Origin: a virus
Taxonomy: Duplodnaviria > Caudoviricetes
Reading direction: 5' to 3' (one strand)
Length of the DNA: 64,000 bases
Virus record (IMG/VR): IMGVR_UViG_2684623126_000004
Shown piece after piece: positions 1 through 64,000 of this stretch. A program made the translations under genes and the position numbers. The notes under the pieces were generated by a model, which saw only the letters and a program-made list of their open reading frames with translations, made no database searches and was not told the DNA's origin. How positions within the stretch are numbered: the stretch's first letter is position 1; the number at the start of each line of letters is the position of its first letter.

Positions 1-720
1 ATGTTCACCGGAATTGTTCAAGGCACGGCCACGCTGTCGTCCATCGAAGATCGCGACGGCATGCGCACTCTGGCGCTGGCGTTTCCCGAGGGCTTTTGCG
101 AAGACCTCACGCTGGGCGCAAGCGTCTCGGTCGACGGCGTGTGCCTCACCGTCACGCAACTGCTCTCCCCCACTGCCGCATCGTTCGACGTCATTCTGCA
201 AAGTCTGAACGTGACCACGCTCGGCAGCTTCGGCGTAGGCGCGCAGGTCAATGTCGAGCGCGCCGCCAAAGACGGCGCCGAAATCGGCGGCCACCCGCTC
301 TCGGGCCACATCGACTTCTCGACCGAAATCCTGAGCGTGCGCACCTCGGACACGAATCGTGTGCTGCGCATCGCGATTCCCGAAGCGTTTCGCAAGTACG
401 TGTTCGCGAAGGGTTACATCGCGATCAACGGCGCGAGCCTCACCGTCTCGGAGGTCAATCGTCAGGAAGGCTGGTTCGAAGTGTGGCTGATTCCGGAAAC
501 GCGCCGCATGACCACGTTCGAAGACAAGCTCGACGGCGCTCGCTTGAATATCGAAATCGAGCGCAGCACGCAGGTCGTGGTCGACACCGTGCGCGAAGCC
601 GTGCAAGAGAGCCTCGGCCGCTTGCAGCCCGTGCTCGAAGCACTGCTCAAGGAGAAAGGGCTGACGCTGGACGACTTCGTGTCGGTGCCGCAACTGCCCG
701 CTGCGGACACCAAGGCTTAA
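1..720 (+). CDS. ribC: Riboflavin synthase alpha chain (host gene)
   Basis: N-terminal MFTGIVQG signature; two lumazine-binding repeats (SVSVDGVCLTV / IAINGASLTV), VNVERA and LNIEIE motifs. Confidence 0.95.
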   Translation: MFTGIVQGTATLSSIEDRDGMRTLALAFPEGFCEDLTLGASVSVDGVCLTVTQLLSPTAASFDVILQSLNVTTLGSFGVGAQVNVERAAKDGAEIGGHPLSGHIDFSTEILSVRTSDTNRVLRIAIPEAFRKYVFAKGYIAINGASLTVSEVNRQEGWFEVWLIPETRRMTTFEDKLDGARLNIEIERSTQVVVDTVREAVQESLGRLQPVLEALLKEKGLTLDDFVSVPQLPAADTKA

Positions 721-904
721 TTTGGCATCAAGCCACTTCAGGCCACCGACAACCCCCAAAGGACATTCATGCAATTAGCCACCTGCGAGTTTAATTAGTG
801 TTCCATAACGTCTCAATACGTTCCTAACCCTCCGTCTTCTCCCCTGAACCTCTTGAATCTTCGTTTCGTAGCGTGTCAAGATGCGCCCCTACATCGCGCA
901 TAAA

Positions 905-954
905 GTGGGTAGCTAGGTGGGTAGCTAAAAGCGCCCGGCCAACTAGCTACCCAC
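905..954. repeat. Three copies of 11-mer GTGGGTAGCTA (905-915 and 917-927 direct, 944-954 inverted); probable integrase arm-type sites of attL
   Basis: Exact repeats read from sequence, directly upstream of an integrase with an N-terminal arm-binding domain. Confidence 0.7.
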
Positions 955-972
955 CCTGAAGGGAGGGGCTAC

Positions 973-2265
973 TTGGCAAAACTCACGCACCTGTTGAATG
1001 ACATCCAGATTAGGAACTGGGTGTCGAAAGGCGAAGCCATCGCGCGCTCTGATGGCGATGGCCTCACCTTCACCCTGTCCGACGCCGGCACGGCGACATG
1101 GATCCTTCGCTACCGCATCGGCAAAGGCCGCCGGCGCGAACTCACCATCGGGAACTACCCCGATGTTTCCCTGGCCTCCGCACGCGAGAAGGCCCGCGTC
1201 GCCCGCGTTGCCATCGACGAGGGCCGCGACCCGGCTATCGAAAAGCAAGAAGAAAAGAACCGGGTGCAGGCCGCGTGGAGCGTGCGCGACCTGATCGCCG
1301 ACTACAGGGAAAAGTGTCTGCTGCTCACCGAGTACGCCCAGGACACCATCGACTACCGAAACCGCGACTACGACCAAATCATCATCCCCTACATCGGCGC
1401 GCGCCCCGTGCAGCGCGTCACGGCCATCGACATCGTGTCGATGCTCACCGACTGCAAACGCACCTGGACAGTATCGAAGCGCATCCTCACCTCTGCATCC
1501 AAGCTGTTCGACCATGCCTGCGGCCTGAAAATCATCGCCGCCAATCCCTGCACTGGCGTCAAGCTGAAGTCCATCAAGGGGCCGCGCCCGCCCATCCGAA
1601 AGCGCGTCATGCTGCTGGAAGAAGAGCTGCGCGAACTGCTGCCCGACATCGACTTCATCGGCGTGGAGAACGCCTACGCCTTCCGCATTCTGCTGGCAAC
1701 GTGCGTGCGCGGCGTCGAGCTGGTGAAGGCCAAGAAAGCGCATATCTTCCTTGACCTGGGTATGTGGTGGATACCAGACGAATCGGTGAAGACCCGCCGG
1801 GGCTTCCTCGTGCCCCTCACGCCCGTGGTGGTCGAGTGGTTCCGCGCCCTGTTTGAAATGTCTGGGGAATCCATCTACGTGCTGCCCGCGCGCCAAGAGC
1901 GCCGGCGCCGCAACAAGGGCGGCGATACCCACGTCGGGGAAACGACCCTCTGGGCGGCCATCCGCCGCGCCTTCGAGCGCAAGGACATCGAGATCCGCAA
2001 GTTCACCCCACACGATACCCGCTCAACGGCCAAGGGCCACCTGCGCAACATGGGCGTGTCGTGGGAAGAATCCGAGGTGGCGCTCAACCACAAGCTGGGC
2101 GAGCTGGACGAGATTTACGACGTGCGCGAGGAAAGGCCGGAGCGGCGCGAGGCGCTGGAAAAGTGGTGCGAGTTCATCGTGGCCTGCGAAACGGGCGCGC
2201 CCACGCCGGCGTTCGTCAAGCCAACACAGAGCAGCAACGTCATCCGCCTGTTGTCAGCCGCCTAG
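973..2265 (+). CDS. int: Tyrosine recombinase/integrase with N-terminal arm DNA-binding domain (P4-type)
   Basis: TTG start after GGAGG; N-terminal DGDGL...WILRYR...LTIGNYPDVSLASAR; catalytic R (TCVRGVE), HDTR, LNH, YD. Confidence 0.93.
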   Translation: MAKLTHLLNDIQIRNWVSKGEAIARSDGDGLTFTLSDAGTATWILRYRIGKGRRRELTIGNYPDVSLASAREKARVARVAIDEGRDPAIEKQEEKNRVQAAWSVRDLIADYREKCLLLTEYAQDTIDYRNRDYDQIIIPYIGARPVQRVTAIDIVSMLTDCKRTWTVSKRILTSASKLFDHACGLKIIAANPCTGVKLKSIKGPRPPIRKRVMLLEEELRELLPDIDFIGVENAYAFRILLATCVRGVELVKAKKAHIFLDLGMWWIPDESVKTRRGFLVPLTPVVVEWFRALFEMSGESIYVLPARQERRRRNKGGDTHVGETTLWAAIRRAFERKDIEIRKFTPHDTRSTAKGHLRNMGVSWEESEVALNHKLGELDEIYDVREERPERREALEKWCEFIVACETGAPTPAFVKPTQSSNVIRLLSAA

Positions 2266-3318
2266 CATGAGCTTGTCGGGGATGTCGCGCAGGCCGGGCA
2301 CCAGCACCAGATCACCCAACACGCCTTCAACGGTGCGGTGGGCGTTGCAATGCTTGGCGTAGGCGAGGAACGACATCACGCGCTGGCGCACGTCGGGTAG
2401 ATCGACCTCGCCGGCGAAATACTGGGTCATGAGCCGGCGGAAGTCAGCGCGGGCGCGCTTGATATTGCGCTTGCGCGGGAGGATATGCGTCGGCCAGATG
2501 CGGTAGCCGCAAAAGTCCACGCCGCGCTGCCACGGGTGAATCGCGGTCTTCGGGTTGAGCGACAGGCCCAGGCTATTGACGACCTTTTCCAGGGCCTGTA
2601 GCACGCGCTGGGCTTCAGCCTTGCCCTGCACCACCACCACGAAGTCGTCCATGTACCGCACGTAGAAGCGCAGGCCCATGTCGTCCTTGGCGATGTGATC
2701 GAGGCGGTTCAACAAGACGTTCGCCGCGAGCTGGCTGGTCAGCGCACCGACTGGCAGGCCCAGCCCGGCCTCGTGGCCGTATCCGCTGATGATTTGCCGC
2801 CAGAGCCAGAGCACGCCAGGATCCGAAATGACCCGCTCCACCTCGTCCATGAGAATGTGATGCTGGATGCTGGCGAAATACTTGCTGATGTCCGCCTTCA
2901 CCACATAGATGTCGTCGCCCCAGTTCCGCTTCGCCACGCGCAGGAAGTGCTGCACGCGCATGACGGCGCGCTGGGTGCCTTTGCCCTCGCGGCAAGCGTA
3001 GCTGTCGTAAATGAACCGGCGCTCGAAGTGCGGCTCCACGACCTGCACCAGCGCATGGTGAACGACGCGATCTTGAAATGGTGGCGCCTGAATCAGGCGT
3101 AGCTTGGGCTCGCGCACCACGAACTCGCGTTGCGGGCCGGGCTTCCAAGTCTTCCAGAGCATGTGATTCTGGATGTTGAAGAGGTGCTCTTCAGCCTCTA
3201 CCGCGAACTGCATTACCTCGTTGCGATACCGCTTTCCATCGCGGGCGCCCATGTAGGCCAGGTGCAGATTTTCAAAGGAGGTGAGTTCGTCCCAAAGACC
3301 ATTCACAGTGCGCGGCAT
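2254..3318 (-). CDS. DGR reverse transcriptase (bRT-like), 354 aa
   Basis: RT motifs FQDRVVH, GLPVGALTSQ (DGR-type [LIV]GxxxSQ), YVRYMDDF, GVDFCGY; no maturase or endonuclease domain; adjacent to TR and avd. Confidence 0.95.
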   Translation of the reverse strand: MPRTVNGLWDELTSFENLHLAYMGARDGKRYRNEVMQFAVEAEEHLFNIQNHMLWKTWKPGPQREFVVREPKLRLIQAPPFQDRVVHHALVQVVEPHFERRFIYDSYACREGKGTQRAVMRVQHFLRVAKRNWGDDIYVVKADISKYFASIQHHILMDEVERVISDPGVLWLWRQIISGYGHEAGLGLPVGALTSQLAANVLLNRLDHIAKDDMGLRFYVRYMDDFVVVVQGKAEAQRVLQALEKVVNSLGLSLNPKTAIHPWQRGVDFCGYRIWPTHILPRKRNIKRARADFRRLMTQYFAGEVDLPDVRQRVMSFLAYAKHCNAHRTVEGVLGDLVLVPGLRDIPDKLMLGG

Positions 3319-3478
3319 GTCTTCCTATTCAGTGTGGTCGGGTGCTGCCACGTCCGCCGGTTTCCCGGCTACTGGCCGCAGCGCCCTGTTCATCTTCGAC
3401 AACATGGTCAGGACAAAGGCCCCAAAGGATATGCACTGGACGGCGGCCCGTGGGCCGCGCGCCTTCTGGCACTATTCG
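3319..3478 (-). ncRNA. DGR TR-RT spacer (3' part of template RNA) with GCGGCCC-AC-GGGCCGC hairpin at 3443-3458
   Basis: Non-coding stretch between TR and RT start; perfect inverted repeat; position matches the spacer needed for priming in characterised DGRs. Confidence 0.7.
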
Positions 3479-3585
3479 TTTGCGAGGCGACCGCCGATAT
3501 TCGTGTTGACGTTCGACGCGGGATTGTTGACGTTCAGGCAGAAGAGCCCGTCGTTCGCGCCGTTGTCCCAATTGCCGCCGTTATA
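3479..3585 (-). repeat. DGR template repeat (TR), 107 nt, 10 AAC/AAT codons
   Basis: Minus strand TATAACGGCGGCAATTGGGACAACGGCGCGAAC...GGCGGTCGCCTCGCAAA; aligns without gaps to 4959-5065 and 60305-60411 with mismatches almost only at TR adenines. Confidence 0.97.
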
Positions 3586-3618
3586 AGCCCTTGCCCGTTC
3601 AAAAACCGGGGTGGTGCT

Positions 3619-3972
3619 CTACGACATGGCGGCTCCTTCGTGCTTGATCCACGCGCCGACCATGCGGCCAATTTCGTTCGTGTGTTTCATCCAGACTTCC
3701 AGGCGATGCGTGTTGATGTATTCGAGGCGATGGGCCTTGCGGATGAAGTGCCGGAACACCTCGATTTCCACGTCCAAGTCGAAAAGCGACGAAGCCTTCT
3801 GTCGGCGCTTCCACGCCACGACGGCCAGGCGGCATACCTTATTCATGGCCGCCCGCATTTCCGCGCAAAGCAAGTGCCTTTCCAGCTTCGGGAACTGATG
3901 CAGCACGGTATGCGTGTAGGCATCGAGCTCTTCCAACTTGGTGATGAGCTTCAGGTATGCGTCGTTTTTCAA
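3619..3972 (-). CDS. avd: DGR accessory variability determinant (Avd-like four-helix bundle)
   Basis: 117 aa, basic and helical; FPKLERHLL and EIGRMVGAW motifs; directly upstream of TR; TTG start overlaps upstream TGA. Confidence 0.92.
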   Translation of the reverse strand: MKNDAYLKLITKLEELDAYTHTVLHQFPKLERHLLCAEMRAAMNKVCRLAVVAWKRRQKASSLFDLDVEIEVFRHFIRKAHRLEYINTHRLEVWMKHTNEIGRMVGAWIKHEGAAMS

Positions 3973-4277
3973 GTCAGCCTTTCCCCTTCATCCTCTTCGA
4001 TGTTTTTCTGGCAGTGCTGGGCGTCGAAGGCGTCGAGCAGTTTGCACAGGATGCACCCCCACCGCTTTCCAGAGCGAGCGGCCTTCCCGGCCCGGCTGCT
4101 GATGGTTTCATCCTCGCTGCCGGCAAGCGCGGCGTTCAAGGTCTGGTCGTTGGAGACGGCCACCCGGAAAGCGCGATCACTTCCACCGATAGCCGACACC
4201 AGCGCCAGCATGTTGCCCGCCAGCGTCATCAGCATGGAGCCCAGCAGCAGGGCGATTCGGGCGCAATACTGCTTCAC
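3969..4277 (-). CDS. Small phage protein with N-terminal hydrophobic helix and CxLCxxLD motif
   Basis: Operon position between fibre chaperone and avd; translationally coupled to avd. Confidence 0.7.
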   Translation of the reverse strand: MKQYCARIALLLGSMLMTLAGNMLALVSAIGGSDRAFRVAVSNDQTLNAALAGSEDETISSRAGKAARSGKRWGCILCKLLDAFDAQHCQKNIEEDEGERLT

Positions 4278-4291
4278 CTTGCGCCCGCCCG

Positions 4292-4873
4292 TTACCAGGA
4301 AATGGCGGACAGGTCTTCCAGGGACGCGGTGGCGCCGATGGCATCTTCGGCGGCCTGACGCCGACCAATGAGCACGCCGGAGGCCGCCGCGTAGGCGTTC
4401 ATCTTGTCGAGCACGCGCGAGGCGAGCTCCGCGACCGGCAGGCCGCGCGCCGTGGCGATGGCGGTCAGCAGCGGAGCGTCCGCGCCGGCGTCGGCGGCCA
4501 GCGCCGTGGCTTCCTTGACCTGCTGGGGCCAGGACTGCACTTCGCTGTCAGGGTAGTCGGCAGCCAGCGCGGCCACCGCCTTCTGGCACTCGGCGTTGAT
4601 TTCGGTCAGCTTGGCCGCCTTCGCCGCGTTCAGGATGGCCGCGTCGCTGGCTTCGAGGATGTCCTCGCCCAGCAGTTCGACCAGATCCTGACTGCACGCC
4701 GGCACGTCTTCCGGCTGGCCGGGAACCGTGACCGAAATGAACAGGCGACCGGGGCGGTACGCCTCGGGGACGAGGTACGCTTTGACCTTGGCGGCGGTTG
4801 CCACCTCGGGCAGCGGCACGGTCATGGTGGAGCCTTCGACTTCCACCACCAGATTCCCGTTTTCGATTTGCAT
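4292..4873 (-). CDS. Probable tail fibre assembly chaperone
   Basis: Directly downstream of tail fibre, RBS AAAGGAG; C-terminal EVQSWPQQVKEA...LSAISW typical of fibre chaperones. Confidence 0.7.
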   Translation of the reverse strand: MQIENGNLVVEVEGSTMTVPLPEVATAAKVKAYLVPEAYRPGRLFISVTVPGQPEDVPACSQDLVELLGEDILEASDAAILNAAKAAKLTEINAECQKAVAALAADYPDSEVQSWPQQVKEATALAADAGADAPLLTAIATARGLPVAELASRVLDKMNAYAAASGVLIGRRQAAEDAIGATASLEDLSAISW

Positions 4874-4894
4874 TTACTGCTCCTTTCTTGAGAG

Positions 4895-4951
4895 GGGCGG
4901 CGCGCTTGGCGCGCTCGCCCAACTGCTACATGACACAGGTCACATGACCCA
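4895..4951 (-). promoter_or_regulatory. DGR target-recognition element 1: post-stop spacer (TGGGTCATGT...TGTGTCATGTA) plus bulged hairpin GGGCG-A-GCGCGC-CAA-GCGCGC-CGCCC (4895-4920)
   Basis: 31 nt downstream of VR1 stop; same architecture downstream of VR2. Confidence 0.85.
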
Positions 4952-7516
4952 TTACACCTTTGCGAGGCGACCGCCGAGACCCGTGCTGCCGCTCGACGCG
5001 GGACTGCCGACGCTCAGGCAGAAGAGCCCGTCGCCCGCGCCGCCGTCCCAATTGCCGCCGTGATAGGCGACGCAGTTCGCAGCCGACCAGAAGGCGTCCG
5101 CATACGTGCCGTTCGAGGCCGAAGCGTCGATGGTGGCGGGCAGGAACACTTGCGACAGGTCGTAGTTCGCGCCGGCATCCACGGACATCGTGACCGGGTA
5201 GGAGGCCGAAGCCGACGGCGCCACCTGGTTCGTGGTGATGTAGGTCTTGTTGCCCTGTTTGTCCCAGATTTTGTATTTCAGGCTGGCGTCGGTTTGCAGT
5301 CCATCGACCATCTGCCAGACGTTCGACCAGAGGCCGATAATGCCGCGCCACGAGGCTTGCGAGGTGGGCGACGCATCGACGTTGGTAGCGCCGGAACTGT
5401 TCGAGTTGCCTTGGCCGACCAAGGTCTGGGCGTCAGGGTTGCCCAGTTCGATGAGGGCCAGCATCTGGATGGCGGAGAGTTGGTAGATGTTCCACAGCGA
5501 GAAGCCCGTAACGCCCCCGGTGTTGCGCGCGTTCGCGCGGGCCTGCATCGTCGGGAAGTCGATGGAAACCAGCGGCCCGACGGCAGCCACGGACGCCAGC
5601 TTGTTGCCGGAGGCGTTCGAGCCCTGATACTTGCCGACCCAATACTGGGCCAGGTCAGCGCCGGCGTTCTTGAAAGCCGGGTGAATCTCGAAGCCGGTTT
5701 CCTTCTTGTCCGAAACCCAGATGGCCTTCTTTCCGACGTAGGCGCCGGACGCCACGATGCCGGTCTTGATGTAGAAGGCGGGCACCTTCACCATCGCCTG
5801 GCTGTCCAGGGTCTGATCGACGATACCGGCATAGGTCGGGTGGGCGTTGAAGAAGGCGGCATCGGTGGCCTTGGCGTTGCCGTCCTCGTCGATGCGTGCC
5901 CACGAACCGGAAGTCGCGCCAGTCGAAACCAGAGCGATACCGATCACCGTGCCGAAAATCTTTTTCGTAGTGAACTTCGTCTCCACCGACCATTCCGACC
6001 AGCCGATGGTTGCGCCCTTGTGGCGGACGCGCCAGAAGTATTGCGTGTTCGAGGACTTCAGCAGGCCGGCAGGAACGGCCAGCGAGGTCAGATGCGTGGC
6101 GTCCTCGCCGCTGTCGTAGGTGGAGGCGTCGTAGGACGCGCTGGCCTCGCGGATTTGCCATTGGGCCGCCGCTTGGGTGTCCGCACCCGCATAGACCGCG
6201 AAGGCGCTGGACGACAGCGTGGGCGTGTCGGCGACGTTGGTCAGGTTGTTGGCCGGGCCAACGTTCGACGGGGCCTGCACATACACGAACGACGCGGCGG
6301 TGGAGAACGAAACCGGGTCAGACCACGGCGACCACGCGCCTTCGGCGTCGCGCGCGCGGCCACGGGCGAAGTAGTCATGGCTGGTTTGCAGGCGCAGGCC
6401 GATTTCCTGCCAGGACAGGCCGCCCACCTGCGTGCCGCTGTCGATGATGACCTCGGCGAAGTCGGCGGTGGCGGAGACTTGGAATTGCACGGCGCCCACG
6501 GGCGTATCGGTGGGCGAAACGTAGCCGGTCAGGCCCAGCGTCGGGCGGTCGGTCAGGTTTTCAGCGCCATCGACGGGGTTGGACATGGCAGGCTTGAGCG
6601 GAGGCGTGTGCGTGCCGCGCAGGCCCGTGGTGGAGCCCAGGCCAATGATGTGCTGGATCTCGGTATTGCCAGCGCCGCCCACGACGGTCACGCGCAGCGC
6701 GGTGTCGCCATTGACGAGCAATTCGTACTCGCAGTCGATGTAGCCCGCCGGCACTTTGCCGCCTTCGCGCGTCCATGCCAGCGGCGCGGACACCCAGTCG
6801 CCATCGATCAGAAAATCGACGTTCACAACGGATGCGGTGGGCGTGCGGCGGATTACGACGGCGCGCTTGACGCCATCGAAGCCCAGATTGATGGGCTTGG
6901 AGAAGTAGGCCGCGCCCGGCTTGGCCTGCGCGGTGCCGTTAGCGACGGCAAACGAGGTGCGCGCGAGGAACGCGCCGGCGCCGCCGTAGGCGTTTGCCAG
7001 CGGGTCAGAAATGCGGATGCGGGTGCCGTTCAGCACAGCATTGACATGAACCTGCTCGGCGTGCGTCGCGTTGTAGATGACATAGTTCTGGCCGGGCGTG
7101 AAGAAGCTGCTGTCGGTCACGTCGATGGAATCGTCGCCGGCGACGGCAGAGGTCACGGCGATGGGCTGCGTGTCGGTCAGCGTGTATTCGCCGGCCCACA
7201 TTTCAAGGCTGATGTTGTTGCCCGAATAGTCCCAGTCCAGGCGCACCGCACGCGCCAGCATGGGCGCGGTCATGCCCTGCAAGTCGCCGATGTCGCCGCC
7301 CAGGTCTGCGACGGCCTGCGCCACCTGGTTCATCTTTTCGGCGAAGGTGGGCGCATCGCCCTTGGCGGCGTTCAGCTCGTCTTCGACGCTCACCTGGCGC
7401 TCGTCGAGGGCGGAGAAGTTCTCGTCGATTTCCTGGTAGCGCGTGTTCCACAGCGAGGGGACGGCATCCGGCTCGTTGTTCGGAATCGGCGTGATGTTTT
7501 GGTTGGGCAGGGACAT
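4952..7516 (-). CDS. Tail fibre/receptor-binding protein, 854 aa, with two FN3-like repeats and a C-terminal C-type-lectin-like domain; DGR target 1
   Basis: ATG at 7516 after GAAAGGAG; last gene of baseplate operon before chaperone; tandem W-S-x-W-S beta-sandwich repeats; C-terminus YHGGNW...GGRLAKV is VR1. Confidence 0.9.
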   Translation of the reverse strand: MSLPNQNITPIPNNEPDAVPSLWNTRYQEIDENFSALDERQVSVEDELNAAKGDAPTFAEKMNQVAQAVADLGGDIGDLQGMTAPMLARAVRLDWDYSGNNISLEMWAGEYTLTDTQPIAVTSAVAGDDSIDVTDSSFFTPGQNYVIYNATHAEQVHVNAVLNGTRIRISDPLANAYGGAGAFLARTSFAVANGTAQAKPGAAYFSKPINLGFDGVKRAVVIRRTPTASVVNVDFLIDGDWVSAPLAWTREGGKVPAGYIDCEYELLVNGDTALRVTVVGGAGNTEIQHIIGLGSTTGLRGTHTPPLKPAMSNPVDGAENLTDRPTLGLTGYVSPTDTPVGAVQFQVSATADFAEVIIDSGTQVGGLSWQEIGLRLQTSHDYFARGRARDAEGAWSPWSDPVSFSTAASFVYVQAPSNVGPANNLTNVADTPTLSSSAFAVYAGADTQAAAQWQIREASASYDASTYDSGEDATHLTSLAVPAGLLKSSNTQYFWRVRHKGATIGWSEWSVETKFTTKKIFGTVIGIALVSTGATSGSWARIDEDGNAKATDAAFFNAHPTYAGIVDQTLDSQAMVKVPAFYIKTGIVASGAYVGKKAIWVSDKKETGFEIHPAFKNAGADLAQYWVGKYQGSNASGNKLASVAAVGPLVSIDFPTMQARANARNTGGVTGFSLWNIYQLSAIQMLALIELGNPDAQTLVGQGNSNSSGATNVDASPTSQASWRGIIGLWSNVWQMVDGLQTDASLKYKIWDKQGNKTYITTNQVAPSASASYPVTMSVDAGANYDLSQVFLPATIDASASNGTYADAFWSAANCVAYHGGNWDGGAGDGLFCLSVGSPASSGSTGLGGRLAKV
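4959..5065 (-). repeat. DGR variable region VR1
   Basis: Versus TR: 14 substitutions at adenines (12 A>G, 2 A>C) and one T>G. Confidence 0.96.
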
Positions 7517-7530
7517 GGGGGGAGCTCCTT

Positions 7531-7917
7531 TCAGAATCGCATCTTCAGATTGACGCCATAGGTTTCCCCGTTCTCCAGGTACTTCGGCGCAAAGGTTTTC
7601 CAGCAAACAAGGTTGCCGTCGGTGTCGAGCAAGGCCGCCTCGGAGAGAGCGCCGGCATTGAGGTCGTCGGATTCGACGACGCCCTTCCCGGTGGCGGAAT
7701 ACAGGTCTTCTTGAACCAAGGCCGTGACGGGCTTGCGCTTGACCTCGTGGTAGAGGCCGGCGGCGCCGCTGTCGGCGGGCTTGGCGGTGTTGTCGGGGTT
7801 GTGGCCACCGTCGCCGTAGGCGATGAATGCGATGGGCTTGAGTACGCCAGTGCCGGCCATGTGGGCGGCGACGCGGCGGCGGTAGCTATCGGCGACTACG
7901 GCTTCGGGCACGGTCAC
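7531..7917 (-). CDS. Tail-collar/fibre attachment protein (position of P1 gene R)
   Basis: IAYGDGG and LSEAALLD motifs of collar-type proteins; GTGA overlap with upstream gene. Confidence 0.65.
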   Translation of the reverse strand: MTVPEAVVADSYRRRVAAHMAGTGVLKPIAFIAYGDGGHNPDNTAKPADSGAAGLYHEVKRKPVTALVQEDLYSATGKGVVESDDLNAGALSEAALLDTDGNLVCWKTFAPKYLENGETYGVNLKMRF

Positions 7918-9176
7918 GCTCCTTCGATCTTGTAGAACTCAAATTCCGCGTTCCTGGGGCCGCCCAGCTTCCATGCGCCGGAGAGCGTCAGGCGCGCGGG
8001 AGAGGTCGGCAGCAGGACGGGCTGCTGGTAGTTGCGGATTTTGAATTGACCGAAGCGCGGGTATTCGGTCATTTTCCGAGTGGTGAGCCGGTGCGAGCCG
8101 TCGAGGAGGAATGCGCCGATGTGCAGGCCGCTACCCACCGTCCAGCCGCCATCGAGGCGGCGCGTGTGGTGGTAGAGCTTCGTGGGTGGCGGCGGGGTGA
8201 CGTACTCGAACTCTTCCAGCGGTAGGGTTTCGACGCGCCAGGCCGGGGCCTCGGCGGTGATGGTCACGCGCTGCGCGCCAGTGACGCGGCAGTTGTGCAG
8301 GTGCCAGTTCGACTTCTGGCCGTACTTGTGGCCCAGCTTGAAGGTGCCGAACGGCTGCGGCAGGCGCGGGAGCTCGCCGTCGATGCCCAGCTTCCAGCGC
8401 CCGGATGGTTCATCGGTGATGACGCGCCCGCACCACGGGTAGCGCGCCAGCATGTCCTTCCGCATCCAGAACTTGTAGGACGCGAGGATGGTCAGCAGGA
8501 ACGATTCGTTCAGCCAGAAGCGGAATACCGGAACGAGGCGCGCCGGAATCACGTCCTTGATAATCTGGATGAGCTTGGCGACGGACTGGGTATCCACGTC
8601 GAAGCCCAGCGAGATCATGATGCGGCTGGTCAGGAACATGCCGCTCGTATCCACCACCCTGTCCTTGCGGCTTTCGTCAGCATCCTCGATGCGCCGGCCC
8701 AGGCCCCAGGTGCCGTCCAGCTTCAGGCCCGGCTCGCCGACCTGGTGCAGCCACCACGCGAAGCTCGGCTTCGAGGTGTAGAGCGCGGTGGGATACGGAT
8801 AGTCCTTGTCCTGCCAAAGCTGCTCAATCTCGCACTGGTTCGGGAAGAGCATTTGCAGGTAGGTCTTCAGGAAGTGCAGGCCGCGCCCCTGCACGTCGCC
8901 CGACTTCCATGCCCGATACAGGTAGCGCGTGGCCGCCTCTTCGCGGTCGCCTTGCAGCAGCACCAGGCCGTCGGTGTTGACGGCCTTGCGCACCAAGTCG
9001 AACGAACCCAGGTGCGCAGCGCCCGACACATTCACGTCGAAGACATCCGGGGCCAGCATGTCGTTGAAGAGGTCGAGGAAGAGCCGCTTCAGGTCATCTT
9101 CGACATCGTTTTCGGCATAGCTGTTTTCCAGCGGCAGCAGGCGCGGGAGCTGGGCATTCGAGAAGTCAAAGGACAT
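7914..9176 (-). CDS. Baseplate wedge/tail protein (position of P1 gp16)
   Basis: Follows baseplate J-like gene; RGLHFLKTYL and PARLVP motifs; repeated LDG(T/G/S)W motifs; start MSFDFS. Confidence 0.7.
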   Translation of the reverse strand: MSFDFSNAQLPRLLPLENSYAENDVEDDLKRLFLDLFNDMLAPDVFDVNVSGAAHLGSFDLVRKAVNTDGLVLLQGDREEAATRYLYRAWKSGDVQGRGLHFLKTYLQMLFPNQCEIEQLWQDKDYPYPTALYTSKPSFAWWLHQVGEPGLKLDGTWGLGRRIEDADESRKDRVVDTSGMFLTSRIMISLGFDVDTQSVAKLIQIIKDVIPARLVPVFRFWLNESFLLTILASYKFWMRKDMLARYPWCGRVITDEPSGRWKLGIDGELPRLPQPFGTFKLGHKYGQKSNWHLHNCRVTGAQRVTITAEAPAWRVETLPLEEFEYVTPPPPTKLYHHTRRLDGGWTVGSGLHIGAFLLDGSHRLTTRKMTEYPRFGQFKIRNYQQPVLLPTSPARLTLSGAWKLGGPRNAEFEFYKIEGA

Positions 9177-9181
9177 GGCGA

Positions 9182-10678
9182 TCACCCGCCCCAGGTGGGC
9201 GTGACGATGTTTGCCGTTTCGACGGTCACGGCCAGGCTGTCGGCGGACACGTAGCGCCACATTTCAGGGCGTGCGGCCAGAGACGGCGGTTCCACGATGT
9301 TCACGGTCAGGTCGGAATCGCCGCTTGCCAGCGCCGCCACCTTCTGGCGCAGCAGTTCATACACGCGCTTGTAGAGCGGGCGATTGCGCCCACGGCGCGA
9401 CGCGGCGGCGGCCTGGCCGAACTCGCCCAGCGCGGCCTCGATGATTTTCTGGCGCACGTCGGAAGCAACGTAGGACGTGCTCACGCGCGCGCTCACGGAC
9501 ATGGCGATCTTCGAGCGCACCGGCGTGAAGAAATAGACCCGGTAGCTGTTGTCGGCGGCCAGAATCGCGGCGCGAATGGTGCGCTGCGTCTCGGTCAGGT
9601 CATCCTCGGCGATTTTCACCGGCGCCACGGGCACAGCGGGATCCGATTCTTCGAGCACGGCTTCGCCGCCCTCTTCGGACAGGCAGGCCACGAACAGGGC
9701 GTTGATGTTGTCGAGGCTCGCGCCGCGCGCCTGCTCTTCCTCGGTTTCGTTCCAGATCGAGAGGAATTGCAGGTTCGGGAACTTCTTGCGTACCAGAAAC
9801 CCGAACTCGCCCAGGAACACCGCGTTGTCGTCATAGACCGACGGGTAGCGCGCGAGGTCGCGCAGCACCGACATGGGCATGGGGTTTTGGCCGGGCTGCA
9901 AGAGCGCGTCCATCTTGAGCTCCACGACGGCTTCCAGCGGCGAACCAAGGTACTCGAACGAGAACGGGCTGCCGAAGGCCGGGCTCACAGCGCCGTTGGT
10001 GTAGTAGGTGGTCAGGGTGATTTCGGCCCCGTCCGCCGGCTGCACGCCCACCACGCCGCTGAAGCCGAATCGGACATAGACCTGCTGGCGGTCGTCGGCT
10101 TCGACGTGGAACACGCGCTCGTCGGCCTCGGTATTCACATAGCGATTGCGGTAGGCGTACTCGCCCTGGGCGTCGCTCACGGCGATGGAGCACAGGAAGG
10201 CGTCGTCGTCCGCCGCCGGCACAGGCACGGCATAGAACGGCTCGCTGCCGGAAACCGTGTGCGTGATCGTCACGGCGCGAAGCTGGCTGGCCTCGAAGGT
10301 AGCCTCGCCGCCCGGTGGGATGGTGATGGGGGTTTCCGCGCGGTACAGCAGGCCGGACGAATCCAGCAGCGTGCGCGCCGATTCCACGGTGAAGTCCTCG
10401 GTTCCGCCGTTGATGGCGCGGATGCGCACGCGCGCCGGCGTGCCGCTACGGATGATGCCGCGCATGGCCGCGTCGGCAAGCACGGTCGAATCGCGCACCT
10501 TGTCGTAGGGTTCGGCCTGGGCGGTTTCCACTTGGGCGGAAAACATCGCCAGCATGGTCGCCATCGCGTCCAGGTGTTGCAGGGTGCGCGGGTCGCCCGC
10601 CTGGTACAGCGGCGCGATGGACTGGTAGTTGCCGATGGTGTCGGCGATTTTCTTCTGGAAGTCTGCCTTGGTGTACAT
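9182..10678 (-). CDS. Baseplate J-like wedge protein (P1 BplA-like)
   Basis: 498 aa; VYVRFG and LARYPSVYD segments; synteny. Confidence 0.75.
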   Translation of the reverse strand: MYTKADFQKKIADTIGNYQSIAPLYQAGDPRTLQHLDAMATMLAMFSAQVETAQAEPYDKVRDSTVLADAAMRGIIRSGTPARVRIRAINGGTEDFTVESARTLLDSSGLLYRAETPITIPPGGEATFEASQLRAVTITHTVSGSEPFYAVPVPAADDDAFLCSIAVSDAQGEYAYRNRYVNTEADERVFHVEADDRQQVYVRFGFSGVVGVQPADGAEITLTTYYTNGAVSPAFGSPFSFEYLGSPLEAVVELKMDALLQPGQNPMPMSVLRDLARYPSVYDDNAVFLGEFGFLVRKKFPNLQFLSIWNETEEEQARGASLDNINALFVACLSEEGGEAVLEESDPAVPVAPVKIAEDDLTETQRTIRAAILAADNSYRVYFFTPVRSKIAMSVSARVSTSYVASDVRQKIIEAALGEFGQAAAASRRGRNRPLYKRVYELLRQKVAALASGDSDLTVNIVEPPSLAARPEMWRYVSADSLAVTVETANIVTPTWGG

Positions 10679-10681
10679 ACT

Positions 10682-10972
10682 CTATGCCCCTGGCACTTGA
10701 ATTGCCACGCCGGCCACATCCACGAACAGATCAACCCTGTCCGGGGGTGTGCGCACGGCGTAGAGGTTCAGCGAACCGGGGGGAAGAGCCTGAAGCGCCG
10801 GGATGTCCTGGCGCATCTTTTCGAGGAAGGCTTCGGGCGCACCGTCAGCCTGCGGCAGTTGCAGCAGGGCCTTGGCGTCCTGGCCGTAGCCGGAGCCCAA
10901 ATAGCCCTCCACCGGCGTGTTCAGCCAGTGCCGCACCATTTCCTGAATGTCTTTTCCCGTGATCGTCGCCAT
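10682..10972 (-). CDS. Small baseplate protein, gp25/lysozyme-like fold (P1 PmgA-like)
   Basis: HWLNTPVEGYLGSGYG motif; ATG 6 nt after predicted -10. Confidence 0.7.
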   Translation of the reverse strand: MATITGKDIQEMVRHWLNTPVEGYLGSGYGQDAKALLQLPQADGAPEAFLEKMRQDIPALQALPPGSLNLYAVRTPPDRVDLFVDVAGVAIQVPGA

Positions 10973-10978
10973 ACCCAA

Positions 10979-11019
10979 AGTGTGCGGTGCTGGCAACTAC
11001 AGGAATCACGGTTTTTTCC
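10979..11019 (-). promoter_or_regulatory. Candidate late promoter GGAAAA-N29-CACACT
   Basis: Shares motif and spacing with other intergenic sites in the structural region. Confidence 0.6.
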
Positions 11020-11031
11020 GGGCCGGGCTCG

Positions 11032-13752
11032 CTATGCGCTCAATCCGCCCGTGGCGACGTGGGCGATACCCCGGTCGCGCACGTCCTGGCCCACGTCCGG
11101 CGACGGCATGGATACCTGGATGGGCTTGCCAGAATCGTTGGACGCCATCGGCACCGTCACCGGCGGGGCCTCGGGCACGGACGGCACGCTGGGCGCCGAC
11201 GGCACCACCGGCGCGCTGGCGCTTGCCACCACCGGCGCGGCGGGCGCAGCCACCGATGCGATGGACGGGCGCGCGGGCGCAGCGGGTGTCGCCGGAGCGC
11301 CATCTGGGCCGGCGAACGCCTTGGCGTAGATGTTGCCGGCGGCCAGGTCGTTCTTGTATTTCAGGGCCGACGTGCCGTTGGCGTCGGATGGGCCGGATTC
11401 GCCGCGCGCAGCCTGCGCCGCGCCGCCCTCGCCGGCGATGTGGCGGGCCTTCAGGATCCCGGCGATTTCGTCCTGGCTCATGCCCTCCTTGATGACGCCG
11501 CGCGCCAGCAGACGGGCGTAGGACTTGTCGGAGTTGGTCTTGAAGGCGGCGTCCTGGGCATCGGCGCTGCCCAGGTACTTGTCGTAGCTCATGCCGCCGT
11601 TCCAGTTGTCGGCGTTCTTCAGGAACTTCGACATGCCGCCGGCCTGGCCCCACTTATATTCGTTACTGAAGCCGTCGGCCTTCATGGCGGCCTGCACCGC
11701 CGAGCTGCCGCCCTTGATGAGGCCCGCATCCGCCAGCCAGCCTGCGCCGGCCTGGTAGCGGCCCATGTAACCGGCGGAATTCACCACGTCGAGCTTGCCG
11801 CCGGCGCTTTCGGTTGCGGCGGTGGAAGCCACCAGCGCGCGCGTGTGGGCGTCGTCCAGCCCGGCGATGTTGCCCTGCTTGTAGTCGGCTCCGGTTTCCA
11901 TCGCGCGCCGCGCCGCGATGCGGTCTTTCAGGCCCTGCGGCACCATGCTGGCGGCGAAGTCCTTGGTGCCGCTCCACGCGCTGCCGGCGGCGTTCTTCGT
12001 AGCGTTCCATGCGGTACTCGCGCCGGACTGGACAGCATCGGCAGCCTTGCCACCCAGTTCGACGGCACCATCCTTCACCGCGCCTGCCACCTCGGCGATC
12101 TTGCGCGCGCCAGCCTCGGCGGCCTTGATGGCTGGGCCGATACCGGGCAGGGACTTCAGCCCTTCGTAGGCCGACGCGAACGCGCCGGACACGGATTCCC
12201 AGCCAGCCTTCGCGGTATCGACGAAGCCGCCCCAGGCTTTCTTGATGGTGTCGCCCACGGCGGCGAACGCAGTCATGGTGGCGTCCCAGCCCTTTTGCAA
12301 GGAGCCCACCACCGAATCCCAGCCGGACTTCACCCAGTCGAAGGTGCCCAGCGCCGTGACTTTGACCTCGTTCCAGGCGTTGCCGATCATGCTGGGGATG
12401 TCGGCGGCGCGCAGGTCATTGACCCAGCCGCCTACGGTGTCCCCGAGAATCTTCCCGGCGTCGTCGCCCAGGAACATGCCCACGGCGCCGCCGATAGCGC
12501 CGCCAATGGCCGTGCCGATACCGGGGAAGATTAGCGTGCCCAGCGCCGCGCCGCCAGCCGCACCAGCGGCCATGCCAGCCATCGAGCCGGCGAACCCGCC
12601 GACGGCAGCCCCGGTCTTCTTGTCCTTCTCGCGCCGTGACAGGGTGTCATCGGATTCCGACGAATACACGTCCGCTGCTGCGCCCGCGCCGGCCAGCAGT
12701 GCCCCCAGAATCGGGACGCGCTTCAGCAGCCCGCCCATCTTGGAGAGCGCGCCGCCCTCCTTCAGCAGGCCGCCGGCCTTGCCCAGAAGACCGGCTTCTT
12801 TCGCGGCTCCACTGGCTGCGGCAGCTTCTTTGCCCCCGAAGCCCAGCAGGCGGCCCGCGCCCTTGAGCAAGCCACCGCCTGCACCCAGCAGGCCACCCAC
12901 AACCGGGATGCGCGTCAGCACGCGGCCAAGGCCGCCGAACAGGCCGCCCAGAAGGCCAGACCCACCCTTCGCGCCGTCGTCCGGTTTTTCCTCGATGTTC
13001 TTCAGGCTCTTGTTGGCCGCCTTGTTGAAGGTCGTCTCGTCCTTGCGGAAGCCGGTCAGCGAAGTCCAGATGCGGCGCAACCAGCCTTCCTGCCGCTTCT
13101 CGCGGCTGCCGCCGGTCAGCAGTTCGTAGCCGCGCGCCATCGGGCGCGCCACCTCGTTCATGGCCTTTACGGCGGGGTCGGCTTCCTCCATGCCGCTGCC
13201 GGATTCCCTGATGGCCCCAGCGATGCGGTCGGCGACGCCGCGCAGCGCGCCGGTTTCTTCTCCGTCTCCGCCACCACCGCCGCCACCATTTCCACCCCCA
13301 GAACCGGGCGCACCAGAGCCGCTGCGCCCATCGCCACGCACGAAGCGCCCGCGCCCGTCGCGCGATACCGGCTTGGCGATGGCGCGCTGCGTGGCCTGGC
13401 TGGCCGCGCGCACGGCGGCCACCGCCTGCCCGGCAACCTCTACGGCCTGGGCATCGCGGCGGATTGCGCTGGCGCTGGCCCCGCCGGTCTGCGGCGTGGC
13501 GGTCTTGCGCAGCAGCGCCGGGATCTGGCTGGAACTGCGGGGAGTGCTCGGGGCGGGCGCCATCGGGCGCGCCACCTCGTTGCCGGTCTTGTCGGCGCGG
13601 CCAGGCCGTGCAGGCCCGCCGGATGCGCCGCTGGTCAGCGCGCGCCGGATAGCGCGCACGTCGTCGTGGATGTCGTCCCAGACCTTGAGTGCGCGCCCGA
13701 TGTCGATGGGGTCGCCGGTCAGGAAGCCTTGTGCGTCGTGCTTGAGCGCCAT
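11032..13752 (-). CDS. Tape measure protein with lysozyme/transglycosylase-like domain (P1 Sit-like)
   Basis: Gly/Ala-rich, hydrophobic GxxxG stretches, Trp-spaced repeats, TESAGG...NSAGYMGRYQ muralytic motif. Confidence 0.85.
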   Translation of the reverse strand: MALKHDAQGFLTGDPIDIGRALKVWDDIHDDVRAIRRALTSGASGGPARPGRADKTGNEVARPMAPAPSTPRSSSQIPALLRKTATPQTGGASASAIRRDAQAVEVAGQAVAAVRAASQATQRAIAKPVSRDGRGRFVRGDGRSGSGAPGSGGGNGGGGGGGDGEETGALRGVADRIAGAIRESGSGMEEADPAVKAMNEVARPMARGYELLTGGSREKRQEGWLRRIWTSLTGFRKDETTFNKAANKSLKNIEEKPDDGAKGGSGLLGGLFGGLGRVLTRIPVVGGLLGAGGGLLKGAGRLLGFGGKEAAAASGAAKEAGLLGKAGGLLKEGGALSKMGGLLKRVPILGALLAGAGAAADVYSSESDDTLSRREKDKKTGAAVGGFAGSMAGMAAGAAGGAALGTLIFPGIGTAIGGAIGGAVGMFLGDDAGKILGDTVGGWVNDLRAADIPSMIGNAWNEVKVTALGTFDWVKSGWDSVVGSLQKGWDATMTAFAAVGDTIKKAWGGFVDTAKAGWESVSGAFASAYEGLKSLPGIGPAIKAAEAGARKIAEVAGAVKDGAVELGGKAADAVQSGASTAWNATKNAAGSAWSGTKDFAASMVPQGLKDRIAARRAMETGADYKQGNIAGLDDAHTRALVASTAATESAGGKLDVVNSAGYMGRYQAGAGWLADAGLIKGGSSAVQAAMKADGFSNEYKWGQAGGMSKFLKNADNWNGGMSYDKYLGSADAQDAAFKTNSDKSYARLLARGVIKEGMSQDEIAGILKARHIAGEGGAAQAARGESGPSDANGTSALKYKNDLAAGNIYAKAFAGPDGAPATPAAPARPSIASVAAPAAPVVASASAPVVPSAPSVPSVPEAPPVTVPMASNDSGKPIQVSMPSPDVGQDVRDRGIAHVATGGLSA

Positions 13753-13753
13753 G

Positions 13754-14659
13754 CTACGGTCTCATAAAGGTGTCGAGTTGGGAGAAGGACATCTGCACCT
13801 CTTCCAGCCCGTCCTCGCGGCGGGACAGGCTCAATGCCATGTTGGCCGGACGGAACATGCCGATGTCCTCATATCCGCCCCGGTTGCTGCCACGGGTGAT
13901 GAAGGCATGGACTACCTTGATGGTGATGGCGTAGCTGTCCGGCACGCCTACCGTGCCGTCGCGCGGGGCCGCCGCGCCGTGGTGCGCCGCAAACCACCGC
14001 TTGAGCGTGCCTTGCTGGTCGTCGATGGTCGTCAGGCGCAGTTCCACCGGCTCCGCGCCCTGCACGGCGTCGATGACGGCACCGCCGACGCGGCGCTTCT
14101 CGCCGGCGATGATGAAAGGCTCGTATTCGACCTCGGTTGCGAAAAGGTTGAACCGCTGCGACATATCGCCGTTGAGGCGGCTCGAAACCTCGATCAGCCA
14201 GAGGTTCTTCTTCGCCAGTTTCTGGCCGCGCATGTCGTCGTAGATGTTGCGCGCCTCGGTCGGGCTGATGCCGCCGAACAACGGCGTGGGCGAGCCCCAA
14301 TACATGGTCTGCGAGGCAACGCCGCCCATACCAGGCAGTAGATCGTTCAGCAGGCCGGAATCCAGCAGGCGCATCCCGGCGTCTTCCCAGTTGCCTTGCA
14401 GGACATCGCCCAGGGCACCACCGCCCACGTTAATAATGCGCTGGGCCTGAAGTGGCACGTACTTATTGACCAGGTTCATGGCGGCATTCGACGCCATGCT
14501 CTGGCCCATGCTGGTTACGGTCTTCGCCAACTTGCCGCCGCCCAGGGCATCGGACGCCGCGCTGCCGGCGCTGCCCAGCACGGAGTTCAGGCCCGACTTG
14601 ATTGAACCGAACAGGCCGTTACTGGAAAGGCTCTCCGCGATGTTGTTGTAGAGGGACAT
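13754..14659 (-). CDS. Tail tube initiator/hub-associated protein (P1 PmgB position)
   Basis: Directly upstream of tape measure; C-terminal beta-rich tube-like region. Confidence 0.6.
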   Translation of the reverse strand: MSLYNNIAESLSSNGLFGSIKSGLNSVLGSAGSAASDALGGGKLAKTVTSMGQSMASNAAMNLVNKYVPLQAQRIINVGGGALGDVLQGNWEDAGMRLLDSGLLNDLLPGMGGVASQTMYWGSPTPLFGGISPTEARNIYDDMRGQKLAKKNLWLIEVSSRLNGDMSQRFNLFATEVEYEPFIIAGEKRRVGGAVIDAVQGAEPVELRLTTIDDQQGTLKRWFAAHHGAAAPRDGTVGVPDSYAITIKVVHAFITRGSNRGGYEDIGMFRPANMALSLSRREDGLEEVQMSFSQLDTFMRP

Positions 14660-14662
14660 GGG

Positions 14663-16237
14663 TTAGCCCCTCATGCCACCGAACCCGCCGCCCATGCCGC
14701 CATCGTCCTCGGGCGGTTTAGCATCGACGACGCTGGCGTAGAGCTTGGCCTGGTCTTCGTCAAGCATCATGGTCTTCACGAGGAATTCGGTCATCACCTC
14801 CTTGCTCGCGCCCAGCTCCTTCATCATCTGCATGGCCTGGGCCAGCAGCATCCCCGCGTTCATCGAATCAGAGCGCGTGCGCTGCTTCTCGGCTTCCAGG
14901 GCCGAAATAGACCCGAAGAAGTTGATCGTCCAGGGGCGCTCCTTGGGGTCGAACACCACGCCGTAGCGGCGCATGGTGTGGATGTCGATGACGTGGTTGA
15001 AGAAGTCGGACAGCGCCACGCGGATGATGCGCGCGCGCTCGGCGGCCTGCGCGGACACGCGGAAGAAGCCGCCCTCGCCAAGCCCGCCGGAAAGCTGATC
15101 AGCGAAACCCAGCATGGACAAATCGACGCCCAGCGCGCCGGCCAGCATCCGGGCGTGCAGCATCACGTCCTCGATGCTGATGGTCGCAGCGCGGCCAGGT
15201 GCGCCGCCGTTCGCCGGCCCCACTGTGGAAAGCTGCTTTTCGTTGAAAACCGGGATGATGTGGCGGATCCGCTCCATGACCGGGCGGCCAGTTTTCACGG
15301 CCTGCTCGGCGTAGGCTTTCGACGCCATGAGCATAGCCTTGACCGATTCGACGAACCGCTGTTGCTGATCGAGGTTCATGGATTCCAGATTGACCGCCAC
15401 CATCTGCTCGTCAATCGAATCCATCCACCTCTGCCCGACCAAGCCCAGCAGGGATGCCGTGAGATTGTCGTAAGGCCCTTCGGCGCTGTAGAGCAGAGAG
15501 CCGCCGACCATGCTTGGCATGATGGGCAGGCTGTCGATGTCGTCCTCGGAGATTGCCAGGCGCACCGCCTTTTCGACGACACCGTACTGCGGCACCCACT
15601 GGACGCGCGGCATCTTCAAGCGGGCCATCTGCGAAACGTCAAGCCGCTCGAAGCCTCGCTCGCCGGTATAGACGGCGAAACCCACCGTGCGGCTGCCGCG
15701 CTCGAATGGCTGCACCATCGGTGGGCGGATGGTTTCGTCCATGTGGATGTCCACCACGCCGCGCGAGTTCGTGTAGAGGCGCGCGTAGGAATCCCCGAAT
15801 GCGCCGCCGATGTAAGCCGCCTGAAAGGCCGTCTTGTTGAAGAGCGGCGCCAGCTCGGCGGCGATGTCATCGACGATGGCGGAAAGACGCTTGTCCTTCT
15901 TCGTCTCGGACTTCTTTTCGACGAAAACGAGGTCGCCATTGGTTTCGTGCCCACCAAGGGCCGAAGTGACCAGCAGCATGAGAGCCGTCGAAATGATGGG
16001 GTCGCCCTCCATCATCGACCACTTTTCGTAGATGATTTGCCGCGCCCGCGCCCCCTTGCTGCCGGAACCCAGAAGCGATGCAATGGTGGTCGTTCCGGCC
16101 CCGTACATGAAGGCATCGGAAGCCGTGATTTGCTGCGCCGGCGCGATGTGCGACGATGCCCACCGCTTGCGGGACAGGCCAAGCCGGGCCAGGAAGCCGG
16201 GCTTGGGCGGAACGGGGGTGTTGGAAATATCGGCCAT
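14663..16237 (-). CDS. Portal protein (P1 Prt-like)
   Basis: 524 aa; MEGDPIISTAL, FGDSYARLY, LAGALGVDLSMLG, GGLGEGGF segments. Confidence 0.8.
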   Translation of the reverse strand: MADISNTPVPPKPGFLARLGLSRKRWASSHIAPAQQITASDAFMYGAGTTTIASLLGSGSKGARARQIIYEKWSMMEGDPIISTALMLLVTSALGGHETNGDLVFVEKKSETKKDKRLSAIVDDIAAELAPLFNKTAFQAAYIGGAFGDSYARLYTNSRGVVDIHMDETIRPPMVQPFERGSRTVGFAVYTGERGFERLDVSQMARLKMPRVQWVPQYGVVEKAVRLAISEDDIDSLPIMPSMVGGSLLYSAEGPYDNLTASLLGLVGQRWMDSIDEQMVAVNLESMNLDQQQRFVESVKAMLMASKAYAEQAVKTGRPVMERIRHIIPVFNEKQLSTVGPANGGAPGRAATISIEDVMLHARMLAGALGVDLSMLGFADQLSGGLGEGGFFRVSAQAAERARIIRVALSDFFNHVIDIHTMRRYGVVFDPKERPWTINFFGSISALEAEKQRTRSDSMNAGMLLAQAMQMMKELGASKEVMTEFLVKTMMLDEDQAKLYASVVDAKPPEDDGGMGGGFGGMRG

Positions 16238-16243
16238 ACGGCA

Positions 16244-16284
16244 AGGGTAGGATGCCCCGCCGTGCCACTATCGGCCCGTTTTCC
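16244..16284 (-). promoter_or_regulatory. Candidate late promoter GGAAAA-N29-TACCCT, leaderless portal mRNA
   Basis: -10 followed by 6 nt then ATG; no SD. Confidence 0.7.
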
Positions 16285-16337
16285 GCCTCACGATAAAGGA
16301 CGCGCAATGGCGGGCAACCGCCGCGCCATGAGAAGGG

Positions 16338-16751
16338 TTACTGCGTCGGAAACTCCATGTCCTTGTCGAACAGGGTGTAGAAGTCCGGGCTGTTGGCGTC
16401 GAGCAGGAATTGGTTGCTGTAGATGATGTTCGACGCCAGGTAGGCCGTGCGGAACTCGTCGGCCATGATGAGGGTTTCCTCGCCGCTTTCGCCCTGGTAG
16501 GCCCGCTTGATGAGCGGGTCGCTCTGGTCGCCCAGCTCGAACCCGCCCGCCTTCAGCTCGTCCTTCAGCGCCCACCAGTACGGGCCATAGTCACGGTAGC
16601 GGCGCGGGTCTTTCTGCAACCGCTCCGCCACCACGCTCAGCCCGAAGCCCAGAAGGTTCGAGAAACCCCGGTTCGCGCGCAGTCCAGCCGCGCGCTCCGT
16701 CACCAGAGCCTTGATGGTGTCCTTGTCGAACTTGTATTCGGTGTAGGCCAT
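16338..16751 (-). CDS. ulx: Ulx-like antirestriction accessory protein
   Basis: PRRYRDYGPYW resembles recalled P1 Ulx motif; adjacent to darB as in P1. Confidence 0.65.
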   Translation of the reverse strand: MAYTEYKFDKDTIKALVTERAAGLRANRGFSNLLGFGLSVVAERLQKDPRRYRDYGPYWWALKDELKAGGFELGDQSDPLIKRAYQGESGEETLIMADEFRTAYLASNIIYSNQFLLDANSPDFYTLFDKDMEFPTQ

Positions 16752-16762
16752 GATGTTTCCCT

Positions 16763-19700
16763 TCAGATTTCACGGGTGGCGGGGGCGAGCTCCAATTGCT
16801 CCTGCGCCTTCGGGTAGGTCTTGATGAGGTATTCCCACGTCGAACGATACACGTTCCACGTCAGGGCGTCTCCATCCCACTTGAATTTGCCGCTCCCGGC
16901 CACGCCGGCGCACTGCTTGATGGTTTCCTTCCAGGCGCGGGTGTTGCCCTTGATGCCCACCACGTCGTTCGGCAGGTCGCCCTTGGGCTGGCCGCCCGTC
17001 ACCACCTTGCGCACGGCTTCCTCGATGGCGCGCTTGAACTGGTACGGCAGATAGTCGCTGGCCGGATCCTTCGCCTGCCAGTCGAACCACGGCGCCGCCG
17101 CGCGCATGAAGGCGGAAGCCTGCTCGATGATTTCCGGCTCGCTCTCACCGGTCAGCGCGGCCTTCAGGGCATCCAGCGAGACATTGCTCTCGATCTCGTT
17201 CTGCACCCACATATCGAAGTTGTCGAAGTCCGCGATGGTCATCTTCAACCCGTAGGCCGTGGCGAACTCGCGCATCGCGGCGCGGTGCTTGTCGGCGCTG
17301 TTGCCATAGGCTCCACCGCCGATGCGCTCCACTGCCGCATCGCTGGGCACCACGAAATTTCCAGCCTCGTCGAACGATCTGATGATGGCCTTCTGGCTGT
17401 CGAAGATGCGCTGCATGACCGTGGTCTTGCTGGCATCGCGCGGGGGAATGACGTAGGGGAAGAATGGCTGCGGCAGCATGTACGAATGCGTGGCATACGC
17501 TACCAGTGCCTCGGTCTTGCGGCGCTGCGCCACCTCGGGCACGACCTCGTTGAAGCCGTTCTCGATGGTGCCGCCGCTATTCACCTTGTCCTCGATTTTG
17601 GCGGCGTCGGTGATGCAGGCATCGTAGTCGGCGGTGCCGCGATAGACCCACTCGCCGGCGAGAACGTCCTGGGTATTGGCCGCCAGCGGCTGGCCGTTGA
17701 GCGTCCGCCCGAAGGCGCGCGGGACGCCCTTGACCAGGGACAGCACGGCCAGCCCGCCCTTCACGCGGACGAAGGTGCCGTCCAGCAGCGGCTTCCCGTT
17801 GTAGATGATGCCGTTGCCGGCGGCGATGTCCTCGGCTACGCTCGCCGGGTAGCCGCCGGATTCCTCGGCCTGGCGTGCGAAGTTGGCCTTGGATTCCGCG
17901 ATCATGGACTGGGCCATATCCACTTCGGCCTGCCATTCGTTGGTGATGGGGCCGCCCTCGGTCGCCTCGATGGCGAACGCCGGGTAGGTGCGGCCCAGCA
18001 GCATGGATTCGATGTCGTCGTCCTTCTGCTTCCTCGGGTTGCTGCGCAACGCGGAGAAGAAGGCGTCCAGCGTGGCCGCTTCCCTCACCTGGCCGCCGGC
18101 GCGCCACTCGGTACGGAACAGGGTCGCCGATTCCTCGATCTGCCGGCGCAGGCCGCCCATGCTGGCGGTCAGCTCGGCCAACAGGCTTTCGTTCTTGGCG
18201 ACGGCGGTAGCCGTAGCCTTCGGGTTGCTGATGCGGTCGCGCAGGGTCGCGGCCTGCCGTTCCAGCTTCCAGAGGCCGATGACCTTGCGGATGATGAAGC
18301 TGTCCGCGCTCTTGTTGTCGTTCAGGAAGGCGTTTTGCTTGCGGATGGTGTCCAGGTTAATCATCTGGCGGTCGCGGTTATTGGCCGCGCGCGCCTGGGC
18401 TTCCTTGACCGCGATGGTTTCCTGCATCCGGCGCATAGCATCGGCGTCGCCCACCACGTCGATCAGGGCTTCCATCTGCTCCTTCGACAGGCCGCCGGTG
18501 ACAGCCACGCTGCCGGAGCCATTCACGTCCATGACCTGGCCGATCCAGTCCGCCTTCTTGTTCACCATCGAACGCTTGCTGGTGTCGAAGGTGCCGTCGG
18601 CGTCGTAGTAGTAGAGGCTCACGCGCTGGGTCTTGTTGCCCTGGCGCACACCGCGCCCGTTGCGCTGTTCCAGGCTATCCGGCGTCCAGCCGATGGTCAG
18701 GTGGTGGATTGCCTGCGTGCCCTTCTGAAGGTTGATACCCACCTCGGCCTTCTCGTTGGCGATGACGGTCTGGTACTTGTTGTCATCGCCGCCGGCGTTG
18801 AAGCCGTCCTGCACCGCAAGAATCTCGTCGGGCGAGTTGTTCGTGCGGCCCGTGATGACGGCGATGGCAGCGGAGGGGATACCGGCGCGACGGGTCAGCA
18901 GGCGCTTGATCTTGTTGTGCAGCGGGAGAATGTCGCAGAACACGATTTGCTTGACGATGGACGCCGTAGCACCGCTTTCGTCGATGCCGCGCGGGCTGGC
19001 CTGCTCGTGCTGGAAGTTTTCGAGCATGGCGGCCAGCTTCGGCGGCACGGAAACGTCGAGGTCGAGGCCCAGCTTTTCGGCGATGGCCTCGAAGGCGCTC
19101 TGCGTGTCGGGGTCGATGGTGTCGATCACCACGCGGTTTCCGTCGATGACCTTGGCCTGCACTTGAATCTTCAGCAGTTCGGTTTCCTGGCCGGCGGTGT
19201 CCTTGATGGTGCGGTGCCCGACGATGGCCTTCTCGTCGGTCATGGGGCCGGGCCGGGGGCGTTCCTCGATGAACTTCTTGCCGTTGAACTGGGTGATGGC
19301 GTCCTTGGCCTTGGCGGCCTGGGTCTGGATGAAGCTGTAGAAGGTGGCGCGCTGGTCGAGCTCGGGATCCGCAATCAGCAGCGTCATCTTGTTGATGAGG
19401 TTGAATGGGTGCCCGATGAGGTTCAATTCCTCGCCGAAGTGCTCCGCCACCTGGTCGTAGGCGGCTTGATCGCCACGGTTCGGCGACTTCTCGGAAATGA
19501 GGTCGATGGCCCAGCGGAACGCGCCCTTGTAGAGCTTCAGGCGATCCACGATGTCCGGCGGCAGCGTTACCGGCGTGGCCTTCTCTTCGCGGTCAGGAAC
19601 CACGATTTGCTCACCCACGTCCTCGGCGCTCTTGATGGTGGCCACCTCGCCGATGGCCTTGCGCAGCACGCCCACGTTGTTCAGGCCCACGAACACGTCG

Positions 19701-22700
19701 GTGGTGCGCGCCACGCCGTCCATCGTCACGTCGTCCTGGTTCTCCTTGGCGCACATCATTTCCATGAAGTTGTCGGCGCCCCGGATGCCCAGGCACATAT
19801 CATTGACGCGCTCGTGGCCGGCGGCCAGAGACAGCATCGCGTACATTTCCAGCGGGCTATTGGTGATCGGCGTGGCCGTCAGCATGAGCACGCCATCCTT
19901 GCGCTCGGACTTACCACGGATGAACCAGGCTTTGGCCTGCGCGTCGATACCGCGCCGGGACGCCGGCGACAGGGACAGGAACTTGGCGCTCTTGAAGTCC
20001 ACCGTCTGGGCGGAGTTCTTGAAGACGTGCGCCTCGTCGAATACCACGCTGTCGATGCCCATGTCTTCGAGGTACGGCGCGCCGCCGCGCTTGTCCGACA
20101 GGACGGCCAGTAGGCCCGCCTGCTTGCCCTTGGCGCGCTCGTCCTCCTTCTTGTCCATGCTCTCGGCGAAGCTGGCGTCAGCCTGGCGCATGAACGCCTC
20201 GTAAGCGCTGATGGTGTCGTCGCGCAGCCGGATCCGCTCGAACGCTTCGAGGGTCATAAAAATCTTGCTGTGGCGGTTCTCCATCACCGCCGTCAGGTCG
20301 GTGTCGAAGTTGGACGAACTGACGGTCGCCTTGCCGTCCTTGCCCACACGCAGACCGATGAACAGGCAATCGTCGGTGCTGGCATAGGCGCGCGAGGCTT
20401 CCTTGCGCCAGTTCGACAGCACGGAGTTGGGCACGACGAAGGCCGTCTTGGCCTTGACGCCGATGCTCTGGGCGTACTGGGTCGCTGCCAGCGCCGTGAA
20501 GGTCTTGCCCAGGCCCACGCCGAAGCCGTTGATGCCGCCGAATTCACGGCTGGTTTTGCGCACGTAGGAATTCTGGTAGCCGTGCAAGGTGAGGTTGGGA
20601 TTCATGCCGGGAATCGGCATCGGGGCCTCGTCCTCCACCTGGCGGAAACGCAGCTTCGCGGGGTCGGATGCGATGGCTTCCAGGCGGGCCACGATGGCGC
20701 GGTTGCCGCGCACCCAGCCGTTGAACTGCTCGTTGGCGGTATTCACCATGCGGCGCAGCTCTTGCAGGGCCTTGGCGTCCTCCATGCCCAGCTTGACGCC
20801 GCCCAGGGTGATCGTGCCGTTCTTCAGGTAGTCGCCGATGCGGTTCAGCAGCTTTTCGCGGTCGGTGAGATTGCTCCCCGGCACGTCGATGTCCACGCGC
20901 TTCTCGCCCGTGCGCTCGTCGTAGATGACGGCGGCGGACGGATGCACGAAGCGGCGCAGGAAGTCGGCCTTCTCTTCCAGGGAGACGTGCGGGCTGAACA
21001 GGTTGAAGGTCAGCTTCGACACATCCACCTTGTCGATGCGGGCGGCGGCGTCCATCTTCTGGCGCAGCAGCTTGGCCCGCACTTCCTCGGTGGCCGCGCT
21101 GGCGATGTCGGCATCCACGCGCGTCAGGAAGTCGGCGTAGTTGCCCACGTAGTAATCGTCCGCGCGCGTGACGCTCTTGCCGTCCGGCGACAGGCACCAG
21201 GCCGGGTCGGCGTGCGGGTCGAAGCTCTCGCCGTAGATGGCCTTGGCGTCGTCCAGTCCGGCCCAGATGGATTTCGTCTTGTAGCGCAAGCCCTCGAAGG
21301 TGGAATCCGCCGTGGTTTCGACGCTCGGGGCTGCCTGCTGCACGTCGCCGCGCCAGACTGCCGAAAATCCGGTCTTCTTCTGGTAGTGGTTGCCGATGGT
21401 CAGCAGGCCGTCGCGCAACTTCCCGCCCAGCGCCGACGGGCGCTTCTTGGCGACGCCGGCGACGCGCTGCATGGCGTCGGACAGGGCCGGATACTCGGCC
21501 AAGAAATTGACGCCGGTTTCCTCGCCCAGGCGCTCTTGAAGCACCTGGGCGGCGGCCATGCCGACGATGCCGGCGTTCCAGAACTGGGCGCGGTCAGCAT
21601 CGGTCTTCAGGCGGCGAATCTCGGCCATCGCGCCGCGCAGCCAGTCGGGAATGTCCAGCGACTGCGAGGTTTCCACCATGTAATTGACGCACTTCTCGGC
21701 GTCCGGCCAGGTGATAGCGGCCTCGAAGGCATCGTAGGGGCTCTTCAGCTTGCCCACCATGTCAGCCATGCTGGCGCTGTCCTCGCTGCGCGCCATTGGA
21801 ACCCAGCGGCCATCCTGCATTTGCAGGGTCTGCCCAGCCTGGGTGATGGTGTCGCCGTCGCGGTAGATGATGGGCGTGGTTTCAGCCTCGCCCAGCACGT
21901 CCCAATTCACGCGCGAATCAGGGAAGCGTTTGAGCATCCGCGCGATTTCGCTGATGGGGGCCTTGGTGATGACGCGATCCACATCGCGGAACTTGGCCGG
22001 GTCTTTGGGCACGAACTCGCCCAATACGAACCGCTTGCCCTCGCCGTCGAAGTAGCGGCCCTCGATGAAGGGCTGCCACTGCACGTTCGTCTCGATCAGC
22101 ACCTTGGGGGACTGCTCGCGCAGCTCGGCGATCTTGTCCAGGGTGTCGCGGCTGTATTTTCGGAACGCGATCACGTCCGTCATGGTGTCCGCGCTGGCCG
22201 TGCCGAACACGGCATTGGGGAGCCGGTAGGCCCCCAGGAACTCCGCGACGTAGCTGGCCTTGACGCGCAGTTCTTCTTCCTTGCCGCCCTTGCCGGAGAC
22301 GCAGCGCGGCGGCGTGATGAACACGGCCAGGCCGCCCGGCTTCAGCTTTTCCAGCGAGCGCAGGATGAAGTAGTTTTGCAGCGGTTCCTTCTGGTAGCGG
22401 CTGTCCAGCAATTGGTTCCCGCCACGGTCAGCGACGCCGCCAAAGGGGACATTCGTCACCACCGCGTCGTACTGCTCGTCCGGCGTGGCTGCGGCCACCT
22501 TCTCGAACGGGGAAACCGTCGCGGTGTAGCCAGGGCCATCATTCACCAGGCCGTTGATGCGGCCCGACGTTTCATTCAGCTCCACCGCGTCGATAGCGGC
22601 GGACAGGGGCGCAGTCGCGCCGAAGACGCCCACGCCAGCGCACGGGTCGAGCACCTTGCCGCCGGAGAAGCCCAGCTCTCCCATGAGCTCCCAGACGCCT

Positions 22701-23209
22701 TCGGCGATGGGCTTGGGGGTGTAATACTCGTAGGCGCTGCCCTTCTTGCCGTCGGCGCCGATGAGCGCGCCGCCGGTGCCGGAATACTTCGCCAGAACCA
22801 GCTTTTCTTCCGGCGTCAGGCGCGCCGCATCCACTTCGCCAGTGTCGATGCGACGGAGCAAAGCCATCGCAGCGGTGTTGTCCTTCTTGCGCTGGGCCGG
22901 CTTGCGGTTAGGGTCAAACTCGTAATACTGGGCAGTCTGGTTGCGCGGCGCAGGCGGGGCGTCATCGCCGGCGGCGGCATCCGTCGGCGCGGCAGTTTCA
23001 GCCTGGGCGGTAGCGCCCCCCGTGGCCGTTTGGGCCGCGCCCAGTTCGACGCGGATCTGGTTCGCGCGCGCGGCCAGCTTCAGGCGCGCAAGCGCGTTGT
23101 CGGCATCCTTCAGACCCGCCTTGACGCGGGCGAGCTCGCCCACCAGTTTCAGCCGTGCCAGCACGCCACCTTTTCCCACGGCGCTATCGAAGGCGATACG
23201 GTTCAGCAT
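16763..23209 (-). CDS. darB: DarB-like virion-delivered antirestriction protein, 2148 aa: N6-methyltransferase plus SNF2 helicase
   Basis: LDPCAGVG and TNVPF MTase motifs; GVGLGKT, DEAH, QRNGRGVRQGN helicase motifs; N-terminal LARLKL repeats. Confidence 0.88.
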   Translation of the reverse strand: MLNRIAFDSAVGKGGVLARLKLVGELARVKAGLKDADNALARLKLAARANQIRVELGAAQTATGGATAQAETAAPTDAAAGDDAPPAPRNQTAQYYEFDPNRKPAQRKKDNTAAMALLRRIDTGEVDAARLTPEEKLVLAKYSGTGGALIGADGKKGSAYEYYTPKPIAEGVWELMGELGFSGGKVLDPCAGVGVFGATAPLSAAIDAVELNETSGRINGLVNDGPGYTATVSPFEKVAAATPDEQYDAVVTNVPFGGVADRGGNQLLDSRYQKEPLQNYFILRSLEKLKPGGLAVFITPPRCVSGKGGKEEELRVKASYVAEFLGAYRLPNAVFGTASADTMTDVIAFRKYSRDTLDKIAELREQSPKVLIETNVQWQPFIEGRYFDGEGKRFVLGEFVPKDPAKFRDVDRVITKAPISEIARMLKRFPDSRVNWDVLGEAETTPIIYRDGDTITQAGQTLQMQDGRWVPMARSEDSASMADMVGKLKSPYDAFEAAITWPDAEKCVNYMVETSQSLDIPDWLRGAMAEIRRLKTDADRAQFWNAGIVGMAAAQVLQERLGEETGVNFLAEYPALSDAMQRVAGVAKKRPSALGGKLRDGLLTIGNHYQKKTGFSAVWRGDVQQAAPSVETTADSTFEGLRYKTKSIWAGLDDAKAIYGESFDPHADPAWCLSPDGKSVTRADDYYVGNYADFLTRVDADIASAATEEVRAKLLRQKMDAAARIDKVDVSKLTFNLFSPHVSLEEKADFLRRFVHPSAAVIYDERTGEKRVDIDVPGSNLTDREKLLNRIGDYLKNGTITLGGVKLGMEDAKALQELRRMVNTANEQFNGWVRGNRAIVARLEAIASDPAKLRFRQVEDEAPMPIPGMNPNLTLHGYQNSYVRKTSREFGGINGFGVGLGKTFTALAATQYAQSIGVKAKTAFVVPNSVLSNWRKEASRAYASTDDCLFIGLRVGKDGKATVSSSNFDTDLTAVMENRHSKIFMTLEAFERIRLRDDTISAYEAFMRQADASFAESMDKKEDERAKGKQAGLLAVLSDKRGGAPYLEDMGIDSVVFDEAHVFKNSAQTVDFKSAKFLSLSPASRRGIDAQAKAWFIRGKSERKDGVLMLTATPITNSPLEMYAMLSLAAGHERVNDMCLGIRGADNFMEMMCAKENQDDVTMDGVARTTDVFVGLNNVGVLRKAIGEVATIKSAEDVGEQIVVPDREEKATPVTLPPDIVDRLKLYKGAFRWAIDLISEKSPNRGDQAAYDQVAEHFGEELNLIGHPFNLINKMTLLIADPELDQRATFYSFIQTQAAKAKDAITQFNGKKFIEERPRPGPMTDEKAIVGHRTIKDTAGQETELLKIQVQAKVIDGNRVVIDTIDPDTQSAFEAIAEKLGLDLDVSVPPKLAAMLENFQHEQASPRGIDESGATASIVKQIVFCDILPLHNKIKRLLTRRAGIPSAAIAVITGRTNNSPDEILAVQDGFNAGGDDNKYQTVIANEKAEVGINLQKGTQAIHHLTIGWTPDSLEQRNGRGVRQGNKTQRVSLYYYDADGTFDTSKRSMVNKKADWIGQVMDVNGSGSVAVTGGLSKEQMEALIDVVGDADAMRRMQETIAVKEAQARAANNRDRQMINLDTIRKQNAFLNDNKSADSFIIRKVIGLWKLERQAATLRDRISNPKATATAVAKNESLLAELTASMGGLRRQIEESATLFRTEWRAGGQVREAATLDAFFSALRSNPRKQKDDDIESMLLGRTYPAFAIEATEGGPITNEWQAEVDMAQSMIAESKANFARQAEESGGYPASVAEDIAAGNGIIYNGKPLLDGTFVRVKGGLAVLSLVKGVPRAFGRTLNGQPLAANTQDVLAGEWVYRGTADYDACITDAAKIEDKVNSGGTIENGFNEVVPEVAQRRKTEALVAYATHSYMLPQPFFPYVIPPRDASKTTVMQRIFDSQKAIIRSFDEAGNFVVPSDAAVERIGGGAYGNSADKHRAAMREFATAYGLKMTIADFDNFDMWVQNEIESNVSLDALKAALTGESEPEIIEQASAFMRAAAPWFDWQAKDPASDYLPYQFKRAIEEAVRKVVTGGQPKGDLPNDVVGIKGNTRAWKETIKQCAGVAGSGKFKWDGDALTWNVYRSTWEYLIKTYPKAQEQLELAPATREI

Positions 23210-23222
23210 GTCTTTCTTCCCT

Positions 23223-26200
23223 TCAGGAGAGGTTGGCGGTAGCGGCCAGCATGGCGTTCTGGTAGGTAGCCACGGCTTGCTCGAACAGGGTCACAAGCGC
23301 GGGGTCGTCTTGGTTGCGGTTGAAGGCGGCTTCCAGCGTGTCGGCGAGGTCAGGGGCCAGAATGTCGGGCACCGTGCCGTCGATGACGGACTGGAACAGG
23401 GCGCGGTCGGCATCCTTCTGCGGATCGGCCTGGCCGTCGCCAGCACCGCGCTTGGCGGCCTCGGCGTCCGCAATGGCGATGGCCGCTCCAACATCGGTCG
23501 TCCGGCCAATCTCGGCTGCCGCGCCCGTGATGCCGCCACTAAAGCCCACGGTGAGGCGCACCACAAAGCCGTCTTCAGTCACCCGGATGTTGAACTGAAG
23601 TTTCTTGTCGCCAGCCTGCACCGAGCGCACGTAGTCGTTGTTCAGAACGCGGCTGAAGCCGGCGGCGATCAACTCGGGAACGTCCGGCGAAATGTCGGGC
23701 AGCGCATCCGGTGCGGCGGTTTGCTGCGGCTGCTCTTCGGCGGCAGTCTTGCCGCGAATTTGCCCGATGGTCTTGGGGTTGAAGTGAAAGTCCAGTTCCA
23801 CGCCGGCCTCCGTGAGTTCGTAGATGCTGATGTAGCCCAGCTCGCCGCCATCGCCGTACAAGTCGGCCAGGCCGAACGCCTGCTCGGTTCCGGTTCCCTC
23901 CATGTCCTTCTCGGTGATGTACCAGTCGCCAGCGCCACGGAAGTAGTGCAGGTGGGCCACGGCCTCGTCGCCCTTGCCGTCCTGGTCGTAGGTCTTCGGC
24001 ATGGTGGCGATGACGCCGGCCAGCTCCTTCATCTTGTCCGCGAAGAACTGCCATTCCTCGCCCATCAGCCCGGCGATGACGGCCTTGTTTTGGGCTTCCG
24101 ACATCCAGCGGTTCATGCCGGTGTCGGTCAGCACCTTGAGCGCGTCCATGCGGTCTTTCGCCGGGCCGGTGAAGGCTTCAGCCTGCGCGGTGGTGGGCTG
24201 CTCTTCAGCAGAGAACAGGGCCTCCACCATTTCCGGGGCATCGTCTTCGGAATACATGAACGGGCGGCCCTCGCTGCCCTTCACGCGCTCGTCGCCGGCC
24301 TCGCCGACATACACCATCGCCTTGCCGTCGTCGCCGATGTCGATGCGGCCCAGCACCTGGTCGCCCTTCTTGACCTTGCCCACGTAGCCGTCGTCATCCA
24401 CTCCGTCCAGCGCGGGCGACTGCTCGGGCTTCGCGCCCGCGCGCCCGGTCAGTCGGTCGCTGATGGCGCGGGCATCGTTGGCAAATGCACCTATGCGATC
24501 CGTTTCCTCTTGCGTCATTTCCACACCGGAAAGCGACGCTCCGAAAGACATCACCGAACGCAGCGGCACGAGCGCACTATCGAAGGTGGCGATTTCGCTC
24601 ACGCTGTCCAGCGCAGCGGCGAACTTCTCATCCGACGCGAGGAAGACGCTGAAGTTGTTGAGCAGGGCCTTGGTGGCCGCGACGGCGCGCACCTCGGTTT
24701 CAACCTCGAAACCGGCGGCGCTGTCCAGGGCCGTCTCCACGTCGAACGTAGCCCCGACTTCGGCTTCGTCCGGCTCGTAGTCGCCCTCGGTCAGGATGGC
24801 GATGGCTTCCTCAATGCTGGCCGCTACCTCGGCTTCGAGGTCGGCTTGCTCGGTGTTGCCCTCGCTGCGGTTGATGGGCTCGTTGTTCTTCGCCACATCC
24901 AGCGCCTGTTGCAGGGCAGCGACGGCGTGGCCGGTATCGTCGAGCGACGCGACAAGATCCCGGCCCTCGTTCGTCAGCCAGTTGTAGCCGTCACGGCGCT
25001 CGATGTAGCCGCGCTCCACCAGCGAATCTCGGGACGCCTTGGACGGCACATCGCCGTCCTCGATCTTGGGGTTCTTCTTCATGGCGCGCAGCGTGTCGAA
25101 CTCGCCGCCGTCAAATTGCTCACCGGCGATGGTATGGACGGAATCCATCGCAGCGCCGGCGAACTCGCCCCACTCGATTTCCGCGCCGTGGCGCTTGGCG
25201 GCCTCGTCCATGCCCTTCGCGGTCACGAACGGCGAGTAGTCGCCCTTCAGCACGGATTCCGACAGCCAGAGCTTGAATTCGTCGGTAGCACTGGTGAAAC
25301 GGTAGGCTTCATCGACGGCGGCGATTTTCTCGGCGTCGGTCTTCTCGGACTGCGGCTCGGCCACGCCCAGCGATTCCAGCGCCTGGCGCAGGCCGCCGAA
25401 GGCCAGCGCGGCCTTCAGGAAGCCGTTGAAGTTCTTGCTCTTCAGGCCCGTGATGCGGTCGCCCTTGCGCACGTAGTACGAGGTCGCGGCGCCGCGCTTG
25501 CGTGCCACCACCTCGCCGAAGCCCTGCTCGAAGAGCGATTTCACGAAGTCCTGCCCGTTGCTGACGGTGCCTTCGGTCGTGCGCACGCTGATGGAGGTCA
25601 GCCCGTTCCAGGCCCACTTCAGGTTGTCGTCGCGGCGCTTGGCTTCTTGGGCCTCGCTGCGTTGCGCTTCCAGTTCGGCGCGCTTTTCAGCGGTGATGCC
25701 CGCCCATTCGTCGATCTGCGGGCGACGGTCGCGCTGGGTCTTCGCCAGCTTGATGCCCGTGGCGCGCTCGAAAATCTCGGCGCTGGACTTGTTGTCGAGG
25801 TTGCTCAAGATGCTCCACGCCAGCGCGGCGTCCTTCGCCTCGATGGCGGCGACGATTTGCGGGGTCTGGCTGCCGGTGTCGATGCCGGCCTTGTGGAAGA
25901 CGGCGGTGGCCACGTCGGCGAGCGGCGTTTCCGGGGTCAGCGCGGCGACTTCCGACGTGCCCTTGGCGATCAGGCGTTCCTTGGCGATGGACTGAATCCG
26001 GTCGCGCGCGGAAGCGGCGGCGTCCAGGGCGGCACTCCACGCGGCGAAGCCGGGATCTTCGCGCAGGCTGGAAAGGCGCTCGTCCCAGGTCTTGATGCCG
26101 CCAGCTTCCAGCGCCTGCGACGCCTTGCCGATGATGTCGTACTGGCCGGCGCGAGACGCGACGCCCAGTTTGTCGAGCTCGGCGCGCATGGTCTGGGTGT

Positions 26201-28463
26201 CGATGATGCCGTCCCAATTCACCGCAGCGACGGCGGCATTGATCACTGCGGCGGCGGCGCCGAACGACTGCACGTAGGCGTCGATCAGCTTCTGGGCGTC
26301 GTCCTGCTGGCCGGTTGCCTTGCTGAAAAGAATGTCCTCGCCCTTGACCAGCTTGAGCTTGGCGCGCACGTCATCCACGGTCAGAGACTTCCCGGCGAAG
26401 GCGTCGCCCATTCCGACGAACACATCGGAACGCAGCCATTCCACGATTTCGGCGGGCGTGCCTGCCCGCTCGCGGCCTAGGGTGCCGTCCTTGACGTGCG
26501 CCAGGTAGGCTCCGCCCTGCTCGGTCAGCGTCAGGTAGTCGTTGCTGCGAGACTTGCCCAGCAGGTACACGGCGGCGTATTTCTCGCCGAAAGAGCCTTC
26601 CCACCACTTGGCCGACTTCTTGGCCTGCTCGGCAGCGGCTTCGTCCCCGCCAAGCTCCTTCAGCAGGGCTTCGTCCTCTTCGGGCGTCGTCGCCGGGCTG
26701 GTGTCCTCGGCCACGGTGTAGCCGGCCTCGCGCAGTTGCGCGATGGTCGGTGCAGCATGGGCGGCCAGCACCTTGCCGCCTTCAGCGCCCGGCGTGGCGT
26801 TGATAGTGCTCCACGCCTTTTCGCCTTCCGGCGTGTTCGGGAAGAACGACGTGAAGAGGCCGTCGGCGCTGTTGCGATAGGTGATGTCGGGTTTCTGCTG
26901 CGCCTCCTTCGCGGCCTGTACGCGGCGCGCCACCTCTGCCATCGCCGCCGCATCCACCTGGGCGGCGTAGTCTTCCGGCGTCTTGGTCAGGTCGTCGTCG
27001 ATGCCGTTCATGGCCCAGCCGGCGACGTTGCGGCCCGCGCCGACGTGCGTAAAGGTCGGCTGCACTTCGGCGTCGCCCTTGTAAAGGCGGGTATCGCTCG
27101 GCTCGCGGCCCTCCCAGCCCAGCGCGCGCAGGGCATTTCGGACGGCAACGATGCGGCCCTGGAAGAAGGCGTCGAGGCGGTCTTGCCAGTAGAGTTGCAG
27201 GGCTTCGTCGCCGCGCACCTTGGCGTAGCCCTCGGGCGTGGTCGGGTCGAACTCCGGCTTACCCTCGGCGGCCACCTTCGCCACTTCGAGTTCATGCTGG
27301 GCGGTCGCCAGTTCGGTTTCCAGGGTGGCGATTTCGTCCTTCAGGGTCTGGATGTTCTGCATCCGGGCCGCGCGCGTGGCATTCACGCGCTGGAACGCCT
27401 CGCTGTTCTTCTCGGCCAGGCGCATGATGCGGCGCGCCACCTCGCGGATGTTCAGGTCGGCGCCGCGCTCCGGCGCGACGACGATGGTGATGTCCTTCTT
27501 GTTCAGCAGCCATTTCCACGAGATAACCTCGTCCGCCGGGGCCATCTTGTTCGGCGTCACGTCGGGGTTGTGGAAGAAGATGGTCACGGTCTGGCCGTCG
27601 GACAGCTCGAAAATGGCCGCCACGTTGGCGACGCCGCGCTGCTTGAACGGGTCGGTGACTTGCAGGGCGATTGGCTTCACCTTGTCGCCGGTGCGCTCCA
27701 TGATGCCGCGCAGCAGTTCCATCCGGCGTTCCAGCTTGGCGTAGGGCGTCACCAGCGCGTCGAAGGCCAGTGCGCCATCGGCGTCGTCGATGATTTCCTG
27801 GGCGGTCACGGCATCCAGAAGAAGGCCCTCGCCGCTGTCGGAGCGCCGGATGTCGTACAGCACCTTGTCCAAGGTGGTGTCGTAGGGCAGCGCGTCGGTG
27901 TTCCAGTGAGTTTTCTTCATGGTGTCAAGTCCTTCCTTGGGTAGGGTGTCGGCCCGAAGCGGGCTCTTCAGGTCGCCGTTGTCCAGCCACCACTTGAGTT
28001 GAGAAAGAGAGGCCGGGACGATGCTTTCCAGCCCGTCCCAGCCGCGTTCGTAGCTGTTCAAGTAGGCGGCGCGCGCCGATGCCAGGTCGGGAAAGGCGAG
28101 CATGACTTTGTGCTCGTCGAACTGGCCGCCGATGTTCTGGTTGATGACGTAGGCCCGCTCCGATTCGGGTAGCGGGCCGATGAAGCAATCCACGCCGTCG
28201 CCGTCCGCGCCGGTTGTGCCGCCGATGTAGCCGTAGTGCGCCGCCATGCGGCTAGACCACGCCTTGCCAGTCTTTTCATCCACGCCGGAGCGCGTGCTTC
28301 CGCGCGGCTGCTCGATGGCAAGATTCAGGCCGTACAGGCTCACCCGCCCCACCTTGTAGTTGCCGGCGCGGCACTGGGCTTCCGACGGTTCAGGCGTCAG
28401 GTTTTGGCCGAATGCGCCCTCGTGGGCGGCGCGCTCGATGAGGTGGAGAGGGGTATGGGACAT
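23223..28463 (-). CDS. darA: Giant DarA-like polyvalent virion protein, 1746 aa
   Basis: N-terminal pyrophosphatase-like module (YGYI...GADGDGVDCFIG), DarA_N-like region (ELSDGQTVTIFFH), DUF2958-like module (HLHYF...DWYITE...ELGYISI), DarA_C-like end; next to hdf and darB. Confidence 0.75.
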   Translation of the reverse strand: MSHTPLHLIERAAHEGAFGQNLTPEPSEAQCRAGNYKVGRVSLYGLNLAIEQPRGSTRSGVDEKTGKAWSSRMAAHYGYIGGTTGADGDGVDCFIGPLPESERAYVINQNIGGQFDEHKVMLAFPDLASARAAYLNSYERGWDGLESIVPASLSQLKWWLDNGDLKSPLRADTLPKEGLDTMKKTHWNTDALPYDTTLDKVLYDIRRSDSGEGLLLDAVTAQEIIDDADGALAFDALVTPYAKLERRMELLRGIMERTGDKVKPIALQVTDPFKQRGVANVAAIFELSDGQTVTIFFHNPDVTPNKMAPADEVISWKWLLNKKDITIVVAPERGADLNIREVARRIMRLAEKNSEAFQRVNATRAARMQNIQTLKDEIATLETELATAQHELEVAKVAAEGKPEFDPTTPEGYAKVRGDEALQLYWQDRLDAFFQGRIVAVRNALRALGWEGREPSDTRLYKGDAEVQPTFTHVGAGRNVAGWAMNGIDDDLTKTPEDYAAQVDAAAMAEVARRVQAAKEAQQKPDITYRNSADGLFTSFFPNTPEGEKAWSTINATPGAEGGKVLAAHAAPTIAQLREAGYTVAEDTSPATTPEEDEALLKELGGDEAAAEQAKKSAKWWEGSFGEKYAAVYLLGKSRSNDYLTLTEQGGAYLAHVKDGTLGRERAGTPAEIVEWLRSDVFVGMGDAFAGKSLTVDDVRAKLKLVKGEDILFSKATGQQDDAQKLIDAYVQSFGAAAAVINAAVAAVNWDGIIDTQTMRAELDKLGVASRAGQYDIIGKASQALEAGGIKTWDERLSSLREDPGFAAWSAALDAAASARDRIQSIAKERLIAKGTSEVAALTPETPLADVATAVFHKAGIDTGSQTPQIVAAIEAKDAALAWSILSNLDNKSSAEIFERATGIKLAKTQRDRRPQIDEWAGITAEKRAELEAQRSEAQEAKRRDDNLKWAWNGLTSISVRTTEGTVSNGQDFVKSLFEQGFGEVVARKRGAATSYYVRKGDRITGLKSKNFNGFLKAALAFGGLRQALESLGVAEPQSEKTDAEKIAAVDEAYRFTSATDEFKLWLSESVLKGDYSPFVTAKGMDEAAKRHGAEIEWGEFAGAAMDSVHTIAGEQFDGGEFDTLRAMKKNPKIEDGDVPSKASRDSLVERGYIERRDGYNWLTNEGRDLVASLDDTGHAVAALQQALDVAKNNEPINRSEGNTEQADLEAEVAASIEEAIAILTEGDYEPDEAEVGATFDVETALDSAAGFEVETEVRAVAATKALLNNFSVFLASDEKFAAALDSVSEIATFDSALVPLRSVMSFGASLSGVEMTQEETDRIGAFANDARAISDRLTGRAGAKPEQSPALDGVDDDGYVGKVKKGDQVLGRIDIGDDGKAMVYVGEAGDERVKGSEGRPFMYSEDDAPEMVEALFSAEEQPTTAQAEAFTGPAKDRMDALKVLTDTGMNRWMSEAQNKAVIAGLMGEEWQFFADKMKELAGVIATMPKTYDQDGKGDEAVAHLHYFRGAGDWYITEKDMEGTGTEQAFGLADLYGDGGELGYISIYELTEAGVELDFHFNPKTIGQIRGKTAAEEQPQQTAAPDALPDISPDVPELIAAGFSRVLNNDYVRSVQAGDKKLQFNIRVTEDGFVVRLTVGFSGGITGAAAEIGRTTDVGAAIAIADAEAAKRGAGDGQADPQKDADRALFQSVIDGTVPDILAPDLADTLEAAFNRNQDDPALVTLFEQAVATYQNAMLAATANLS

Positions 28464-28469
28464 GCAGGC

Positions 28470-28510
28470 ATGGTATGGCCCGCGTTGCCCGTTATTTCGG
28501 GTGGTTTTCC
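28470..28510 (-). promoter_or_regulatory. Candidate late promoter GGAAAA-N29-TACCAT, leaderless darA mRNA
   Basis: -10 followed by 6 nt then ATG. Confidence 0.7.
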
Positions 28511-28701
28511 GCCTCAATGTCGGCGGCAAGCTGATGGATGGTGATGCAGATGTCGGCCAGGTCGCGGCCAGCTTTCGACTTCTTGGAGAGGCCCCCGAAG
28601 TAGTCCAGCTCGGCGGCGATGTCGGCCATTTCGTCGGCCATCGCGCGCAGCCGCTTGGCCGGCGCTTCCGGCGGCGACTGCGGCGCGGGACTGCTGCTCA
28701 T
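28492..28701 (-). CDS. Hypothetical 69-aa helical protein
   Basis: Fills gap between hdf and darA in operon direction. Confidence 0.5.
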   Translation of the reverse strand: MSSSPAPQSPPEAPAKRLRAMADEMADIAAELDYFGGLSKKSKAGRDLADICITIHQLAADIEAENHPK

Positions 28702-28705
28702 GGCA

Positions 28706-29185
28706 TCAGGCGGCGGGGGCGAGGCTGGCGATCTGCTCGCGCACGGAGGCGATAGATTCCTTCAGCGCGTCGCGCTTCTGGGTCAGCACCTGCTCCATCT
28801 TCGGCGCGGCGGTGCGGATCCCGACGGGCGGCCTTACCTTCGCGGCGGCGAGCACCTTCTGGAACTTCACGCGCCCGGCGTCCATCGCCTGCACGATTTC
28901 GGCGATGGCCTTCACATGGTCGTCCTGGTTCTTGATGGGGAGCACCTTGCCATTCACCAGTACCTGGAAGATGTCGCCGGACTGCTTGATGCGCAACACC
29001 ACTTGCTGGGAATCGGCGAAGGTCAGCGTCATTTCCCGGTAGGTGATGCCGGACGAACGCTTCACGGTGGTCGGCACGTCCTGCTGCACCACATTCGCGC
29101 CGGCGCGCGAGAAGTAGCGAACGGCCTGCTTGGCGGCCTTGTCTTTGGCCGACAGGTCTTCAAAGCTGAAAAGCAGGTTCTTCAT
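28706..29185 (-). CDS. hdf: Hdf-like protein (homologue of DarA N-terminal fragment)
   Basis: FADSQQVVLRIKQSGDIFQVLVNGKVLP; RBS GAAAGGA; upstream of darA as in P1. Confidence 0.75.
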   Translation of the reverse strand: MKNLLFSFEDLSAKDKAAKQAVRYFSRAGANVVQQDVPTTVKRSSGITYREMTLTFADSQQVVLRIKQSGDIFQVLVNGKVLPIKNQDDHVKAIAEIVQAMDAGRVKFQKVLAAAKVRPPVGIRTAAPKMEQVLTQKRDALKESIASVREQIASLAPAA

Positions 29186-29196
29186 GGTGTTTCCTT

Positions 29197-29805
29197 TCAA
29201 TGCGAATGGTGGTTGCTGTTGCCGCCGCCGTCCATGATGGTGCCGGATGCGTCGATGTTGCCCTGCACGCCGATGTTGCCCTCGACCGAAACGCCAGAAC
29301 CGCCGGAAACGGCCAAGCCGCCCTTGCCGACGATGGCGCCATCCACGGTGAGGTTTCCGGTGACGTGCGTATCGTCCGCCTGCACCGTGGCCGAAGGGGC
29401 CTGCACCGTCACATGGGAACCGGACTTGATGAGCACGTCGCCCTGCGCAATCAGGTTCATCAGCGCATCGGCAAGCAACTCCATGTTGGCATGGTGCCAG
29501 CGCCGCCAGCCCGTCGAATTTCCTGCCTGCGGGTTCCGATAGCCGGTGATGATGGGGTAGCGGGCGTCGCCGCCGATGAACGCCACCCAGACGGTATCGC
29601 CCGCCGTGATTTCGACCTCGGTAGCGTTCGCGCCGGCGCGCGACTTGTCGCCCAGGGAATACTCGATCTCGGCCAGCGGCAGCACGTCGCCGCCGTCGGT
29701 CAGGCCCGGAATCTCCACGCGGCACATGCGCGCGCCCGCGTCGTAGCCGCGCACGATGGCGGGATAGCGGCCAGGCCAGAAGCCGTAGGTTTCGCCCGCC
29801 TTCAT
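29197..29805 (-). CDS. Baseplate central spike (gpV-like)
   Basis: OB-fold N-terminus (CRVEIPG, TVWVAFIGGD..YPII), beta-helix repeats, terminal HHSH iron-binding motif. Confidence 0.85.
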   Translation of the reverse strand: MKAGETYGFWPGRYPAIVRGYDAGARMCRVEIPGLTDGGDVLPLAEIEYSLGDKSRAGANATEVEITAGDTVWVAFIGGDARYPIITGYRNPQAGNSTGWRRWHHANMELLADALMNLIAQGDVLIKSGSHVTVQAPSATVQADDTHVTGNLTVDGAIVGKGGLAVSGGSGVSVEGNIGVQGNIDASGTIMDGGGNSNHHSH

Positions 29806-30698
29806 TCTTCGAGGCTCCCCACCCAGAGCCGGGTATAGGCTTCCTGCTGGCCGCCGTCGTCCGTGCCGCTGCCGAAGACGTGGGCCGCCGTGATGACGGC
29901 CAGCTTCGCGCCGCCGGCGTAGGCGATCAGGTCGCCGGCCACGACATTCCCTCGCATGGTTGTCCGCGAGGTCTTGCGATGCACCAGGCAGCGCGTCATG
30001 TTGCGCAGGCGCTGGGCGTCCTTGAATGGGGAGTAGCGCACCGCGCGCGGCTTGTCGCGGTTGCCGAACACAGCCGCGCCGGATGCGGCCAGCGAGAAGA
30101 ACCAGGGCACGGTATGCCGTTCTAGGAAGCCGCTTTCCACGTCCTCGCTGGTGTTGTCGGGCAGGGTCAGCACCGTGGCCTGCTTGAACAGGTCGCCCAG
30201 TCGGACGAATTGCAGCTTGCCGTTCTTCCAGCGCACCGCGCCGCCCTCTTCCTGAAGCACGCGGGCAATATGGAAGGTCGGGGTGTCGCCCACGGGGCAA
30301 TAGAAGCGCGGCACGGGGAAGTCGGCATCCACGCCATTGATGGTCGCGCCGGCGGCCCGATAGATGGCGGCCAGCGAGGCGTTCTCTTTGATGATGGCGC
30401 GCTGGCGCACGTAGGCCGCGCCCTGGCAGGCATCCAGCAGCGCGGTCACGCTGTACGCCTCCATGTCACGCTGCCCCTGGGAAGAGCGCCCGGCGATGCG
30501 CTTGGACTTGACGATGCGCAGCGCGTCGCCTCCGACGTTCAACACCTGGCCCTCGGCCAACCGCTTGTCCAGCCCGTCGTCGCCGGCCCGGATCTCGGCT
30601 TCCAGCGTCAGGGGAATAGGGGAAAGGTCGGAGCGTAGCGTGGCGGACTTGATGAGGTCGCCGCGAAGCTGCTTACCGTCGGCGAAGGTCACGATCAC
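29802..30698 (-). CDS. Baseplate hub protein
   Basis: ATGA-coupled to spike gene; size and position. Confidence 0.65.
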   Translation of the reverse strand: MIVTFADGKQLRGDLIKSATLRSDLSPIPLTLEAEIRAGDDGLDKRLAEGQVLNVGGDALRIVKSKRIAGRSSQGQRDMEAYSVTALLDACQGAAYVRQRAIIKENASLAAIYRAAGATINGVDADFPVPRFYCPVGDTPTFHIARVLQEEGGAVRWKNGKLQFVRLGDLFKQATVLTLPDNTSEDVESGFLERHTVPWFFSLAASGAAVFGNRDKPRAVRYSPFKDAQRLRNMTRCLVHRKTSRTTMRGNVVAGDLIAYAGGAKLAVITAAHVFGSGTDDGGQQEAYTRLWVGSLEE

Positions 30699-30700
30699 GG

Positions 30701-31084
30701 CTACACCGTCAGGATGGGTTGAAAGAAAGCCCTATGCGGCATTTCCGCTTCGGTCTGGGCGATGTCGCCAGCAATCTCGCTGGCGCTGCGCCCGAAGGGA
30801 TCGACACCCATGCCGCGCGAGGCTTCGAGCTGCAAGGCCGTCTCACGCTCGACGTACAGCAGGAACAGGGGGCGAATCAGCGCCCATTCGGGGTCGGTGA
30901 TTTCCAGGTCGCCATTGATGGCCGGCACCGGGTCGGCGTTCTCGCGCGCGCGGATGACGGCATACCCGGCATAGAACCGGGTAGCCGCCATTGCCTGCGC
31001 AAGTACCGTTTCCTCGTCCAGCAGATTGCCGGCGGGGCGCTCTTGCGTGGCGAACTGCGTAGCCAGCGCGGAGAGCGTCGTCAT
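30701..31084 (-). CDS. P1-like virion morphogenesis protein, unknown function
   Basis: Coupled start/stop with neighbours; resembles a recalled small P1-group protein. Confidence 0.6.
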   Translation of the reverse strand: MTTLSALATQFATQERPAGNLLDEETVLAQAMAATRFYAGYAVIRARENADPVPAINGDLEITDPEWALIRPLFLLYVERETALQLEASRGMGVDPFGRSASEIAGDIAQTEAEMPHRAFFQPILTV

Positions 31085-31584
31085 TAGCGGTAGTCGTTCG
31101 AGTTGCCGGCGCCGATTTCGCCGAAGTAGTGGAAGAACGCCGTGCCGGTAATCATCAGCACCTGCGAGCGGTTCTCCCAGTCGCGGTCGGGGTCATCCAC
31201 TTGGATGAAGCAATCGACGATGCGCTTGACGCGAAGGTACTGCTGCGGCGTGCCCTCGTACACCTTGGCGTTGAAGTAGCCGCCCTTGGCGATGAGATTC
31301 ACCAGCATCTGATCGACGCTGCCGGCCACATCTTCCAGCAGGGAGATTTGGCCCTGGTGGGCGATCTTGATTTGCTGGGCCTGGTACATCATCGAGCCCA
31401 GCGGCATCGGCACTTCGATTTCGCCGGCGGGCGCGGTCTGCGGCCACGGGAACTGCTTGCACTTGAGCCAGCTTTGCTCGAAGCCTTCGATTTCCAGGGA
31501 GAAGTCGCTGGAAATGGCCTTCGCGCCCAGGGCGCGGGTCGCGTCGTAGTGCCCCTTCAAAAGGGCAGAAGTAGAAACGGTCAT
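31084..31584 (-). CDS. Tail tube-like protein (P1 BplB/Tub family)
   Basis: 166 aa; KQFPWP..AGEIEVPMPLG; strong RBS GAAAGGA. Confidence 0.7.
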   Translation of the reverse strand: MTVSTSALLKGHYDATRALGAKAISSDFSLEIEGFEQSWLKCKQFPWPQTAPAGEIEVPMPLGSMMYQAQQIKIAHQGQISLLEDVAGSVDQMLVNLIAKGGYFNAKVYEGTPQQYLRVKRIVDCFIQVDDPDRDWENRSQVLMITGTAFFHYFGEIGAGNSNDYR

Positions 31585-31623
31585 GTCGTTGTCCTTTCGT
31601 AGGGGATAGAGACGTACATAGGC

Positions 31624-31664
31624 ACTGTATGGCACGCCCTGCCCAGCACCCGGCGCAGTTTTCC
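31624..31664 (-). promoter_or_regulatory. Candidate late promoter GGAAAA-N29-TACAGT
   Basis: Same motif and spacing. Confidence 0.7.
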
Positions 31665-31666
31665 GC

Positions 31667-31939
31667 CTACTGACAAGCCAGAATGGCCGCTTCCAGCTCG
31701 GCCTCGTAGCCCTGGCGCTGCTTGCGCTCTGCGCGCAGGGCCGCCATCTGGCGGAAGACGGTGGAGCCCAGCGGAAGCGCCTCGACAGCGTAGGCCGGCT
31801 TCGTCGGAGCGGACACCTTGCACGGGACAGGAACAGGGACAAGCACCTGCTGCACGTCGGGCGCGCGCTGCGCGGGCGCGGCGCACCCGGCAAGGCAGGT
31901 CAGCGCAGCAAGGGCGATGGTGAGGATGACGGTCTTCAT
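31667..31939 (-). CDS. Outer-membrane spanin (Rz1-like lipoprotein)
   Basis: Lipobox LAGC, Pro-rich body, terminal Cys; ATGA overlap with i-spanin. Confidence 0.85.
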   Translation of the reverse strand: MKTVILTIALAALTCLAGCAAPAQRAPDVQQVLVPVPVPCKVSAPTKPAYAVEALPLGSTVFRQMAALRAERKQRQGYEAELEAAILACQ

Positions 31940-32349
31940 GGCTTCCCTCGCTCGGTCTTCAGTTCGGCGTCGAACGCGGCGGACGCGGCGGCGCACTCGT
32001 TGGCGCCGACTGGCGGCTGGGACTGCAAGATGCTCGCGGCCTGCGCCTGGTAGCCGGCGGATTCGGTCTTCGCCTTGTCGGCGGCGGCCTTGGCCTGCTG
32101 CTCGCGCTCGGCGGCCTGCGCAACCAGCTTCGTGAGTTCGTCGTTCTGCTTCTGCGCGGCGACGGCGACGGCGTTGTAGGACTGCTCGAAGGAATCGGCG
32201 CGGTCGTTGGCCGCCTTCAGTTGCGTTTCCAGCGCGGACACCTTGGGCGAGTAGTAGGCGGACGTGGCCTTGTAGCCAAGCCCAATACCCACGGCGATCA
32301 TGGCAATGACGCCCAGCGCCTTCCAGAGCAAGGGATTGAGCGGGTTCAT
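31936..32349 (-). CDS. Inner-membrane spanin (Rz-like)
   Basis: N-terminal TM, long coiled coil, C-terminal Cys. Confidence 0.85.
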   Translation of the reverse strand: MNPLNPLLWKALGVIAMIAVGIGLGYKATSAYYSPKVSALETQLKAANDRADSFEQSYNAVAVAAQKQNDELTKLVAQAAEREQQAKAAADKAKTESAGYQAQAASILQSQPPVGANECAAASAAFDAELKTERGKP

Positions 32350-32591
32350 TGCGCCTCGCCTCCCGGCGCGTGCTCCTTGGGCTTGCTCTTGTCGCCCATG
32401 AGATACACGCCCAGGCCACCGACGAGGGAGCCGAAGCCGATGCCGAACGCCTGCATGTCGAAGTCCTTGCCCTGGGCGATCACGCCCCACGCAGCCAGGA
32501 CGATGAACGCGGCGATGCCGACAATGGCGGCAACCCGCCCCGTTTCCAGCGTCTCGCCGTCGTAGTCGGTGATGAGATCCTTGAGCGACAT
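32346..32591 (-). CDS. Two-TM holin candidate
   Basis: 81 aa, two hydrophobic helices, charged tail, between endolysin and spanins. Confidence 0.65.
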   Translation of the reverse strand: MSLKDLITDYDGETLETGRVAAIVGIAAFIVLAAWGVIAQGKDFDMQAFGIGFGSLVGGLGVYLMGDKSKPKEHAPGGEAQ

Positions 32592-32610
32592 ATCATGCCC
32601 CTTTCTGCCG

Positions 32611-33219
32611 TCAGGCAAGTTCCGTGTCGTGCCGCTCGAAGGCAGCGGCCATCTTGGTGTCGTACTTGTTGGCCGCGTAGTTCGGGCCGTTGTAGTTCTT
32701 GGCGAACTTCGCCCAGTCCTGCGCCTTCAGCGCCGACCAGATGGCCGGGTTCGCTTTCACGAAACGCACGAAGGCGTCCAGTTGTGCGGCCTCGTCCCGG
32801 TACATGGCATTGATGAACTCCTGCACGGAGCCGTAGCCCAGCAGTTGCCAGTGGAAGCCCATGATCTGGAACAGACCCCAGCTCGCCGATTCCAGCGCGC
32901 AGGCCCGGTGAATCTTCGCCGCCTCGTCCAGGCGGTCACACTCGGCGACGCCGCCACGGTATCCGCCGGGCGTCGCATTGACGACGCCGGGGTGGCTCTT
33001 GGCGTAGGTTTCGGTCAGTTGCGGGCCGATGGCGTCCTTCAGGCGGCGGTACATGATGTGCCGCTCGAACAGGATGACGGGGCGGCCATCGTCGAAGAAG
33101 CCGGAGCCACGGCTTTCTACTTCGGTGACGGCCTTCACCGCCGCCACGGGCACGGACAGCAGCAGCGCGGCTTTCTGGAAGTCGGCGGGAATAAGTCGTT
33201 TGGATTCAGGCGTCGCCAT
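32611..33219 (-). CDS. Endolysin, N-acetylmuramidase (DUF3380-like)
   Basis: AVTEVESRG, ILFERH, SASWGLFQIMGFH, YNGPNY motifs. Confidence 0.92.
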   Translation of the reverse strand: MATPESKRLIPADFQKAALLLSVPVAAVKAVTEVESRGSGFFDDGRPVILFERHIMYRRLKDAIGPQLTETYAKSHPGVVNATPGGYRGGVAECDRLDEAAKIHRACALESASWGLFQIMGFHWQLLGYGSVQEFINAMYRDEAAQLDAFVRFVKANPAIWSALKAQDWAKFAKNYNGPNYAANKYDTKMAAAFERHDTELA

Positions 33220-33220
33220 A

Positions 33221-33580
33221 TCAGCCACCCTTCTTGAATTTGTCCGTCATGCCCTGGATCAGGTCGTAGTAGTCGCGCTGCAACTCTTCGCGCGTCGGCG
33301 GCTCTACGCCATCGCACTCGCAACGACTGATGTATGCCATGCACTTCGTGACGAAGCCGAAGATGTGGTTTCGCGCCGCCTCGACCTCGGCAAGGCGTTC
33401 GTCCAAGTCCTCCACGCGCTTCTGCAAGCGGGTGAAGGCGTCGCGGTCAGAGGCGTCGGCCTTGAGGGTCACAGCATCCTTGCTGACGCGAAGGCCAATC
33501 CATCGAAGGATCGTGAAGCCCAGCAGCGCCAGGCCGGCAATGCCGCCTGCTTTCTGTTCGGGTGGAAGTCCGTCCAGCAT
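33221..33580 (-). CDS. Single-TM coiled-coil protein, holin/antiholin candidate
   Basis: N-terminal TM plus coiled coil, directly upstream of endolysin. Confidence 0.55.
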   Translation of the reverse strand: MLDGLPPEQKAGGIAGLALLGFTILRWIGLRVSKDAVTLKADASDRDAFTRLQKRVEDLDERLAEVEAARNHIFGFVTKCMAYISRCECDGVEPPTREELQRDYYDLIQGMTDKFKKGG

Positions 33581-33582
33581 CC

Positions 33583-33810
33583 TTACATCCTCCGACGGGC
33601 AAGCACCTTCCCGAGATTGCCAATGGAGCGAATCACGGTGTTCAGGCGATCAACGGTTGCGGCTTGCGTTTTCAACTCGGCTTCCTTTCCTTTCTTCCAG
33701 TCCTCGAAGGGCTTACCCTCGAAGAACCGTTTAGCGACGCTGGGCTGCATCGCCAAGGCTTCGTTCAGTGATGTGGATGAATATAGGGTGAGGCTAGATG
33801 CCGTCCCCAT
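33583..33810 (-). CDS. Small ORF overlapping the tail chaperone end (possible frameshift extension)
   Basis: FFEGKPFEDWKK protein-like text; +1 frame relative to upstream gene. Confidence 0.55.
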   Translation of the reverse strand: MGTASSLTLYSSTSLNEALAMQPSVAKRFFEGKPFEDWKKGKEAELKTQAATVDRLNTVIRSIGNLGKVLARRRM

Positions 33811-34567
33811 CAGGTTTTCCGACCAACTCGCGCGCCATTCGGGAGAGACAGGAATGAACCGGAAATCGGGCCGGAGGCAAGTTGCTTGCCGCCCCTCCTT
33901 TCGGCATAGCCACGATGCCGTCCTCGGTAAATTCCAGCTTGAAGAAGTGGTGCAGCTTGTCGCGGCCTTCCAGGTACAAGCCCATCAGCCGCGTGAAGTC
34001 GCTGTCCGGGTAGCCCTTCAGCACGCGCACGCGCGACAGCAGGTATTCGTCGAATGCGCCCTCGCCGTCGGCGGCCTCCGGCGCTTCCTCGCCGGTGCGC
34101 AGTAGTTGCGCAGCCATCGCGCCGAACAACCAGTGCAGACGGCCAGAAAGGCCCTCGACCTCGCCTACCATGCGCTCGATGGATTCAGCCATCGCGCCGG
34201 TGAGGTGTCGGACGTGCCAGGTGTCGCCGCCGACCTCGCCCACCTCGACGGCCTGCACCGAAGTCTGGATGTCGGCTTCGCCTTGCAGGTAGTCCGAGTA
34301 GCGCCCCGCGCCCAGCGAGAAGTCGGGGCCGTCCTCGGTCGTGGCGGAAAGGTAGTGGCAGACGGCCAGGATGCGCTCCTGCACCGTCCAGCGGGCCGGG
34401 TCATCGACGCCACCCTTCGACGCATCGACGGCAGCGCGCAGGAAGGCCGTGGTGCTGGCTTCTTCCATGTGGCCGGGCATGGCGGCCAGGGCCAGCGAAT
34501 CGCCGATGGACAGTTCGCGCAGTTGCAGCGTCAAGCGTCGCGTGCGAAGTGGGGGAAAGTAGATCAT
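33794..34567 (-). CDS. Tail assembly/morphogenesis protein (P1 PmgC/PmgG-like)
   Basis: EEASTTAFL and WTVQER motifs resemble recalled P1 Pmg proteins. Confidence 0.6.
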   Translation of the reverse strand: MIYFPPLRTRRLTLQLRELSIGDSLALAAMPGHMEEASTTAFLRAAVDASKGGVDDPARWTVQERILAVCHYLSATTEDGPDFSLGAGRYSDYLQGEADIQTSVQAVEVGEVGGDTWHVRHLTGAMAESIERMVGEVEGLSGRLHWLFGAMAAQLLRTGEEAPEAADGEGAFDEYLLSRVRVLKGYPDSDFTRLMGLYLEGRDKLHHFFKLEFTEDGIVAMPKGGAASNLPPARFPVHSCLSRMARELVGKPDGDGI

Positions 34568-34581
34568 GGGGTCTGGTGCTC

Positions 34582-35406
34582 CTACGTGAGGCTGACTTTC
34601 TGGGAATTCGCCCAGTCCTTGCGGTCAAGGGCGGTCAGCGTGCAGAGGGTCATGGGCACGGCGAGCTCGACGTACTGGCCGTTCGCATCCACGGGGGAGT
34701 TCATGGGCATACCGATGGACTCGATCACCAGTGGCGAGTAGGTACGGCCCTTGAACTTCATGGCGACGCGCGTGGGCGACTTCGACGGCATCAGGGCTTC
34801 GACATAGCCCATGTCACCCTTCGTCGTCTCGGCGGCGCGCGCCAGCAGGGAGCCATCCTTCGAGAGCTCGATGGGCAAGGCCCACTCCATCAGCTTGTTG
34901 AACGGGGCTTCGACCTCGCTTGCCGGGTCGCGCCAAGCGCGGAACAGGGCCACCACCTGGATCTTCACCGGCGGCATCCCGTTGAAAACCTGCGTGCTGT
35001 TCAGCTTCGTGATGCCGGTGCGCCCCTCGAATTGCTTGAGGAAGTCGTTGGACTTCTGCTGGGCGCTGCCCTCCGTCTTCGTCCCCGACTTGTTGCCGGG
35101 CAGCATGACATCGACGATGGGCTGAAGCGCGCCGGACTGAAGCATCGCCATGAGCGCCGGGGCCTTCGATTCCGGCCCGGCCTGCTCGAACGGGCTCTGC
35201 CAGTTCAGCACCATTTCCATATTCGCCTCGGTCAGCGGCGCGAGCACGGTGGCCGCGTCGCTCTGCGAGGTGCGCCCCCAGGAATCGTCGCCGGTCTTGA
35301 CCACCTCGTAGAAGCTGGCGATCAGGTGCGGCGAAAGCCCGTCCCAGAGAGAGGACAGGCCGCCGCCTACCAGTGTGGGCGGGAGAATGGAAGGGATGTT
35401 TGGCAT
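34582..35406 (-). CDS. Tail/baseplate protein (P1 gp24-like)
   Basis: WQSPFE and TKLNSTQVFNG motifs; synteny. Confidence 0.6.
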   Translation of the reverse strand: MPNIPSILPPTLVGGGLSSLWDGLSPHLIASFYEVVKTGDDSWGRTSQSDAATVLAPLTEANMEMVLNWQSPFEQAGPESKAPALMAMLQSGALQPIVDVMLPGNKSGTKTEGSAQQKSNDFLKQFEGRTGITKLNSTQVFNGMPPVKIQVVALFRAWRDPASEVEAPFNKLMEWALPIELSKDGSLLARAAETTKGDMGYVEALMPSKSPTRVAMKFKGRTYSPLVIESIGMPMNSPVDANGQYVELAVPMTLCTLTALDRKDWANSQKVSLT

Positions 35407-35408
35407 AG

Positions 35409-35444
35409 AATAAAAAGGGCGCTACCGCTCTCGCAGCAGCGCCC
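35409..35444 (-). terminator. Rho-independent terminator: 12-bp stem, GAGA loop, U-tract
   Basis: GGGCGCTGCTGC-GAGA-GCGGTAGCGCCC-TTTTTATT on minus strand. Confidence 0.75.
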
Positions 35445-35472
35445 AAGGCCCCATCATGGCAAGGAGAACTTC

Positions 35473-36159
35473 TTACTTCAGGCCCGCGCGCTGGCGGATG
35501 CGCATGGACTTCATGCGGCGCATCATCGCCCCGGCGGAATGGCTCTTCATGCGCGCCTTGCGGATCGCCACCTTCTGCTTGGCAGACAGGCGGACGTGGC
35601 CGGAGATACGCTTGTTGATGCGCACCTTCTTCCCGCCACGGATGACCACCTTCTTGCGGTAGGCAGCGTCCAGCGCAGGCTCTTGGTCGTCGTCGGAGAA
35701 CACGAAGGCGTCGATGTCATCGCCGGCGCCGTCTTCGCCATCGGGCAGCACGGATGCCACCAGGTCGCGCACGCGGTCGGCGGCCTCGCCGTCCCAGTCG
35801 TTCAGCAGCGCGCCGGCGTCCTCTTCGGACACGCCGCACTTCACGAGGTAGTCCCAGGCGGTGTTGAGCGCCACTTGCAGGACGCCCTGCTCGTCTTCGG
35901 TGATGTCGCCGTCCTTGTTGGCATCGGCGATACCCACGAAGAGAGCCATCAGGCGGTCGGCGTAGCTTTCGCCATCGTCCAGGTCGTCGGTTTCTGCCCA
36001 TTGCTGGACGGCGGCCACAGCCGACACGGAAATGTCGGCGATGGTGTAGTCGTCGGCGCCGGACAGCTTCGGCTCCTTGTCGTCGGCGCTGTCCAGCGTC
36101 TTCTTGGCAGCGGGATCCGGGCGCTTGAGCGCGCCACGCAGCATTTCAGTCACGTTCAT
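35473..36159 (-). CDS. Virion protein with acidic core and Arg/Lys-rich C-terminus (P1 gp7-like)
   Basis: KKVVIRGG...LSAKQKVAIRKAR...KSMRIR tail. Confidence 0.7.
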   Translation of the reverse strand: MNVTEMLRGALKRPDPAAKKTLDSADDKEPKLSGADDYTIADISVSAVAAVQQWAETDDLDDGESYADRLMALFVGIADANKDGDITEDEQGVLQVALNTAWDYLVKCGVSEEDAGALLNDWDGEAADRVRDLVASVLPDGEDGAGDDIDAFVFSDDDQEPALDAAYRKKVVIRGGKKVRINKRISGHVRLSAKQKVAIRKARMKSHSAGAMMRRMKSMRIRQRAGLK

Positions 36160-36199
36160 GGTTTTGCTTCCTTTCCTCTATACGGTTTGCGGGTGGCGG

Positions 36200-37897
36200 T
36201 TACTTGCTCAAGGTCTGCGTTACGAAGGTGCGGCGGTTCGTGCCGTCGTAGCGCAGGGCGTAGGTCACATCCATGTCTTCGTAGGGCCGCATTTCATTGG
36301 GCCGCACGTCATACACGAACGCCTTGCCGCCCATTTCCGGCTCGCTGGAAGGCACGATCCACTTGGACGCCTCCGCACCCTCGAAGAGGGTTTGCAGGAA
36401 GTCCTTGGTCTTCTTCACCGACATATCCATCGGCAGTTGCAGGTTGTCCTTCGCAGCGCGCGTCACGGCCTCGTCGATGCTGGTGCTCATGTCGGCCACC
36501 GCGATCAGCTTCTTGAGGCTGGATTCGACCAGCGCGCAGGTCAGCGAATCGCGGAAGACGTAGCGCCCGCCGCCGGTGTAGGTTTCGTACACCACCGGGT
36601 TGATCTTGGCGCGCGCGAGCGCGTTCAAGTCCTGGTCGCGCAGCTTGACGGTCTGCGTAATCTTCACGCGCTGGATGGCCCATTCGCGGCCCGCAATCGG
36701 GTAGTTCTTCGGCGCGAAGCCCTTGGCATTCACCTGGGCGTTACGACCGCAGGCGTAGGCGATGTTCAGCGTCGCCGTGCCGAAGTAGCCGTTGGGATTC
36801 ACGCCCGTCGGGTCGTCGGACTTCAGCGGAGCCCAGAAGGCGTGCATCAGGTGCGCGGTCTGGCTGGCGCCCATGTTGAGCTGATTGACGAACGCGATGG
36901 CCGCTTCCACCGACAGGTTGCCGGGGATGTCGAAGCGGAGCTGGCGGTTCGTGTCGAACGCCAGTTGCGCGAGCTGGGCCAGCAGCGCCGGGGCCTGCGT
37001 GCCGCCGGACGAGATATAGGCGTAATCGAACTGCGTGTATTGCAGCTTTTCACGCGCGCCCATGTAGTCCTGCGTGGTGTAGGCCGTGCCGCCTTCGGAG
37101 AAGCACACCTGCACGCCGGACTTCGCCCATTGCTGGCGCCCGTTGGTGTCGTAGCCGTAGGCTTCGGAGCCGGCGGCGATGACGGCGGCAGCGCCCAGCA
37201 CGCCGGTCTGCAATTCGACGGCATCGGTCTGGCCCTGGGCCACGTCCGGCAGGTAGTTCGAGTTGCCGTAGTCGTCCTTGGAATCGGACTTCAGCGAGCC
37301 GTAGAACTCGTACAGCAGGTTGTCGTCCTTGTCGCGCAGGCGCAGCGTGAGCTTGTCGTTGGCGACATCCAGGCCAGCGTCCTGCACGGATTCGGCACGG
37401 AACTCGATCTGGATGCCGTCGTTGTGGCATTCCAGGTGCTTGACGGCGAACAGGAACGGGGTTTCCAGTTCCTCGAAGGCGTCCTCGGTCATCACCGTGT
37501 AGGTGAAGTCGCCCGTCGGGGCCGGAGCCACGGGCGGCTCGGCTGCCGGGTCGCCGGCGGTCATTTCGACGGCCACCACCAGCCACTTGATGGCGGCGGA
37601 GGTCGTGGAAAGACGCTGGATGATGGCCTGGTAAGCGCCCTTGTTCAGGGCTTCCACGACATGCACCCACGCCTCGTTGAGCGCGGACAAGCGCACCTGC
37701 TCGCCGTTGCCCAGCTTCTTGAACACGTTGCCGCGATCCACGGCGAACGGCTTGTCGATACGGCCACGAGTGGCCCGCATCATGATCCCGAACACCTGGT
37801 CGGAGTTATCACCGGCGGGAATCTCGGAGTTGTCGCGCAGCGGGTTGAGCTGAACGCCGGATTCCGCACCGAGTTGTCGCACGAAAGCGGTACTCAT
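36200..37897 (-). CDS. Tail sheath protein (P1 gp22-like)
   Basis: 565 aa; LARAKINPV, YVFRDSLT, PYEDMDVTY sheath-type C-terminus. Confidence 0.85.
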   Translation of the reverse strand: MSTAFVRQLGAESGVQLNPLRDNSEIPAGDNSDQVFGIMMRATRGRIDKPFAVDRGNVFKKLGNGEQVRLSALNEAWVHVVEALNKGAYQAIIQRLSTTSAAIKWLVVAVEMTAGDPAAEPPVAPAPTGDFTYTVMTEDAFEELETPFLFAVKHLECHNDGIQIEFRAESVQDAGLDVANDKLTLRLRDKDDNLLYEFYGSLKSDSKDDYGNSNYLPDVAQGQTDAVELQTGVLGAAAVIAAGSEAYGYDTNGRQQWAKSGVQVCFSEGGTAYTTQDYMGAREKLQYTQFDYAYISSGGTQAPALLAQLAQLAFDTNRQLRFDIPGNLSVEAAIAFVNQLNMGASQTAHLMHAFWAPLKSDDPTGVNPNGYFGTATLNIAYACGRNAQVNAKGFAPKNYPIAGREWAIQRVKITQTVKLRDQDLNALARAKINPVVYETYTGGGRYVFRDSLTCALVESSLKKLIAVADMSTSIDEAVTRAAKDNLQLPMDMSVKKTKDFLQTLFEGAEASKWIVPSSEPEMGGKAFVYDVRPNEMRPYEDMDVTYALRYDGTNRRTFVTQTLSK

Positions 37898-37912
37898 GGC
37901 CTCTCCCTTCTA

Positions 37913-38563
37913 TTACGCGCCGGTGGCTTGTTGGCCGTCGGCAGCGCCGTTTTCTTGACCGGCAGCGCCGGCACCTTCACCGCTGGCATCGCCGGTCGGC
38001 GCAACAGGGTCGGCGGTCTTGTCACCCTCGGGGGCGACAGGAGCGGCGTCCAGCAGCGCGGCCAGGTCGGCCTTCTTGGCATTGGCCTGGAACTCGATGC
38101 CCTTGGCCTTCAGTGCGTCCTTGAGTTGGTCGTAGGACAGACCTTCGGACGGCTTCTTGACGATGGTTTCGCCGCCCTCGCCGCCGGCGCCCGTGCCTTC
38201 GCCCGAACCCGTGCCGCCGGCACCTTCACCGCTGGCATCGCCATCGGTTTCAGCCGGGATAGCGCCGTCGGAAATGGTCACGGCCAGCTTGTAGCGGTTG
38301 AGCTCGGCGATCTGCTCGATGCTCGAAGCCACGCGCTGGAACAGGTCGTGCGAGGCAACCTTGACGGTCTTCGCGCTTTCCTTGTCGTTGGCGACGTGCT
38401 TCAGGAACAGGCCCGGCACCTCGGGGAAAACCACGTCGCGCGGCATGTGGTTCTTCACCGTGATGGTGAGCGGGTACTTGGCGTCGGCGAAAGCCTCGGC
38501 CACCAGTTGGTTGGCGTCCTTCCCCGTGAGGGAAGGAGCGCCCAGCTTGACGATCTTGGTCAT
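37913..38563 (-). CDS. Protein with HeH/LEM-like helix-extension-helix module, possible head-associated DNA-binding protein
   Basis: LSYDQLKDALKAKGIEFQANAKKADLAALL; between capsid and sheath. Confidence 0.7.
   Translation of the reverse strand: MTKIVKLGAPSLTGKDANQLVAEAFADAKYPLTITVKNHMPRDVVFPEVPGLFLKHVANDKESAKTVKVASHDLFQRVASSIEQIAELNRYKLAVTISDGAIPAETDGDASGEGAGGTGSGEGTGAGGEGGETIVKKPSEGLSYDQLKDALKAKGIEFQANAKKADLAALLDAAPVAPEGDKTADPVAPTGDASGEGAGAAGQENGAADGQQATGA
37967..38242. repeat. Perfect 27-bp direct repeat (37967-37993 and 38216-38242) encoding GDASGEGAG
   Basis: GCCGGCACCTTCACCGCTGGCATCGCC twice, 249 bp apart. Confidence 0.9.
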
Positions 38564-38590
38564 GTTGGTGCTCCTTTCCGGCCTGGGCGA

Positions 38591-40273
38591 TTAGCGCAGG
38601 TTGGTCACGTTGATGGTGGCGCAGCCCAGCGAAGACGGGCCGTGCGGATTGACCGCCGTGAAGTTGCGGGCGTAGAAGCCGGCGCCTTCGCGCAGGTCAT
38701 CGCCGGCCAGCAGGGGCTTGACGGTCGGGGGAACGGCATCGCCCAGGACGATGGGGTTGCGCGCCACGTCGGTAGCACGGCCCACGCAGAGGATGTTGCC
38801 GCTGTTGGCGGTTTCGGCCACTTCCTTCGGGGTGTAGTACACCTCGTACTGGCCGAACAGGCGGCCCACGCGGAAGATGCCGGGGCGGACGGCGATACCG
38901 GACGGCTCGAAGATGTCGTTGGCGAGCGTCAGGAACTGCGAAGCGATGTCCTTGCCGACATACAGGTGGGTGATACCGTGGTTCATGGTATCGACGGCCA
39001 TCTGCTGCGACGCATTGGCGAGAGCCGCGCCGAAGTCGTGCCAGATGTCGTTGCGCTTGAGCTGCGTCGAACGGTTCGCCCAGTCGAAGTTGTAGGTGGA
39101 CTGGTTGTTCGCGGCCAGACGGCGGGCCTTCGCCAGCACGTTGTAGTGGCGCTCGTTGGCAAACTGGTTCTGGATGGCGATGATGCTTTCGCTGTACGGA
39201 TCCAGGTTCAGTTCGTTCGCCATCTGGGTGCGGCCGTCGATGCTCTGACGGGTGATGACGCGCCACGGGGCCGCGTACAGCGGGAAGGTGCTGACGGACG
39301 TGATGATCGAGGGGGTAACGCTCGGGTCACGCTCGAAGTCGATGAAGCCTTCCACCGTCACGGGGATGGTGTCGGGCATCTTCGGGGTCGTGGTCAGCGC
39401 ATACACGCCGGTGTCGGTGTTGATGGTGCCGCCGATCACGTAGGTGGTGCCCGCGATGGTGATGCTGCCATTGACCGGCGAGTTGCCGGCGCCGGAGCTG
39501 TTGATCGGCTCTTGGGCGGCAAGCACGCCATTGACATACACCTGCGAGCGGCCACGCAGCAGCTTGACGCCGGTAGCGCCCTGGTCGCAGGTGTCGCTGG
39601 TGGCTTGACCGACGGTCAGCTTGCCGCCCACGGTGCCGTCAGCGGTCGCCGGGGTGGTGGTATGGACGCGGGACGCGCCGACGTAGGCGCCGCCGGAGTG
39701 CGTGCCGTCCAGCAGGTCGTTCTGGGCGTAGGCGCCGAAGGTGTTGCCGGCCTGGTGGCTCACGATGGCGAGCTTGGCTTCGTTGGAGCCGATGTCCGCC
39801 GGCAGGTAGTGCGCGAACGGGATGGCTTCGGCGAAGGTGGTCAGGATGGACACCACGGCGCGGTTCGGCTGGATGGAACCCTGGTCGTGATGGACGGACG
39901 AGGCCGAATCCAGCGCGGCGCCGTACTTGCGCTTGGCTTCGCTGGTGGTGGCGTAGGCCAGGTGCAGAGCCTGCTCGGCCACGTCAGCGGGGACGGTCAT
40001 GCCGTGCTGCTCTTCGTAGATTTTCACGCCGTCGAGGATGGCGCGAGTGACGCGCTCCTTCTCGCCTTCATCCTTGCAGTCGTCGAGGACGGCTTGCAGG
40101 GTTTCGGGGATCTTGACGCCCGAACTTTGGCTCGTCGCGGTCGCCATGAAGTCGGCGGCTGCGGCGGAATCGAAGGTGCCGCTCGGGGCGGCATTGTCCT
40201 TCAGGGAGGTGATGAAATTGGATACTTCGGCAGTCTCGCGCTTGAAGTAATCCTGTTGGATGCGCTTGGTCAT
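38591..40273 (-). CDS. Major capsid protein precursor (P1 gp23-like), 560 aa
   Basis: Size, strong RBS, N-terminal helical propeptide, HK97-like beta-rich body. Confidence 0.85.
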   Translation of the reverse strand: MTKRIQQDYFKRETAEVSNFITSLKDNAAPSGTFDSAAAADFMATATSQSSGVKIPETLQAVLDDCKDEGEKERVTRAILDGVKIYEEQHGMTVPADVAEQALHLAYATTSEAKRKYGAALDSASSVHHDQGSIQPNRAVVSILTTFAEAIPFAHYLPADIGSNEAKLAIVSHQAGNTFGAYAQNDLLDGTHSGGAYVGASRVHTTTPATADGTVGGKLTVGQATSDTCDQGATGVKLLRGRSQVYVNGVLAAQEPINSSGAGNSPVNGSITIAGTTYVIGGTINTDTGVYALTTTPKMPDTIPVTVEGFIDFERDPSVTPSIITSVSTFPLYAAPWRVITRQSIDGRTQMANELNLDPYSESIIAIQNQFANERHYNVLAKARRLAANNQSTYNFDWANRSTQLKRNDIWHDFGAALANASQQMAVDTMNHGITHLYVGKDIASQFLTLANDIFEPSGIAVRPGIFRVGRLFGQYEVYYTPKEVAETANSGNILCVGRATDVARNPIVLGDAVPPTVKPLLAGDDLREGAGFYARNFTAVNPHGPSSLGCATINVTNLR

Positions 40274-40337
40274 GGTTTCGTGTCCTTTCGGAGAAGTTCA
40301 AACACAGGAAATGCCGACTGGTAGCCGACTGCTGGTC

Positions 40338-40377
40338 ATTCTCCGGGCCGCAAAATCACGCCAAAGGCGGTTTTTCC
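40338..40377 (-). promoter_or_regulatory. Candidate late promoter variant GGAAAA-N28-GAGAAT upstream of capsid gene
   Basis: Motif present, spacing one base shorter. Confidence 0.5.
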
Positions 40378-40405
40378 GGTTTTCTACTACCCCGTCCAAG
40401 GGGGG

Positions 40406-40576
40406 CTACGACGGGAGCCTTTCGCCGCTCTCGAATTGCTCGCGCCCGTCCATCGCGTGATGCACGAACAGGCCCGGCTCGTCCTCGTCGGATGTCGAGC
40501 GACACCAGCACGAATCGCTAACCTCGTGCTCCCGAAAGTCGCCCAGCGGGATGATGTGGAGCTGTTCAGGGTTCAT
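40406..40576 (-). CDS. Small His/Cys-rich phage protein (EH...CWC...HHA)
   Basis: 56 aa, overlaps upstream stop. Confidence 0.6.
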   Translation of the reverse strand: MNPEQLHIIPLGDFREHEVSDSCWCRSTSDEDEPGLFVHHAMDGREQFESGERLPS

Positions 40577-41111
40577 CCGGCGCCCCGTCTTCAATGTCTT
40601 CCACCGGCCCGGCGGGCAGGTGCAGGTCGTCGCGGCGGTTGGTCACATACCGGGTGGTGTATGGCGGGATGTTGGACGTGGTTTCGTAGCCGACGACCTC
40701 GAAGGCGATGCGCGCCGGGTTCGGGCCGTCGCCCAGCAGCACGTAGATCACGTCGTTGGTGCGCACGTCGAACCACTCCGCGCTGCCCGACGGGCCTTCC
40801 GGTTCGATGAGGAAGCGGAACTCGTCGATGCCACCCGTGTTCGCGTCCTTCCTGTCCATCATCGGCGACGCCCCGAAGGGATCCGCCGGCAAGGCGTAGC
40901 CGTTGCCGACGTAGGCGTACTCGAACTGCTCTTCGTCGCCGGTGTTGAGCACGGCCAGGCCGCCCAGCGTCGGGTTGCCATCCACCGTTTCCTCGCCGGC
41001 GCCGGAGCGCGTGACGCTCTTGCGGAAAAGCTGGATGTTGAAGGCGTTGGGGTGATTGACCACGACATTGCGGGCCATGCGGTTGATTGCTTCGGGCACG
41101 TTGTTGAGCAT
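40566..41111 (-). CDS. Probable head-completion/structural protein
   Basis: Operon position, RBS GAAGGGA. Confidence 0.6.
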   Translation of the reverse strand: MLNNVPEAINRMARNVVVNHPNAFNIQLFRKSVTRSGAGEETVDGNPTLGGLAVLNTGDEEQFEYAYVGNGYALPADPFGASPMMDRKDANTGGIDEFRFLIEPEGPSGSAEWFDVRTNDVIYVLLGDGPNPARIAFEVVGYETTSNIPPYTTRYVTNRRDDLHLPAGPVEDIEDGAPDEP

Positions 41112-41115
41112 CGCT

Positions 41116-42183
41116 CTATCCCTTCTGATTCTGTTGGGCCTGGGCCAGCAGCTTCATCACCTGATCGGGCGTCATGCCGAACTGGGCGGCCAGGGTCTTT
41201 GCCGACGACTGCACGGCGCGGCGGGTTGCGGTCGCCTTCCTCTTCGGCGGTGGGGGCGCTGCTTTCTTGGCGGCTCGGACAAGCGCGGCGCGCTCCCGTG
41301 CGCGCTGGCGCTGGCGCATGGTGGCTTCCACGTCGCGGATGCGGGCGGCAGGTTTCCCGGCCAGCTTTTCGGCCTCTTCCTGGGACATCTGCACGCTCAC
41401 GCGGTTGTTGTCCTGGGCGCGGGCCTTGTCGATCAGCCGGGCGAGGAAGTTCTGGATGGAAGGTGAGGATTCCACCTCGGCCATGACGCGCAGAATGTGC
41501 TTGCAGGCGACGCCGTGCAGGTTCGGGTTGCGCACCTTCGGGTAGCCCGTCTCGTCGCGCCCGGCGTTGAACTTGCCGATGGTGGCGATGTATCGGAACC
41601 AGTAGCGCCAGCGCCCGCAGTCGCACTCGATGCGCAGCGGTTCCTTGCGCATCCACGCCGCCGACTTCTTACCATCCCCGCGCGCACCGGAGGCGGCGGA
41701 GGCGTAGGACAGAAAATCGACGATGACGTGGTGGTGCGACACGTCGGAGTTCGGCCCGGCGTTGGTCATAAACCGCACCTTGCTCCCGTAGGCGGCCACC
41801 GGGACGGCGGTGCGAATCTCCGCATTGGCGCGCGCGCGGTCATCGGGCAGGGACAGGTCAAGCACCTGCCGGGCGCGGATGCCGCCCTTGTAGCGGCCCT
41901 GGGCGACACGGACGTTGTGGCGGAACTGCGCCAGGTCGTCATGCGTCAGGGGGCGCACATTCCCGCCCATCGTCGTCATCAGCATCCGGTGGGCGTCGTA
42001 CTCGCCCTGCACGTCCTTGGCGTTGAGGATGACGGACTTGGGAGATTCGCCGGCGGCGCGGCGCTGGGCGGCATCTTCGGCGGCGCGGGCCTTCTGGTCG
42101 GTCGCGGAGCCGCGCAGCTTGGGCAGCCAGCCGCTGGGGCTGGAACCACCACTGGATCGGCCCGTGGGCTTCTTGGTCGCCAT
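41116..42183 (-). CDS. SWIM-type zinc-finger virion protein (P1 gp25-like)
   Basis: CDCGRWRYWFRYIAT...PKVRNPNLHGVACKH. Confidence 0.75.
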   Translation of the reverse strand: MATKKPTGRSSGGSSPSGWLPKLRGSATDQKARAAEDAAQRRAAGESPKSVILNAKDVQGEYDAHRMLMTTMGGNVRPLTHDDLAQFRHNVRVAQGRYKGGIRARQVLDLSLPDDRARANAEIRTAVPVAAYGSKVRFMTNAGPNSDVSHHHVIVDFLSYASAASGARGDGKKSAAWMRKEPLRIECDCGRWRYWFRYIATIGKFNAGRDETGYPKVRNPNLHGVACKHILRVMAEVESSPSIQNFLARLIDKARAQDNNRVSVQMSQEEAEKLAGKPAARIRDVEATMRQRQRARERAALVRAAKKAAPPPPKRKATATRRAVQSSAKTLAAQFGMTPDQVMKLLAQAQQNQKG

Positions 42184-42185
42184 GC

Positions 42186-42524
42186 CTACGCCCCCGCCCA
42201 GGACGGCGCGCCAGCTTCGCGCAGGTCGGCGATGGATTCAAACCCGACGCGGCGCTTGATGGCGATGAGCTGGCCCTCGTTCGGGAGCACGATGCGCTTC
42301 TGGGGAAGCGGCTGGTCGATGCTGTCCAGGCCGGCGGCGGCCATGACCGTCAGGTATTCGTCGCGGCGGCCATAGACGCGCTGGGAAACCAGCGTCAGGT
42401 CGAGGGCTTCGTCCGGCTTCGTCTCGTAGTAGATGGCCGTAGTGTCCCAGGGCTTGACGCTCTCCGCGAACTTGCGGACTTCGCGGTAGAAGGACTTGGC
42501 GGCGCGGGTGTCTTGGTCGAGCAT
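42186..42524 (-). CDS. Small baseplate protein (P1 gp26/LysM-like)
   Basis: PDEALDLTLVSQRVYG motif. Confidence 0.6.
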   Translation of the reverse strand: MLDQDTRAAKSFYREVRKFAESVKPWDTTAIYYETKPDEALDLTLVSQRVYGRRDEYLTVMAAAGLDSIDQPLPQKRIVLPNEGQLIAIKRRVGFESIADLREAGAPSWAGA

Positions 42525-42535
42525 GGCCGGGCCTT

Positions 42536-43024
42536 TCAGATGGTCAGGATGCCGCCCCCGGCCAGGTGCCGGAAGGCTTCAGCCATGCGGACGGTGCTTT
42601 CCACCGTGTCGGAGCGCAAGGCGTACAGGCAGGTCGCCAGCGCGGCCACCTGCGCGCACGTCACGCTGGCGTTGATGCGGTACTTGGGGCCGCTGGTTTC
42701 GATGCCGTCCTGCTCGATGGCATTGCTGGGGTTCGCCCGGTTTGCCCGGTCGCCGAACACCAGGCGCGGGGCCTTTCCGTCCGCCGCCACGCCGTTCTTC
42801 AGGGACTGGAAGGCGGCGATGGCAGGCAGCAGGTCGGCATCGGTGAAGAGCTTGTCGCGGGTAATGTCCGGCACGTTGGTCAGGATGGTGCAACCCTCGC
42901 GGCGGTCGGCGCGGTATCCGGCCTCGGCGCTCACCACCAGCACGCGGGCGTCGGTGTCGTAGGCTGAAAACAGGCTGCACGGCTGGCCGCCGTAGCCGGT
43001 GAAGGTCGCCTGAATCTGGATCAT
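42536..43024 (-). CDS. Hypothetical phage protein
   Basis: ATGA overlap with upstream gene. Confidence 0.65.
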   Translation of the reverse strand: MIQIQATFTGYGGQPCSLFSAYDTDARVLVVSAEAGYRADRREGCTILTNVPDITRDKLFTDADLLPAIAAFQSLKNGVAADGKAPRLVFGDRANRANPSNAIEQDGIETSGPKYRINASVTCAQVAALATCLYALRSDTVESTVRMAEAFRHLAGGGILTI

Positions 43025-43821
43025 GCCCCGCCCCCTTCGCCGCCGGCGTCAGGCGCGGACACGCCGTAGGGTCGGATGTCGGTCGCGCCGCCGTTCGGCC
43101 CGGCTTCGCGGCTGGTGATGCCGATTTGCTGCACCACGGGGTAGCCGGCAGGATCCGCAGCGTCGCCCGGCGTGCCCTTGCCGTCGTTCGGTTCGCCAGC
43201 CTTGGGAGCGTCGAAGAGCGGGATTTCCGCGCGCAGGGTGATGTCGATGGCGAGTACCGTCAGGTTCTTGGCCTCGGTCGGGATGTTCATGGCTGGCACG
43301 TCGGGAAGCTCCACCTGCACGGGCCAGTCCATCGGCTGGCTGGCGAAGGCGTAGCGCGCCGTGAATCGGCGGTTCGGTGTGGCATCGAGGAACAGGCCGA
43401 ATTGCGCGGCCAGCGAATGCGCGGTTGGTTCGTCCGTGGCGAAGATGACGATCTGCGCCCGGATGTCGCCAGCCACGGCGCGCAGGCCGAACATGCGCTC
43501 CTTCGGGTCGGTGGGGATGATGACCATTTCCCGGTCGGCCACCTGGCGGGTGTAGTCGCGCCCCGTCGGGGTGTAGTCCTTCGCCAGCGCAACGAGGATG
43601 GCGGGCATGTCAGGCGGGCGCGTGGGAGCGTCGTGGATGTCGCTGCGCATCCAGAGGGAAAGCATGTCCTCGGCAGCGTCGATCATGCGGGACGGCGCCC
43701 AGGCGATGCTCTTTGCCACCCCGCGCGTGACGTAGCTTTCCAGCGGCTTCGTGGTCGGGACGAGGGTCGCGTAGAAACGGCCCATGAACAGGCCGAAGGC
43801 TTCCTTGACGGGTTGGAGCAT
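43021..43821 (-). CDS. Probable tail completion/terminator-like protein
   Basis: 266 aa in head-tail operon; beta-rich. Confidence 0.55.
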   Translation of the reverse strand: MLQPVKEAFGLFMGRFYATLVPTTKPLESYVTRGVAKSIAWAPSRMIDAAEDMLSLWMRSDIHDAPTRPPDMPAILVALAKDYTPTGRDYTRQVADREMVIIPTDPKERMFGLRAVAGDIRAQIVIFATDEPTAHSLAAQFGLFLDATPNRRFTARYAFASQPMDWPVQVELPDVPAMNIPTEAKNLTVLAIDITLRAEIPLFDAPKAGEPNDGKGTPGDAADPAGYPVVQQIGITSREAGPNGGATDIRPYGVSAPDAGGEGGGA

Positions 43822-43833
43822 GGGCGCGGCCTA

Positions 43834-44652
43834 TCAGCGGGTGAACTTGCCGATGAGCCGGCCATACAGCGGGTCGGCGGGCGGCTCTTCCTGCTTCGGC
43901 TCCACGAAACGCGGCAGCGCGCCGGCGCTATGGAAGGCGGCCATGTCGCGCGCCATGCGCTCGCTCACGCCACCGGCCAGCACCAGCGGGGCAATCCCGG
44001 CGGCGTCCAGCGCCACACCCGCGTCGATGCCCTTGGCGGCCAGCATGGACAGAAGCTGCTCGTTCTCGGCGCTCAACCGCTCGATCACCTCGCAGGCCCG
44101 CTCGCGCTCGCTATTCGCGGCGTCCAGCAGATGGGCCATGCCGCGCAACTGCTCGTCGTAGATGGCGGCCTCGATGTCGTCCAGCGTCATGTCGCGCACG
44201 TCGTCCAAGGTGTAGCCCCGGTTCGTGCTGTAGTTCGGTTCCAGCACGTAGTCGAAGCCGAAGAACTCGGGCCGGGTCTGGTCGATGGCGGACGAAAAGC
44301 CGCCGGTGCGGCTGGCGTACAGCTTCGCGGCCACTTGGCCGGAATCGGTATCAAGGAACTCGGCCTGATGCTCGATGGTGCCGTCGTCGTGCGCGCGCAG
44401 TAGCGTGGTCACGAGGGCCGGTTCGACGATGGACGGCTTGCCGCCTTCCAGTCCGCCCTCGGCAGGGTTCAGGCCGAACTTGATGCGCGGCCAATGGCCG
44501 TAGTAGCCCTGCATGTCGCGGTTGCGCACGCGCTCTTGGCAGGCCGGGCCGTTGATGGCGGCGACGATGGCGCGGATGTTGAAATGCCGCTCCTTGCCGC
44601 GATACTGCCGGCCCCGCTCTTTCAGGTTGTAGGTGATGACGTTGGTTTGCAT
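43834..44652 (-). CDS. Prohead protease (P1 Pro-like)
   Basis: GYYGH (catalytic His), GGFSSA (Ser), FDYVLEPNY (Asp). Confidence 0.8.
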   Translation of the reverse strand: MQTNVITYNLKERGRQYRGKERHFNIRAIVAAINGPACQERVRNRDMQGYYGHWPRIKFGLNPAEGGLEGGKPSIVEPALVTTLLRAHDDGTIEHQAEFLDTDSGQVAAKLYASRTGGFSSAIDQTRPEFFGFDYVLEPNYSTNRGYTLDDVRDMTLDDIEAAIYDEQLRGMAHLLDAANSERERACEVIERLSAENEQLLSMLAAKGIDAGVALDAAGIAPLVLAGGVSERMARDMAAFHSAGALPRFVEPKQEEPPADPLYGRLIGKFTR

Positions 44653-44679
44653 GGGGAGCCCCCTTTCTTCACTCGCCTG

Positions 44680-44720
44680 ATGGTAGGTCGTGGGCGTCGC
44701 CGGGCAGGGTCGCTTTTTCC
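44680..44720 (-). promoter_or_regulatory. Candidate late promoter GGAAAA-N29-TACCAT
   Basis: Same motif and spacing upstream of protease gene. Confidence 0.7.
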
Positions 44721-44732
44721 CGTTCTTGCGGG

Positions 44733-45566
44733 CTACCTGGTCTTCATCCTCACCTCAAGGCCGCGCAGCAGGCGGTGGGCGGTATCGTGGTTGCAGCCGC
44801 CGATGAACTTGCAAACGTCCTCGGCGGTCGGGCTGATTTCGCTGTTTTCCAGCGCCGCGTAGAGCCGTTCCACCATGTCGGCGTCGTCCGGCTGGCCGTG
44901 CCGCGCGACGGTCTGCCCGGCCAGCGCCGCCACCCACAGCAGGGAGCCCAGCACCTCAAGCAGCATGGCGATCACCACACCAGACCACGTATTCAAAGCC
45001 TCGATGGGCAGGCCGGTCACGGCGGTCACGCGCGCCACCACGGGATCCACCTCGGCCCCGGCGGCTTCCTGGTCGGTCAGCGCGGTCAGCCGGGCGCGCA
45101 GGTCGTTCGCCCTCTTGCCCTGGGCCAGCTCGATTTCCAGCGCGACGCGGCGCTGGGGGTCTTTCGTGCCGGCGAGGATGCCCGCCACGGTCGCGGCGGA
45201 GCGGGCCTTGTTCTGGGAAAGCTCGGCCTCGATGGCGGCGCGCTGCTCCTGCATGGCGCTGGCCTTGGCGGATGACGCGGCCCGGCCCTCGGCGGCGCCG
45301 TGGCTGGCATTGGCGAAGAACCAGATATGCCCCCAGAGCGCGGCCAGGAAGCAAAGGCACCAGACCGGCCAGACCACCAGTCGGGAGAAGCGGCCTAGCA
45401 GCGCGGGAAGCAGATGCACGGCCAGCACGATCACGGACGACAGCCCGGCCAGCAGCCATCTATCCACCTCCGCGCCGGCGCGCTGCCATGCGCTCACGAC
45501 GGCCATAGACACGGCCAGGCCAGTGACGGCCACGGCAAAGATGCGGGTAATTGCGTCCTTCATCAT
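44733..45566 (-). CDS. Four-TM membrane protein with coiled coil and C-terminal HTH-like tail
   Basis: Three N-terminal TMs, coiled coil, fourth TM, PTAEDVCKFIGG helix-turn-helix. Confidence 0.75.
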   Translation of the reverse strand: MMKDAITRIFAVAVTGLAVSMAVVSAWQRAGAEVDRWLLAGLSSVIVLAVHLLPALLGRFSRLVVWPVWCLCFLAALWGHIWFFANASHGAAEGRAASSAKASAMQEQRAAIEAELSQNKARSAATVAGILAGTKDPQRRVALEIELAQGKRANDLRARLTALTDQEAAGAEVDPVVARVTAVTGLPIEALNTWSGVVIAMLLEVLGSLLWVAALAGQTVARHGQPDDADMVERLYAALENSEISPTAEDVCKFIGGCNHDTAHRLLRGLEVRMKTR

Positions 45567-45576
45567 CGGGTTTCTC

Positions 45577-47151
45577 CTACACGTCGGCGAACATTTCGGC
45601 GGCCTTCTTCGATACCTCGTCGGTCAGGCTGTTCGTCAATTCCCCGGCGCTGTCGCTCACCATGTAGGTAGCGCCTTCGAGGTATGCAAAGCTCATGGCG
45701 TCGATCAAGTCAGGGGACTTGATGCCCTCGCGCCGCATGTCCTCCTTGGACATCATCACGTAGCGCAGGCCGCCGGCCTCGCTGAAGTGGTACGGCAGCC
45801 GGGAGCCCTGGTCGATGATCTTCTCGCGCAGCTTCTTGGAAATGCCCTGCGGCAGCACCACGCGGCCCTGCCGGACGGCATCACGGAAGCGCACCATCGC
45901 GCACGCGCGCAGGTTGTAGAACCGGCTCTTGTATTCGTTCTTGAAGCAAGGGATGCCCCAATTCACCCGAACCACCGTGGCGCCGGAACGCTCGATCAGC
46001 TTGCACACGGTCGCGCCGACGCCGCCAGCATCCACGTACAGCGTGGCGTTGGACAGCTTGCCCACCAGATTCACCAGGTCGCCGGCCAGGTCGATTTCGT
46101 TCTTGTCGTTGGCCGCGATGGGGATTTCGATGTATTCCACGCGGCGCGCGTCCGGCCCGTGGTCGGTGTCGCCGATGATCTTGGCGACGATGGCAACCGA
46201 ATCGTCGCGGTACTCGCCCAAGGCCACGTCGGACAGCACCACCAGGCCGAAGGGTTCGTCGTCGGCGATCAGCTTGCGCGGCTCGAAGGCGGCCTCGATG
46301 TCGGCGCGGGTCAGAAGGACATTGCTGCTGCTTTGGGCGAACAGGCCCAGCACGCGGATCTGGTATTCGACGGAACTGCGCCCGCCGCTCTCGTTCGCCC
46401 GCTCGCGCAGCCATTGGGTCGTGACGAAGGGCGACAGCTCGGAATTGAAGCGCAGCGCGTGCCAGCTTCCCCCGTTCTCGCGCTTCAGCGTGTGGTGCGA
46501 ATCGTAGAAGCGCCCAGCGTTGCGCGCCCCCTGCGACGCCATGAGCGTGCGGTTCCCGCCCTGGGTCTGGGTGCCGTCGATCACGTCGAAGTGGTCGTCG
46601 GACACGCCGGCTGCTTCGTCGATGATGATGAGCTGCCAGTAGCGGTGCTTACCCGCTACCCCGATGGCCTCGCCCTTCTTCATTGCGATCTGGGTGATGA
46701 ACCACTGCTCGGCGAACCCATTCACATGCACGCGGGTCTTCGTGATGGTGAAAAAGTCGTTCAGCCAGGCGTGCGGCCCGTTGGCGATGGCGATGCGGGC
46801 ATCCTGCATTTCCTTCCAGATGCCGTCGGCAACCTGCTGGATGAACGGCGCGCCGATGTAGGTGTTGCTGCCCACCTCCACCTTGCCGTCATAGACCGCC
46901 ACAGGGAAGCAGAGCAAGTGCCAGAGCGCGATGCGCGCGAAGCTGGCCGTCTTGCCGGTGCCGGTGCCGGACACCACGGACACCTTGGCATTCTCCGGCG
47001 TGATGGCCTGGAACAAATCCATCTGGTCGGCGCTGGGCATGAAGCCCGTCACCTCCACGGCGAAGCGCAGCGGGTCGGCGTGATACCGCTCCACGAACTC
47101 CGCGTAGCGCGGGTCTTCCAGCAGGTTCCGGTTCCTCTTCTTGGCCGCCAT
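45577..47151 (-). CDS. terL: Terminase large subunit (PacB-like)
   Basis: Walker A SGTGTGKT, Walker B IIIDEA, nuclease SDVALG, VDAGGVG, SPDLIDA. Confidence 0.92.
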   Translation of the reverse strand: MAAKKRNRNLLEDPRYAEFVERYHADPLRFAVEVTGFMPSADQMDLFQAITPENAKVSVVSGTGTGKTASFARIALWHLLCFPVAVYDGKVEVGSNTYIGAPFIQQVADGIWKEMQDARIAIANGPHAWLNDFFTITKTRVHVNGFAEQWFITQIAMKKGEAIGVAGKHRYWQLIIIDEAAGVSDDHFDVIDGTQTQGGNRTLMASQGARNAGRFYDSHHTLKRENGGSWHALRFNSELSPFVTTQWLRERANESGGRSSVEYQIRVLGLFAQSSSNVLLTRADIEAAFEPRKLIADDEPFGLVVLSDVALGEYRDDSVAIVAKIIGDTDHGPDARRVEYIEIPIAANDKNEIDLAGDLVNLVGKLSNATLYVDAGGVGATVCKLIERSGATVVRVNWGIPCFKNEYKSRFYNLRACAMVRFRDAVRQGRVVLPQGISKKLREKIIDQGSRLPYHFSEAGGLRYVMMSKEDMRREGIKSPDLIDAMSFAYLEGATYMVSDSAGELTNSLTDEVSKKAAEMFADV

Positions 47152-47158
47152 GATGCGC

Positions 47159-48361
47159 CTAGCTGCCCGTGGATTCCGGCTCTTGCAGCGGCTGCCCGTC
47201 CTCACCGCCGCCCGCCGGCGTGGCATCCTCGATCAGGCCGCGCTCGGACAGCACCGCCGCCTGCCGCGTGCGCGCCTGGTGCATCTTGTCCTCGTAGATG
47301 CGGTAGAGGTCTTCGCCCGACACCATGTTGATATTGACCTCGACATCCTTCTCCTTGAACAGGCCCAGCGCGCGCGCCAGGTTGTCCATCGCCTTCTCTT
47401 TGGACAGCATCAATACCTCGATGCCCTCCTTGCCCACCTTGACGCCGCAATAGACGAGGCGCGCCGCCGGCGACAGGTTGCGGGTGTCGTTGAAGAACAC
47501 TTCCTCGATGCCGTGGCCGTGGCACTCCGGGCAGTCCTCGTGCGGGGCCTTGCGCTTGTCATACCAAGCGTCGGTGTAGTCAGGGAACTCGCCGATGTCG
47601 TCGGCACTGTCCGCCTTCTTCCGGCGGGCGCGCTCCCGGTCGTGCTTCTTCTTGGCCTCTTCCAGGCCGGACGGGGTGTATTGCCGGGCATGGCCCTCGC
47701 CCCAGCAGTACGGGCAACAGACCCGGCGAAGCTGGGAGATTTCGTTCGCGTCGAACGTGACGATGGCGGCCCACAGGCGCATGAGTTCGTCGCCGTCGAT
47801 TCCCAGCCGGCGGGCGCGGGCCGTGGCGAGGGTGACGATGGCCTGGCTCACCTTCGGATTTTGTAGAAGCTGCCAGCCCTGCGTCATCGCGCTCTTGGGG
47901 CTGTATCCGGCCCTGATTGCCGCTGCCGATGCGTTCCAATCCACAAGGTATTCGCGCACGAAGATTTCTTGCTGGTCGGTCAGGTCGGCGAACACTCCGA
48001 ACTCGTCCGGGTCGCGCTCCACGGCCTGCATGGTCGTAGCCGGCAAGGTTTCGATGGTTTCTCCGGCGATGGTTTCGCCCTTCTCGGAAACCATGCGGCC
48101 AGAAACCTTTGCCTTCGGCTTCCCGCTCTTGCCGGTCTTTGCTTTGGTTTCGATGGTTTCGGGCGTAGGTTTCTCGCCCGGCAGGTGCAGCGGGGACTTC
48201 TTCAGCCAGCCGTCGGCGGTCGCGCGCTTGCGCACGGCAGGCGCGGAGACGGGCAGTTCCATTTCGGCCACCAGCCAGGTGTAGCCGTCGCGGGGGTCGT
48301 TCTCCCACTTGGCGCGAACAGCAGTCCACTTCTGCGGGGAGAGCTTCGGGGGTGCAGCCAT
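47159..48361 (-). CDS. terS: Terminase small subunit with internal zinc finger
   Basis: FVREYLVDWNASAAAIRAGYS TerS motif; CCPYCWG...CPECHG; SKEKAMDNLAR. Confidence 0.88.
   Translation of the reverse strand: MAAPPKLSPQKWTAVRAKWENDPRDGYTWLVAEMELPVSAPAVRKRATADGWLKKSPLHLPGEKPTPETIETKAKTGKSGKPKAKVSGRMVSEKGETIAGETIETLPATTMQAVERDPDEFGVFADLTDQQEIFVREYLVDWNASAAAIRAGYSPKSAMTQGWQLLQNPKVSQAIVTLATARARRLGIDGDELMRLWAAIVTFDANEISQLRRVCCPYCWGEGHARQYTPSGLEEAKKKHDRERARRKKADSADDIGEFPDYTDAWYDKRKAPHEDCPECHGHGIEEVFFNDTRNLSPAARLVYCGVKVGKEGIEVLMLSKEKAMDNLARALGLFKEKDVEVNINMVSGEDLYRIYEDKMHQARTRQAAVLSERGLIEDATPAGGGEDGQPLQEPESTGS
48047..48173. repeat. Array of eight GGTTTC/GAAACC hexamers in terS; candidate pac site
   Basis: GGTTTC at 48047, 48056, 48071, 48146, 48155, 48168; inverted GAAACC at 48087, 48102. 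Confidence 0.65.
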
Positions 48362-48383
48362 ACGGATCTCGTCTTCTTCAAGG

Positions 48384-49010
48384 TCAGAGCGCCAGGCTCA
48401 ATTGATGGGTCTGCGGGGCGGCGACGGCACACTCCATGCGGAACCGCTCCATCTTGGTCTTCGCCGCCTTGGCGGAATCGCTGGCGCGCTCCACGGCGGA
48501 CACCAGCCGGGAGCCGGCGCGCATTTCCTCGAACGCGGGGTTGAGCTCGGCGAACCGGGCCAGGGCGACGCTGGCATCCTCGGACGCGGCCAGCATGACG
48601 GCCACGGCATCGGTCAGGGTCTGCACCCGGTCATGCAGACGCTTGAGGGTTTCCATGTCCCGCTGGCGCAGCTTGTCGAAGGTGTCGAACATCCAGGCGG
48701 ACACTTCCCGCTCTTGGGTCATCCGGGCGCCCACCTCCCAGTCATCGGTAGCACCGAACAGGAAGTCCACGGACACCTCATACACGCGCGCTGCGCGCAC
48801 GATGAGCCACAGTGGCACGGAGTTGGTATCCGTCGCCAGCTCCACCTTCGACAGCTTCGAGGGGTTCGCATACCCCAGACGACGCGCTGCCGCGCTCTGG
48901 GACAGGTTGCACAGTTCCCGCGCCGCGCGCATCCGGGCACCGATGGTCTTGACCGCCGCCGCCTGCTCTTGGCGCGTGGTCAGGGACATGGTTTTCTTCT
49001 CTGTTGCCAT
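48384..49010 (-). CDS. XRE-family HTH regulator; candidate late activator
   Basis: IGARMRAARELCNLSQSAAARRLG HTH; directly upstream of terS. Confidence 0.8.
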   Translation of the reverse strand: MATEKKTMSLTTRQEQAAAVKTIGARMRAARELCNLSQSAAARRLGYANPSKLSKVELATDTNSVPLWLIVRAARVYEVSVDFLFGATDDWEVGARMTQEREVSAWMFDTFDKLRQRDMETLKRLHDRVQTLTDAVAVMLAASEDASVALARFAELNPAFEEMRAGSRLVSAVERASDSAKAAKTKMERFRMECAVAAPQTHQLSLAL

Positions 49011-49012
49011 CG

Positions 49013-49459
49013 TTACACCCTCCTGATAGTCCAGCCGCCGCCCGCCTTCTTCGCCTGCTTTTGGCAGAGGAAGAACCGGAACGGGAACATGCCGGCGGCC
49101 ACCTTCAATTTCAGCCACCCGTCTTCGCGGATGAATCCGCCCTTCGTTTCATGCACCTCCAAGGCCCCGTCGGCCAGCATCACCAGGAAGTCCGGCGTGT
49201 AGCGCGTGTTGTCCGCCAGCTTCAGGGTCATGGCTTCGTAGGCCCACCACTGGATTTCCCCGCTCACGCGGCGGGCTTCCAGCATCTGGGCGTACTCGGC
49301 CTCGGTCTTGTTCATGTCGGGCTCGCGCACAGTGCCCGTGGCCACGGGGAGCGCGACGGCCTGTCCGCCTTCGGCCACACCGGCGCGGGCGGGCTCCGCC
49401 GCGCGCTTCTGGTGTGCGGCAAGCTGCTCTTCCGTCCAGCGCAAGGTATTCGCGGCCAT
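49013..49459 (-). CDS. PD-(D/E)XK nuclease (DUF1064-like)
   Basis: YTPDFLV...HETKG. Confidence 0.8.
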   Translation of the reverse strand: MAANTLRWTEEQLAAHQKRAAEPARAGVAEGGQAVALPVATGTVREPDMNKTEAEYAQMLEARRVSGEIQWWAYEAMTLKLADNTRYTPDFLVMLADGALEVHETKGGFIREDGWLKLKVAAGMFPFRFFLCQKQAKKAGGGWTIRRV

Positions 49460-49689
49460 CAGGCAGCCTCCCCGCGTTTTTCCAGCCACGCGCGGCGCGC
49501 GCCCAGGGTCTTCTCGTCGGCCAGGCGGAACTGCGCGCACTGGCGGGGATACACCGACGACGGGAAGGACGACGTGCTGGGGCTCATGGCGCAGAGGCCG
49601 AAACCCAGGCGGCCCATCTGCCCGGCATCCTTCATCCGGTAGTGGCCGCAGTCGATGCACTTCACGGTGTCGTCGGCATTTACCGGCAT
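49459..49689 (-). CDS. Small Cys-rich protein (CxxC...C...C)
   Basis: 76 aa; coupled to neighbours. Confidence 0.6.
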   Translation of the reverse strand: MPVNADDTVKCIDCGHYRMKDAGQMGRLGFGLCAMSPSTSSFPSSVYPRQCAQFRLADEKTLGARRAWLEKRGEAA

Positions 49690-49982
49690 CCGGCCCCCAG
49701 TCGTTCGATGGTCATGGCGAGCAAGTCCAGCTCGGACAGCCGGTAGGTGCGCTCGAAGGCGTTGGTGCCCAGCCCGTGCAGGCCGCTCTTGCCCTGGTGG
49801 TGCTCCGGGCACAAGGGCACGGTCAGGAAGTTGCTGGCGCGCTGGCTGGCCCCTTGCCCCTCGCGGATGTGATGCACCTGCGCCGGCGTGGCGCCAAGGC
49901 CAAGGTGATCGCAGAGGACGCAGCCCAGCGCGGCGACGCGGCCCATGTGGCGCTTCTCGGCGGCGGTCGGGGCGCGCTTCAT
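49680..49982 (-). CDS. Ref-like/DUF968-type zinc-binding HNH nuclease
   Basis: GCVLC...QVHH...VPLCPEHH...GLH. Confidence 0.75.
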   Translation of the reverse strand: MKRAPTAAEKRHMGRVAALGCVLCDHLGLGATPAQVHHIREGQGASQRASNFLTVPLCPEHHQGKSGLHGLGTNAFERTYRLSELDLLAMTIERLGAGCR

Positions 49983-50455
49983 TGGTCGAACCTCATCAGC
50001 TCATTGACGACGCGCTCCACCTCTTCCTCGCTGGCGTAGCCGGCGGCCTTCAGCACTCGATCCCAGACCACCGTGAGCACGGCGCGGAACACCTGCTCGA
50101 ACCGCTCATCGTCCATGCTGGAAAAGGACAGGCTTTCGGCTTCCAGCCGCAGCTCGCCGCGCACGTTGTAAACCGGCTTGTAGAACCCGGCCAGGATGGT
50201 CATGTCCTTGCGGAACCGCTCGAAGTCCTTGGCGACGGGCAGTCCCTTGTATTCCAGGGGCGTGACCGGCTCCCAGACCTCGAAGGCCAGCTTGAACAGG
50301 GCGAACGCCTTGCGGTGGAACTTGACGTTGCGCGCCTTGCGCACCGTTGCGCGCACGCCCTGGCCGGCCTTCAGCTTTTCGACGAAGGCGGCGGCCTCCG
50401 CGTCCGCCGGCGCCAGCGCGCCGTTGAGGGTCTTCACCAGAACCACGTCGCTCAT
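49979..50455 (-). CDS. DUF1367-family (nin-region) protein
   Basis: RNVKFHRKAFAL and AESLSFSSMD motifs. Confidence 0.8.
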   Translation of the reverse strand: MSDVVLVKTLNGALAPADAEAAAFVEKLKAGQGVRATVRKARNVKFHRKAFALFKLAFEVWEPVTPLEYKGLPVAKDFERFRKDMTILAGFYKPVYNVRGELRLEAESLSFSSMDDERFEQVFRAVLTVVWDRVLKAAGYASEEEVERVVNELMRFDQ

Positions 50456-50457
50456 GG

Positions 50458-50655
50458 TCAGGCTCCAATCCGCGTGCGGTAGGTCACGATGTCGCGCGCC
50501 GTCCAGGGGCTGCAACCGAACAGGCGGCCCAGAACGCCGTAGCCCTTGCGGTGCTCGCAGTTGCTGGCCTGCCAGCCGTGGTACACGGCGCGCATTTCGC
50601 GCACCTTGGCGTCGGACAGCCGGGCCTTGTGGTGCTTCTCGCCGGGCTTAGGCAT
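50458..50655 (-). CDS. Small HTH protein
   Basis: GEKHHKARLSDAKVREMR...LGRLFGCS. Confidence 0.65.
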   Translation of the reverse strand: MPKPGEKHHKARLSDAKVREMRAVYHGWQASNCEHRKGYGVLGRLFGCSPWTARDIVTYRTRIGA

Positions 50656-51475
50656 GGTCGCCCCCTTTCCGATGGCTGGGCCAGTCAAAGACGACGGACT
50701 GGCCGCCGTCCTCGCGCAGACGGTCGAACACCCGCTCGCCCAGGTAGGACTTGATGCCCGGCACCACGCGCCCACCCTCTTCGGCGTCGTCCAGGGCCAG
50801 GTTCGACATGAGGATGGTCGGGCGCCGGCGCTCGTACCGCTCGTTCAGGATGTCGAACAGCAGCAGTTTTTCGGTGTCAGAGCCGAACTGCACGCCCACC
50901 TCATCGAGGATCAGCAGGTCGGGGAACACCAGCGCGGCGATGGCCTCGCTCTCGCTCTCCCGGCTGTCGCGCCCCCAGGTGTCCTTGACGCGGCGCACCG
51001 CGCGCATGACCGTGGTGAAGAGCACGGCGGCGCCGTGGTGCTCCATGACTTCCAGGCCGATGCCGACGGCCAGGTGCGTCTTGCCGGTTCCGGGCAGGCC
51101 GATGAACAGCGCGGAGCGGCCCGTCTTGCGGATCTCGCCGAACTGGGCGGCGTAGGCGATGGCGAAGTCCAGCGCGCGCTTCTGTCCGGGCAGTTTCGCC
51201 GCGTAGGTGGCAAGGCGGCGTTCGCGGAACCGCTCGGGGATGCCGGCCTCGCCGATCTTGCGCTGCCAGCGGGCCACCGCATCGGCGCGCACCTTGGCGT
51301 CAGCCTCGGCCTGCTCGCGGGCCTTCTCTTCGGCGGCGCAGGTCGGGCAGGCCGTCCAGGCGTTGCCCAGGAAGCAGCGCGCCTCGAACGGGCCGTGCGT
51401 CGCGCAGGTGTCCTCGCGGGTCAGCGGCGGAGTGTGGAAGCCGGAATGGATGGGTTTCGCGGTCGTGGCGGTCAC
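50648..51475 (-). CDS. DnaC/IstB-like helicase loader ATPase
   Basis: N-terminal Zn motif (CATHG...CPTC), GLPGTGKT, LLILDEVG, RYERRRPTILMSN. Confidence 0.9.
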   Translation of the reverse strand: MTATTAKPIHSGFHTPPLTREDTCATHGPFEARCFLGNAWTACPTCAAEEKAREQAEADAKVRADAVARWQRKIGEAGIPERFRERRLATYAAKLPGQKRALDFAIAYAAQFGEIRKTGRSALFIGLPGTGKTHLAVGIGLEVMEHHGAAVLFTTVMRAVRRVKDTWGRDSRESESEAIAALVFPDLLILDEVGVQFGSDTEKLLLFDILNERYERRRPTILMSNLALDDAEEGGRVVPGIKSYLGERVFDRLREDGGQSVVFDWPSHRKGGDHA

Positions 51476-52392
51476 AGTGCGCCTCCTTGGCCGTAGTTGC
51501 GGTTCTCGTAGCCGCCGTGGGTGCCGGTCGCCGCCGGGCCGCGCGCGGCACTACCCTCTTGGCCCTGCTTGGCGTACCAGGTCGCCCGGAAGCCCTGCCA
51601 CGAGTTCGTCGCGGACACGCGCACGGCATCGGCGGGGGTGATGCCGGCCTTGGCGGCCTCGGCCTTCACGTCATCCCAAGCGGTTTGCGTCAGAGGGGCG
51701 CGCTTCGCGGAACGCACCTTCAGCCAGTCCTCGGCATGCTTGCGCTCCACGCCCTCGGCAACCAGCTCGCGCACGCCCAGCGCACGCGGCAGACGGTCGG
51801 CACCCTTGCCGCCTTCGGCAGCAGGCGCAGCAGCACCGCCAGGCTGTCCGGGTTCAGCAGGCAAGCCTTCGCCGTCAGGCCCAGGGGCCGAAGGTGCAGG
51901 CGCGCAAGCGCCCCCTGTATTCCCGTCAGGGAATACAGAAGAATCTTTATCTGTATCTTTATCTAGCGTGACATCGCGTGACGCGACGTGACCACTGCCA
52001 TTCCCAGCAGCTTCGCGGGCCTGCTTTTCGCGCTCGCGCTGGGCCTGCTTCCTCTCGGCAGCGGACTTTGCGCCGGTTTCCGGGTTGCCCGCATCCTCGC
52101 GTTTCGGCTGGCGCTTTTCCCAGCCGGACAGGCGATCACCGTCCAGCACGCGGCCCTGCATGGCCTTGAAAATCGCCTCGATGGCCTCGTCCGTCACGTC
52201 GAGCGCGCTTGCCACATCTTCCGCCGTGACAGTGACGTGACCGCGCGTGACATTTCGTGACGCATCCACCATCAGATGCAGGGCAACCGACAGAACAAGG
52301 GAAATAGGCTGGCCGGAAGTGCGCGCGACGGTACGCCACTTCGGGTCATTGGGCATGTCATGCCACAGCCTGAACCACTCAATAGCCGCCAT
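51472..52392 (-). CDS. Phage replication initiator
   Basis: WFRLWHDMPNDPKW N-terminus, WEKRQPKRED, low-complexity linker, C-terminal helical domain; upstream of loader. Confidence 0.85.
   Translation of the reverse strand: MAAIEWFRLWHDMPNDPKWRTVARTSGQPISLVLSVALHLMVDASRNVTRGHVTVTAEDVASALDVTDEAIEAIFKAMQGRVLDGDRLSGWEKRQPKREDAGNPETGAKSAAERKQAQREREKQAREAAGNGSGHVASRDVTLDKDTDKDSSVFPDGNTGGACAPAPSAPGPDGEGLPAEPGQPGGAAAPAAEGGKGADRLPRALGVRELVAEGVERKHAEDWLKVRSAKRAPLTQTAWDDVKAEAAKAGITPADAVRVSATNSWQGFRATWYAKQGQEGSAARGPAATGTHGGYENRNYGQGGAL
51915..51992. promoter_or_regulatory. Probable replication origin: 10-bp inverted repeat, AT-rich tract, three CGTGAC iterons at 10-bp spacing
   Basis: CTGTATTCCC-GTCA-GGGAATACAG; TCTTTATCTGTATCTTTATCT; CGTGAC at 51967, 51977, 51987. 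Confidence 0.7.
52225..52261. repeat. Second CGTGAC iteron cluster
   Basis: CGTGAC at 52225, 52236, 52246, 52256 and AGTGAC at 52231. Confidence 0.65.
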
Positions 52393-53632
52393 GCAGCCCC
52401 CCATTGCTGGCAGCGAAAGCCGCGTTGAAGCCGGGGGCGCCCCGGAAGCGTTGCGCCGCCGCAATCAGGTATTCCCGGCACCGCTCCGTAACCAGCCAGC
52501 GCCGGTTATTCAGCTCGGCACCGCGCCCGGTCGTCGCCCATCCACCAAACGGATCCACGATCAGGTCGCCGACCTCGGACAGGAAACGGACGAAGTGCTC
52601 TGCCAGCTTGACCGGCATCAGCGCCGGATGGGCCGGCAGGTCGTGCCGCATCGCAAAGTCACGCGCGGGTTGCTGGTCTGGGTCGCGGTGTGGGACGGCC
52701 AGCACGTTGCGGGCGATAGCGCCCTCGGTCGGCGCGCTGAAACTGCCCTCGCGCACCGTGTAGGCTCCGCCGGCGTAACGGGCGTACTGCCGCACGCCAC
52801 CAGCGTCCATGAACCTGCGGTGCTTGTCGGTGTGCTCGCGCAGGCAGCGGCGATTGTCGGCAATCACCAGCTCCGGGTCATTGGTGAACCACAGCACATG
52901 CTCGTAGGCCGTGTTGTGATGCACGCGCTTGATCGAGGCCCATTGCACGGGGCCGGGCGGCTTCGTCGGGTTGTGCCAGACGAAACGCTCCATCAGATGC
53001 AGGCCCAGCTTGTCGTGCAGCGCCAGGGTCAGCCGTTCCAGGTAAAGCGAGCGCGCCGGGGATCCAGGCACGAAAATATCGTTACCAAGGTTCAGCACCA
53101 CGCTACCGCCGGGCCGCAAGTGCGCCACAATGGGCTCAAGAATCGGCAGCAGCCAGTCAATGTAGGCGGTTTGGTTGGCATTGCCGTAGGCGCGTTGTTT
53201 CGCCAGCGGGTACGGCGGCGAGGTAAAGGCCAGTGTGATTTGCTCGCCAAGTCCAGAGAACACATCCTCGGCATTCGCCCAGAGGGCGCAGCCAAGGTCG
53301 GTAGAGAACGCCAGCAGGATGGAGCGACGCGGTGCCGGCGTCAGCTCCTTCTTCGCATCACCGCTCAAGCGCCAGGTGCCACGATCAACCCGTTCCAGAA
53401 CACCAAGGTGCTTCAGGGTCTGTTGGTGCCAGCGCACCTTGCGCTCGAACAGGTTGTAGCTCTTGCCGGACTTGCCTACGGGTGCGCGCGCGTCAAGCGC
53501 CGCCTCGGGGATGTCGAGCTGTAGGGCAAGCTGCTGGAAAAGCTCGCGGTTCGTCAGGTGGTCACGGCCAACAAACGGCGCCAGCACGTCTTCGGCGGAA
53601 AGGCCCTTGATGTCATCCATCTGCGGCTTCAT
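52379..53632 (-). CDS. Beta-class N4-C/N6-A DNA methyltransferase with N-terminal winged-helix (Mrr_N-like) domain
   Basis: FTSPPY catalytic motif, HPALMP, IVDPFGGWATTG; N-terminal RKVRWHQQTLKHLGVLERVDRGTWRL. Confidence 0.88.
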   Translation of the reverse strand: MKPQMDDIKGLSAEDVLAPFVGRDHLTNRELFQQLALQLDIPEAALDARAPVGKSGKSYNLFERKVRWHQQTLKHLGVLERVDRGTWRLSGDAKKELTPAPRRSILLAFSTDLGCALWANAEDVFSGLGEQITLAFTSPPYPLAKQRAYGNANQTAYIDWLLPILEPIVAHLRPGGSVVLNLGNDIFVPGSPARSLYLERLTLALHDKLGLHLMERFVWHNPTKPPGPVQWASIKRVHHNTAYEHVLWFTNDPELVIADNRRCLREHTDKHRRFMDAGGVRQYARYAGGAYTVREGSFSAPTEGAIARNVLAVPHRDPDQQPARDFAMRHDLPAHPALMPVKLAEHFVRFLSEVGDLIVDPFGGWATTGRGAELNNRRWLVTERCREYLIAAAQRFRGAPGFNAAFAASNGGLHGGY

Positions 53633-54130
53633 TCAGCACCCCGCAATCGGATGAACGCGCCCGACAGGCCGCACGCGGCCAAGGCTTCGGCATTGGCCTT
53701 GCCAAAGGCGATCAGGACGGATGGGGCGCCCGAATTTCCGGCACGCCCCCCCCCCAGGAAGCCTGAACGACAGGCGCCCACGCAGGAACAGCATGGCGTC
53801 GGCCTTGGGCCAAACGTGGTCTTGGAAGACAGCGGTTTCGGTGCGCGCAAACACCAGGGCAATAGCGTTGCCGTGGGCGGCGCAGCGTTCCAGCCACAGG
53901 GCCGCGTGCGGGCCATAGGGCGGGTTGCACCAGACACGGCCAGCCCATTCGCGGGTCAGGCCGTCGTCGCGGATGGTGAATTGCTGGCGTGCCGTGCGCC
54001 ACGGCTGAAACTCGCTCGCGCAGGGGTCGAGGTCGAACTCGCCCAGCGTCGCCAGTAGTTCGGGCGGGGTCAGCCAGTCGTGTGTCGTGGCGGTCGAGCC
54101 GGATTCTCCGGTTTCAAACAGGACGTTCAA
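53629..54130 (-). pseudogene. Phage Dam-like N6-adenine methyltransferase frameshifted at a G10 tract (53746-53755)
   Basis: DWLTP, DLDPC, WCNPPY, ARTET, FLRGRL in first frame; conserved NSGAPSVLIAFG end in another frame; G9 joins them. Confidence 0.8.
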
Positions 54131-54519
54131 GCCTGGCCCTCCGCCTGTTTGCCGTTGCCGGGTGCATAGAGGCGTCCGCCGGCGGTTCCATGCCCGCGCA
54201 CGCGCGCGCAGGTTCCCGCCACGCGGATGTCTCCGTTGCGGATGGCCTTGGCGTAGATGGAACCGAAAGCCCGGTCGTCCTTGGGGCGGATGCCAGCGGC
54301 GCGCGCGGCAAGCGTCACCTGCTCGCCGGGCACGCTGCCCAGCGCGGCTGCCTGCTCGCGCACGTAGGCGACGATGAAGGCATAGGCCCGCTCGCCGAAG
54401 CTGGGGTCGGCGGACGTGGCCGCGTCGAAGGAAAGCTGCATCTGCTGCTCACCCAGGCGGCGCGCGGTGGCGGCGCGGCGGGCGTGCGAAGGATGTTGCA
54501 GGGTTTCGGTGTTCATCAT
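54127..54519 (-). CDS. Hypothetical phage protein
   Basis: 130 aa, coupled to MTase gene. Confidence 0.65.
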   Translation of the reverse strand: MMNTETLQHPSHARRAATARRLGEQQMQLSFDAATSADPSFGERAYAFIVAYVREQAAALGSVPGEQVTLAARAAGIRPKDDRAFGSIYAKAIRNGDIRVAGTCARVRGHGTAGGRLYAPGNGKQAEGQA

Positions 54520-54531
54520 GGCATCCAGCTC

Positions 54532-54729
54532 CTACACGTCGGTCGGCCCGATCTGGATGCGGCGCGCCGGCTGGGCCTGCTCGGCGGGTGCGTGGGATTC
54601 CGTGGCCGGCGTACTGACGAAGCGCGAACGCTCCGGGCGCGTGGCGCGGTAGGTGGTCTGGCTCATGCCATCGCGCACGGCCTGCTCGGGCTGCACGCCG
54701 TCAAGAACGGTGGTCGGGGCGCTGGTCAT
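54532..54729 (-). CDS. Hypothetical 65-aa protein
   Basis: Fits operon spacing after cII. Confidence 0.45.
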   Translation of the reverse strand: MTSAPTTVLDGVQPEQAVRDGMSQTTYRATRPERSRFVSTPATESHAPAEQAQPARRIQIGPTDV

Positions 54730-54731
54730 GG

Positions 54732-55190
54732 TCAGTTCCCCCGGATGGCCTGAAGAAGCTCTCCACTGGCCTTCATCAGCGCCAGCAGCAGCGGTTCCAG
54801 CGTGCGGCGCTCGTCGCCGTCGAAGCGGCCATCCATCGCGGCCTCGGATCCGGCGCCGAACAGCTCGGACGACGCCTTCACCAGGGACAGGAACAGCTTG
54901 ACGGCCTCGGCAGGCGGACGGGCTTCCAACTCGAAGTCCATAGGAACCTGCCCGACGAGGTGGGCCAGCGCGAAGATGGCGCGCTTGGCTTGGGCCACGA
55001 CGACGATTTCGAGGATGACGCTGAAGGACGGCGGCGGGGCCTCGTGGTCGGGGTTGATGCCGTTGGCGAGGGTGTTGCCGTTCATACCCATCGTTTCGGC
55101 GATGGCGCGGACGCCGCCGGGGTATTCCTTGGCGTCGGCCTGAAGGGCCAGAAACAGGGCGCGGTGAGCTTGTTTGATGGGGCGGCGCAT
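54732..55190 (-). CDS. cII: Phage regulatory protein, CII family
   Basis: YPGGVRAIAETMGMNGNTLANGINP; position after cro. Confidence 0.75.
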   Translation of the reverse strand: MRRPIKQAHRALFLALQADAKEYPGGVRAIAETMGMNGNTLANGINPDHEAPPPSFSVILEIVVVAQAKRAIFALAHLVGQVPMDFELEARPPAEAVKLFLSLVKASSELFGAGSEAAMDGRFDGDERRTLEPLLLALMKASGELLQAIRGN

Positions 55191-55270
55191 TGGCGAACGT
55201 CTCCTTTTTTTCGTCTAGTCCCGCGCTTGGCGGTGGTGGAAACTGGCTTCGTCGAAAGAAAGGAAACCCG

Positions 55271-55531
55271 TCATGCAGCAGCCTCGCTTCCAGTCGTCTC
55301 GTTATTTGCAGCAGCGCCAGAGCCGCGCAGGTAGGCCCAATCAACGTCAGGGCGCAGCTCTTCGCACGTCACGGCACCGCCCGTGGCCTTCTCGATGGCC
55401 GGGCAGCGTTCAGCGGGGATGGGCCGGGTGTTGTTCGCCCACTGGGAAATGAGCACGGGCGCAACTTCGAGCGCCCGCCCAAGGGCGGCAGCCCGTCCGC
55501 GTTGCTGATCGATGTAGGTTCGCAGGTTCAT
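55271..55531 (-). CDS. cro: Cro-like repressor (YdaS family)
   Basis: ISQWANNTRPIPAERCPAIEKATGGAVTCEELRPD; divergent from cI. Confidence 0.9.
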   Translation of the reverse strand: MNLRTYIDQQRGRAAALGRALEVAPVLISQWANNTRPIPAERCPAIEKATGGAVTCEELRPDVDWAYLRGSGAAANNETTGSEAAA

Positions 55532-55538
55532 GCTGCGA

Positions 55539-55603
55539 ATAATAGCACGGTGCTACACAAAAGCAATAGCACCGTGCGTCTTCCAATAATTAGCAGGGTG
55601 CTA
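55539..55603. promoter_or_regulatory. Immunity switch: three operators TAGCAC-N-GTGCTA (55543, 55567, 55591; 24-bp period) overlapping the cro promoter (TTGCTT-16-TATTAT, leaderless)
   Basis: Perfect palindrome at 55543-55555 and two variants; same motif at 57432 and 57456. Confidence 0.88.
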
Positions 55604-55616
55604 TGGAATAGAGGGT

Positions 55617-56063
55617 ATGAGAACAATAGAAGAGGTACGTCACGATTGGCTCTTGCGGCTGGTTGAAAAGCACGGCACGGTGGCCGACCTGAACGCCGCG
55701 CTGGGCCGCACGCGCACGGACGCAACCCTCACCCAAATCAAGAACAAAGCGCCCAATACCCGGACTGGGAAGGTCAGGAGCATGGGCAGCGACCTCGCGC
55801 GCGAAATCGAAGAAAAATTAGGGATGGAGCGCGGAACCCTCGATCACGAGCCGAAAGAAACTGCTCAAGTCGGTGATGCGCAAGGGCCTTGGACGGCCTA
55901 CGAGCGCGCGGACGAGGTGCGCCGAGAGCTGGTCAATGCCGTCCTCAACATCGGCAGCGCGCCGCCGTGGCTGGATCCGTCGGCAGTTAAGTTCCTCGTT
56001 GGAATGACGAAGGAAGCTGCCGACAGTTTCAGCGCCGAGAGAAAAAAGAAACCCGCCGCCTAA
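55617..56063 (+). CDS. cI: CI-like immunity repressor without S24 peptidase domain
   Basis: Divergent from cro; MGSDLAREIEEKLGMERGTLD motif; only 148 aa. Confidence 0.8.
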   Translation: MRTIEEVRHDWLLRLVEKHGTVADLNAALGRTRTDATLTQIKNKAPNTRTGKVRSMGSDLAREIEEKLGMERGTLDHEPKETAQVGDAQGPWTAYERADEVRRELVNAVLNIGSAPPWLDPSAVKFLVGMTKEAADSFSAERKKKPAA

Positions 56064-56075
56064 GCTGACGCTCGT

Positions 56076-56924
56076 ATGGTCGAGGGGAACGTAGTGCAAG
56101 AAAAAATCGAAGTCGCCACCGATGACATAGAAACCATCCTGCGCTTCATGCTGGGCTTCTATCACATCAACACGGGCGCCGCCGACGACCTGTTTAATAT
56201 CGAGCCGGCGCACCGCGAGCGCGTCGTGGAAACCGGCATGGCACGCACCGTCGCCCAGCTCGCCAAGCTGGGAATCCCGTGCATCGAAGGAAAGCTGCGC
56301 GGCGGCTCCCTGGTCTTCCTGGGCGACCCAGACCTTGAAGCACACAAGGCACTGTATGGGCCGGGCACCATCTGCGTGTTGGAGAAGCACATGGCCCAGC
56401 ACGATGAGCGCGCCCTGCTCGATGGGTTCGAGGCCAGGGTGAGGCTGGATGGCTCCGACACTTGGCTATGTGTCGGCATCAGCCCCACGGCAGCCTTTGA
56501 AGATGAAGATGAAGAGCCCGAAGAGGAAGAGCCGCCGATGCTCCCTCCGCCATCCACCATGCACGACATCAACCGCGTCGCAGTCATTGCGGCAAGTGCC
56601 GATGGCTTCGGTGTCGTAGCGCGAAACCGCGAGCTACGCGCCGACTTCGTGCGCCCTATTGCGCAGAGCGAGTTGCCTGAATCGGAAGAGTCCATCGTCC
56701 AGGCCATCGCGCAACAGGCCGTGACGTTCTGGGAGTTCGGTGTGGTGCCGATGCGCGCGAAGGAATTAAAATCGAGCGGAAAGAAGATCGCCGAGATTGC
56801 AGAAGCCCTTGGCATCACCAAGCAGCGCGCCGAACGCGCCGTGGGCATGGAAATGAAGCTCACGCTCATTGAGAAGATGGCAGAGTATCAGGCCAAGAAC
56901 GAACAGAAAGGAATCGCACCATGA
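56076..56924 (+). CDS. Hypothetical acidic protein with C-terminal HTH, co-transcribed with cI (alternative GTG start at 56094)
   Basis: Same strand, 12 nt after cI stop; KKIAEIAEALGITKQRAERAV HTH. Confidence 0.75.
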   Translation: MVEGNVVQEKIEVATDDIETILRFMLGFYHINTGAADDLFNIEPAHRERVVETGMARTVAQLAKLGIPCIEGKLRGGSLVFLGDPDLEAHKALYGPGTICVLEKHMAQHDERALLDGFEARVRLDGSDTWLCVGISPTAAFEDEDEEPEEEEPPMLPPPSTMHDINRVAVIAASADGFGVVARNRELRADFVRPIAQSELPESEESIVQAIAQQAVTFWEFGVVPMRAKELKSSGKKIAEIAEALGITKQRAERAVGMEMKLTLIEKMAEYQAKNEQKGIAP

Positions 56925-57358
56925 CCATGCTTCGCACCGCGCTCCTTGCCGCCATGCTGCTGGCCGGCGTAGCGCAGGCCGCACCACCCGCGCTGTCCGA
57001 TCAGCAAATATCGACGATTGCCGGGATGATGTTCCAAGCCTACGCCGAGGGTGGCGTGCCCCAGATGTTCGCCGACGAAATGAAGTGCTGGGACGACGCA
57101 TCGAAGACCAAGCGCGCCGACAAAAACGTGGTGGCCGCCTGCGCCACAGCGGCAATGTCCGGCGGCCTGATCGAGGCATCATTTGCACGCAAGCAGCGGC
57201 GCGGCCCGAGTCCGCAGTACGCCGGCGACGCCATCCGCGCGCGCATATCCGACCTGTCCGGCTTGAATCCCGACGTGCTGCAATCCCTATCCGATGAAAC
57301 CCTGCGGCCAGGCGTACCCGCCATGCTGACCGGCCTACAGGGCGCCGGCATGAGATAG
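56921..57358 (+). CDS. Secreted/periplasmic protein with signal peptide and two Cys
   Basis: LLAAMLLAGVAQA signal peptide; ATGA overlap. Confidence 0.8.
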   Translation: MTMLRTALLAAMLLAGVAQAAPPALSDQQISTIAGMMFQAYAEGGVPQMFADEMKCWDDASKTKRADKNVVAACATAAMSGGLIEASFARKQRRGPSPQYAGDAIRARISDLSGLNPDVLQSLSDETLRPGVPAMLTGLQGAGMR

Positions 57359-57388
57359 CCGCCTCTCCCTCCCGCCCCCGCACCGCCC

Positions 57389-57420
57389 AGAAGCCCGGCC
57401 ATTTGGCCGGGTTTTCTTTT
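57389..57420 (+). terminator. Rho-independent terminator ending the cI operon
   Basis: CCCGGCCA-TT-TGGCCGGG followed by TTTTCTTTT. Confidence 0.85.
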
Positions 57421-57431
57421 GTCGAAAAATT

Positions 57432-57472
57432 TAGCACGGTGCTATTGACAATGAAAAGCACGGTGCTATCAT
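57432..57472 (+). promoter_or_regulatory. Early promoter (TTGACA-16-TGcTATCAT) with two operators (57432-57444, 57456-57468)
   Basis: Consensus -35, extended -10, operator palindromes matching the cro/cI region; third variant GAGCGCGGTGCTC at 57509. Confidence 0.9.
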
Positions 57473-57516
57473 TCGCCTTACTGAAGCGCGCAACAGCAGG
57501 CAAATGCAGAGCGCGG

Positions 57517-57903
57517 TGCTCCTTAAAAACTTGGTGGATGAACAGAGGCGAGGCCCCTTCGCAAGAGGCGCGGCGACAACCTCCTACCCCGTGGCGCGCA
57601 CGGTAGAAGCAAAAGTGCGCGAAACCCGAATCTCCCTGGGGGAGTGGCCCGTGGGGCTGCGTTGAAACCATAGGTTCGGTTTGCACGTTCGCTATTTGCG
57701 AACTGCGAACGCCCACCCGTCCGTGGCGCAGGTAACGACGGGCAGAAGTGAAGTCCCTGCAATCAGGCCCCGCGAAGTCGGGGCGAGCCGCCCGTGACAG
57801 CGGGCATAGCAGGGGCGCGGCGCGCGCACTACGTCGCATCAATGCCGCAACCGGCCAGGCCCAGCGTCTGGCCGGAGTGATGCCCTGGCAACAGGGCCAT
57901 CAC
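57517..57903 (+). ncRNA. Long hairpin-rich leader of the early operon starting with boxA-like TGCTCCTTAAAAA
   Basis: Several stems with GNRA-type loops; no convincing ORF. Confidence 0.4.
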
Positions 57904-57967
57904 CACCGCCGATTGCACCCAGTCGCCGGTGCTGATGCTCCCCTCAACCACAACCGAAAGGCCAACC

Positions 57968-58258
57968 ATGCAAATTGACGCCAGCCCCATCGCCATGAAG
58001 GCGGTCGAATCCTCGCGCATCGCCGAGATCGGCCACAACGCCGAAACCAACACCCTCGCCATCCGCTTCAAGCGGGCCGACGGCAGCCACGGCGCGCTGT
58101 ACCACTACGGCAATTTCAACGCCGAGGAATTCGCCACCTTCGACAGCGCCGAATCGCTGGGCACGCACTTCAGCCAGCACATCAAGAAGGAAACCGAGAA
58201 GCACCCGTACCTGCGCGTGGCCGAGCCGCCGGCGAACGCCGAGGCCGCCACCGCGTAA
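57968..58258 (+). CDS. KTSC-domain protein
   Basis: VESSRIAEIGH...LAIRF...LYHY...F..AESLGTHF..HIK. Confidence 0.88.
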   Translation: MQIDASPIAMKAVESSRIAEIGHNAETNTLAIRFKRADGSHGALYHYGNFNAEEFATFDSAESLGTHFSQHIKKETEKHPYLRVAEPPANAEAATA

Positions 58259-58261
58259 TCC

Positions 58262-58468
58262 ATGCCCGCGCCGCCGCGCGATAGGCGGAGGGACGACGCC
58301 AACAGTCGCACCCCGGTGAAAGGCCGGGGCCATCAAGAGGCGCCCTGGGCAAATCCAGCGCCGACCAACCCCAGAGCGAAGCACCCACGGGCAAGTTGGA
58401 GCCCGTCTCCGGGGCGCCCCTTGATGGCGGTCGCATGACCGAATCCCCTACCCGTGAGGACGGGTAGG
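58262..58468 (+). ncRNA. Candidate structured ncRNA
   Basis: 16-bp long-range stem (58329-58345 with 58412-58428) plus flanking hairpins. Confidence 0.5.
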
Positions 58469-58577
58469 CGGCGGACGAGCCCCGATGACGCCTGCCAGCC
58501 AGGCCGAGAAAAGCGCGCTTGCAAATGGTGCAGGTAGCCCGACCGCCATCAGCATCATCAACCACCGGAGCAAAGCC

Positions 58578-58832
58578 ATGAACCGAAACCAGTACGAAGT
58601 TGCCCGTCGCGCGCGCGTCGAACGAGAGGTTCGCGCCAGCTCCGGCCCCGAAGACAGCGAAGCCGACATCCAAGAAATGATCGAGGACGCCATCGAAGAA
58701 GAGTTGCGCGCCGAGGCGCACGACCGCGAGGAAGACCTGGCGATGTTCGGCAGCCCAGAGGACACGCCCTGCATCCAGTCGGCGGACATCTGGGGCACGG
58801 GCGAAGGTCAGTACCACGGCTTCATCGGCTGA
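58578..58832 (+). CDS. Hypothetical acidic protein (84 aa)
   Basis: RBS GGAG, phage-like codon usage. Confidence 0.6.
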   Translation: MNRNQYEVARRARVEREVRASSGPEDSEADIQEMIEDAIEEELRAEAHDREEDLAMFGSPEDTPCIQSADIWGTGEGQYHGFIG

Positions 58833-58852
58833 CGCACCGCGAGGCACAGAAC

Positions 58853-59116
58853 ATGCGCATCAACATCTACAGCCAGGAACTGACGGACGAAGTGCTACGT
58901 GTCGAAAAGCCGAGCAACACCGGCGTCACGTATCACGCCGTCCAGTTCATCTTGCACAGCAGCGACAGGCTGCACCACCCGCCGCAGGACGACGACCGGA
59001 GCGCCGTGACGTTCTGGCTCCCCAAGTCGTCGGCACGCCGGGAACAGCTTGCAAAAGCCTTCGATGAAGCGGCGCGCATCGTGCGCACCGCGCCGCCCGA
59101 AACCGGGCTCGATTGA
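58853..59116 (+). CDS. Hypothetical protein (87 aa)
   Basis: RBS GAGG; protein-like composition. Confidence 0.7.
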   Translation: MRINIYSQELTDEVLRVEKPSNTGVTYHAVQFILHSSDRLHHPPQDDDRSAVTFWLPKSSARREQLAKAFDEAARIVRTAPPETGLD

Positions 59117-59122
59117 CCGAAT

Positions 59123-59198
59123 TGCGGCGTAGAGCAGTTGGCAGCTCGCCGGCTTCATAAGCCGGAGGTCGCTGGTTCGATTCCAGCCGCCGCTACCA
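59123..59198 (+). tRNA. tRNA-Met(CAT), initiator-like scaffold, encoded CCA
   Basis: Full cloverleaf; 1:72 mismatch (U:U), A11:U24, anticodon loop TTCATAA, TTCGATT T-loop. Confidence 0.93.
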
Positions 59199-59443
59199 CC
59201 TTCCGACCCCACTGACAGGCTGGACTGGGAATCAAACCGGGCGCATGTCTGTTCGACCAGCCGGAGGTCGTGGAAACCGGAACGAAAGCGGATGCTGGCC
59301 TGGGATTGCTTCGGCGGTCGTGCGCAGCCAGACGCAGCGAGTAGGACGCGAGCCTGAACGCGCACAGGCCCATGCCGGACATGGTGAAAGCCGGAATCCC
59401 GCTCCTGCCCATCAAGCACCCCATCAACGCAAAGGACATCAAC

Positions 59444-60418
59444 ATGAGCCAAATCGGCATCGTCTTCGGCAAAAAGCACGCGCCCTGGACGCGCATCGAC
59501 AACAGCGGCGCCATCGTCACCCCGGACGCCAGCTTCTTCAGTAACCACCCGACCTTCGCCGGCATCGCCGACGAGGAAATCGACGGCCAGAGCATGGTGC
59601 GCGTGCCGGCCTTCTACTACCGCTCCGACATCGTGCGCGACGGCCCGCTGCTGGGCAAGAAGGCGCTCTGGGTGAGCGACGAACCCGCCGAAGGCTACGC
59701 GCTGCATCCGGCCTTCCGCAACAACGGCGCCGACCTCGCGCAATACTGGCTGGGCAAGTACCAGGGCACGCCGGACGGCGACGACAAGCTGGGCTCGCAA
59801 GCCGGCCTGATGCCGCTGGCACGCATCGACTTCCCCACCATGCAGGCGCGCGCCGCCGCGCGCGGCGAGGGCTGGATGTTGTGGAGCATTTACCAGCTCG
59901 CGGCCATCCAGGCGCTGGCGCTGATCGAGTGCGGCACGCCCAACGTCAAGTCCATCCTGGGCGAGGGCTACATCGACGGAAACGGCGTGCGCAAGGTCGA
60001 TGACGCCGAGGTGGTGCAGGCGGCCTACCGGGGCATCACGGGCCTCTGGGGCAACGTCTGGCAGATGCTGGACGGCTTGCAGACCGGCGCGAACCGCGAG
60101 TTCCTCATCTGGGACAAGGACGGCCACCGCAACCTGCTCAATACTGGCATCGAAGCGCCGGAGCATGGCTGGATCCACAAGCGCCTGCGCAACGTCGGCG
60201 AGGGATTCGACCTGGGTGCGGCGTTCGTGCCCAAGAAGACCCGCGACGAGCAAGAGGACGCGGCCTACGGCAACTACTCGTGGTTCTGGTCTGGCGGCGT
60301 GGCGTACCACGGCGGCAATTGGGGCGACGGCGCGGCCGGCGGGCTCTTCTGCCTGTACGTCTACAGTCCCGCGTCGCACGTCAGCACGACTGTCGGCGGT
60401 CGCCTCGCAAAGGTGTAA
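59444..60418 (+). CDS. Stand-alone C-type-lectin-like protein, 324 aa, paralogue of the tail fibre C-terminal domain; DGR target 2
   Basis: ATG after AAAGGA; shares HPxFAGI, MVxVPAFY, HPAFxNxGADLAQYWxGKYQG, IDFPTMQARA, GIxGLWxNVWQM with the fibre; ends in VR2. Confidence 0.92.
   Translation: MSQIGIVFGKKHAPWTRIDNSGAIVTPDASFFSNHPTFAGIADEEIDGQSMVRVPAFYYRSDIVRDGPLLGKKALWVSDEPAEGYALHPAFRNNGADLAQYWLGKYQGTPDGDDKLGSQAGLMPLARIDFPTMQARAAARGEGWMLWSIYQLAAIQALALIECGTPNVKSILGEGYIDGNGVRKVDDAEVVQAAYRGITGLWGNVWQMLDGLQTGANREFLIWDKDGHRNLLNTGIEAPEHGWIHKRLRNVGEGFDLGAAFVPKKTRDEQEDAAYGNYSWFWSGGVAYHGGNWGDGAAGGLFCLYVYSPASHVSTTVGGRLAKV
60305..60411 (+). repeat. DGR variable region VR2
   Basis: Versus TR: 13 substitutions at adenines (7 A>G, 4 A>C, 2 A>T) plus one silent T>C at the 5' edge. 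Confidence 0.96.
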
Positions 60419-60481
60419 TGGGTCATGTCGGCATGTGTCATGTATCCGGGCGAGCCTGCCGAGCAGGCCGCCCGGTTTTTT
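60419..60481 (+). promoter_or_regulatory. DGR target-recognition element 2: spacer plus hairpin GGGCG-A-GCCTGC-CGA-GCAGGC-CGCCC (60448-60473), with U-tract so it may also terminate
   Basis: Same architecture as 4895-4951; stem extends by CC/GG and is followed by T6. Confidence 0.85.
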
Positions 60482-60993
60482 CGCAGCGCGAAAAATGGCA
60501 CTCCGGCGATCACGGCGGAAGTGCTTAGGCTCCTTCTGCACTATGACCCCTACACCGGCGTCTTCGCCTGGCGCGCCCCCCCCAGTCGAACCGCGCTCCC
60601 GCCGGAAGCCCGGCAGGAACAATGCGAAACGGCTACGTCCGCATCCGCATCGCGGGAAAGGACTACAACGCGCATCGCCTCGCCTGGCTCTACGTGTTCG
60701 GCGTCTGGCCTGAAAAGCTGGTCGATCACATCAACGGCAGGCGCGACGACAACCGCATCGGCAACCTGCGCGAGCTCTCGAACACCGAGAACCAGCAGAA
60801 CCGCCGCCGCGCTGCGCGGCACAGCAGCACCGGCCTGATAGGCGTCAGCCAAGGCCGGCGTGAGGGCACGTTCCGCGCCCACATCACGCTGAACCGGGAG
60901 CGTCAATTCCTGGGCCACTTCTCCGACCCATTGCAGGCCCAGCAGGCGTACATCGACGCCAAGCGGTGCCTGCATCCGTTCGGAACCATCTGA
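60440..60993 (+). pseudogene. HNH endonuclease with AP2-like C-terminus, split at a C8 tract (60576-60583); start codon uncertain
   Basis: ITAEVLRLLLHYDPYTGVFAW in one frame; GYVRI...AHRLAW...VDHING..DDNRIGNLR...NQQN in another; C9 joins them. Confidence 0.75.
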
Positions 60994-61004
60994 AAGGGAA
61001 ATCC

Positions 61005-61202
61005 ATGAGCACACCGCAGGCTGCGGCCTTGGCGGGCGACTTCGCACGCCCCAAGCCGCTCATCAAGTGCCAGGTCAAGGTGACGACCACCACAGGCGCG
61101 CGCTTCCGTTACGCCGCGCTCTTCGCCAGCACCTGCGACGCCGCCATCGACGCGCTCGAACGGTTCGGCATTTCCAAGATCAGCGTGGAGCCGGCCCGAT
61201 GA
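61005..61202 (+). CDS. Hypothetical 65-aa protein
   Basis: RBS GAAAGGG; ATGA overlap with next ORF. Confidence 0.65.
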   Translation: MSTPQAAALAGDFARPKPLIKCQVKVTTTTGARFRYAALFASTCDAAIDALERFGISKISVEPAR

Positions 61203-61297
61203 AGAAGACGCTGAAGCTGCTGGCCGATTTTCACTACTACCTCAAACGCGGGTACGGCATCCGCAAGTCCTGGCGTCTCGCCAAGGTCACGCTGTAA
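61199..61297 (+). CDS. Small basic peptide (32 aa)
   Basis: Translationally coupled; YYLKRGYGIRKSWRLA. Confidence 0.5.
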   Translation: MKKTLKLLADFHYYLKRGYGIRKSWRLAKVTL

Positions 61298-61332
61298 CCG
61301 CCGCCCATCCATCCCATCATCAAGGAAAACAC

Positions 61333-62430
61333 ATGGACAACATGCAACAGGGCGGCGCGCTCGCTGCCCGTCAAGAGTTCGGCGGTTCCGCCGTCACGCT
61401 CGCCGCCACCGAAACCGCATCCGCCTACGTGGCCGCCCAAGCAAAGGCTGTCGTCGAAGCGCGCTATGTCATGGCGCTGCGCCGCCCGCGCAACTGGGAT
61501 CAGGTGCGCCAAGACCTGCTCAAGGAGTGCCGCCGCCCCAGCTTCGCGCACAACAAGAGCGCCTACTACCGCAAGCCCATCGGCGACGGCGTGGAAGGTC
61601 TGGGGATCCGCTTCGTCGAAGTCGCGCTGCGCTGCATGACGAACGTCCTGGTGGAAACCACCATGATCTTCGAGGACGAGAGCAAGGAAATCCACCGCGT
61701 CAGCGTGACCGACCTGGAATCCAACCTCACCTACCCGCTCGACGTGCGCGTGACCAAGACCGTCGAACGCTCGAAGCCCGCCGACGACGGCAGCTACATC
61801 AGCGTGCGCAAGAACAGCTACAACCGCAACGTCTATACGGTGCCCGCCACCGACGACGACCTGCTGAACAAGCGCGCGGCGCAAATCTCCAAGGCTATCC
61901 GCACGCTGGGCCTGCGCATCATCCCTGGCGACATGCAGGACGAGGCCGAGGGAATCATCAAGGCCATCCGCCTCGACGAAGCCGCGCGCGACCCCGACAC
62001 CGAGCGCAAGCGCATCGCCGACGCCTTCAACGAAATCGGCGTCAAGGCCGCCGACCTGACCGAATACCTGGGCCACACGCTGGACACCTGCTCGCCTGCC
62101 GAGCTGGTGAATCTGCGCGGCATCTACGGCGCCATCCGCGACGGTGAATCCTCGTGGAAGAGCGTCATGGAGAACAAGGCCGAACAAGCTGGCAAGAGTG
62201 CCGGCACTGGCACGGGCAATACCGGCGGCGCGGGCACGGGCGGCGGGAAGGCCCTGCCGACGTGCAGCCCCGAGAACTTCGCCAAGAAGTCGGCGGGCTG
62301 GAAGAAGCAGGTCGAAGCCGGCAAGCCGGTGAATGACCTCATCGCCATGATCGAAACCAAGGAACTGCTCACGCCCGACATGAAGATGGAGATTGCGGGC
62401 TGGGCCACTGCTGGGGGTACTCAAGAATGA
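61333..62430 (+). CDS. Probable single-strand annealing recombinase partner of YqaJ
   Basis: RBS AAGGA; ATGA-coupled to exonuclease; PRNWDQV, YYRKP, GLGIRFVE, AIRTLGLRIIPGD. Confidence 0.6.
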   Translation: MDNMQQGGALAARQEFGGSAVTLAATETASAYVAAQAKAVVEARYVMALRRPRNWDQVRQDLLKECRRPSFAHNKSAYYRKPIGDGVEGLGIRFVEVALRCMTNVLVETTMIFEDESKEIHRVSVTDLESNLTYPLDVRVTKTVERSKPADDGSYISVRKNSYNRNVYTVPATDDDLLNKRAAQISKAIRTLGLRIIPGDMQDEAEGIIKAIRLDEAARDPDTERKRIADAFNEIGVKAADLTEYLGHTLDTCSPAELVNLRGIYGAIRDGESSWKSVMENKAEQAGKSAGTGTGNTGGAGTGGGKALPTCSPENFAKKSAGWKKQVEAGKPVNDLIAMIETKELLTPDMKMEIAGWATAGGTQE

Positions 62431-64000
62431 AAATCCATGACCTTCAACAAGGCAGCCCCGAGTGGCAAGCCTTCCGCCTGACCCACCACGGCGCCAGCGA
62501 GGCCGCCGCGATGCTGGGCCTGTCGAAGAAAACGACGCGCTCCGAACTGCTGCGCATGAAGCACACCGGCACGCCCAAGGAGTTCAGCGACTGGGTACAG
62601 GTGAACATCCTCGACTACGGTCACGAAGTCGAAGCGATGGCGCGGCCCATCATCGAAGACCTGATCGGCGAAGACCTCTACCCGGTGACGTGCTCGAACG
62701 AGGACACCGGCGGCATTCTGTCGGCGTCGTGCGACGGCCTGACGATGGGCTACGACACCGCCTTCGAGCACAAGCAATGGGCCGCCGAACTGGCCGCTTC
62801 CGTCGCCGCCGGCGTGTTGCCCGAAGAGCACATGCCACAGTGCCAGCAAATCATGCTGGTGACGGGTGCCAAGCGCGTCATCTTCACCGTATCCGACGGC
62901 ACGCCCGAGAACTGCGTGCATGTCGAAGTGCTGCCGGATCCTGCCTGGTTCGTTCGCATCGAGGCGGGCTGGGCGCAGTTCGACCGCGACCTGGCCGACT
63001 ACGTGCTGCCCGAGGCGAAGCCGGTCATCGTCGCCGAGGTCGTGCAGGCGCTGCCGGCGGTGGCGGTGCAGATCAGCGGCGAAATCACGGTGCGGGACAA
63101 CTTCAAGGTGTTCGAGGCTGCCTTGCGCGACTTCCTTGAAAACCGCCTCATCCGCGAGCCGGAAACCGACAAGGACTTCATCGACCTGGATGCGCAAATC
63201 AAGGCGCTGAAGAAGGCCGAGGACGCACTCAACTCCGCCGAGACGATGATGCTGGCGCAAATCCAGACCGTCGATGAAGCCAAGCGTCAGAAGGACATGC
63301 TCTACAAGCTGACGCGCGACAACCGCCTCATGGCCGAAAAGCTGCTGGAAAGCGAGAAGACACGCCGGCGCGCGGAGAAGGTGGAAACGGCCCGCAAGGC
63401 TTACGTCGCCCACGTCGCCGAGCTTCAGCGTGAAATCGCTGGCCTGCGCATGGACGTTGCCACTCCGGACTTCGCGGGCGCCATCAAGGGCCTGAAGACG
63501 CTGGAAAGTATGCAGGACAAGCTCGACACGGCTCTGGCGAACGGCAAGATCGCCGCCGAGCAACAGGCCGCCGACCTACGCACGAAGCTGGGCTGGATCG
63601 AGGCCAACGCCGCCGAATACCGCGCGCTGCTGGCCGACCTGCAACAGCTCGCGGCCAAGCCGTTCGACGACTTCAAGCTGGCGGTAACGGCGCGCATCGA
63701 CGCGCACAAGAAGGCCGAGGCCGACCGCCTGGAAGCGGAGCGCGCACGTATCCGGCAGGAGGAAGAGGCCAAGGCGAAGGCCGAAGCCGAAGCGAAGCTG
63801 CGTGCAGAACAGCGGGCCGCCACGCCCGCCGTTCCGCTGGCCGACCCGACGCCCCAGGTTACGGCCAAACCCACCACCACGGCCCGGCCTTCCACCGCGC
63901 CGGCGGTATCCCGCGCCAACCCGGCGCCCACCAGCAAGAGCCGCCCCAGCGACGACGAAATCATCGACGTGCTGGCGCTGCATTTCCGCGTCCATGAATC
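62427..64000 (+). CDS. YqaJ/lambda-exonuclease-family recombination nuclease with long coiled-coil tail (partial)
   Basis: QGSPEW..R...ASEAAAMLG, GHEVE, SASCDGL, FEHK, QCQQ; open to window end. Confidence 0.88.
   Translation, partial: MKIHDLQQGSPEWQAFRLTHHGASEAAAMLGLSKKTTRSELLRMKHTGTPKEFSDWVQVNILDYGHEVEAMARPIIEDLIGEDLYPVTCSNEDTGGILSASCDGLTMGYDTAFEHKQWAAELAASVAAGVLPEEHMPQCQQIMLVTGAKRVIFTVSDGTPENCVHVEVLPDPAWFVRIEAGWAQFDRDLADYVLPEAKPVIVAEVVQALPAVAVQISGEITVRDNFKVFEAALRDFLENRLIREPETDKDFIDLDAQIKALKKAEDALNSAETMMLAQIQTVDEAKRQKDMLYKLTRDNRLMAEKLLESEKTRRRAEKVETARKAYVAHVAELQREIAGLRMDVATPDFAGAIKGLKTLESMQDKLDTALANGKIAAEQQAADLRTKLGWIEANAAEYRALLADLQQLAAKPFDDFKLAVTARIDAHKKAEADRLEAERARIRQEEEAKAKAEAEAKLRAEQRAATPAVPLADPTPQVTAKPTTTARPSTAPAVSRANPAPTSKSRPSDDEIIDVLALHFRVHE

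Follow-up and report, generated by a model that had tools for sequence, protein, structure and literature searches.

Prophage context and retroelement cassette

The window analysed here, a stretch of 64,000 nt from IMG/VR virus record IMGVR_UViG_2684623126_000004 (Duplodnaviria; Caudoviricetes), runs from host DNA into a prophage of about 75.6 kb, with two copies of the 15-mer AAAGTGGGTAGCTAG as its candidate ends. The prophage end, the integrase gene, a DGR cassette and a tail fibre gene follow one another in the first 8 kb:

1-720, host riboflavin synthase gene, flanking the attL core
902-916, no strand assigned, candidate attL core AAAGTGGGTAGCTAG; the 15-mer recurs at 76513-76527, past the end of the window
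973-2265, + strand, tyrosine integrase (Pfam Arm-DNA-bind_3 and Phage_integrase), converging on the RT gene
2254-3318, - strand, DGR reverse transcriptase (RT), 354 aa (Pfam RVT_1, 6.7e-27; phrog_1423, 6e-126)
3479-3585, - strand, template TR, 107 nt (28 A and 79 non-A; ten AAY codons)
3619-3972, - strand, bAvd, 117 aa (Pfam bAvd, 3.9e-24; phrog_3206 'Avd protein of DGR', 2.8e-34)
3969-4277, - strand, 102-aa ORF between the putative fibre accessory gene and avd (phrog_34710, unknown function)
4292-4873, - strand, 193-aa ORF immediately 3' of the fibre gene (phrog_2618, unknown function)
4952-7606, - strand, tail fibre, 884 aa (phrog_5302 'tail protein'; Ig-like domain)
4959-5065, - strand, VR1, the final 107 nt of the fibre gene ahead of its last two codons and stop

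The RT carries VGALTSQ at residue 190 and YMDD at residue 222, the [LIV]GxxxSQ and YxDD motifs of the DGR clade, and is present in one copy in the host genome (whole-genome blastn, 6.17 Mb), while the Avd gene lies beside TR as expected of a DGR. The 193-aa ORF may encode an accessory protein or chaperone of the fibre, and the gene in the same position in the relative L023 hits tail-fibre PHROGs. The fibre gene itself is found next to a baseplate gene (9182-10678), and its residues 541-884 form a C-type-lectin variable domain, with VR1 at a distance of 1.4 kb from TR. In the phage isolate database no close relative of the prophage was found at the DNA level, and the protein-level search returned a single match at 30% identity.

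One template, two variable repeats

A repeat search detected three copies, at 3470-3589, 4942-5073 (direct) and 60297-60428 (inverted), and blastn against the whole 6.17-Mb genome recovered these three TR/VR copies and no more. The third falls within a separate gene towards the other end of the window:

59444-60418, + strand, second target, stand-alone C-type-lectin variable protein, 324 aa, 48% identical to fibre residues 541-884 in a region of homology that covers VR1
60305-60411, + strand, VR2, at the end of the 324-aa protein gene; hypervariable among orthologues

VR2 is 56.7 kb from TR and on the opposite strand in the prophage; once the phage is circular, the route through the att junction is about 18.7 kb. 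As proposed in the initial annotation, TR (3585-3479, - strand) aligns over 107 nt without gaps to both VR1 (5065-4959, - strand) and VR2 (60305-60411, + strand), and mismatches are concentrated at TR adenines. For VR1 these account for 14 of 15 mismatches, the remaining one being T>G (Fisher p = 4.3e-9), and for VR2 for 13 of 14 (Fisher p = 2.5e-8), with a silent T>C (TAT>TAC) at the 5' edge as the sole exception, both tests being set against the TR background of 28 A versus 79 non-A positions. The first of the apparent adenine-site differences, where TR has AAC and both VRs have CAC (His313), is more likely to be an edge difference than a DGR product, because no orthologue departs from this His and the TRs of other genomes differ from their VRs there at non-A positions; the core counts would then be 13 for VR1 and 12 for VR2. 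Eighteen TR adenines are altered in at least one VR, five of them in VR1 only, four in VR2 only, four in both but to different bases and five in both to the same base. At 13 of these 18 positions the two VRs consequently carry different bases, which bears out the earlier suggestion of independent diversification.

Shared signals at both targets

TR, VR1 and VR2 have in common a GC-rich stretch of 19 nt, TCGGCGGTCGCCTCGCAAA, beyond which both VRs read on into GGTGTAATGGGTCATGT and TR into CGAATAG. The common IMH previously assigned to the VRs, as opposed to CGAATAG on the TR side, is thereby recovered, and the pattern of IMH (VRs) versus diverged IMH* (TR) is, as read from these repeats, the one expected of a DGR. 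Each target is further equipped with a downstream hairpin:

4895-4920, - strand, GC hairpin 3' of VR1 (stem segments of 5 bp and 6 bp separated by a bulged A, CAA loop; folding as DNA gives -15.2 kcal/mol, z -4.3)
60448-60473, + strand, GC hairpin 3' of VR2 (stem segments of 5 bp and 6 bp separated by a bulged A, CGA loop; folding as DNA gives -17.4 kcal/mol, z -5.6)

A T6 run (60476-60481) comes right after the VR2 hairpin, and at both targets a spacer of 29-31 nt holding two GTCATGT motifs lies between IMH and hairpin. Next to TR, where the IMH*-like CGAATAG follows, DNA folding finds no hairpin of the target type. Compared over 21 targets, the hairpin shows 90% pairing, with compensatory changes in 7 of 10 pairs, a level reached in 0 of 500 shuffles, and slid controls are 33-49% paired. 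In BPP-1 a hairpin downstream of VR was shown to be required, features a 4-nt GRNA loop and has a reported distance of 4-34 bp (PMC3240598). The downstream hairpin/cruciform of Guo et al. 2011 is likewise found at both targets here, but with a loop size and sequence unlike the GRNA consensus: the loops are 3 nt long and the hairpins are positioned 37-41 nt past the end of TR homology, slightly beyond the 4-34 bp range.

Overall, the predicted DGR includes every expected part, namely RT, bAvd, AAY codons, IMH versus IMH* and a hairpin after each VR. It resembles that of BPP-1 (mtd-avd-TR-brt) in the order of target, avd, TR and RT, in its bAvd-type accessory protein, its RT with GxxxSQ and YMDD and its AAY-rich TR, in the GC-rich IMH present in TR and VR and followed by VR-specific sequence, in the GC hairpin 3' of VR, and in the C-type-lectin variable domain of the tail fibre. 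Unlike BPP-1, it has two targets instead of one and two additional small ORFs between fibre and avd, its hairpins feature a bulged A and a 3-nt loop and sit farther from VR, and its adjacent target is an 884-aa fibre where BPP-1 has the 381-aa trimeric Mtd; at the DNA level the RT shows only about 70% similarity to a Bordetella phage, over 194 nt. The element is thus very probably a temperate myovirus prophage carrying a BPP-1-type DGR, in which one template serves two target genes.

Within this framework, the avd-TR-RT unit would give rise to a TR transcript, which RT and Avd would copy into cDNA with adenines misread, and the cDNA would then replace DNA ending in a matching IMH with a GC hairpin downstream. 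With two such sites, a single template could act cis-proximally on the tail fibre (VR1) and in trans on VR2, retrohoming steps that we infer from the known DGR mechanism.

VR2 turnover among relatives

Twelve orthologues of the VR2 protein, 92-100% identical, vary at all 13 TR-adenine codons, nine of which show at least four residue types; outside VR, 0 of 286 columns in the same orthologues reach four. Furthermore, the TR recurs unchanged (107 of 107 positions) in a Xylophilus prophage whose VR1 and VR2 are both different. VR2 invariance among related prophages had been named as the outcome that would speak against a second target, and what we observe instead is variation at TR-adenine codons among near-identical prophages. 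By this measure, VR2 appears to be a live DGR target, turning over in nature like VR1.

These data also bear on whether VR2 here might be a relic, i.e., a duplicated fibre fragment that is TR-like by descent and is a substrate no more. Turnover cannot be seen from a single genome, and decay has taken place in Comamonas nitrativorans, whose short VR departs from its TR at 12 non-adenine positions; the second target can therefore decay. In the present prophage, however, the adenine bias of the VR2 mismatches, broken by a lone silent edge change, the intact VR2 IMH and hairpin, and the other VR2 alleles carried by orthologues with the same TR, with differences confined to adenine codons, make a relic highly unlikely. 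It would be expected to show non-adenine changes, because the rest of the gene is just 48% identical to the fibre and hence old.

The two-target layout, together with adenine-biased mismatches, is also found in Gulbenkiania mobilis, a Burkholderiaceae MAG, Bordetella hinzii, Pseudomonas sp. UMAB-08 and Alcaligenaceae CGII-64. Pigmentiphaga humi features a tandem second DGR (avd-TR1-RT1) with no adjoining target, whose TR1 matches only a short paralogue about 55 kb off, and 15 of 15 core mismatches between TR1 and this remote VR are at adenines. The tandem DGR thus looks, from its repeats, to be dedicated to the short paralogue. The same genome weighs on a scenario in which gene conversion across the 130-nt inverted repeat, with VR1 as donor, would take the place of direct retrohoming as the source of VR2 alleles: the VRs with their flanks are 87% identical across 132 nt, as conversion might leave them, but P. 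humi lacks a VR1 matching TR1 and its remote VR has still diverged from TR1 at adenines only. Given also the discordance of VR1 and VR2 at most mutated adenine positions here, we consider conversion highly unlikely as well.

Fold of the second target

Although the ORF of the second target is open from 59372, its orthologues begin at M25 and are of similar length (322-328 aa). Homology of the 324-aa protein to the fibre begins at the lectin domain, leaving no N-terminal extension outside the lectin fold, and the protein is without shaft, attachment domain, signal peptide or transmembrane segment. Its AF2 model (pLDDT 96) yields Foldseek matches to TaqVP, Mtd, TvpA and FGE. The closest PDB structure is TaqVP (5vf4; profile E 5e-21 with the VR segment included, Foldseek E 3e-15, TM 0.56), and the modelled fold places the VR-encoded segments as the exposed, C-terminal part of a C-type-lectin domain, as is typical of DGR targets. 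TaqVP, from a Thermus aquaticus prophage, has the same single-domain FGE-type C-type-lectin fold with a C-terminal VR, but shares only about 17% identity with the 324-aa protein, and its DGR has it as an adjacent target and no other. Similarity to Mtd is lower (Foldseek TM 0.34-0.37) and Pfam Mtd_N is not matched, although some members of the family have this domain (PF18454).

We also considered a Mu/P1-style exchangeable fibre end carried on an invertible segment and rejected it, as the paralogue DNA is only about 66% identical outside VR and the short gene begins with a start codon of its own and keeps a constant length among its orthologues.

Early-region neighbourhood

The second target is located downstream of a predicted repressor and early control region:

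54732-55190, CII
55271-55531, - strand, cro-like gene (YdaS/Cro-like)
55543-55603, no strand assigned, operator palindromes TAGCACnGTGCTA before the cro-like gene (pattern match; 4 sites versus 0.03 expected)
55617-57358, putative repressor block
57390-57415, + strand, terminator-like hairpin at the end of the putative repressor block
57432-57472, + strand, predicted PL-like early promoter (pattern match; TTGACA-16-TATCAT, 11 of 12 consensus positions)
59123-59198, + strand, phage-borne tRNA-Met (CAT), 245 nt 5' of the second target
60622-60993, + strand, HNH endonuclease gene immediately 3' of the second target (Pfam HNH_3; phrog_99)

Two predicted operator palindromes, at 57432-57444 and 57456-57468, overlap the PL-like promoter, and this near-consensus promoter flanked by two predicted repressor operators is consistent with the early-operon position ascribed to the VR2 gene from the outset. 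A 365-aa gene downstream of the second target adjoins a RecE-like exonuclease gene, and the gene of similar size in L023 is an integrase. The tRNA-Met was dismissed as a conserved companion of the second target, since L007 and L010, the closest relatives, are the only others to have it.

The early placement recurs elsewhere: lambdoid, Mu-like and other backbones carry the second-target gene amid early or accessory genes, in the Mu-like case after transposases A and B. In the backbones examined its neighbours are early, recombination, transposition or integration genes, and in none does it lie inside the tail cluster. In L023 the short gene is directly 3' of RT, next to the tail(-fibre) module.

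Virion component or early binder

The initial annotation had one retroelement diversifying a virion and a non-virion protein. One TR, two targets and the same IMH and downstream signals at each uphold the first part of this claim; its non-virion part stands less firmly, the 324-aa protein being a paralogue of the receptor-binding domain of the fibre and a hit to PHROG 5302 'tail protein'. We nevertheless lean towards an early-expressed, non-virion, soluble binder whose specificity would be set independently of the fibre, with a ligand derived from host or competitor (host takeover, exclusion, counter-defence), because of the early-region placement in several backbones and the absent attachment domain. 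The monomeric, single-domain TaqVP as nearest structure and the predicted promoter with operators upstream point the same way, while the phrog_5302 label and the L023 gene beside the tail module speak against it and make a virion role possible.

Such a role would make the 324-aa protein a second, separate receptor-binding protein docking on the tail, like the stand-alone Mtd of BPP-1, and the DGR would diversify two host-recognition proteins. We regard this as a real but minority possibility: it agrees with the 48% identity to the receptor-binding end of the fibre, the 'tail protein' assignment, Mtd_N in some family members and the L023 arrangement, and in known two-target phage DGRs both targets are proposed binding proteins (PMC10743442). 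It is less easily reconciled with the lack of an extension past the lectin fold, the better match to monomeric TaqVP than to Mtd, a gene outside the tail cluster in all backbones examined and the predicted operator-controlled early promoter. The tentaclins of those gut-phage DGRs are similar in that a single phage DGR acts on a pair of C-lectin proteins, of which the second has no clear role, but in them an N-terminal lectin precedes Ig domains and their genes lie within the cassette, whereas here a bare fibre-tip paralogue is encoded in the early region.

Returning to the early soluble binder, a more specific and only tentative proposal is that of a DGR-diversified non-structural effector, an early cytoplasmic lectin-fold protein re-rolled apart from the fibre for variable molecules of host or rival phages (counter-defence, host takeover, exclusion). 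If this were true, the protein would be important enough for some relatives to retain an entire second DGR for it alone.

Relation to known DGRs and distribution

To our knowledge, the phage DGR targets characterised so far are almost all virion parts that bind receptors, and a diversified non-structural early protein, if true, would represent a second phage use of targeted hypermutation. As for genomic layout, the survey by Wu et al. 2018 (PMC5758913) reports non-adjacent targets in 45 of 372 DGRs, phage-associated ones usually within 50 kb of RT, many phage-associated cases in which a prophage holds a non-adjacent target besides the adjacent one, and two phage DGRs with a non-adjacent target only. 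The architecture described there is identical to the present one, and the non-adjacent-only cases resemble the P. humi tandem DGR; the 57 kb seen here are slightly over the usual range, and the nature of second targets is not described in that survey. The mechanism is thus that of a textbook DGR, a non-adjacent prophage target has already been catalogued (Wu et al. 2018, PMC5758913), and the view of how DGRs work is unchanged. The value of the finding resides in the second target, a conserved stand-alone hypervariable lectin-fold protein among the early genes of several backbones.

A search for the short protein in the same genus was positive in 0 of 37 other species genomes. In surveyed contigs and protein records, the second target occurs in Pandoraea, Bordetella, Burkholderia, Pseudomonas, Alcaligenes, Comamonas and others, and the presence of the lineage in cultivable hosts makes its role directly testable.

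One template repeat and two independently diversified targets

A repeat search of the window returned a single three-member family (3470-3589, 4942-5073 in direct and 60297-60428 in inverted orientation), and blastn against the whole 6.17-Mb genome recovered these three copies, one reverse transcriptase (RT) gene, and nothing further. Anchored on their common core, the copies give a gapless 107-nt alignment of one template repeat (TR) and two variable repeats (VRs), VR1 ending the tail-fibre gene and VR2 a stand-alone lectin gene:

3585-3479, minus strand, TR
5065-4959, minus strand, VR1
60305-60411, plus strand, VR2

VR1 departs from the TR at 15 positions, 14 of them TR adenines and one a T>G change, and VR2 at 14, comprising 13 adenines and a T>C at the 5' edge that is silent (Fisher's exact p 4.3e-9 and 2.5e-8, respectively, for a TR with 28 A and 79 non-A). 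Read in the VR frame, the TR contains ten AAY (Asn) codons. Altogether 18 adenines are altered in at least one VR: five in VR1 only, four in VR2 only, four in both to different bases and five in both to the same base, a split that marks the VRs as independent products rather than mutual copies and bears out the independent diversification proposed in the initial annotation. Its account of the repeats (ungapped alignment, 14/15 and 13/14 mismatches at adenines) was likewise accurate, save for the 5'-most "A-site" change. There, TR AAC corresponds to CAC (His313) in both VRs, and the site probably lies outside the truly replaced region, as the histidine is invariant in all orthologues and the TR and VRs of other genomes differ there at non-adenines.

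The TR lies in a minus-strand cassette ordered as tail fibre with VR1, a 193-aa ORF, a 102-aa ORF, the accessory determinant bAvd, TR and RT, whose RT gene converges with that of an integrase:

4952-7606, minus strand, tail fibre of 884 aa ending in VR1 (phrog_5302 "tail protein"; Ig-like domain)
3619-3972, minus strand, bAvd
2254-3318, minus strand, RT (RVT_1; phrog_1423 at 6e-126; VGALTSQ and YMDD motifs)
973-2265, plus strand, tyrosine integrase
1-720, host riboflavin-synthase gene

A 101-aa plus-strand ORF (3281-3586) overlapping the TR and the RT gene start has a GC3 of 0.75, the lowest of the selected ORFs, and is probably not a gene.

On the sequence evidence as a whole, which supports it as well as such data can, it is very probable that one diversity-generating retroelement (DGR) serves both targets. 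Action in trans and on either strand fits earlier findings that a plasmid-borne avd-TR-brt unit is functional and that inversion of a VR does not stop it from being targeted (PMC5758913, PMC3240598). The two-target layout is itself already known, and the window is a well-documented further case: Wu et al. 2018 found non-adjacent targets in 45 of 372 DGRs, phage-associated ones often pairing an adjacent target with a non-adjacent one that lies within about 50 kb and presumably belongs to the same prophage, and two phage DGRs having a non-adjacent target only (PMC5758913). Two-target DGRs are also known from gut phages, where the role of the second target was left open (PMC10743442), and Roux et al. 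2021 name non-structural proteins among viral targets without characterising them. Our literature search uncovered no publication dealing with this lineage of prophages, nor any describing a stand-alone fibre-tip paralogue located in early regions. The question that the window raises is the role of its second target.

VR2 turns over at template adenines among relatives

A 90%-identity cluster around the VR2 protein in the protein database holds 63 sequences, from Pandoraea apista, Xylophilus sp. and metagenomes. We aligned twelve members, 92-100% identical to the window's protein. Outside the VR, none of 286 columns has four or more residue types; within it, all 13 TR-adenine codons vary, nine with four or more residue types, and non-adenine codons vary at only 4 of 15. 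Furthermore, a Xylophilus prophage with a 95% identical RT and an identical TR (107/107) has VR1 and VR2 sequences that are both unlike the window's. VR2 is thus neither invariant among relatives nor changed independently of TR adenines, the two outcomes that the initial annotation had named as contrary to its reading.

Each target is followed by a conserved hairpin

All three repeats share the GC-rich end TCGGCGGTCGCCTCGCAAA, beyond which both VRs continue with GGTGTAATGGGTCATGT whereas the TR continues with CGAATAG, which by sequence corresponds to the IMH versus IMH* arrangement of DGR 3'-end signals. Past each target's stop codon, a 29-31 nt spacer containing two GTCATGT motifs leads to a GC hairpin of 5 bp, a bulged A, 6 bp and a 3-nt loop:

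4895-4920, minus strand, hairpin after VR1 (DNA fold -15.2 kcal/mol, z -4.3)
60448-60473, plus strand, hairpin after VR2 (DNA fold -17.4 kcal/mol, z -5.6)

The inner stems are unlike yet both paired (GCGCGC/GCGCGC versus GCCTGC/GCAGGC). An alignment of the sequence 3' of 21 targets, drawn from both kinds and from this genome and others, shows pairing in 90% of helix cells and both-sided changes in 7 of 10 pairs, values reached in 0 of 500 shuffles; slid controls gave 33-49% pairing. Folding of the TR region revealed no target-type hairpin. These hairpins match the target-recognition element described for BPP-1 by Guo et al., a GC-rich stem required for recognition, 4-34 bp from the VR, in which structure rather than sequence matters (PMC3240598); the window's version differs in its 3-nt loop, which is not GRNA, and in lying slightly farther from the VR. 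The VR2 hairpin is followed by TTTTTT (hairpin and T-run together 60448-60481), a T-run that relatives from Pandoraea and Xylophilus and one related metagenome contig also keep, and the VR1 hairpin has no T-run; with its T-run, the former looks like an intrinsic terminator within the early operon.

The second target lies in a putative early region

A 15-nt direct repeat with one copy at 902 and the other at 76513 (in window numbering; taken from the genome sequence) is likely the att core, giving a prophage of 75.6 kb. The prophage is a myovirus:

36200-37897, sheath gene
9182-10678, baseplate gene
14663-16237, portal gene
45577-47226, terminase gene

Two giant minus-strand genes (16763-23209 and 23223-28529) encode a 2148-aa DarB-like methyltransferase/helicase (phrog_11801, 1564 bits) and a 1768-aa product with a lysozyme/endolysin-like N-terminal region; both products hint at P1-like anti-restriction proteins delivered with the virion.

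Almost every gene in 2254-55531 points leftward, and genes run rightward from 55617 on. Three ORFs without family match (55617-57358) separate the leftward cro-like (YdaS/Cro) and CII genes from the rightward ones, and the putative start of an operon follows them:

57390-57415, terminator-like hairpin closing the three-ORF block (sequence pattern)
57445-57472, near-consensus sigma-70 promoter directly past it (11/12 matches; sequence pattern)
59123-59198, tRNA-Met (CAT), just upstream of the second target
59444-60418, plus strand, second target, ending in VR2
60622-60993, HNH endonuclease directly 3' of it (phrog_99)

The promoter is the sole near-consensus one in 6.5 kb. Two sites of the palindrome TAGCACnGTGCTA flank it (57432-57468) and two more precede the cro-like gene (55535-55603), four in the window versus 0.03 expected; this arrangement resembles a lambdoid OR/OL pair, making the sites candidate operators. 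The rightward operon begins with a KTSC gene, two small ORFs, tRNA-Met, the VR2 gene and HNH, and continues with a 365-aa gene and a RecE-like exonuclease to a cytosine methylase near attR. The tRNA is limited to the closest relatives (loci L007 and L010). The HNH gene recurs in Pandoraea, Xylophilus and metagenome relatives and is absent from those in Comamonas and Pigmentiphaga, a pattern that may reflect mobile insertion.

The second target occupies the same position in Pandoraea apista, Xylophilus, Comamonas, Pigmentiphaga and metagenome contigs. Gulbenkiania mobilis carries the short gene in a Mu-like transposable prophage (L018:5752-8768), with transposase genes A and B ~1 kb upstream of it and the DGR and long fibre ~29 kb away; it adjoins recombination exonucleases in a Burkholderiaceae MAG and Pseudomonas sp. 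UMAB-08, and is near a methylase and integrase in B. hinzii. In no locus examined was it found within a tail gene cluster.

Three layouts link the short paralogue to a DGR

A scan of species genomes gave 39 loci, MAG-derived ones being possibly incomplete, and the conserved layout takes three forms. In the first (Gulbenkiania mobilis, Burkholderiaceae MAG, Bordetella hinzii LMG 13501, Pseudomonas sp. UMAB-08, Alcaligenaceae CGII-64), one TR adjoining the long fibre is shared with a short paralogue that lies on its contig at a distance of ~29-62 kb, and mismatches are adenine-biased in both VRs.

In the second (Pigmentiphaga humi, Pigmentiphaga sp. NML080357, Comamonas nitrativorans, Azonexus MAG, Porticoccaceae MAG), two RTs lie ~1.7 kb apart in tandem DGRs. 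The P. humi orthologue of the window's RT (75% identity) has its own avd and TR1 and no adjacent target; TR1 matches only the remote short lectin gene ~55 kb away, and all 15 core mismatches fall at adenines. The target of the second RT and TR2 is an adjacent gene, of 383 aa in Comamonas; P. humi carries the corresponding TR2/VR pair, its adjacent target being Mtd-like. Complete tandem pairs are present in C. nitrativorans (L049:3928-8930), P. humi (L050) and Pigmentiphaga sp. NML080357 (L051), with RTs 43-47% identical to one another. For the Azonexus and Porticoccaceae MAGs, where the check covered short VR versus TR matches, the short VR matches a single TR with 10/11 and 8/8 mismatches at adenines, respectively. 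In C. nitrativorans, TR1 is identical to that of P. humi over the aligned 104 nt, and 12 non-adenine mismatches between the short-target VR (L014) and TR1 (L049) indicate that this VR has drifted, suggesting that either the target has decayed or the DGR was exchanged recently.

The third form (L023, another Burkholderiaceae MAG) is a single cassette of fibre, accessory gene, avd, TR, RT, short target and integrase, with 7/7 short-VR mismatches at adenines.

The second target resembles a stand-alone fibre tip

The second-target ORF is open from 59372; orthologues (322-328 aa) start at M25 (59444), which an AAGGA motif precedes. Homology to fibre residues 541-884 (48% identity, E 8e-106) starts at the first lectin-domain strand; the protein matches phrog_5302 positions 227-541 and nothing in Pfam. 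Its AlphaFold model (mean pLDDT 96, 63 homologues) is best matched among solved structures by TaqVP (PDB 5vf4; Foldseek E 3e-15, TM 0.56; profile E 5e-21), a single-domain, monomeric prophage DGR variable protein (PMC6328139), with further matches to Mtd (TM 0.34-0.37), TvpA and formylglycine-generating enzymes. By eye, the N-terminus (MSQIGIVFGKK...) contains no signal peptide, lipobox or hydrophobic segment.

The initial annotation held that one retroelement diversifies a virion and a non-virion protein; the repeats uphold one DGR with two targets, and support for the non-virion role is circumstantial. We nevertheless lean modestly towards an early, soluble, non-virion binder, given the lack of an attachment domain, the likeness to a monomeric lectin, and a location in early or accessory regions of unrelated backbones, behind a predicted operator-controlled promoter. 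A second receptor-binding protein borne on the virion, to which the "tail protein" family label and the in-cassette short target of L023 point, is a less likely alternative. Finally, VR1 and VR2 alleles are unrelated in every genome examined, so that a role requiring specificity matched to the fibre, such as masking of the phage's own receptor, seems less likely.

Follow-up and report, generated by a model that had tools for sequence, protein, structure and literature searches.

The BPP-1 target signal combines a (GC)14 element, a 21-bp IMH, and a hairpin or cruciform (Guo et al. 2011, PMC3240598), and the GC-rich element, the IMH, and the hairpin are together sufficient to target a foreign gene (PMC3240598). 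Within the hairpin, the stem acts through its structure and not its sequence, and the loop acts through both size and sequence (PMC3240598). Deletion of the stem-loop lowers editing without abolishing it, and there is a preference for having the cDNA-pairing target strand as lagging-strand template (PMC12875486). In one model built on BPP-1, the cDNA carries an RNA primer that may base-pair with the IMH (Naorem 2017, PMC5703328); the route by which DGR cDNA locates and replaces its target has yet to be settled (PMC5703328, PMC12875486).

The published rule for the hairpin is an uninterrupted, GC-rich stem of 7–10 bp with a 4-nt GRNA loop (PMC3240598), which MyDGR reuses (PMC6602519), and published distances of the hairpin from the VR run from 4 to 34 bp. 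A different loop has been described for the hairpins of the DUSEL4 Nanoarchaeota DGRs, which carry trinucleotide GRA loops (Paul et al. 2015, PMC4372165). Inverted repeats have been reported in only 34% of DGRs (PMC5758913).

We analyzed a 64,000-nt stretch of prophage DNA (IMG/VR record IMGVR_UViG_2684623126_000004), hereafter the window, which carries a complete DGR—reverse transcriptase (RT), bAvd, and template repeat (TR)—serving two target genes. The cassette occupies the minus strand within the first 7.6 kb. The RT gene (2254–3318, minus strand; Pfam RVT_1, E = 6.7e-27) encodes a protein 35–46% identical to phage DGR RTs and 40–90% identical to the RTs of 80 viral loci surveyed below. 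Upstream of the RT start, at a distance of 160 nt, is the TR (3479–3582, minus strand), which is the adenine-rich repeat copy; the 160-nt TR–RT spacer between them (3319–3478, minus strand), presumed part of the DGR RNA, shows just a weak 6-bp stem (z = 0.25). The bAvd accessory protein (Pfam PF22296, E = 3.9e-24) is encoded at 3619–3972 on the same strand.

Target gene 1 (4952–7606, minus strand) is an ORF for an 884-aa, tail-fibre-like protein with an Ig-like domain; its stop codon occupies 4952–4954, and its VR1 (4959–5062, minus strand) comprises 104 coding bases ahead of a short constant tail. Target gene 2 (59372–60418, plus strand) encodes 348 aa, ends with a stop codon at 60416–60418, and lies ~55 kb from the RT, with VR2 at 60308–60411 (plus strand). 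The last 344 aa of target 1 are 48% identical to target 2, an alignment that spans the full length of the shorter protein. About 180 nt ahead of target 2 there is a tRNA gene (59123–59195; Rfam, 65.7 bits). The two targets of this single TR sit on opposite strands ~55 kb apart (4895–5062, minus; 60308–60475, plus); at most one of them can take the favoured lagging-strand orientation (PMC12875486) during passive prophage replication.

Mismatches between the TR and the VRs fall at TR adenines in 13 of 13 cases for VR2 and in 14 of 15 for VR1. The sole VR1 mismatch away from adenine is a T-to-G change at a TR thymine, at about window position 4989. The repeats share a GC-rich end of 17 nt that is identical in the TR and both VRs (3479–3495, 4959–4975, and 60395–60411) and has exactly three copies genome-wide, corresponding to the one TR and the two VRs. 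TR–VR homology stops at this end, 7 nt before the stop codon.

Past each stop codon, a short spacer leads to a hairpin. The target-1 hairpin or cruciform (4895–4920, minus strand) is 26 nt long and consists of 5 bp, a bulged A, 6 bp, and a CAA loop. The target-2 hairpin (60446–60475, plus strand) has a 26-nt core (60448–60473) with the same 5 bp, bulged A, and 6 bp, a CGA loop, and two extra outer pairs. Six T follow the target-2 hairpin directly on its 3′ side, and the target-1 hairpin has no T tract. Two base pairs of the inner stem differ between the copies, with both partners replaced in each case, and a single base distinguishes the loops; four of the five differences between the hairpins are compensatory. 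Folded in isolation as single-stranded DNA, the two hairpins reach −14.5 and −16.5 kcal/mol (z = −4.7 and −6.0), values equaled by none of 200 shuffles.

The intervening spacers are IMH-like and carry periodic HTG boxes. That of target 1 (4921–4951, minus strand; 31 nt) has three boxes 7 nt apart, and that of target 2 (60419–60447, plus strand; 29 nt) has three boxes 8 and 7 nt apart. A 7-nt box occurs twice in each spacer (4942–4948 and 4928–4934 for target 1, minus strand; 60422–60428 and 60437–60443 for target 2, plus strand), and these two boxes, the ones noticed at the outset, correspond to the first and third of the three. The hairpins begin 36–38 nt past the end of TR–VR homology and about 5–8 nt past the last box, a gap that spans 3–8 nt across relatives.

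The 7-mer by itself is not rare: the window holds 9 copies against 5.0 expected, and 8 of 100 shuffles reach 9. Pairs of the box no more than 12 nt apart give 5 matches in the 6.17-Mb host genome, two of them mutually overlapping, and two of the 5 are the VR sites. We also scanned this genome for hairpins with a C-G-closed CRA triloop on a two-tier stem. Among 8 loose matches, an upper stem of at least 6 bp combined with a lower stem of at least 5 bp is found only in the two VR hairpins. The same scan rules out a host repeat of the REP-like kind, as there is no other close copy. A search after the window TR found no comparable hairpin or boxes beyond the weak stem noted above, and neither hairpin site matches an Rfam family.

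Conservation between the two targets is concentrated in this block. Spacer and hairpin are 78% identical between targets, versus 58–63% for the coding DNA upstream of the VRs, and identity drops to 46%, the background level, in the 60 nt past the hairpin; conservation therefore stops precisely where the hairpin does, at its 3′ edge. Near-identical prophages add a view over a shorter distance. Relative to the window, their 296 nt upstream of VR1 contain 3–4 base differences, the 150 nt running from the VR1 constant tail through spacer and hairpin contain none, and the 104-nt VR1 itself contains 19–24, mostly at TR adenine positions. VR2 shows the same pattern, and both VRs appear to be undergoing diversification at present.

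These results bear out the observation in the original prediction and part of its interpretation. The prediction had placed twin boxes and a 26-nt bulged hairpin after both target stops, read the inner-stem differences as compensatory, and proposed current selection on both targets. Boxes and hairpins are present behind spacers of 29–31 nt, both partners of two inner pairs have changed, and covariation is also seen across 45 distinct relatives. Spacer and hairpin behave as a selected unit tied to the VRs, given their conservation relative to the DNA on either side, and both VRs look currently active from the adenine-specific mismatches and from near-identical relatives that differ almost only within the VR.

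Relatives were collected blind to the downstream DNA, with the protein C-terminus as the query in genomes and the 22-nt VR coding end as the query in viral and metagenome contigs. These searches returned 56 distinct downstream sequences, 45 of which carry a CAA (20) or CGA (25) triloop hairpin whose closing pair is always C-G. On a plain MAFFT alignment of the 45, 90.5% of stem cells are paired, versus 38–48% with the partners slid. Both bases have changed in six of the pairs, and none of 500 shuffles reaches the observed covariation score. When the alignment is anchored on the stem interruption, the lower stem is 97% paired versus 64% in shuffles. Within the spacer, the invariant positions comprise the G in each of three TG dinucleotides, which recur at intervals of exactly 7 nt, together with the bases flanking the third box.

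The interruption is itself a conserved feature, lying 5–8 bp from the loop in 43 of the 45 triloop relatives; the other two have uninterrupted stems of 10–12 bp. It is usually a 5′-arm bulge whose base varies (A, C/T, G, or two bases), and the variants include two one-by-one mismatches (A opposite G), one sequence scored as A opposite C in the anchored analysis (L035), and two 3′-arm bulges. The bulge persists while its base, its size, and even its arm change, which suggests selection for a two-tier stem and not for a particular nucleotide. The hairpin of this lineage can be summarized as a C-G-closed CRA loop on an upper helix of 5–8 bp, an interruption usually in the sense-strand 5′ arm, and a lower helix of 3–7 bp.

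The remaining downstream sequences depart from this form in several ways. Six with the same VR end have perfect stems of 8–12 bp and GRNA-type loops (GAAA, GATA, GGTA, or GACA), and in one (L014) a GATA loop sits on a weak 7-bp stem that contains a mismatch. No hairpin follows three anchor-bearing copies, of which at least one serves its own element as TR; in this copy, similarity to the VR covers the stop codon and the first box and is then lost. Of the three, L055 and L082 lie on short contigs. Across relatives, the spacer–hairpin block is unchanged whatever comes next, be it an RBS and gene, a separate terminator, or other genes. Where no close gene follows, four relatives (L060, L032, L017, and L063) have a second, separate GC-rich hairpin past the DGR hairpin, with a short T-rich tail in L060 and L032.

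An RT-anchored survey placed these forms in a wider context. It covered 80 viral loci (L103–L182) with RTs 40–90% identical to that of the window and recovered TR/VR pairs in 65. Hairpin class tracks RT relatedness: RTs at least 63% identical to the window RT accompany CRA triloops, with interrupted stems in 21 of 23. A sister group with RTs 54–59% identical (L134, L136, L140, L142, L143, and L147) has CGA triloops on perfect 8–9-bp stems, and more distant elements have GRNA tetraloops or, in a few cases, CGAG or CGAC tetraloops; 18 VR sites from 16 elements have no strong hairpin. The CGAG and CGAC tetraloops of L151, L156, and L158, which follow the VR and are C-G-closed, belong to neither the GRNA nor the CRA class, and tetraloops of this kind may be intermediates between loop classes.

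A quick RT tree agrees with this grouping. It places 30 of 31 CRA rows in one clade of 34 rows (support 99), which also includes four tetraloop rows, and confines interrupted stems to a subclade of 23 rows (support 94), 21 of them interrupted. Because RT and target are linked, the association of class with RT shows lineage specificity and not co-adaptation; inheritance alone would suffice.

The HTG boxes extend well beyond the triloop lineage. In RT-related DGRs, three periodic HTG boxes are found in 40 of 57 distinct VR-downstream 40-mers versus 1 of 57 TR-downstream ones, with 1.9 predicted by shuffles, and elements lacking a GC hairpin often have four or five boxes. An array of at least three boxes 7–8 nt apart, with a hairpin 3–8 nt later, also follows the targets of distant phage DGRs that have GRNA hairpins, namely Aeromonas phiWae15, Vibrio ZX4290 and VP58.5, Bacillus BalMu-1, and Pseudoalteromonas ACA1; the array pattern is present in Faecalibacterium Lagaffe too. 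The HTG array looks like a general recipient mark for the RT clade of the window.

Two individual loci illustrate the range of arrangements. In FP_Lagaffe (L102:5152–5226), three CTG boxes precede a 9-bp stem with a 7-nt loop whose 3′ part reads C-CAA-G, which hints that the CAA motif occurs outside the Burkholderiales-type lineage. In L077 (minus strand), two copies of the anchor lie about 530 nt apart: a VR with three boxes and a GAAA hairpin, and an adenine-rich TR. The L077 TR shares the stop codon and the first box with the VR, continues into an RBS and gene start, and has no hairpin. Retention of box 1 alone is a trait this TR has in common with that of BPP-1.

We next considered the BPP-1 pairing model through the longest exact complement between the TR-downstream spacer RNA and the IMH, a measure preferred over duplexfold, which is too noisy in GC-rich sequence. 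A BPP-1-type control behaved as the model describes (L091:2836–2979 against L091:2259–2285): the 9-nt stretch whose last base is the priming adenine A56 can pair with the IMH without a mismatch (P = 0.009), versus a complement of only 5 nt to IMH*. In the window, the longest complement between the spacer RNA and either IMH-like spacer is 5 nt (P about 0.98), so that no pairing is seen, and extending the RNA to span avd, TR, and spacer revealed no complement above chance. Among 55 surveyed loci, P fell below 0.05 in 3, and the test failed in 52. The pairing model may therefore hold for BPP-1 only, since neither the window nor 52 of the 55 related elements passes the same test.

The anatomy of the block, its conservation and covariation, its presence after VRs only, and the indications that both VRs are active point to one reading above others. 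On comparative evidence, we consider it highly probable that the spacer and hairpin after each stop codon act as a cis-acting DGR recipient signal, marking the two VRs, and not the TR, for mutagenized cDNA. The BPP-1 experiments together with the failed pairing test make a division of labor the most likely form of this reading, with boxes for directionality and the hairpin for access. The mechanism that we infer, including any role of the bulge or the loop sequence, would draw on three parts. The 17-nt GC-rich end common to TR and VRs is the likely 3′ junction of information transfer. The VR-only stretch with three HTG boxes 7–8 nt apart, in the position of the BPP-1 IMH, would by analogy with BPP-1 give directionality. 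The hairpin, on the same analogy, may raise homing efficiency by opening the target DNA or by holding it open, for example on the lagging-strand template.

A more general proposal is possible, and we advance it tentatively, thinking it rather less likely to be right than wrong. The recipient mark of the clade would be the array of at least three HTG boxes 7–8 nt apart, read by something other than base pairing of the spacer RNA (an RT–Avd complex or a host factor, for example), with the hairpin as an optional enhancer. Loop class (GRNA, CGAN, or CRA) and stem geometry (perfect or two-tier) would then be tuned per lineage, and the CRA triloop with its interrupted stem would constitute a distinct, possibly orthogonal address.

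Other explanations have to account for the same block. A GC-rich stem just past a stop codon could work at the RNA level in the target transcript, as an intrinsic terminator or a 3′ stabilizer, and accompany the VR only because it closes the gene. The six T directly after the target-2 hairpin agree with this, that hairpin may also terminate transcription, and some DGR inverted repeats could double as terminators (PMC5758913). Across the family, however, a T-rich tail accompanies just 6 of 42 triloop hairpins, and most triloop hairpins have an RBS and the next gene within about 20 nt; after the target-1 hairpin, an RBS follows about 13 nt on and the ATG of the next gene about 22 nt on. Several relatives (L060, L032, L017, and L063) carry a separate terminator-like hairpin downstream, a consensus scan calls no terminator at either window site, and no Rfam family matches. 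A terminator or stabilizer would also leave the invariant loop and the VR-only boxes unexplained, and we judge this explanation very unlikely.

Short repeated boxes at a fixed period, along with the partly palindromic target-1 spacer, would also suit a protein operator or a promoter-proximal site that regulates the downstream gene and is unrelated to retrohoming. Yet the genes downstream of the two targets are unrelated, with 46% identity directly past the hairpin, and the array follows VRs in many phage lineages whatever the next gene, while it is missing after TRs; consensus scans call no sigma-70-like promoter. A regulatory site of this kind has, in our estimate, a very slim chance of being correct. 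The targets are moreover paralogues, 48% identical over 344 aa, so their shared flanks could be inherited and the block could be a neutral relic of the duplication that made them, kept without selection. Under that account it is difficult to see why a noncoding block (78%) should be better conserved than the coding DNA upstream (58–63%), why conservation should stop at the hairpin edge, why four of five hairpin differences should be compensatory, or why architecture and covariation should be kept in 45 distinct relatives. We regard a neutral relic as extremely improbable.

Read as a recipient signal, the block has consequences for both mechanism and annotation. The BPP-1 signal is the sole tested DGR target signal, and the window lineage offers a natural second design, with another loop, a conserved stem interruption, IMH-like boxes outside both ORF and TR, and no complementarity of the spacer RNA to them. 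Its main interest lies in the general box pattern and in the failure of the RNA-pairing model outside BPP-1. The periodic array is a concrete, mutable candidate for the directionality determinant. With one TR and two targets in different orientations, the element is also a compact system in which to test effects of strand and replication, and engineering could benefit from a second target signal, possibly an orthogonal one. A detection rule that accepts only GRNA tetraloops, as in MyDGR, would miss the CRA class and by itself may undercount hairpins, whatever criteria lay behind the reported 34% (PMC5758913). If the HTG array is the mark and the hairpin an optional enhancer, current DGR annotation rules would undercount hairpins because they accept GRNA tetraloops only.

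Set beside BPP-1, the window signal shows the same order of parts: a GC-rich end common with the TR, VR-specific HTG boxes, a short gap, and a C-G-closed GC-rich inverted repeat. As in BPP-1, there is no hairpin after the TR, the stem can vary in sequence as long as its pairs are maintained, and variation in the loop is restricted. BPP-1-type DNA likewise runs from GC-rich end to IMH to a GAAA hairpin, and its 21-bp IMH (L091:2262–2282) contains comparable boxes at a looser spacing that fails a strict 7–8-nt test; three of the five IMH/IMH* differences in the BPP-1-type TR remove the middle box. A profile of the family spacers found nothing at the IMH of the BPP-1-type locus, and direct alignment of window spacer and BPP-1 IMH is weak (P = 0.067 for VR1; P = 0.002 for the best family member, uncorrected for 11 tests). 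In view of this weak profile and pairwise similarity, we claim equivalence of the boxes to the BPP-1 IMH in position and pattern, as distinct from proven homology.

The differences from BPP-1 concern the loop, the stem, and the placement of the boxes. The window loop has 3 nt (CAA or CGA) as opposed to the 4-nt GRNA of the BPP-1 type, and the stem has 11 bp in two tiers separated by a bulge, as opposed to 8 uninterrupted bp in BPP-1; both values lie outside the published GRNA and 7–10-bp ranges. Measured from the end of TR–VR homology, the distance of 36–38 nt is just past the published 4–34 bp; measured from the last box, which corresponds to the end of the BPP-1 IMH, it is about 5–8 nt. The boxes follow the stop codon in the window, whereas those of BPP-1 lie inside the ORF, and the window TR, unlike that of BPP-1, has no IMH*-like copy of them.

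Closer and more remote systems share some of these traits. The sister DGRs (L134, L136, L140, L142, L143, and L147) share the loop and its C-G closing pair with the window lineage and have related boxes, but their stems are uninterrupted and they fall outside the 23-row subclade. The Nanoarchaeota DGRs likewise have target hairpins with a constrained 3-nt loop, whose middle base is R and whose final base is A. Their loop nevertheless starts with G where that of the window starts with C, their hairpins lie within the target ORF and not after the stop, no bulge has been described, and their archaeal lineage is unrelated to the window prophage. Group IIC introns, which target terminator stem-loops, provide a parallel among retroelements in that their landmark is a GC-rich DNA stem-loop downstream of a gene, with structure taking precedence over sequence (PMC3240598); there, however, the loop sequence matters little and a U tract follows, whereas in the window lineage the loop is invariant and most copies have no T tract.

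These comparisons qualify the claim in the original prediction that the bulged stem, C(A/G)A triloop, and repeated spacer motif represent a different design. The published rule indeed excludes a 3-nt CRA loop and an interrupted stem, although DGR hairpins with trinucleotide loops were already known; the repeated spacer motif turns out to be a local spelling of a three-box array common to many related DGRs with GRNA hairpins. Our search of the literature, incomplete in coverage, found no description of CRA loops, a conserved stem interruption, or a periodic box array. The window signal thus shares the BPP-1 architecture while departing from published features in loop and stem, and the MyDGR rule (PMC6602519) would not find it. 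The comparison provides good support for regarding the CRA triloop with its interrupted stem as a lineage-specific variant of the published 7–10-bp GRNA hairpin.

What the first reader, a model, noticed from the sequence alone, without database searches (positions are those of the whole stretch)
59444..60418. A hypervariable stand-alone lectin in the early operon: possible DGR-tuned host-interaction protein
The protein is only the ~320-aa ligand-binding portion of the fibre. It has no virion-attachment region, signal peptide or TM. It lies downstream of a repressor-controlled early promoter among KTSC, tRNA, HNH and recombination genes, the usual place for host-takeover and anti-defence genes. 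Diversifying its binding surface suggests an intracellular arms race, such as binding defence proteins. Alternatives are a swappable fibre tip, a receptor-blocking decoy released at lysis, or a recombination donor for the fibre end.
Basis: partly seen in the sequence, partly recalled or inferred. Interest (0 to 1): 0.88.

Follow-up and report, generated by a model that had tools for sequence, protein, structure and literature searches.

The report
Second, early-operon target of prophage DGR
A dormant virus in this bacterium uses one mutation-writing retroelement to keep rewriting the binding tip of its tail fibre and also of a free-standing copy of that tip encoded among its early genes; the rewriting is real and ongoing, the same layout is already published for gut phages, and what the free protein binds is unknown.

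Summary
ORF 59444-60418 (+, 324 aa) is an active second target of the prophage's single diversity-generating retroelement (DGR: RT 2254-3318, TR 3479-3582, Avd 3619-3972). Its last 104 nt (VR2, 60308-60411) differ from the TR at 13 positions, all TR adenines. It shares the fibre VR1's 3' flank and GC hairpin. Near-identical prophages differ almost only in VR2.

The protein is a soluble, single-domain TaqVP-like C-type-lectin fold, 48% identical to residues 541-884 of the 884-aa fibre. It forms an old separate clade under purifying selection.

It lies 2 kb downstream of a sigma-70 promoter overlapped by repressor operators, in a lambda-PL-like operon. A different 42-kb phage type also puts it behind an operator-covered promoter. 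Early, off-virion expression is therefore likely but not shown.

The "recombination donor" reading is not supported by the tree.

Non-adjacent second targets within prophages (Wu 2018) and a non-structural second target among counter-defence genes (Quimbyvirus, Benler 2021) are already published. This scan has also met early-operon DGR targets on other DNA several times. This is a new member of a known kind.

The parts
59444..60418 (+). Gene for the stand-alone 324-aa CLec-fold variable protein (second DGR target)
   Evidence: RBS and conserved start; 48% identity to fibre residues 541-884.: TaqVP (5VF4) is the only significant solved relative.
60308..60411 (+). VR2, the variable repeat
   Evidence: 13 of 13 mismatches to the TR are at TR adenines (P 1.6e-9). 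It is in frame, and AAC/AAT codons in the TR are recoded.
60393..60428 (+). IMH-like 3' end: a GC-rich stretch shared with the TR, then a 17-nt flank (GGTGTAATGGGTCATGT) shared only by VR1 and VR2
   Evidence: the flank is identical in VR1 and VR2 and differs in the TR (CGAATAGTGCCAGAAGG).
60446..60481 (+). GC hairpin (13 bp with one bulge, loop CGA) followed by T6: DGR target-recognition-type hairpin that also looks like an intrinsic terminator
   Evidence: the same hairpin design lies 30-37 nt after the stop in about 36 fibre loci and in the stand-alone loci, with compensatory stem changes.
3479..3582 (-). TR, the template repeat serving both VR1 and VR2
2254..3318 (-). DGR reverse transcriptase (354 aa, YMDD at 222)
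   Evidence: RVT_1, E 6.7e-27
3619..3972 (-). Avd accessory protein
   Evidence: bAvd PF22296, E 3.9e-24
4952..7606 (-). 884-aa tail fibre, the first target, with VR1 at 4959-5062
   Evidence: phrog_5302 tail protein
57434..57472 (+). PL-like promoter TTGACA-16-TATCAT (TG-extended) overlapped by two GCACGGTGCTAT operators
   Evidence: The 12-mer occurs six times in the window (0.31 expected), only here and at 55542-55604.
55542..55604 (.). OR-like operator cluster between the Cro-like gene (55271-55531, -) and the repressor gene (55617-56063, +)
59123..59198 (+). tRNA-Met in the same operon, 245 nt upstream of the gene

Best explanation
ORF 59444-60418 is a working second target of the prophage's single DGR.

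Shown here:
- The RT/Avd pair copies the TR (3479-3582) into adenine-mutagenised cDNA. That cDNA replaces VR2 (60308-60411), 56 kb away on the other strand.
- VR2 carries the same IMH-like flank and GC hairpin as the fibre's VR1.
- The product is a soluble, single-domain, TaqVP-like C-type-lectin-fold protein.
- It is an old paralogue of the fibre's distal domain. Its scaffold is under purifying selection while about 12 surface positions are redrawn.

Inferred:
- The gene is transcribed with the lambda-PL-like early-left operon, from a sigma-70 promoter covered by repressor operators.
- It is therefore silent in the lysogen and made early after infection or induction.
- It most likely acts off the virion as a free binding protein whose specificity the DGR keeps re-drawing.

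Its ligand is unknown. Candidates are variable host or rival-phage proteins inside the infected cell, or surface structures met after release at lysis.
For: - Target status: all 13 VR2 mismatches are at TR adenines and none at the 77 other positions, while the gene body is only about 71% identical in DNA to the fibre.
- Shared 3' flank and hairpin.
- Intact RT and Avd.
- In five other phages that carry both genes, VR2 follows that phage's own TR at non-adenine positions.
- Ongoing diversification: members of the cluster at 90% identity or more differ almost only in the VR. In six close pairs there are 11-16 changes in the 45 VR residues against 3-23 in about 280 body residues.
- Body dN/dS is 0.03-0.30.
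- Fold: 5VF4 (TaqVP) by sequence (E 1e-5) and by Foldseek (probability 1.0).
- No signal peptide or TM.
- Old, separate clade (100/100).
- Early context: lambda-like switch with Cro/cII on the minus strand and the repressor on the plus strand.
- Operator 12-mers occur only between Cro and the repressor and over the promoter at 57445-57472.
- The scan found no plus-strand terminator between that promoter and the gene, and no promoter in the 245-nt gap after the tRNA.
- Same operon position in 10 of the 12 IMG/VR loci and in further genome loci.
- In the unrelated 42-kb B. hinzii-type phage, the gene's operon starts at TTGACA-17-AATAAT overlapped by the palindrome TTAGACAAGTCTAA. That palindrome recurs only in the immunity region.
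Against: - Expression timing and location were not measured.
- The protein is homologous to a tail-fibre tip, and its only PHROG match with a function is 'tail protein'.
- Related phages use equally short single-domain CLec proteins in the tail module, so the architecture does not exclude docking on the virion.
- In the 42-kb phage type and in contig L112 the gene lies right after RT and attP on the same strand as the late genes.
- A strong hairpin plus T6 follows the gene. In some relatives a second terminator follows, so it may end a short unit rather than belong to a long early operon.
- No ligand or partner is indicated, and no neighbouring gene is conserved across contexts.
Confidence: 0.6

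Rival explanations
1. It is a virion protein: a second, separately encoded receptor-binding tip that docks on the tail or fibre. This would give each particle two independently diversified specificities, as proposed for paired Mtd-like targets in Faecalibacterium phages.
For: - It is paralogous to the fibre tip and matches phrog_5302 'tail protein'.
- Every experimentally studied phage DGR target is a receptor-binding protein (PMC8144416).
- Relatives G302 and G303 have a split fibre with a free 351-383-aa CLec protein in the tail module.
- In L112 and the B. hinzii type, the gene directly follows the DGR cassette on the late strand.
- A two-Mtd proposal is in PMC11792537.
Against: - In this phage and its closest relatives the gene is on the opposite strand, about 50 kb from the tail module, behind a repressor-controlled promoter.
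- Even in the 42-kb type it has its own operator-covered promoter after attP.
- There is no N-terminal extension beyond the domain.
- The closest solved relative, TaqVP, is a monomer (PMC6328139).
- The gene persists intact in phages whose fibre tip has been replaced by an unrelated CLec protein.
Confidence: 0.25
2. It is a lysogen-expressed accessory gene (a moron). It would be made from the prophage and give the host a diversifiable binder, for example against superinfecting phages.
For: - A terminator-like hairpin plus T6 lies right after the gene.
- There is a 245-nt untranslated gap upstream.
- Its position within the operon varies between phages.
- GC3 is slightly higher than in its neighbours (0.92 against 0.77-0.88).
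Against: - The scan found no promoter in the gap.
- In some relatives the gene follows the preceding ORF by only 40-80 nt.
- Where a promoter is seen, operator sequences cover it, so it should be off in the lysogen.
- The hairpin is explained as the DGR recognition element, since it also follows VR1, which has no T run.
Confidence: 0.07
3. It is a by-product or reservoir. The copy keeps the IMH and hairpin and so is hit by the cDNA, but its diversification has no use of its own. It would serve at most as a sequence donor for the fibre end.
For: - VR1 and VR2 share identical flanks.
- In G303 and G302 the gene persists although its template is out of step or missing.
Against: - The scaffold is under strong purifying selection (dN/dS 0.03-0.30).
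- It is a deep, well-separated clade found in prophages of many Beta- and Gammaproteobacteria.
- No exchange with the fibre is seen outside the VR.
- The two repeats are inverted on the chromosome, so recombination between them would invert about 55 kb.
Confidence: 0.05

Closest known systems
Quimbyvirus ('Quimbyviridae') DGR with two targets (Benler et al. 2021, Microbiome, PMC8008677)
   Same: One RT and TR serve a CLec target next to the tail genes and a second CLec target far from the structural module. The second lies on the opposite strand among nuclease, methyltransferase and tRNA-related genes. The authors read it as non-structural and involved in phage-host conflict.
   Different: That is a lytic-looking Bacteroides phage of another lineage, with no detectable sequence relation. 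Here the second target is a full paralogue of the fibre tip. It sits in a temperate lambda-like genome, and the operon can be tied to repressor operators.
Non-adjacent target genes of phage-associated DGRs (Wu et al. 2018, NAR, PMC5758913)
   Same: That survey reports 'many examples' of one target adjacent to the DGR and one elsewhere in the same prophage, within 50 kb.
   Different: The survey did not analyse which operon the second target lies in, or its regulation. I could not check whether this prophage is in its tables, because the supplements are not held.
Bordetella phage BPP-1 DGR (mtd-avd-TR-brt) and its target-site rules (Guo et al. 2011, PMC3240598)
   Same: Adenine-specific TR-to-VR transfer into the C-terminal CLec domain; an IMH at the VR end; a GC-rich hairpin a few to 34 nt downstream that is needed for homing.
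   Different: BPP-1 has one target, Mtd, a trimer with extra N-terminal domains on the fibre tips. Here there are two targets. The hairpin has a 3-nt C(G/A)A loop rather than the 4-nt GRNA loop, and lies about 30-37 nt after the stop codon.
TaqVP, variable protein of a Thermus aquaticus prophage DGR (PDB 5VF4; PMC6328139)
   Same: It is the only significant solved relative by sequence and by fold. It is a single-domain, FGE-type CLec protein of similar size (381 aa), prophage-encoded, and monomeric.
   Different: Identity is about 20%. TaqVP is the cassette-adjacent, sole target of its DGR, and its function is also unknown.

Membership tests
DGR target gene (variable protein with VR) | A VR/TR pair whose differences fall at TR adenines | tested here: met
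   13 of 13 mismatches at adenines; 0 of 77 other positions changed; P 1.6e-9
DGR target gene (variable protein with VR) | A DGR-type reverse transcriptase and accessory protein in the same element | tested here: met
   RVT_1 E 6.7e-27, YMDD present; bAvd E 3.9e-24
DGR target gene (variable protein with VR) | An IMH at the 3' end of the VR that differs from the TR's counterpart | tested here: met
   The 17-nt flank is identical in VR1 and VR2 and different in the TR. Function was not assayed.
DGR target gene (variable protein with VR) | A GC-rich hairpin just downstream of the VR (7-10 bp stem, 4-nt GRNA loop in Guo 2011) | tested here: inconclusive
   The hairpin is present and conserved with compensatory changes at both target types. 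Its loop is 3 nt, C(G/A)A, and it lies 30-37 nt after the stop codon, around the upper end of the published 4-34 nt VR-to-hairpin range.
DGR target gene (variable protein with VR) | The VR lies in a C-terminal CLec-fold domain | tested here: met
   5VF4 matches by phmmer (E 1e-5) and by Foldseek (probability 1.0). The model is of moderate quality: pLDDT 68, and the VR itself is below 50.
DGR target gene (variable protein with VR) | Variation seen between otherwise near-identical copies | tested here: met
Tail fibre / virion receptor-binding protein | Encoded in the structural (late) module | tested here: not met
   Opposite strand, about 50 kb from the fibre, in the PL-like operon
Tail fibre / virion receptor-binding protein | A domain that anchors it to the tail | tested here: not met
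   The alignment starts at the fibre's domain boundary (residue about 556), with nothing upstream. Tail-module CLec proteins of relatives are equally short, so this test is weak.
Tail fibre / virion receptor-binding protein | Present in purified virions | not testable with these tools
   No proteomics; no close isolated phage in the phage collection
Non-structural second DGR target of a phage (Quimbyvirus type) | Same TR as a structural target; far from the structural module on the other strand; among DNA-modification, nuclease or tRNA genes | tested here: met
Moron (autonomous prophage-expressed unit) | Its own promoter and terminator, active in the lysogen | tested here: not met
   Terminator-like hairpin present, but no promoter found in the gap, and the operon promoter is covered by operators. 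Expression was not measured.

The most novel reading that the evidence does not exclude
The phage uses its DGR as an antibody-like generator for an intracellular, early-expressed binder. VR2 variants would be selected because they neutralise variable host defence proteins or proteins of rival phages in the newly infected cell. Targeted hypermutation in temperate Proteobacteria phages would then serve counter-defence as well as adsorption.
Probability: 0.25. Interest if true: 0.85.

Novelty: new member of a known kind. Interest (0 to 1): 0.5.

Why it matters
Nearly all that is known of phage DGR function comes from one tail-fibre protein. Second targets outside the structural genes have been reported, but none has a known ligand or a measured time of expression.

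This family is a tractable case:
- a cultivable-type host group (Bordetella, Pandoraea, Comamonas, Pseudomonas and relatives);
- a temperate phage with a clear lambda-like switch;
- a 35-kDa soluble protein with a solved relative;
- many natural VR2 alleles on an almost constant scaffold;
- natural controls in which the template is out of step or the fibre tip has been replaced.

Showing whether it is made early, and what it binds, would settle whether phage DGRs act beyond host recognition.

Tried and rejected

Searches that found nothing useful:
- Pfam, NCBIfam and PADLOC give nothing for the protein.
- The phage collection has no close relative; the best tblastn hit is 30% identity.
- A protein search of 300 species-representative genomes of the host's family found no other copy.
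- The Wu 2018 supplements are not held.
- Rfam finds only the tRNA in 55-64 kb and nothing in the DGR region.

Readings considered and rejected:
- The annotated 59372 start: no RBS, and not conserved.
- Recombination donor or concerted evolution with the fibre: the clades are clean.
- A conserved partner gene next to the target: none across contexts.
- "Always in the early-left operon": the 42-kb phage type and L112 place it after RT and attP on the late strand.
- G303 as a DGR dedicated to the stand-alone gene: its TR-B matches only that gene, but with about 10 internal non-adenine mismatches, so the pair is out of step.

Full report
WHAT IS THERE

The window lies in a 6.17-Mb, single-contig chromosome. 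It is almost filled by a prophage of about 75 kb. Host riboflavin-synthase-type and other housekeeping genes reach window position about 800. A tyrosine integrase follows at 973-2265 (+). The phage runs past the window's right end to a C5-methyltransferase about 14 kb further on, after which host genes resume.

On the minus strand, at the left end, sits a complete DGR cassette:
- an 884-aa fibre gene (4952-7606);
- a 193-aa ORF;
- Avd (3619-3972; bAvd, E 3.9e-24);
- the template repeat;
- a reverse transcriptase (2254-3318; RVT_1, E 6.7e-27; YMDD intact).

A repeat search finds three related copies of about 120 nt: at 3470-3589, at 4942-5073, and, inverted, at 60297-60428. In ungapped register, the 104-nt core of the copy at 3479-3582 behaves as the template (TR).
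- The fibre's 3' end (VR1, 4959-5062) differs from it at 15 positions, 14 of them TR adenines.
- The 3' end of ORF 59444-60418 (VR2, 60308-60411) differs at 13 positions, all TR adenines.
- None of the 77 non-adenine positions is changed in VR2 (Fisher P 1.6e-9).
- The TR is rich in AAC/AAT codons, and both VRs are in frame.

Just past the TR homology, VR1 and VR2 share 17 nt (GGTGTAATGGGTCATGT) that the TR lacks. About 30-37 nt after the stop codon, each has a GC hairpin of the same design (GGGCG-A-6 bp-C[G/A]A-6 bp-CGCCC). The inner stem has changed in a compensatory way between the two copies.

The same hairpin follows the stop codon in about 36 fibre loci and in the stand-alone loci of relatives. 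More distant fibres carry the 4-nt GRNA loops described for BPP-1-type targets (Guo et al. 2011, PMC3240598). VR2 therefore has the full cis-equipment of a DGR target.

THE PROTEIN

The true start is the ATG at 59444, which has an AAAGGA site upstream and is conserved in all relatives. It is not the annotated 59372.

The 324-aa product has no signal peptide or TM segment. It is 48% identical to fibre residues 541-884, starting right after the fibre's Ig-like domain. Pfam, NCBIfam and PADLOC have no model for it. PHROGs gives phrog_5302, 'tail protein', for it and for the fibre end.

The only significant solved relative is TaqVP (5VF4), by sequence (E 1e-5) and by fold (Foldseek probability 1.0). 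The model is of moderate quality: pLDDT 68, pTM 0.74, and low confidence in the VR. TaqVP is the single-domain, monomeric, prophage-encoded DGR variable protein of Thermus aquaticus (PMC6328139).

IT IS AN OLD, SELECTED AND ACTIVELY REWRITTEN GENE

A search of 5.8 billion proteins returns about 60 full-length homologues of 319-331 aa at 53-93% identity. They come from Bordetella hinzii, Castellaniella, Eoetvoesiella, Alcaligenaceae and many metagenomes. A genome scan adds Xylophilus, Comamonas, Gulbenkiania, Pigmentiphaga, Burkholderia, Azonexus and Pseudomonas.

In IMG/VR the hits fall into two forms: stand-alone genes (322-348 aa, 58-93% identity) and the C-terminal third of fibres of about 855 aa (40-52% identity). 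A maximum-likelihood tree built without the VR separates the two forms with 100/100 support. There is therefore no concerted evolution or domain exchange between them.

Seven viral contigs carry both forms. In the five whose fetched stretch includes the TR, VR2 follows that phage's own TR at non-adenine positions, even though TRs differ between phages. Only continued retrohoming explains this.

Thirteen members of the cluster at 90% identity or more are almost invariant over residues 1-285 and differ at about 12 VR positions. In six close pairs, body dN/dS is 0.03-0.30, while 11-16 of the 45 VR residues differ.

REGULATORY CONTEXT

The immunity region is lambda-like.
- A Cro-like gene (55271-55531), cII, two DNA methyltransferases, replication genes and the late genes are on the minus strand.
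- A 148-aa repressor (55617-56063) and two further ORFs are on the plus strand, ending at a terminator at 57390-57415.
- A near-consensus promoter follows at 57445-57472 (TTGACA-16-TATCAT, TG-extended).

The 12-mer GCACGGTGCTAT (at most 1 mismatch) occurs six times in the window against 0.31 expected. All copies lie between Cro and the repressor, or over the -35 and -10 of this promoter.

Downstream on the plus strand lie KTSC, three small ORFs, tRNA-Met, the lectin gene, an HNH endonuclease, phrog_3657, a YqaJ-type exonuclease, DUF2303, DUF5131 and the C5-methyltransferase, and then attR. This is the layout of the lambda PL operon.

The scan finds no plus-strand terminator between the promoter and the gene, and no promoter in the 245-nt gap after the tRNA. 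In 10 of the 12 IMG/VR stand-alone loci, and in further genome loci, the gene sits in the same operon. Its position there varies, from promoter-proximal to next to the methyltransferase and integrase.

A SECOND ARCHITECTURE TEMPERS AND THEN REINFORCES THIS

In a 42-kb phage type (two copies in B. hinzii, also in Eoetvoesiella) and in MAG contig L112, the order on one strand is fibre, orf193, avd, TR, RT, attP (a tRNA fragment), then the lectin gene. That is a conventional target-RT-target cassette. The family is therefore not tied to an early-left operon as such.

Even so, the gene's operon there starts at its own promoter (TTGACA-17-AATAAT in B. hinzii; TTGACC-18-AATAAT in L112). In B. hinzii this promoter is overlapped by the palindrome TTAGACAAGTCTAA, whose only other occurrence in 21 kb is in the immunity region. 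Two unrelated genome layouts thus put the gene behind an operator-covered sigma-70 promoter.

This is the best available, though indirect, argument for early expression and against late, structural expression.

- Lack of an anchoring domain proves little. Proviruses G302 and G303 have a split fibre whose tip is a free 351-383-aa TaqVP-like protein in the tail module, served by a second DGR. That protein has an even shorter N-terminus.
- In those two proviruses the stand-alone early gene persists intact, but its own template is out of step (about 10 internal non-adenine mismatches) or missing.
- No neighbouring gene is conserved across contexts that could point to a partner.
- Nothing identifies a ligand.

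HOW NEW IS IT

Wu et al. 2018 reported many phage-associated DGRs with one adjacent target and one non-adjacent target in the same prophage (PMC5758913).

Benler et al. 2021 described a Quimbyvirus DGR with a second target far from the structural module, on the opposite strand, among nuclease, methyltransferase and tRNA-ligase genes. They proposed a role in phage-host conflict (PMC8008677).

Baykov et al. 2023 and the Faecalibacterium prophage study also discuss two-target phage DGRs of unclear function.

This scan's own earlier notes list several early-operon DGR targets on other DNA, two of them on stretches that share words with this protein. I used them only as leads and checked the Benler paper myself.

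What this case adds:
- a large Beta- and Gammaproteobacteria family in which the second target is a full paralogue of the fibre tip;
- explicit operator-promoter evidence in two genome layouts;
- natural controls.

VERDICT

The gene is a real, active, second DGR target (near certain). It is probably an early-expressed, off-virion binding protein (about 0.6). A virion role remains a serious rival (about 0.25). It is a new member of a known kind, of moderate interest.

Noticed in passing
window 16763-23209 (-) and 23223-28529 (-): Two giant ORFs lie in the structural region. The 1768-aa one has a DarA-like stretch (NF052326, E 1e-21, below cutoff). The 2148-aa one has an SNF2/DrmD-like helicase stretch. 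They may be P1 DarA/DarB-type injected antirestriction head proteins.
   Followed up: no
window 59258-59275: A short stretch, 'agccggaggtcgtgg', about 60 nt after tRNA-Met repeats part of that tRNA's anticodon-to-T-arm region. It may be a remnant of a partial tRNA duplication.
   Followed up: no
window 56076-57358 (+): Two ORFs (282 and 145 aa) follow the repressor in the same unit and end at a terminator before the PL-like promoter. This is the slot of lambda rexAB. They have no hit in Pfam, PHROGs, NCBIfam or PADLOC.
   Followed up: partly
L096 (provirus G303) 9427-15688: This provirus has two tandem DGRs. One (TR 12598-12712; 11 of 12 mismatches at adenines) serves a free 383-aa TaqVP-like protein that follows a 305-aa fibre-base protein. 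The other (Avd 80% and RT 75% identical to this window's) matches only the early stand-alone gene and is out of step with it.
   Followed up: partly
L005 9054-9105 and L112 5688-5740: A tRNA 3'-half fragment (probable attP core) lies between the RT and the lectin gene in the 42-kb phage type. B. hinzii carries two copies of this prophage at different chromosomal sites.
   Followed up: partly
L004 (Logan contig, 54.9 kb): The contig with the 93%-identical gene ends 4 nt after that gene's stop codon. An assembly break at a hypervariable or repeated VR would explain this.
   Followed up: no
window 60476-60498: The T6 run after the VR2 hairpin is itself the 5' arm of a second, AT-rich hairpin (TTTTTCGC-AGC-GCGAAAAA). 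Together they form a possible bidirectional terminator.
   Followed up: no
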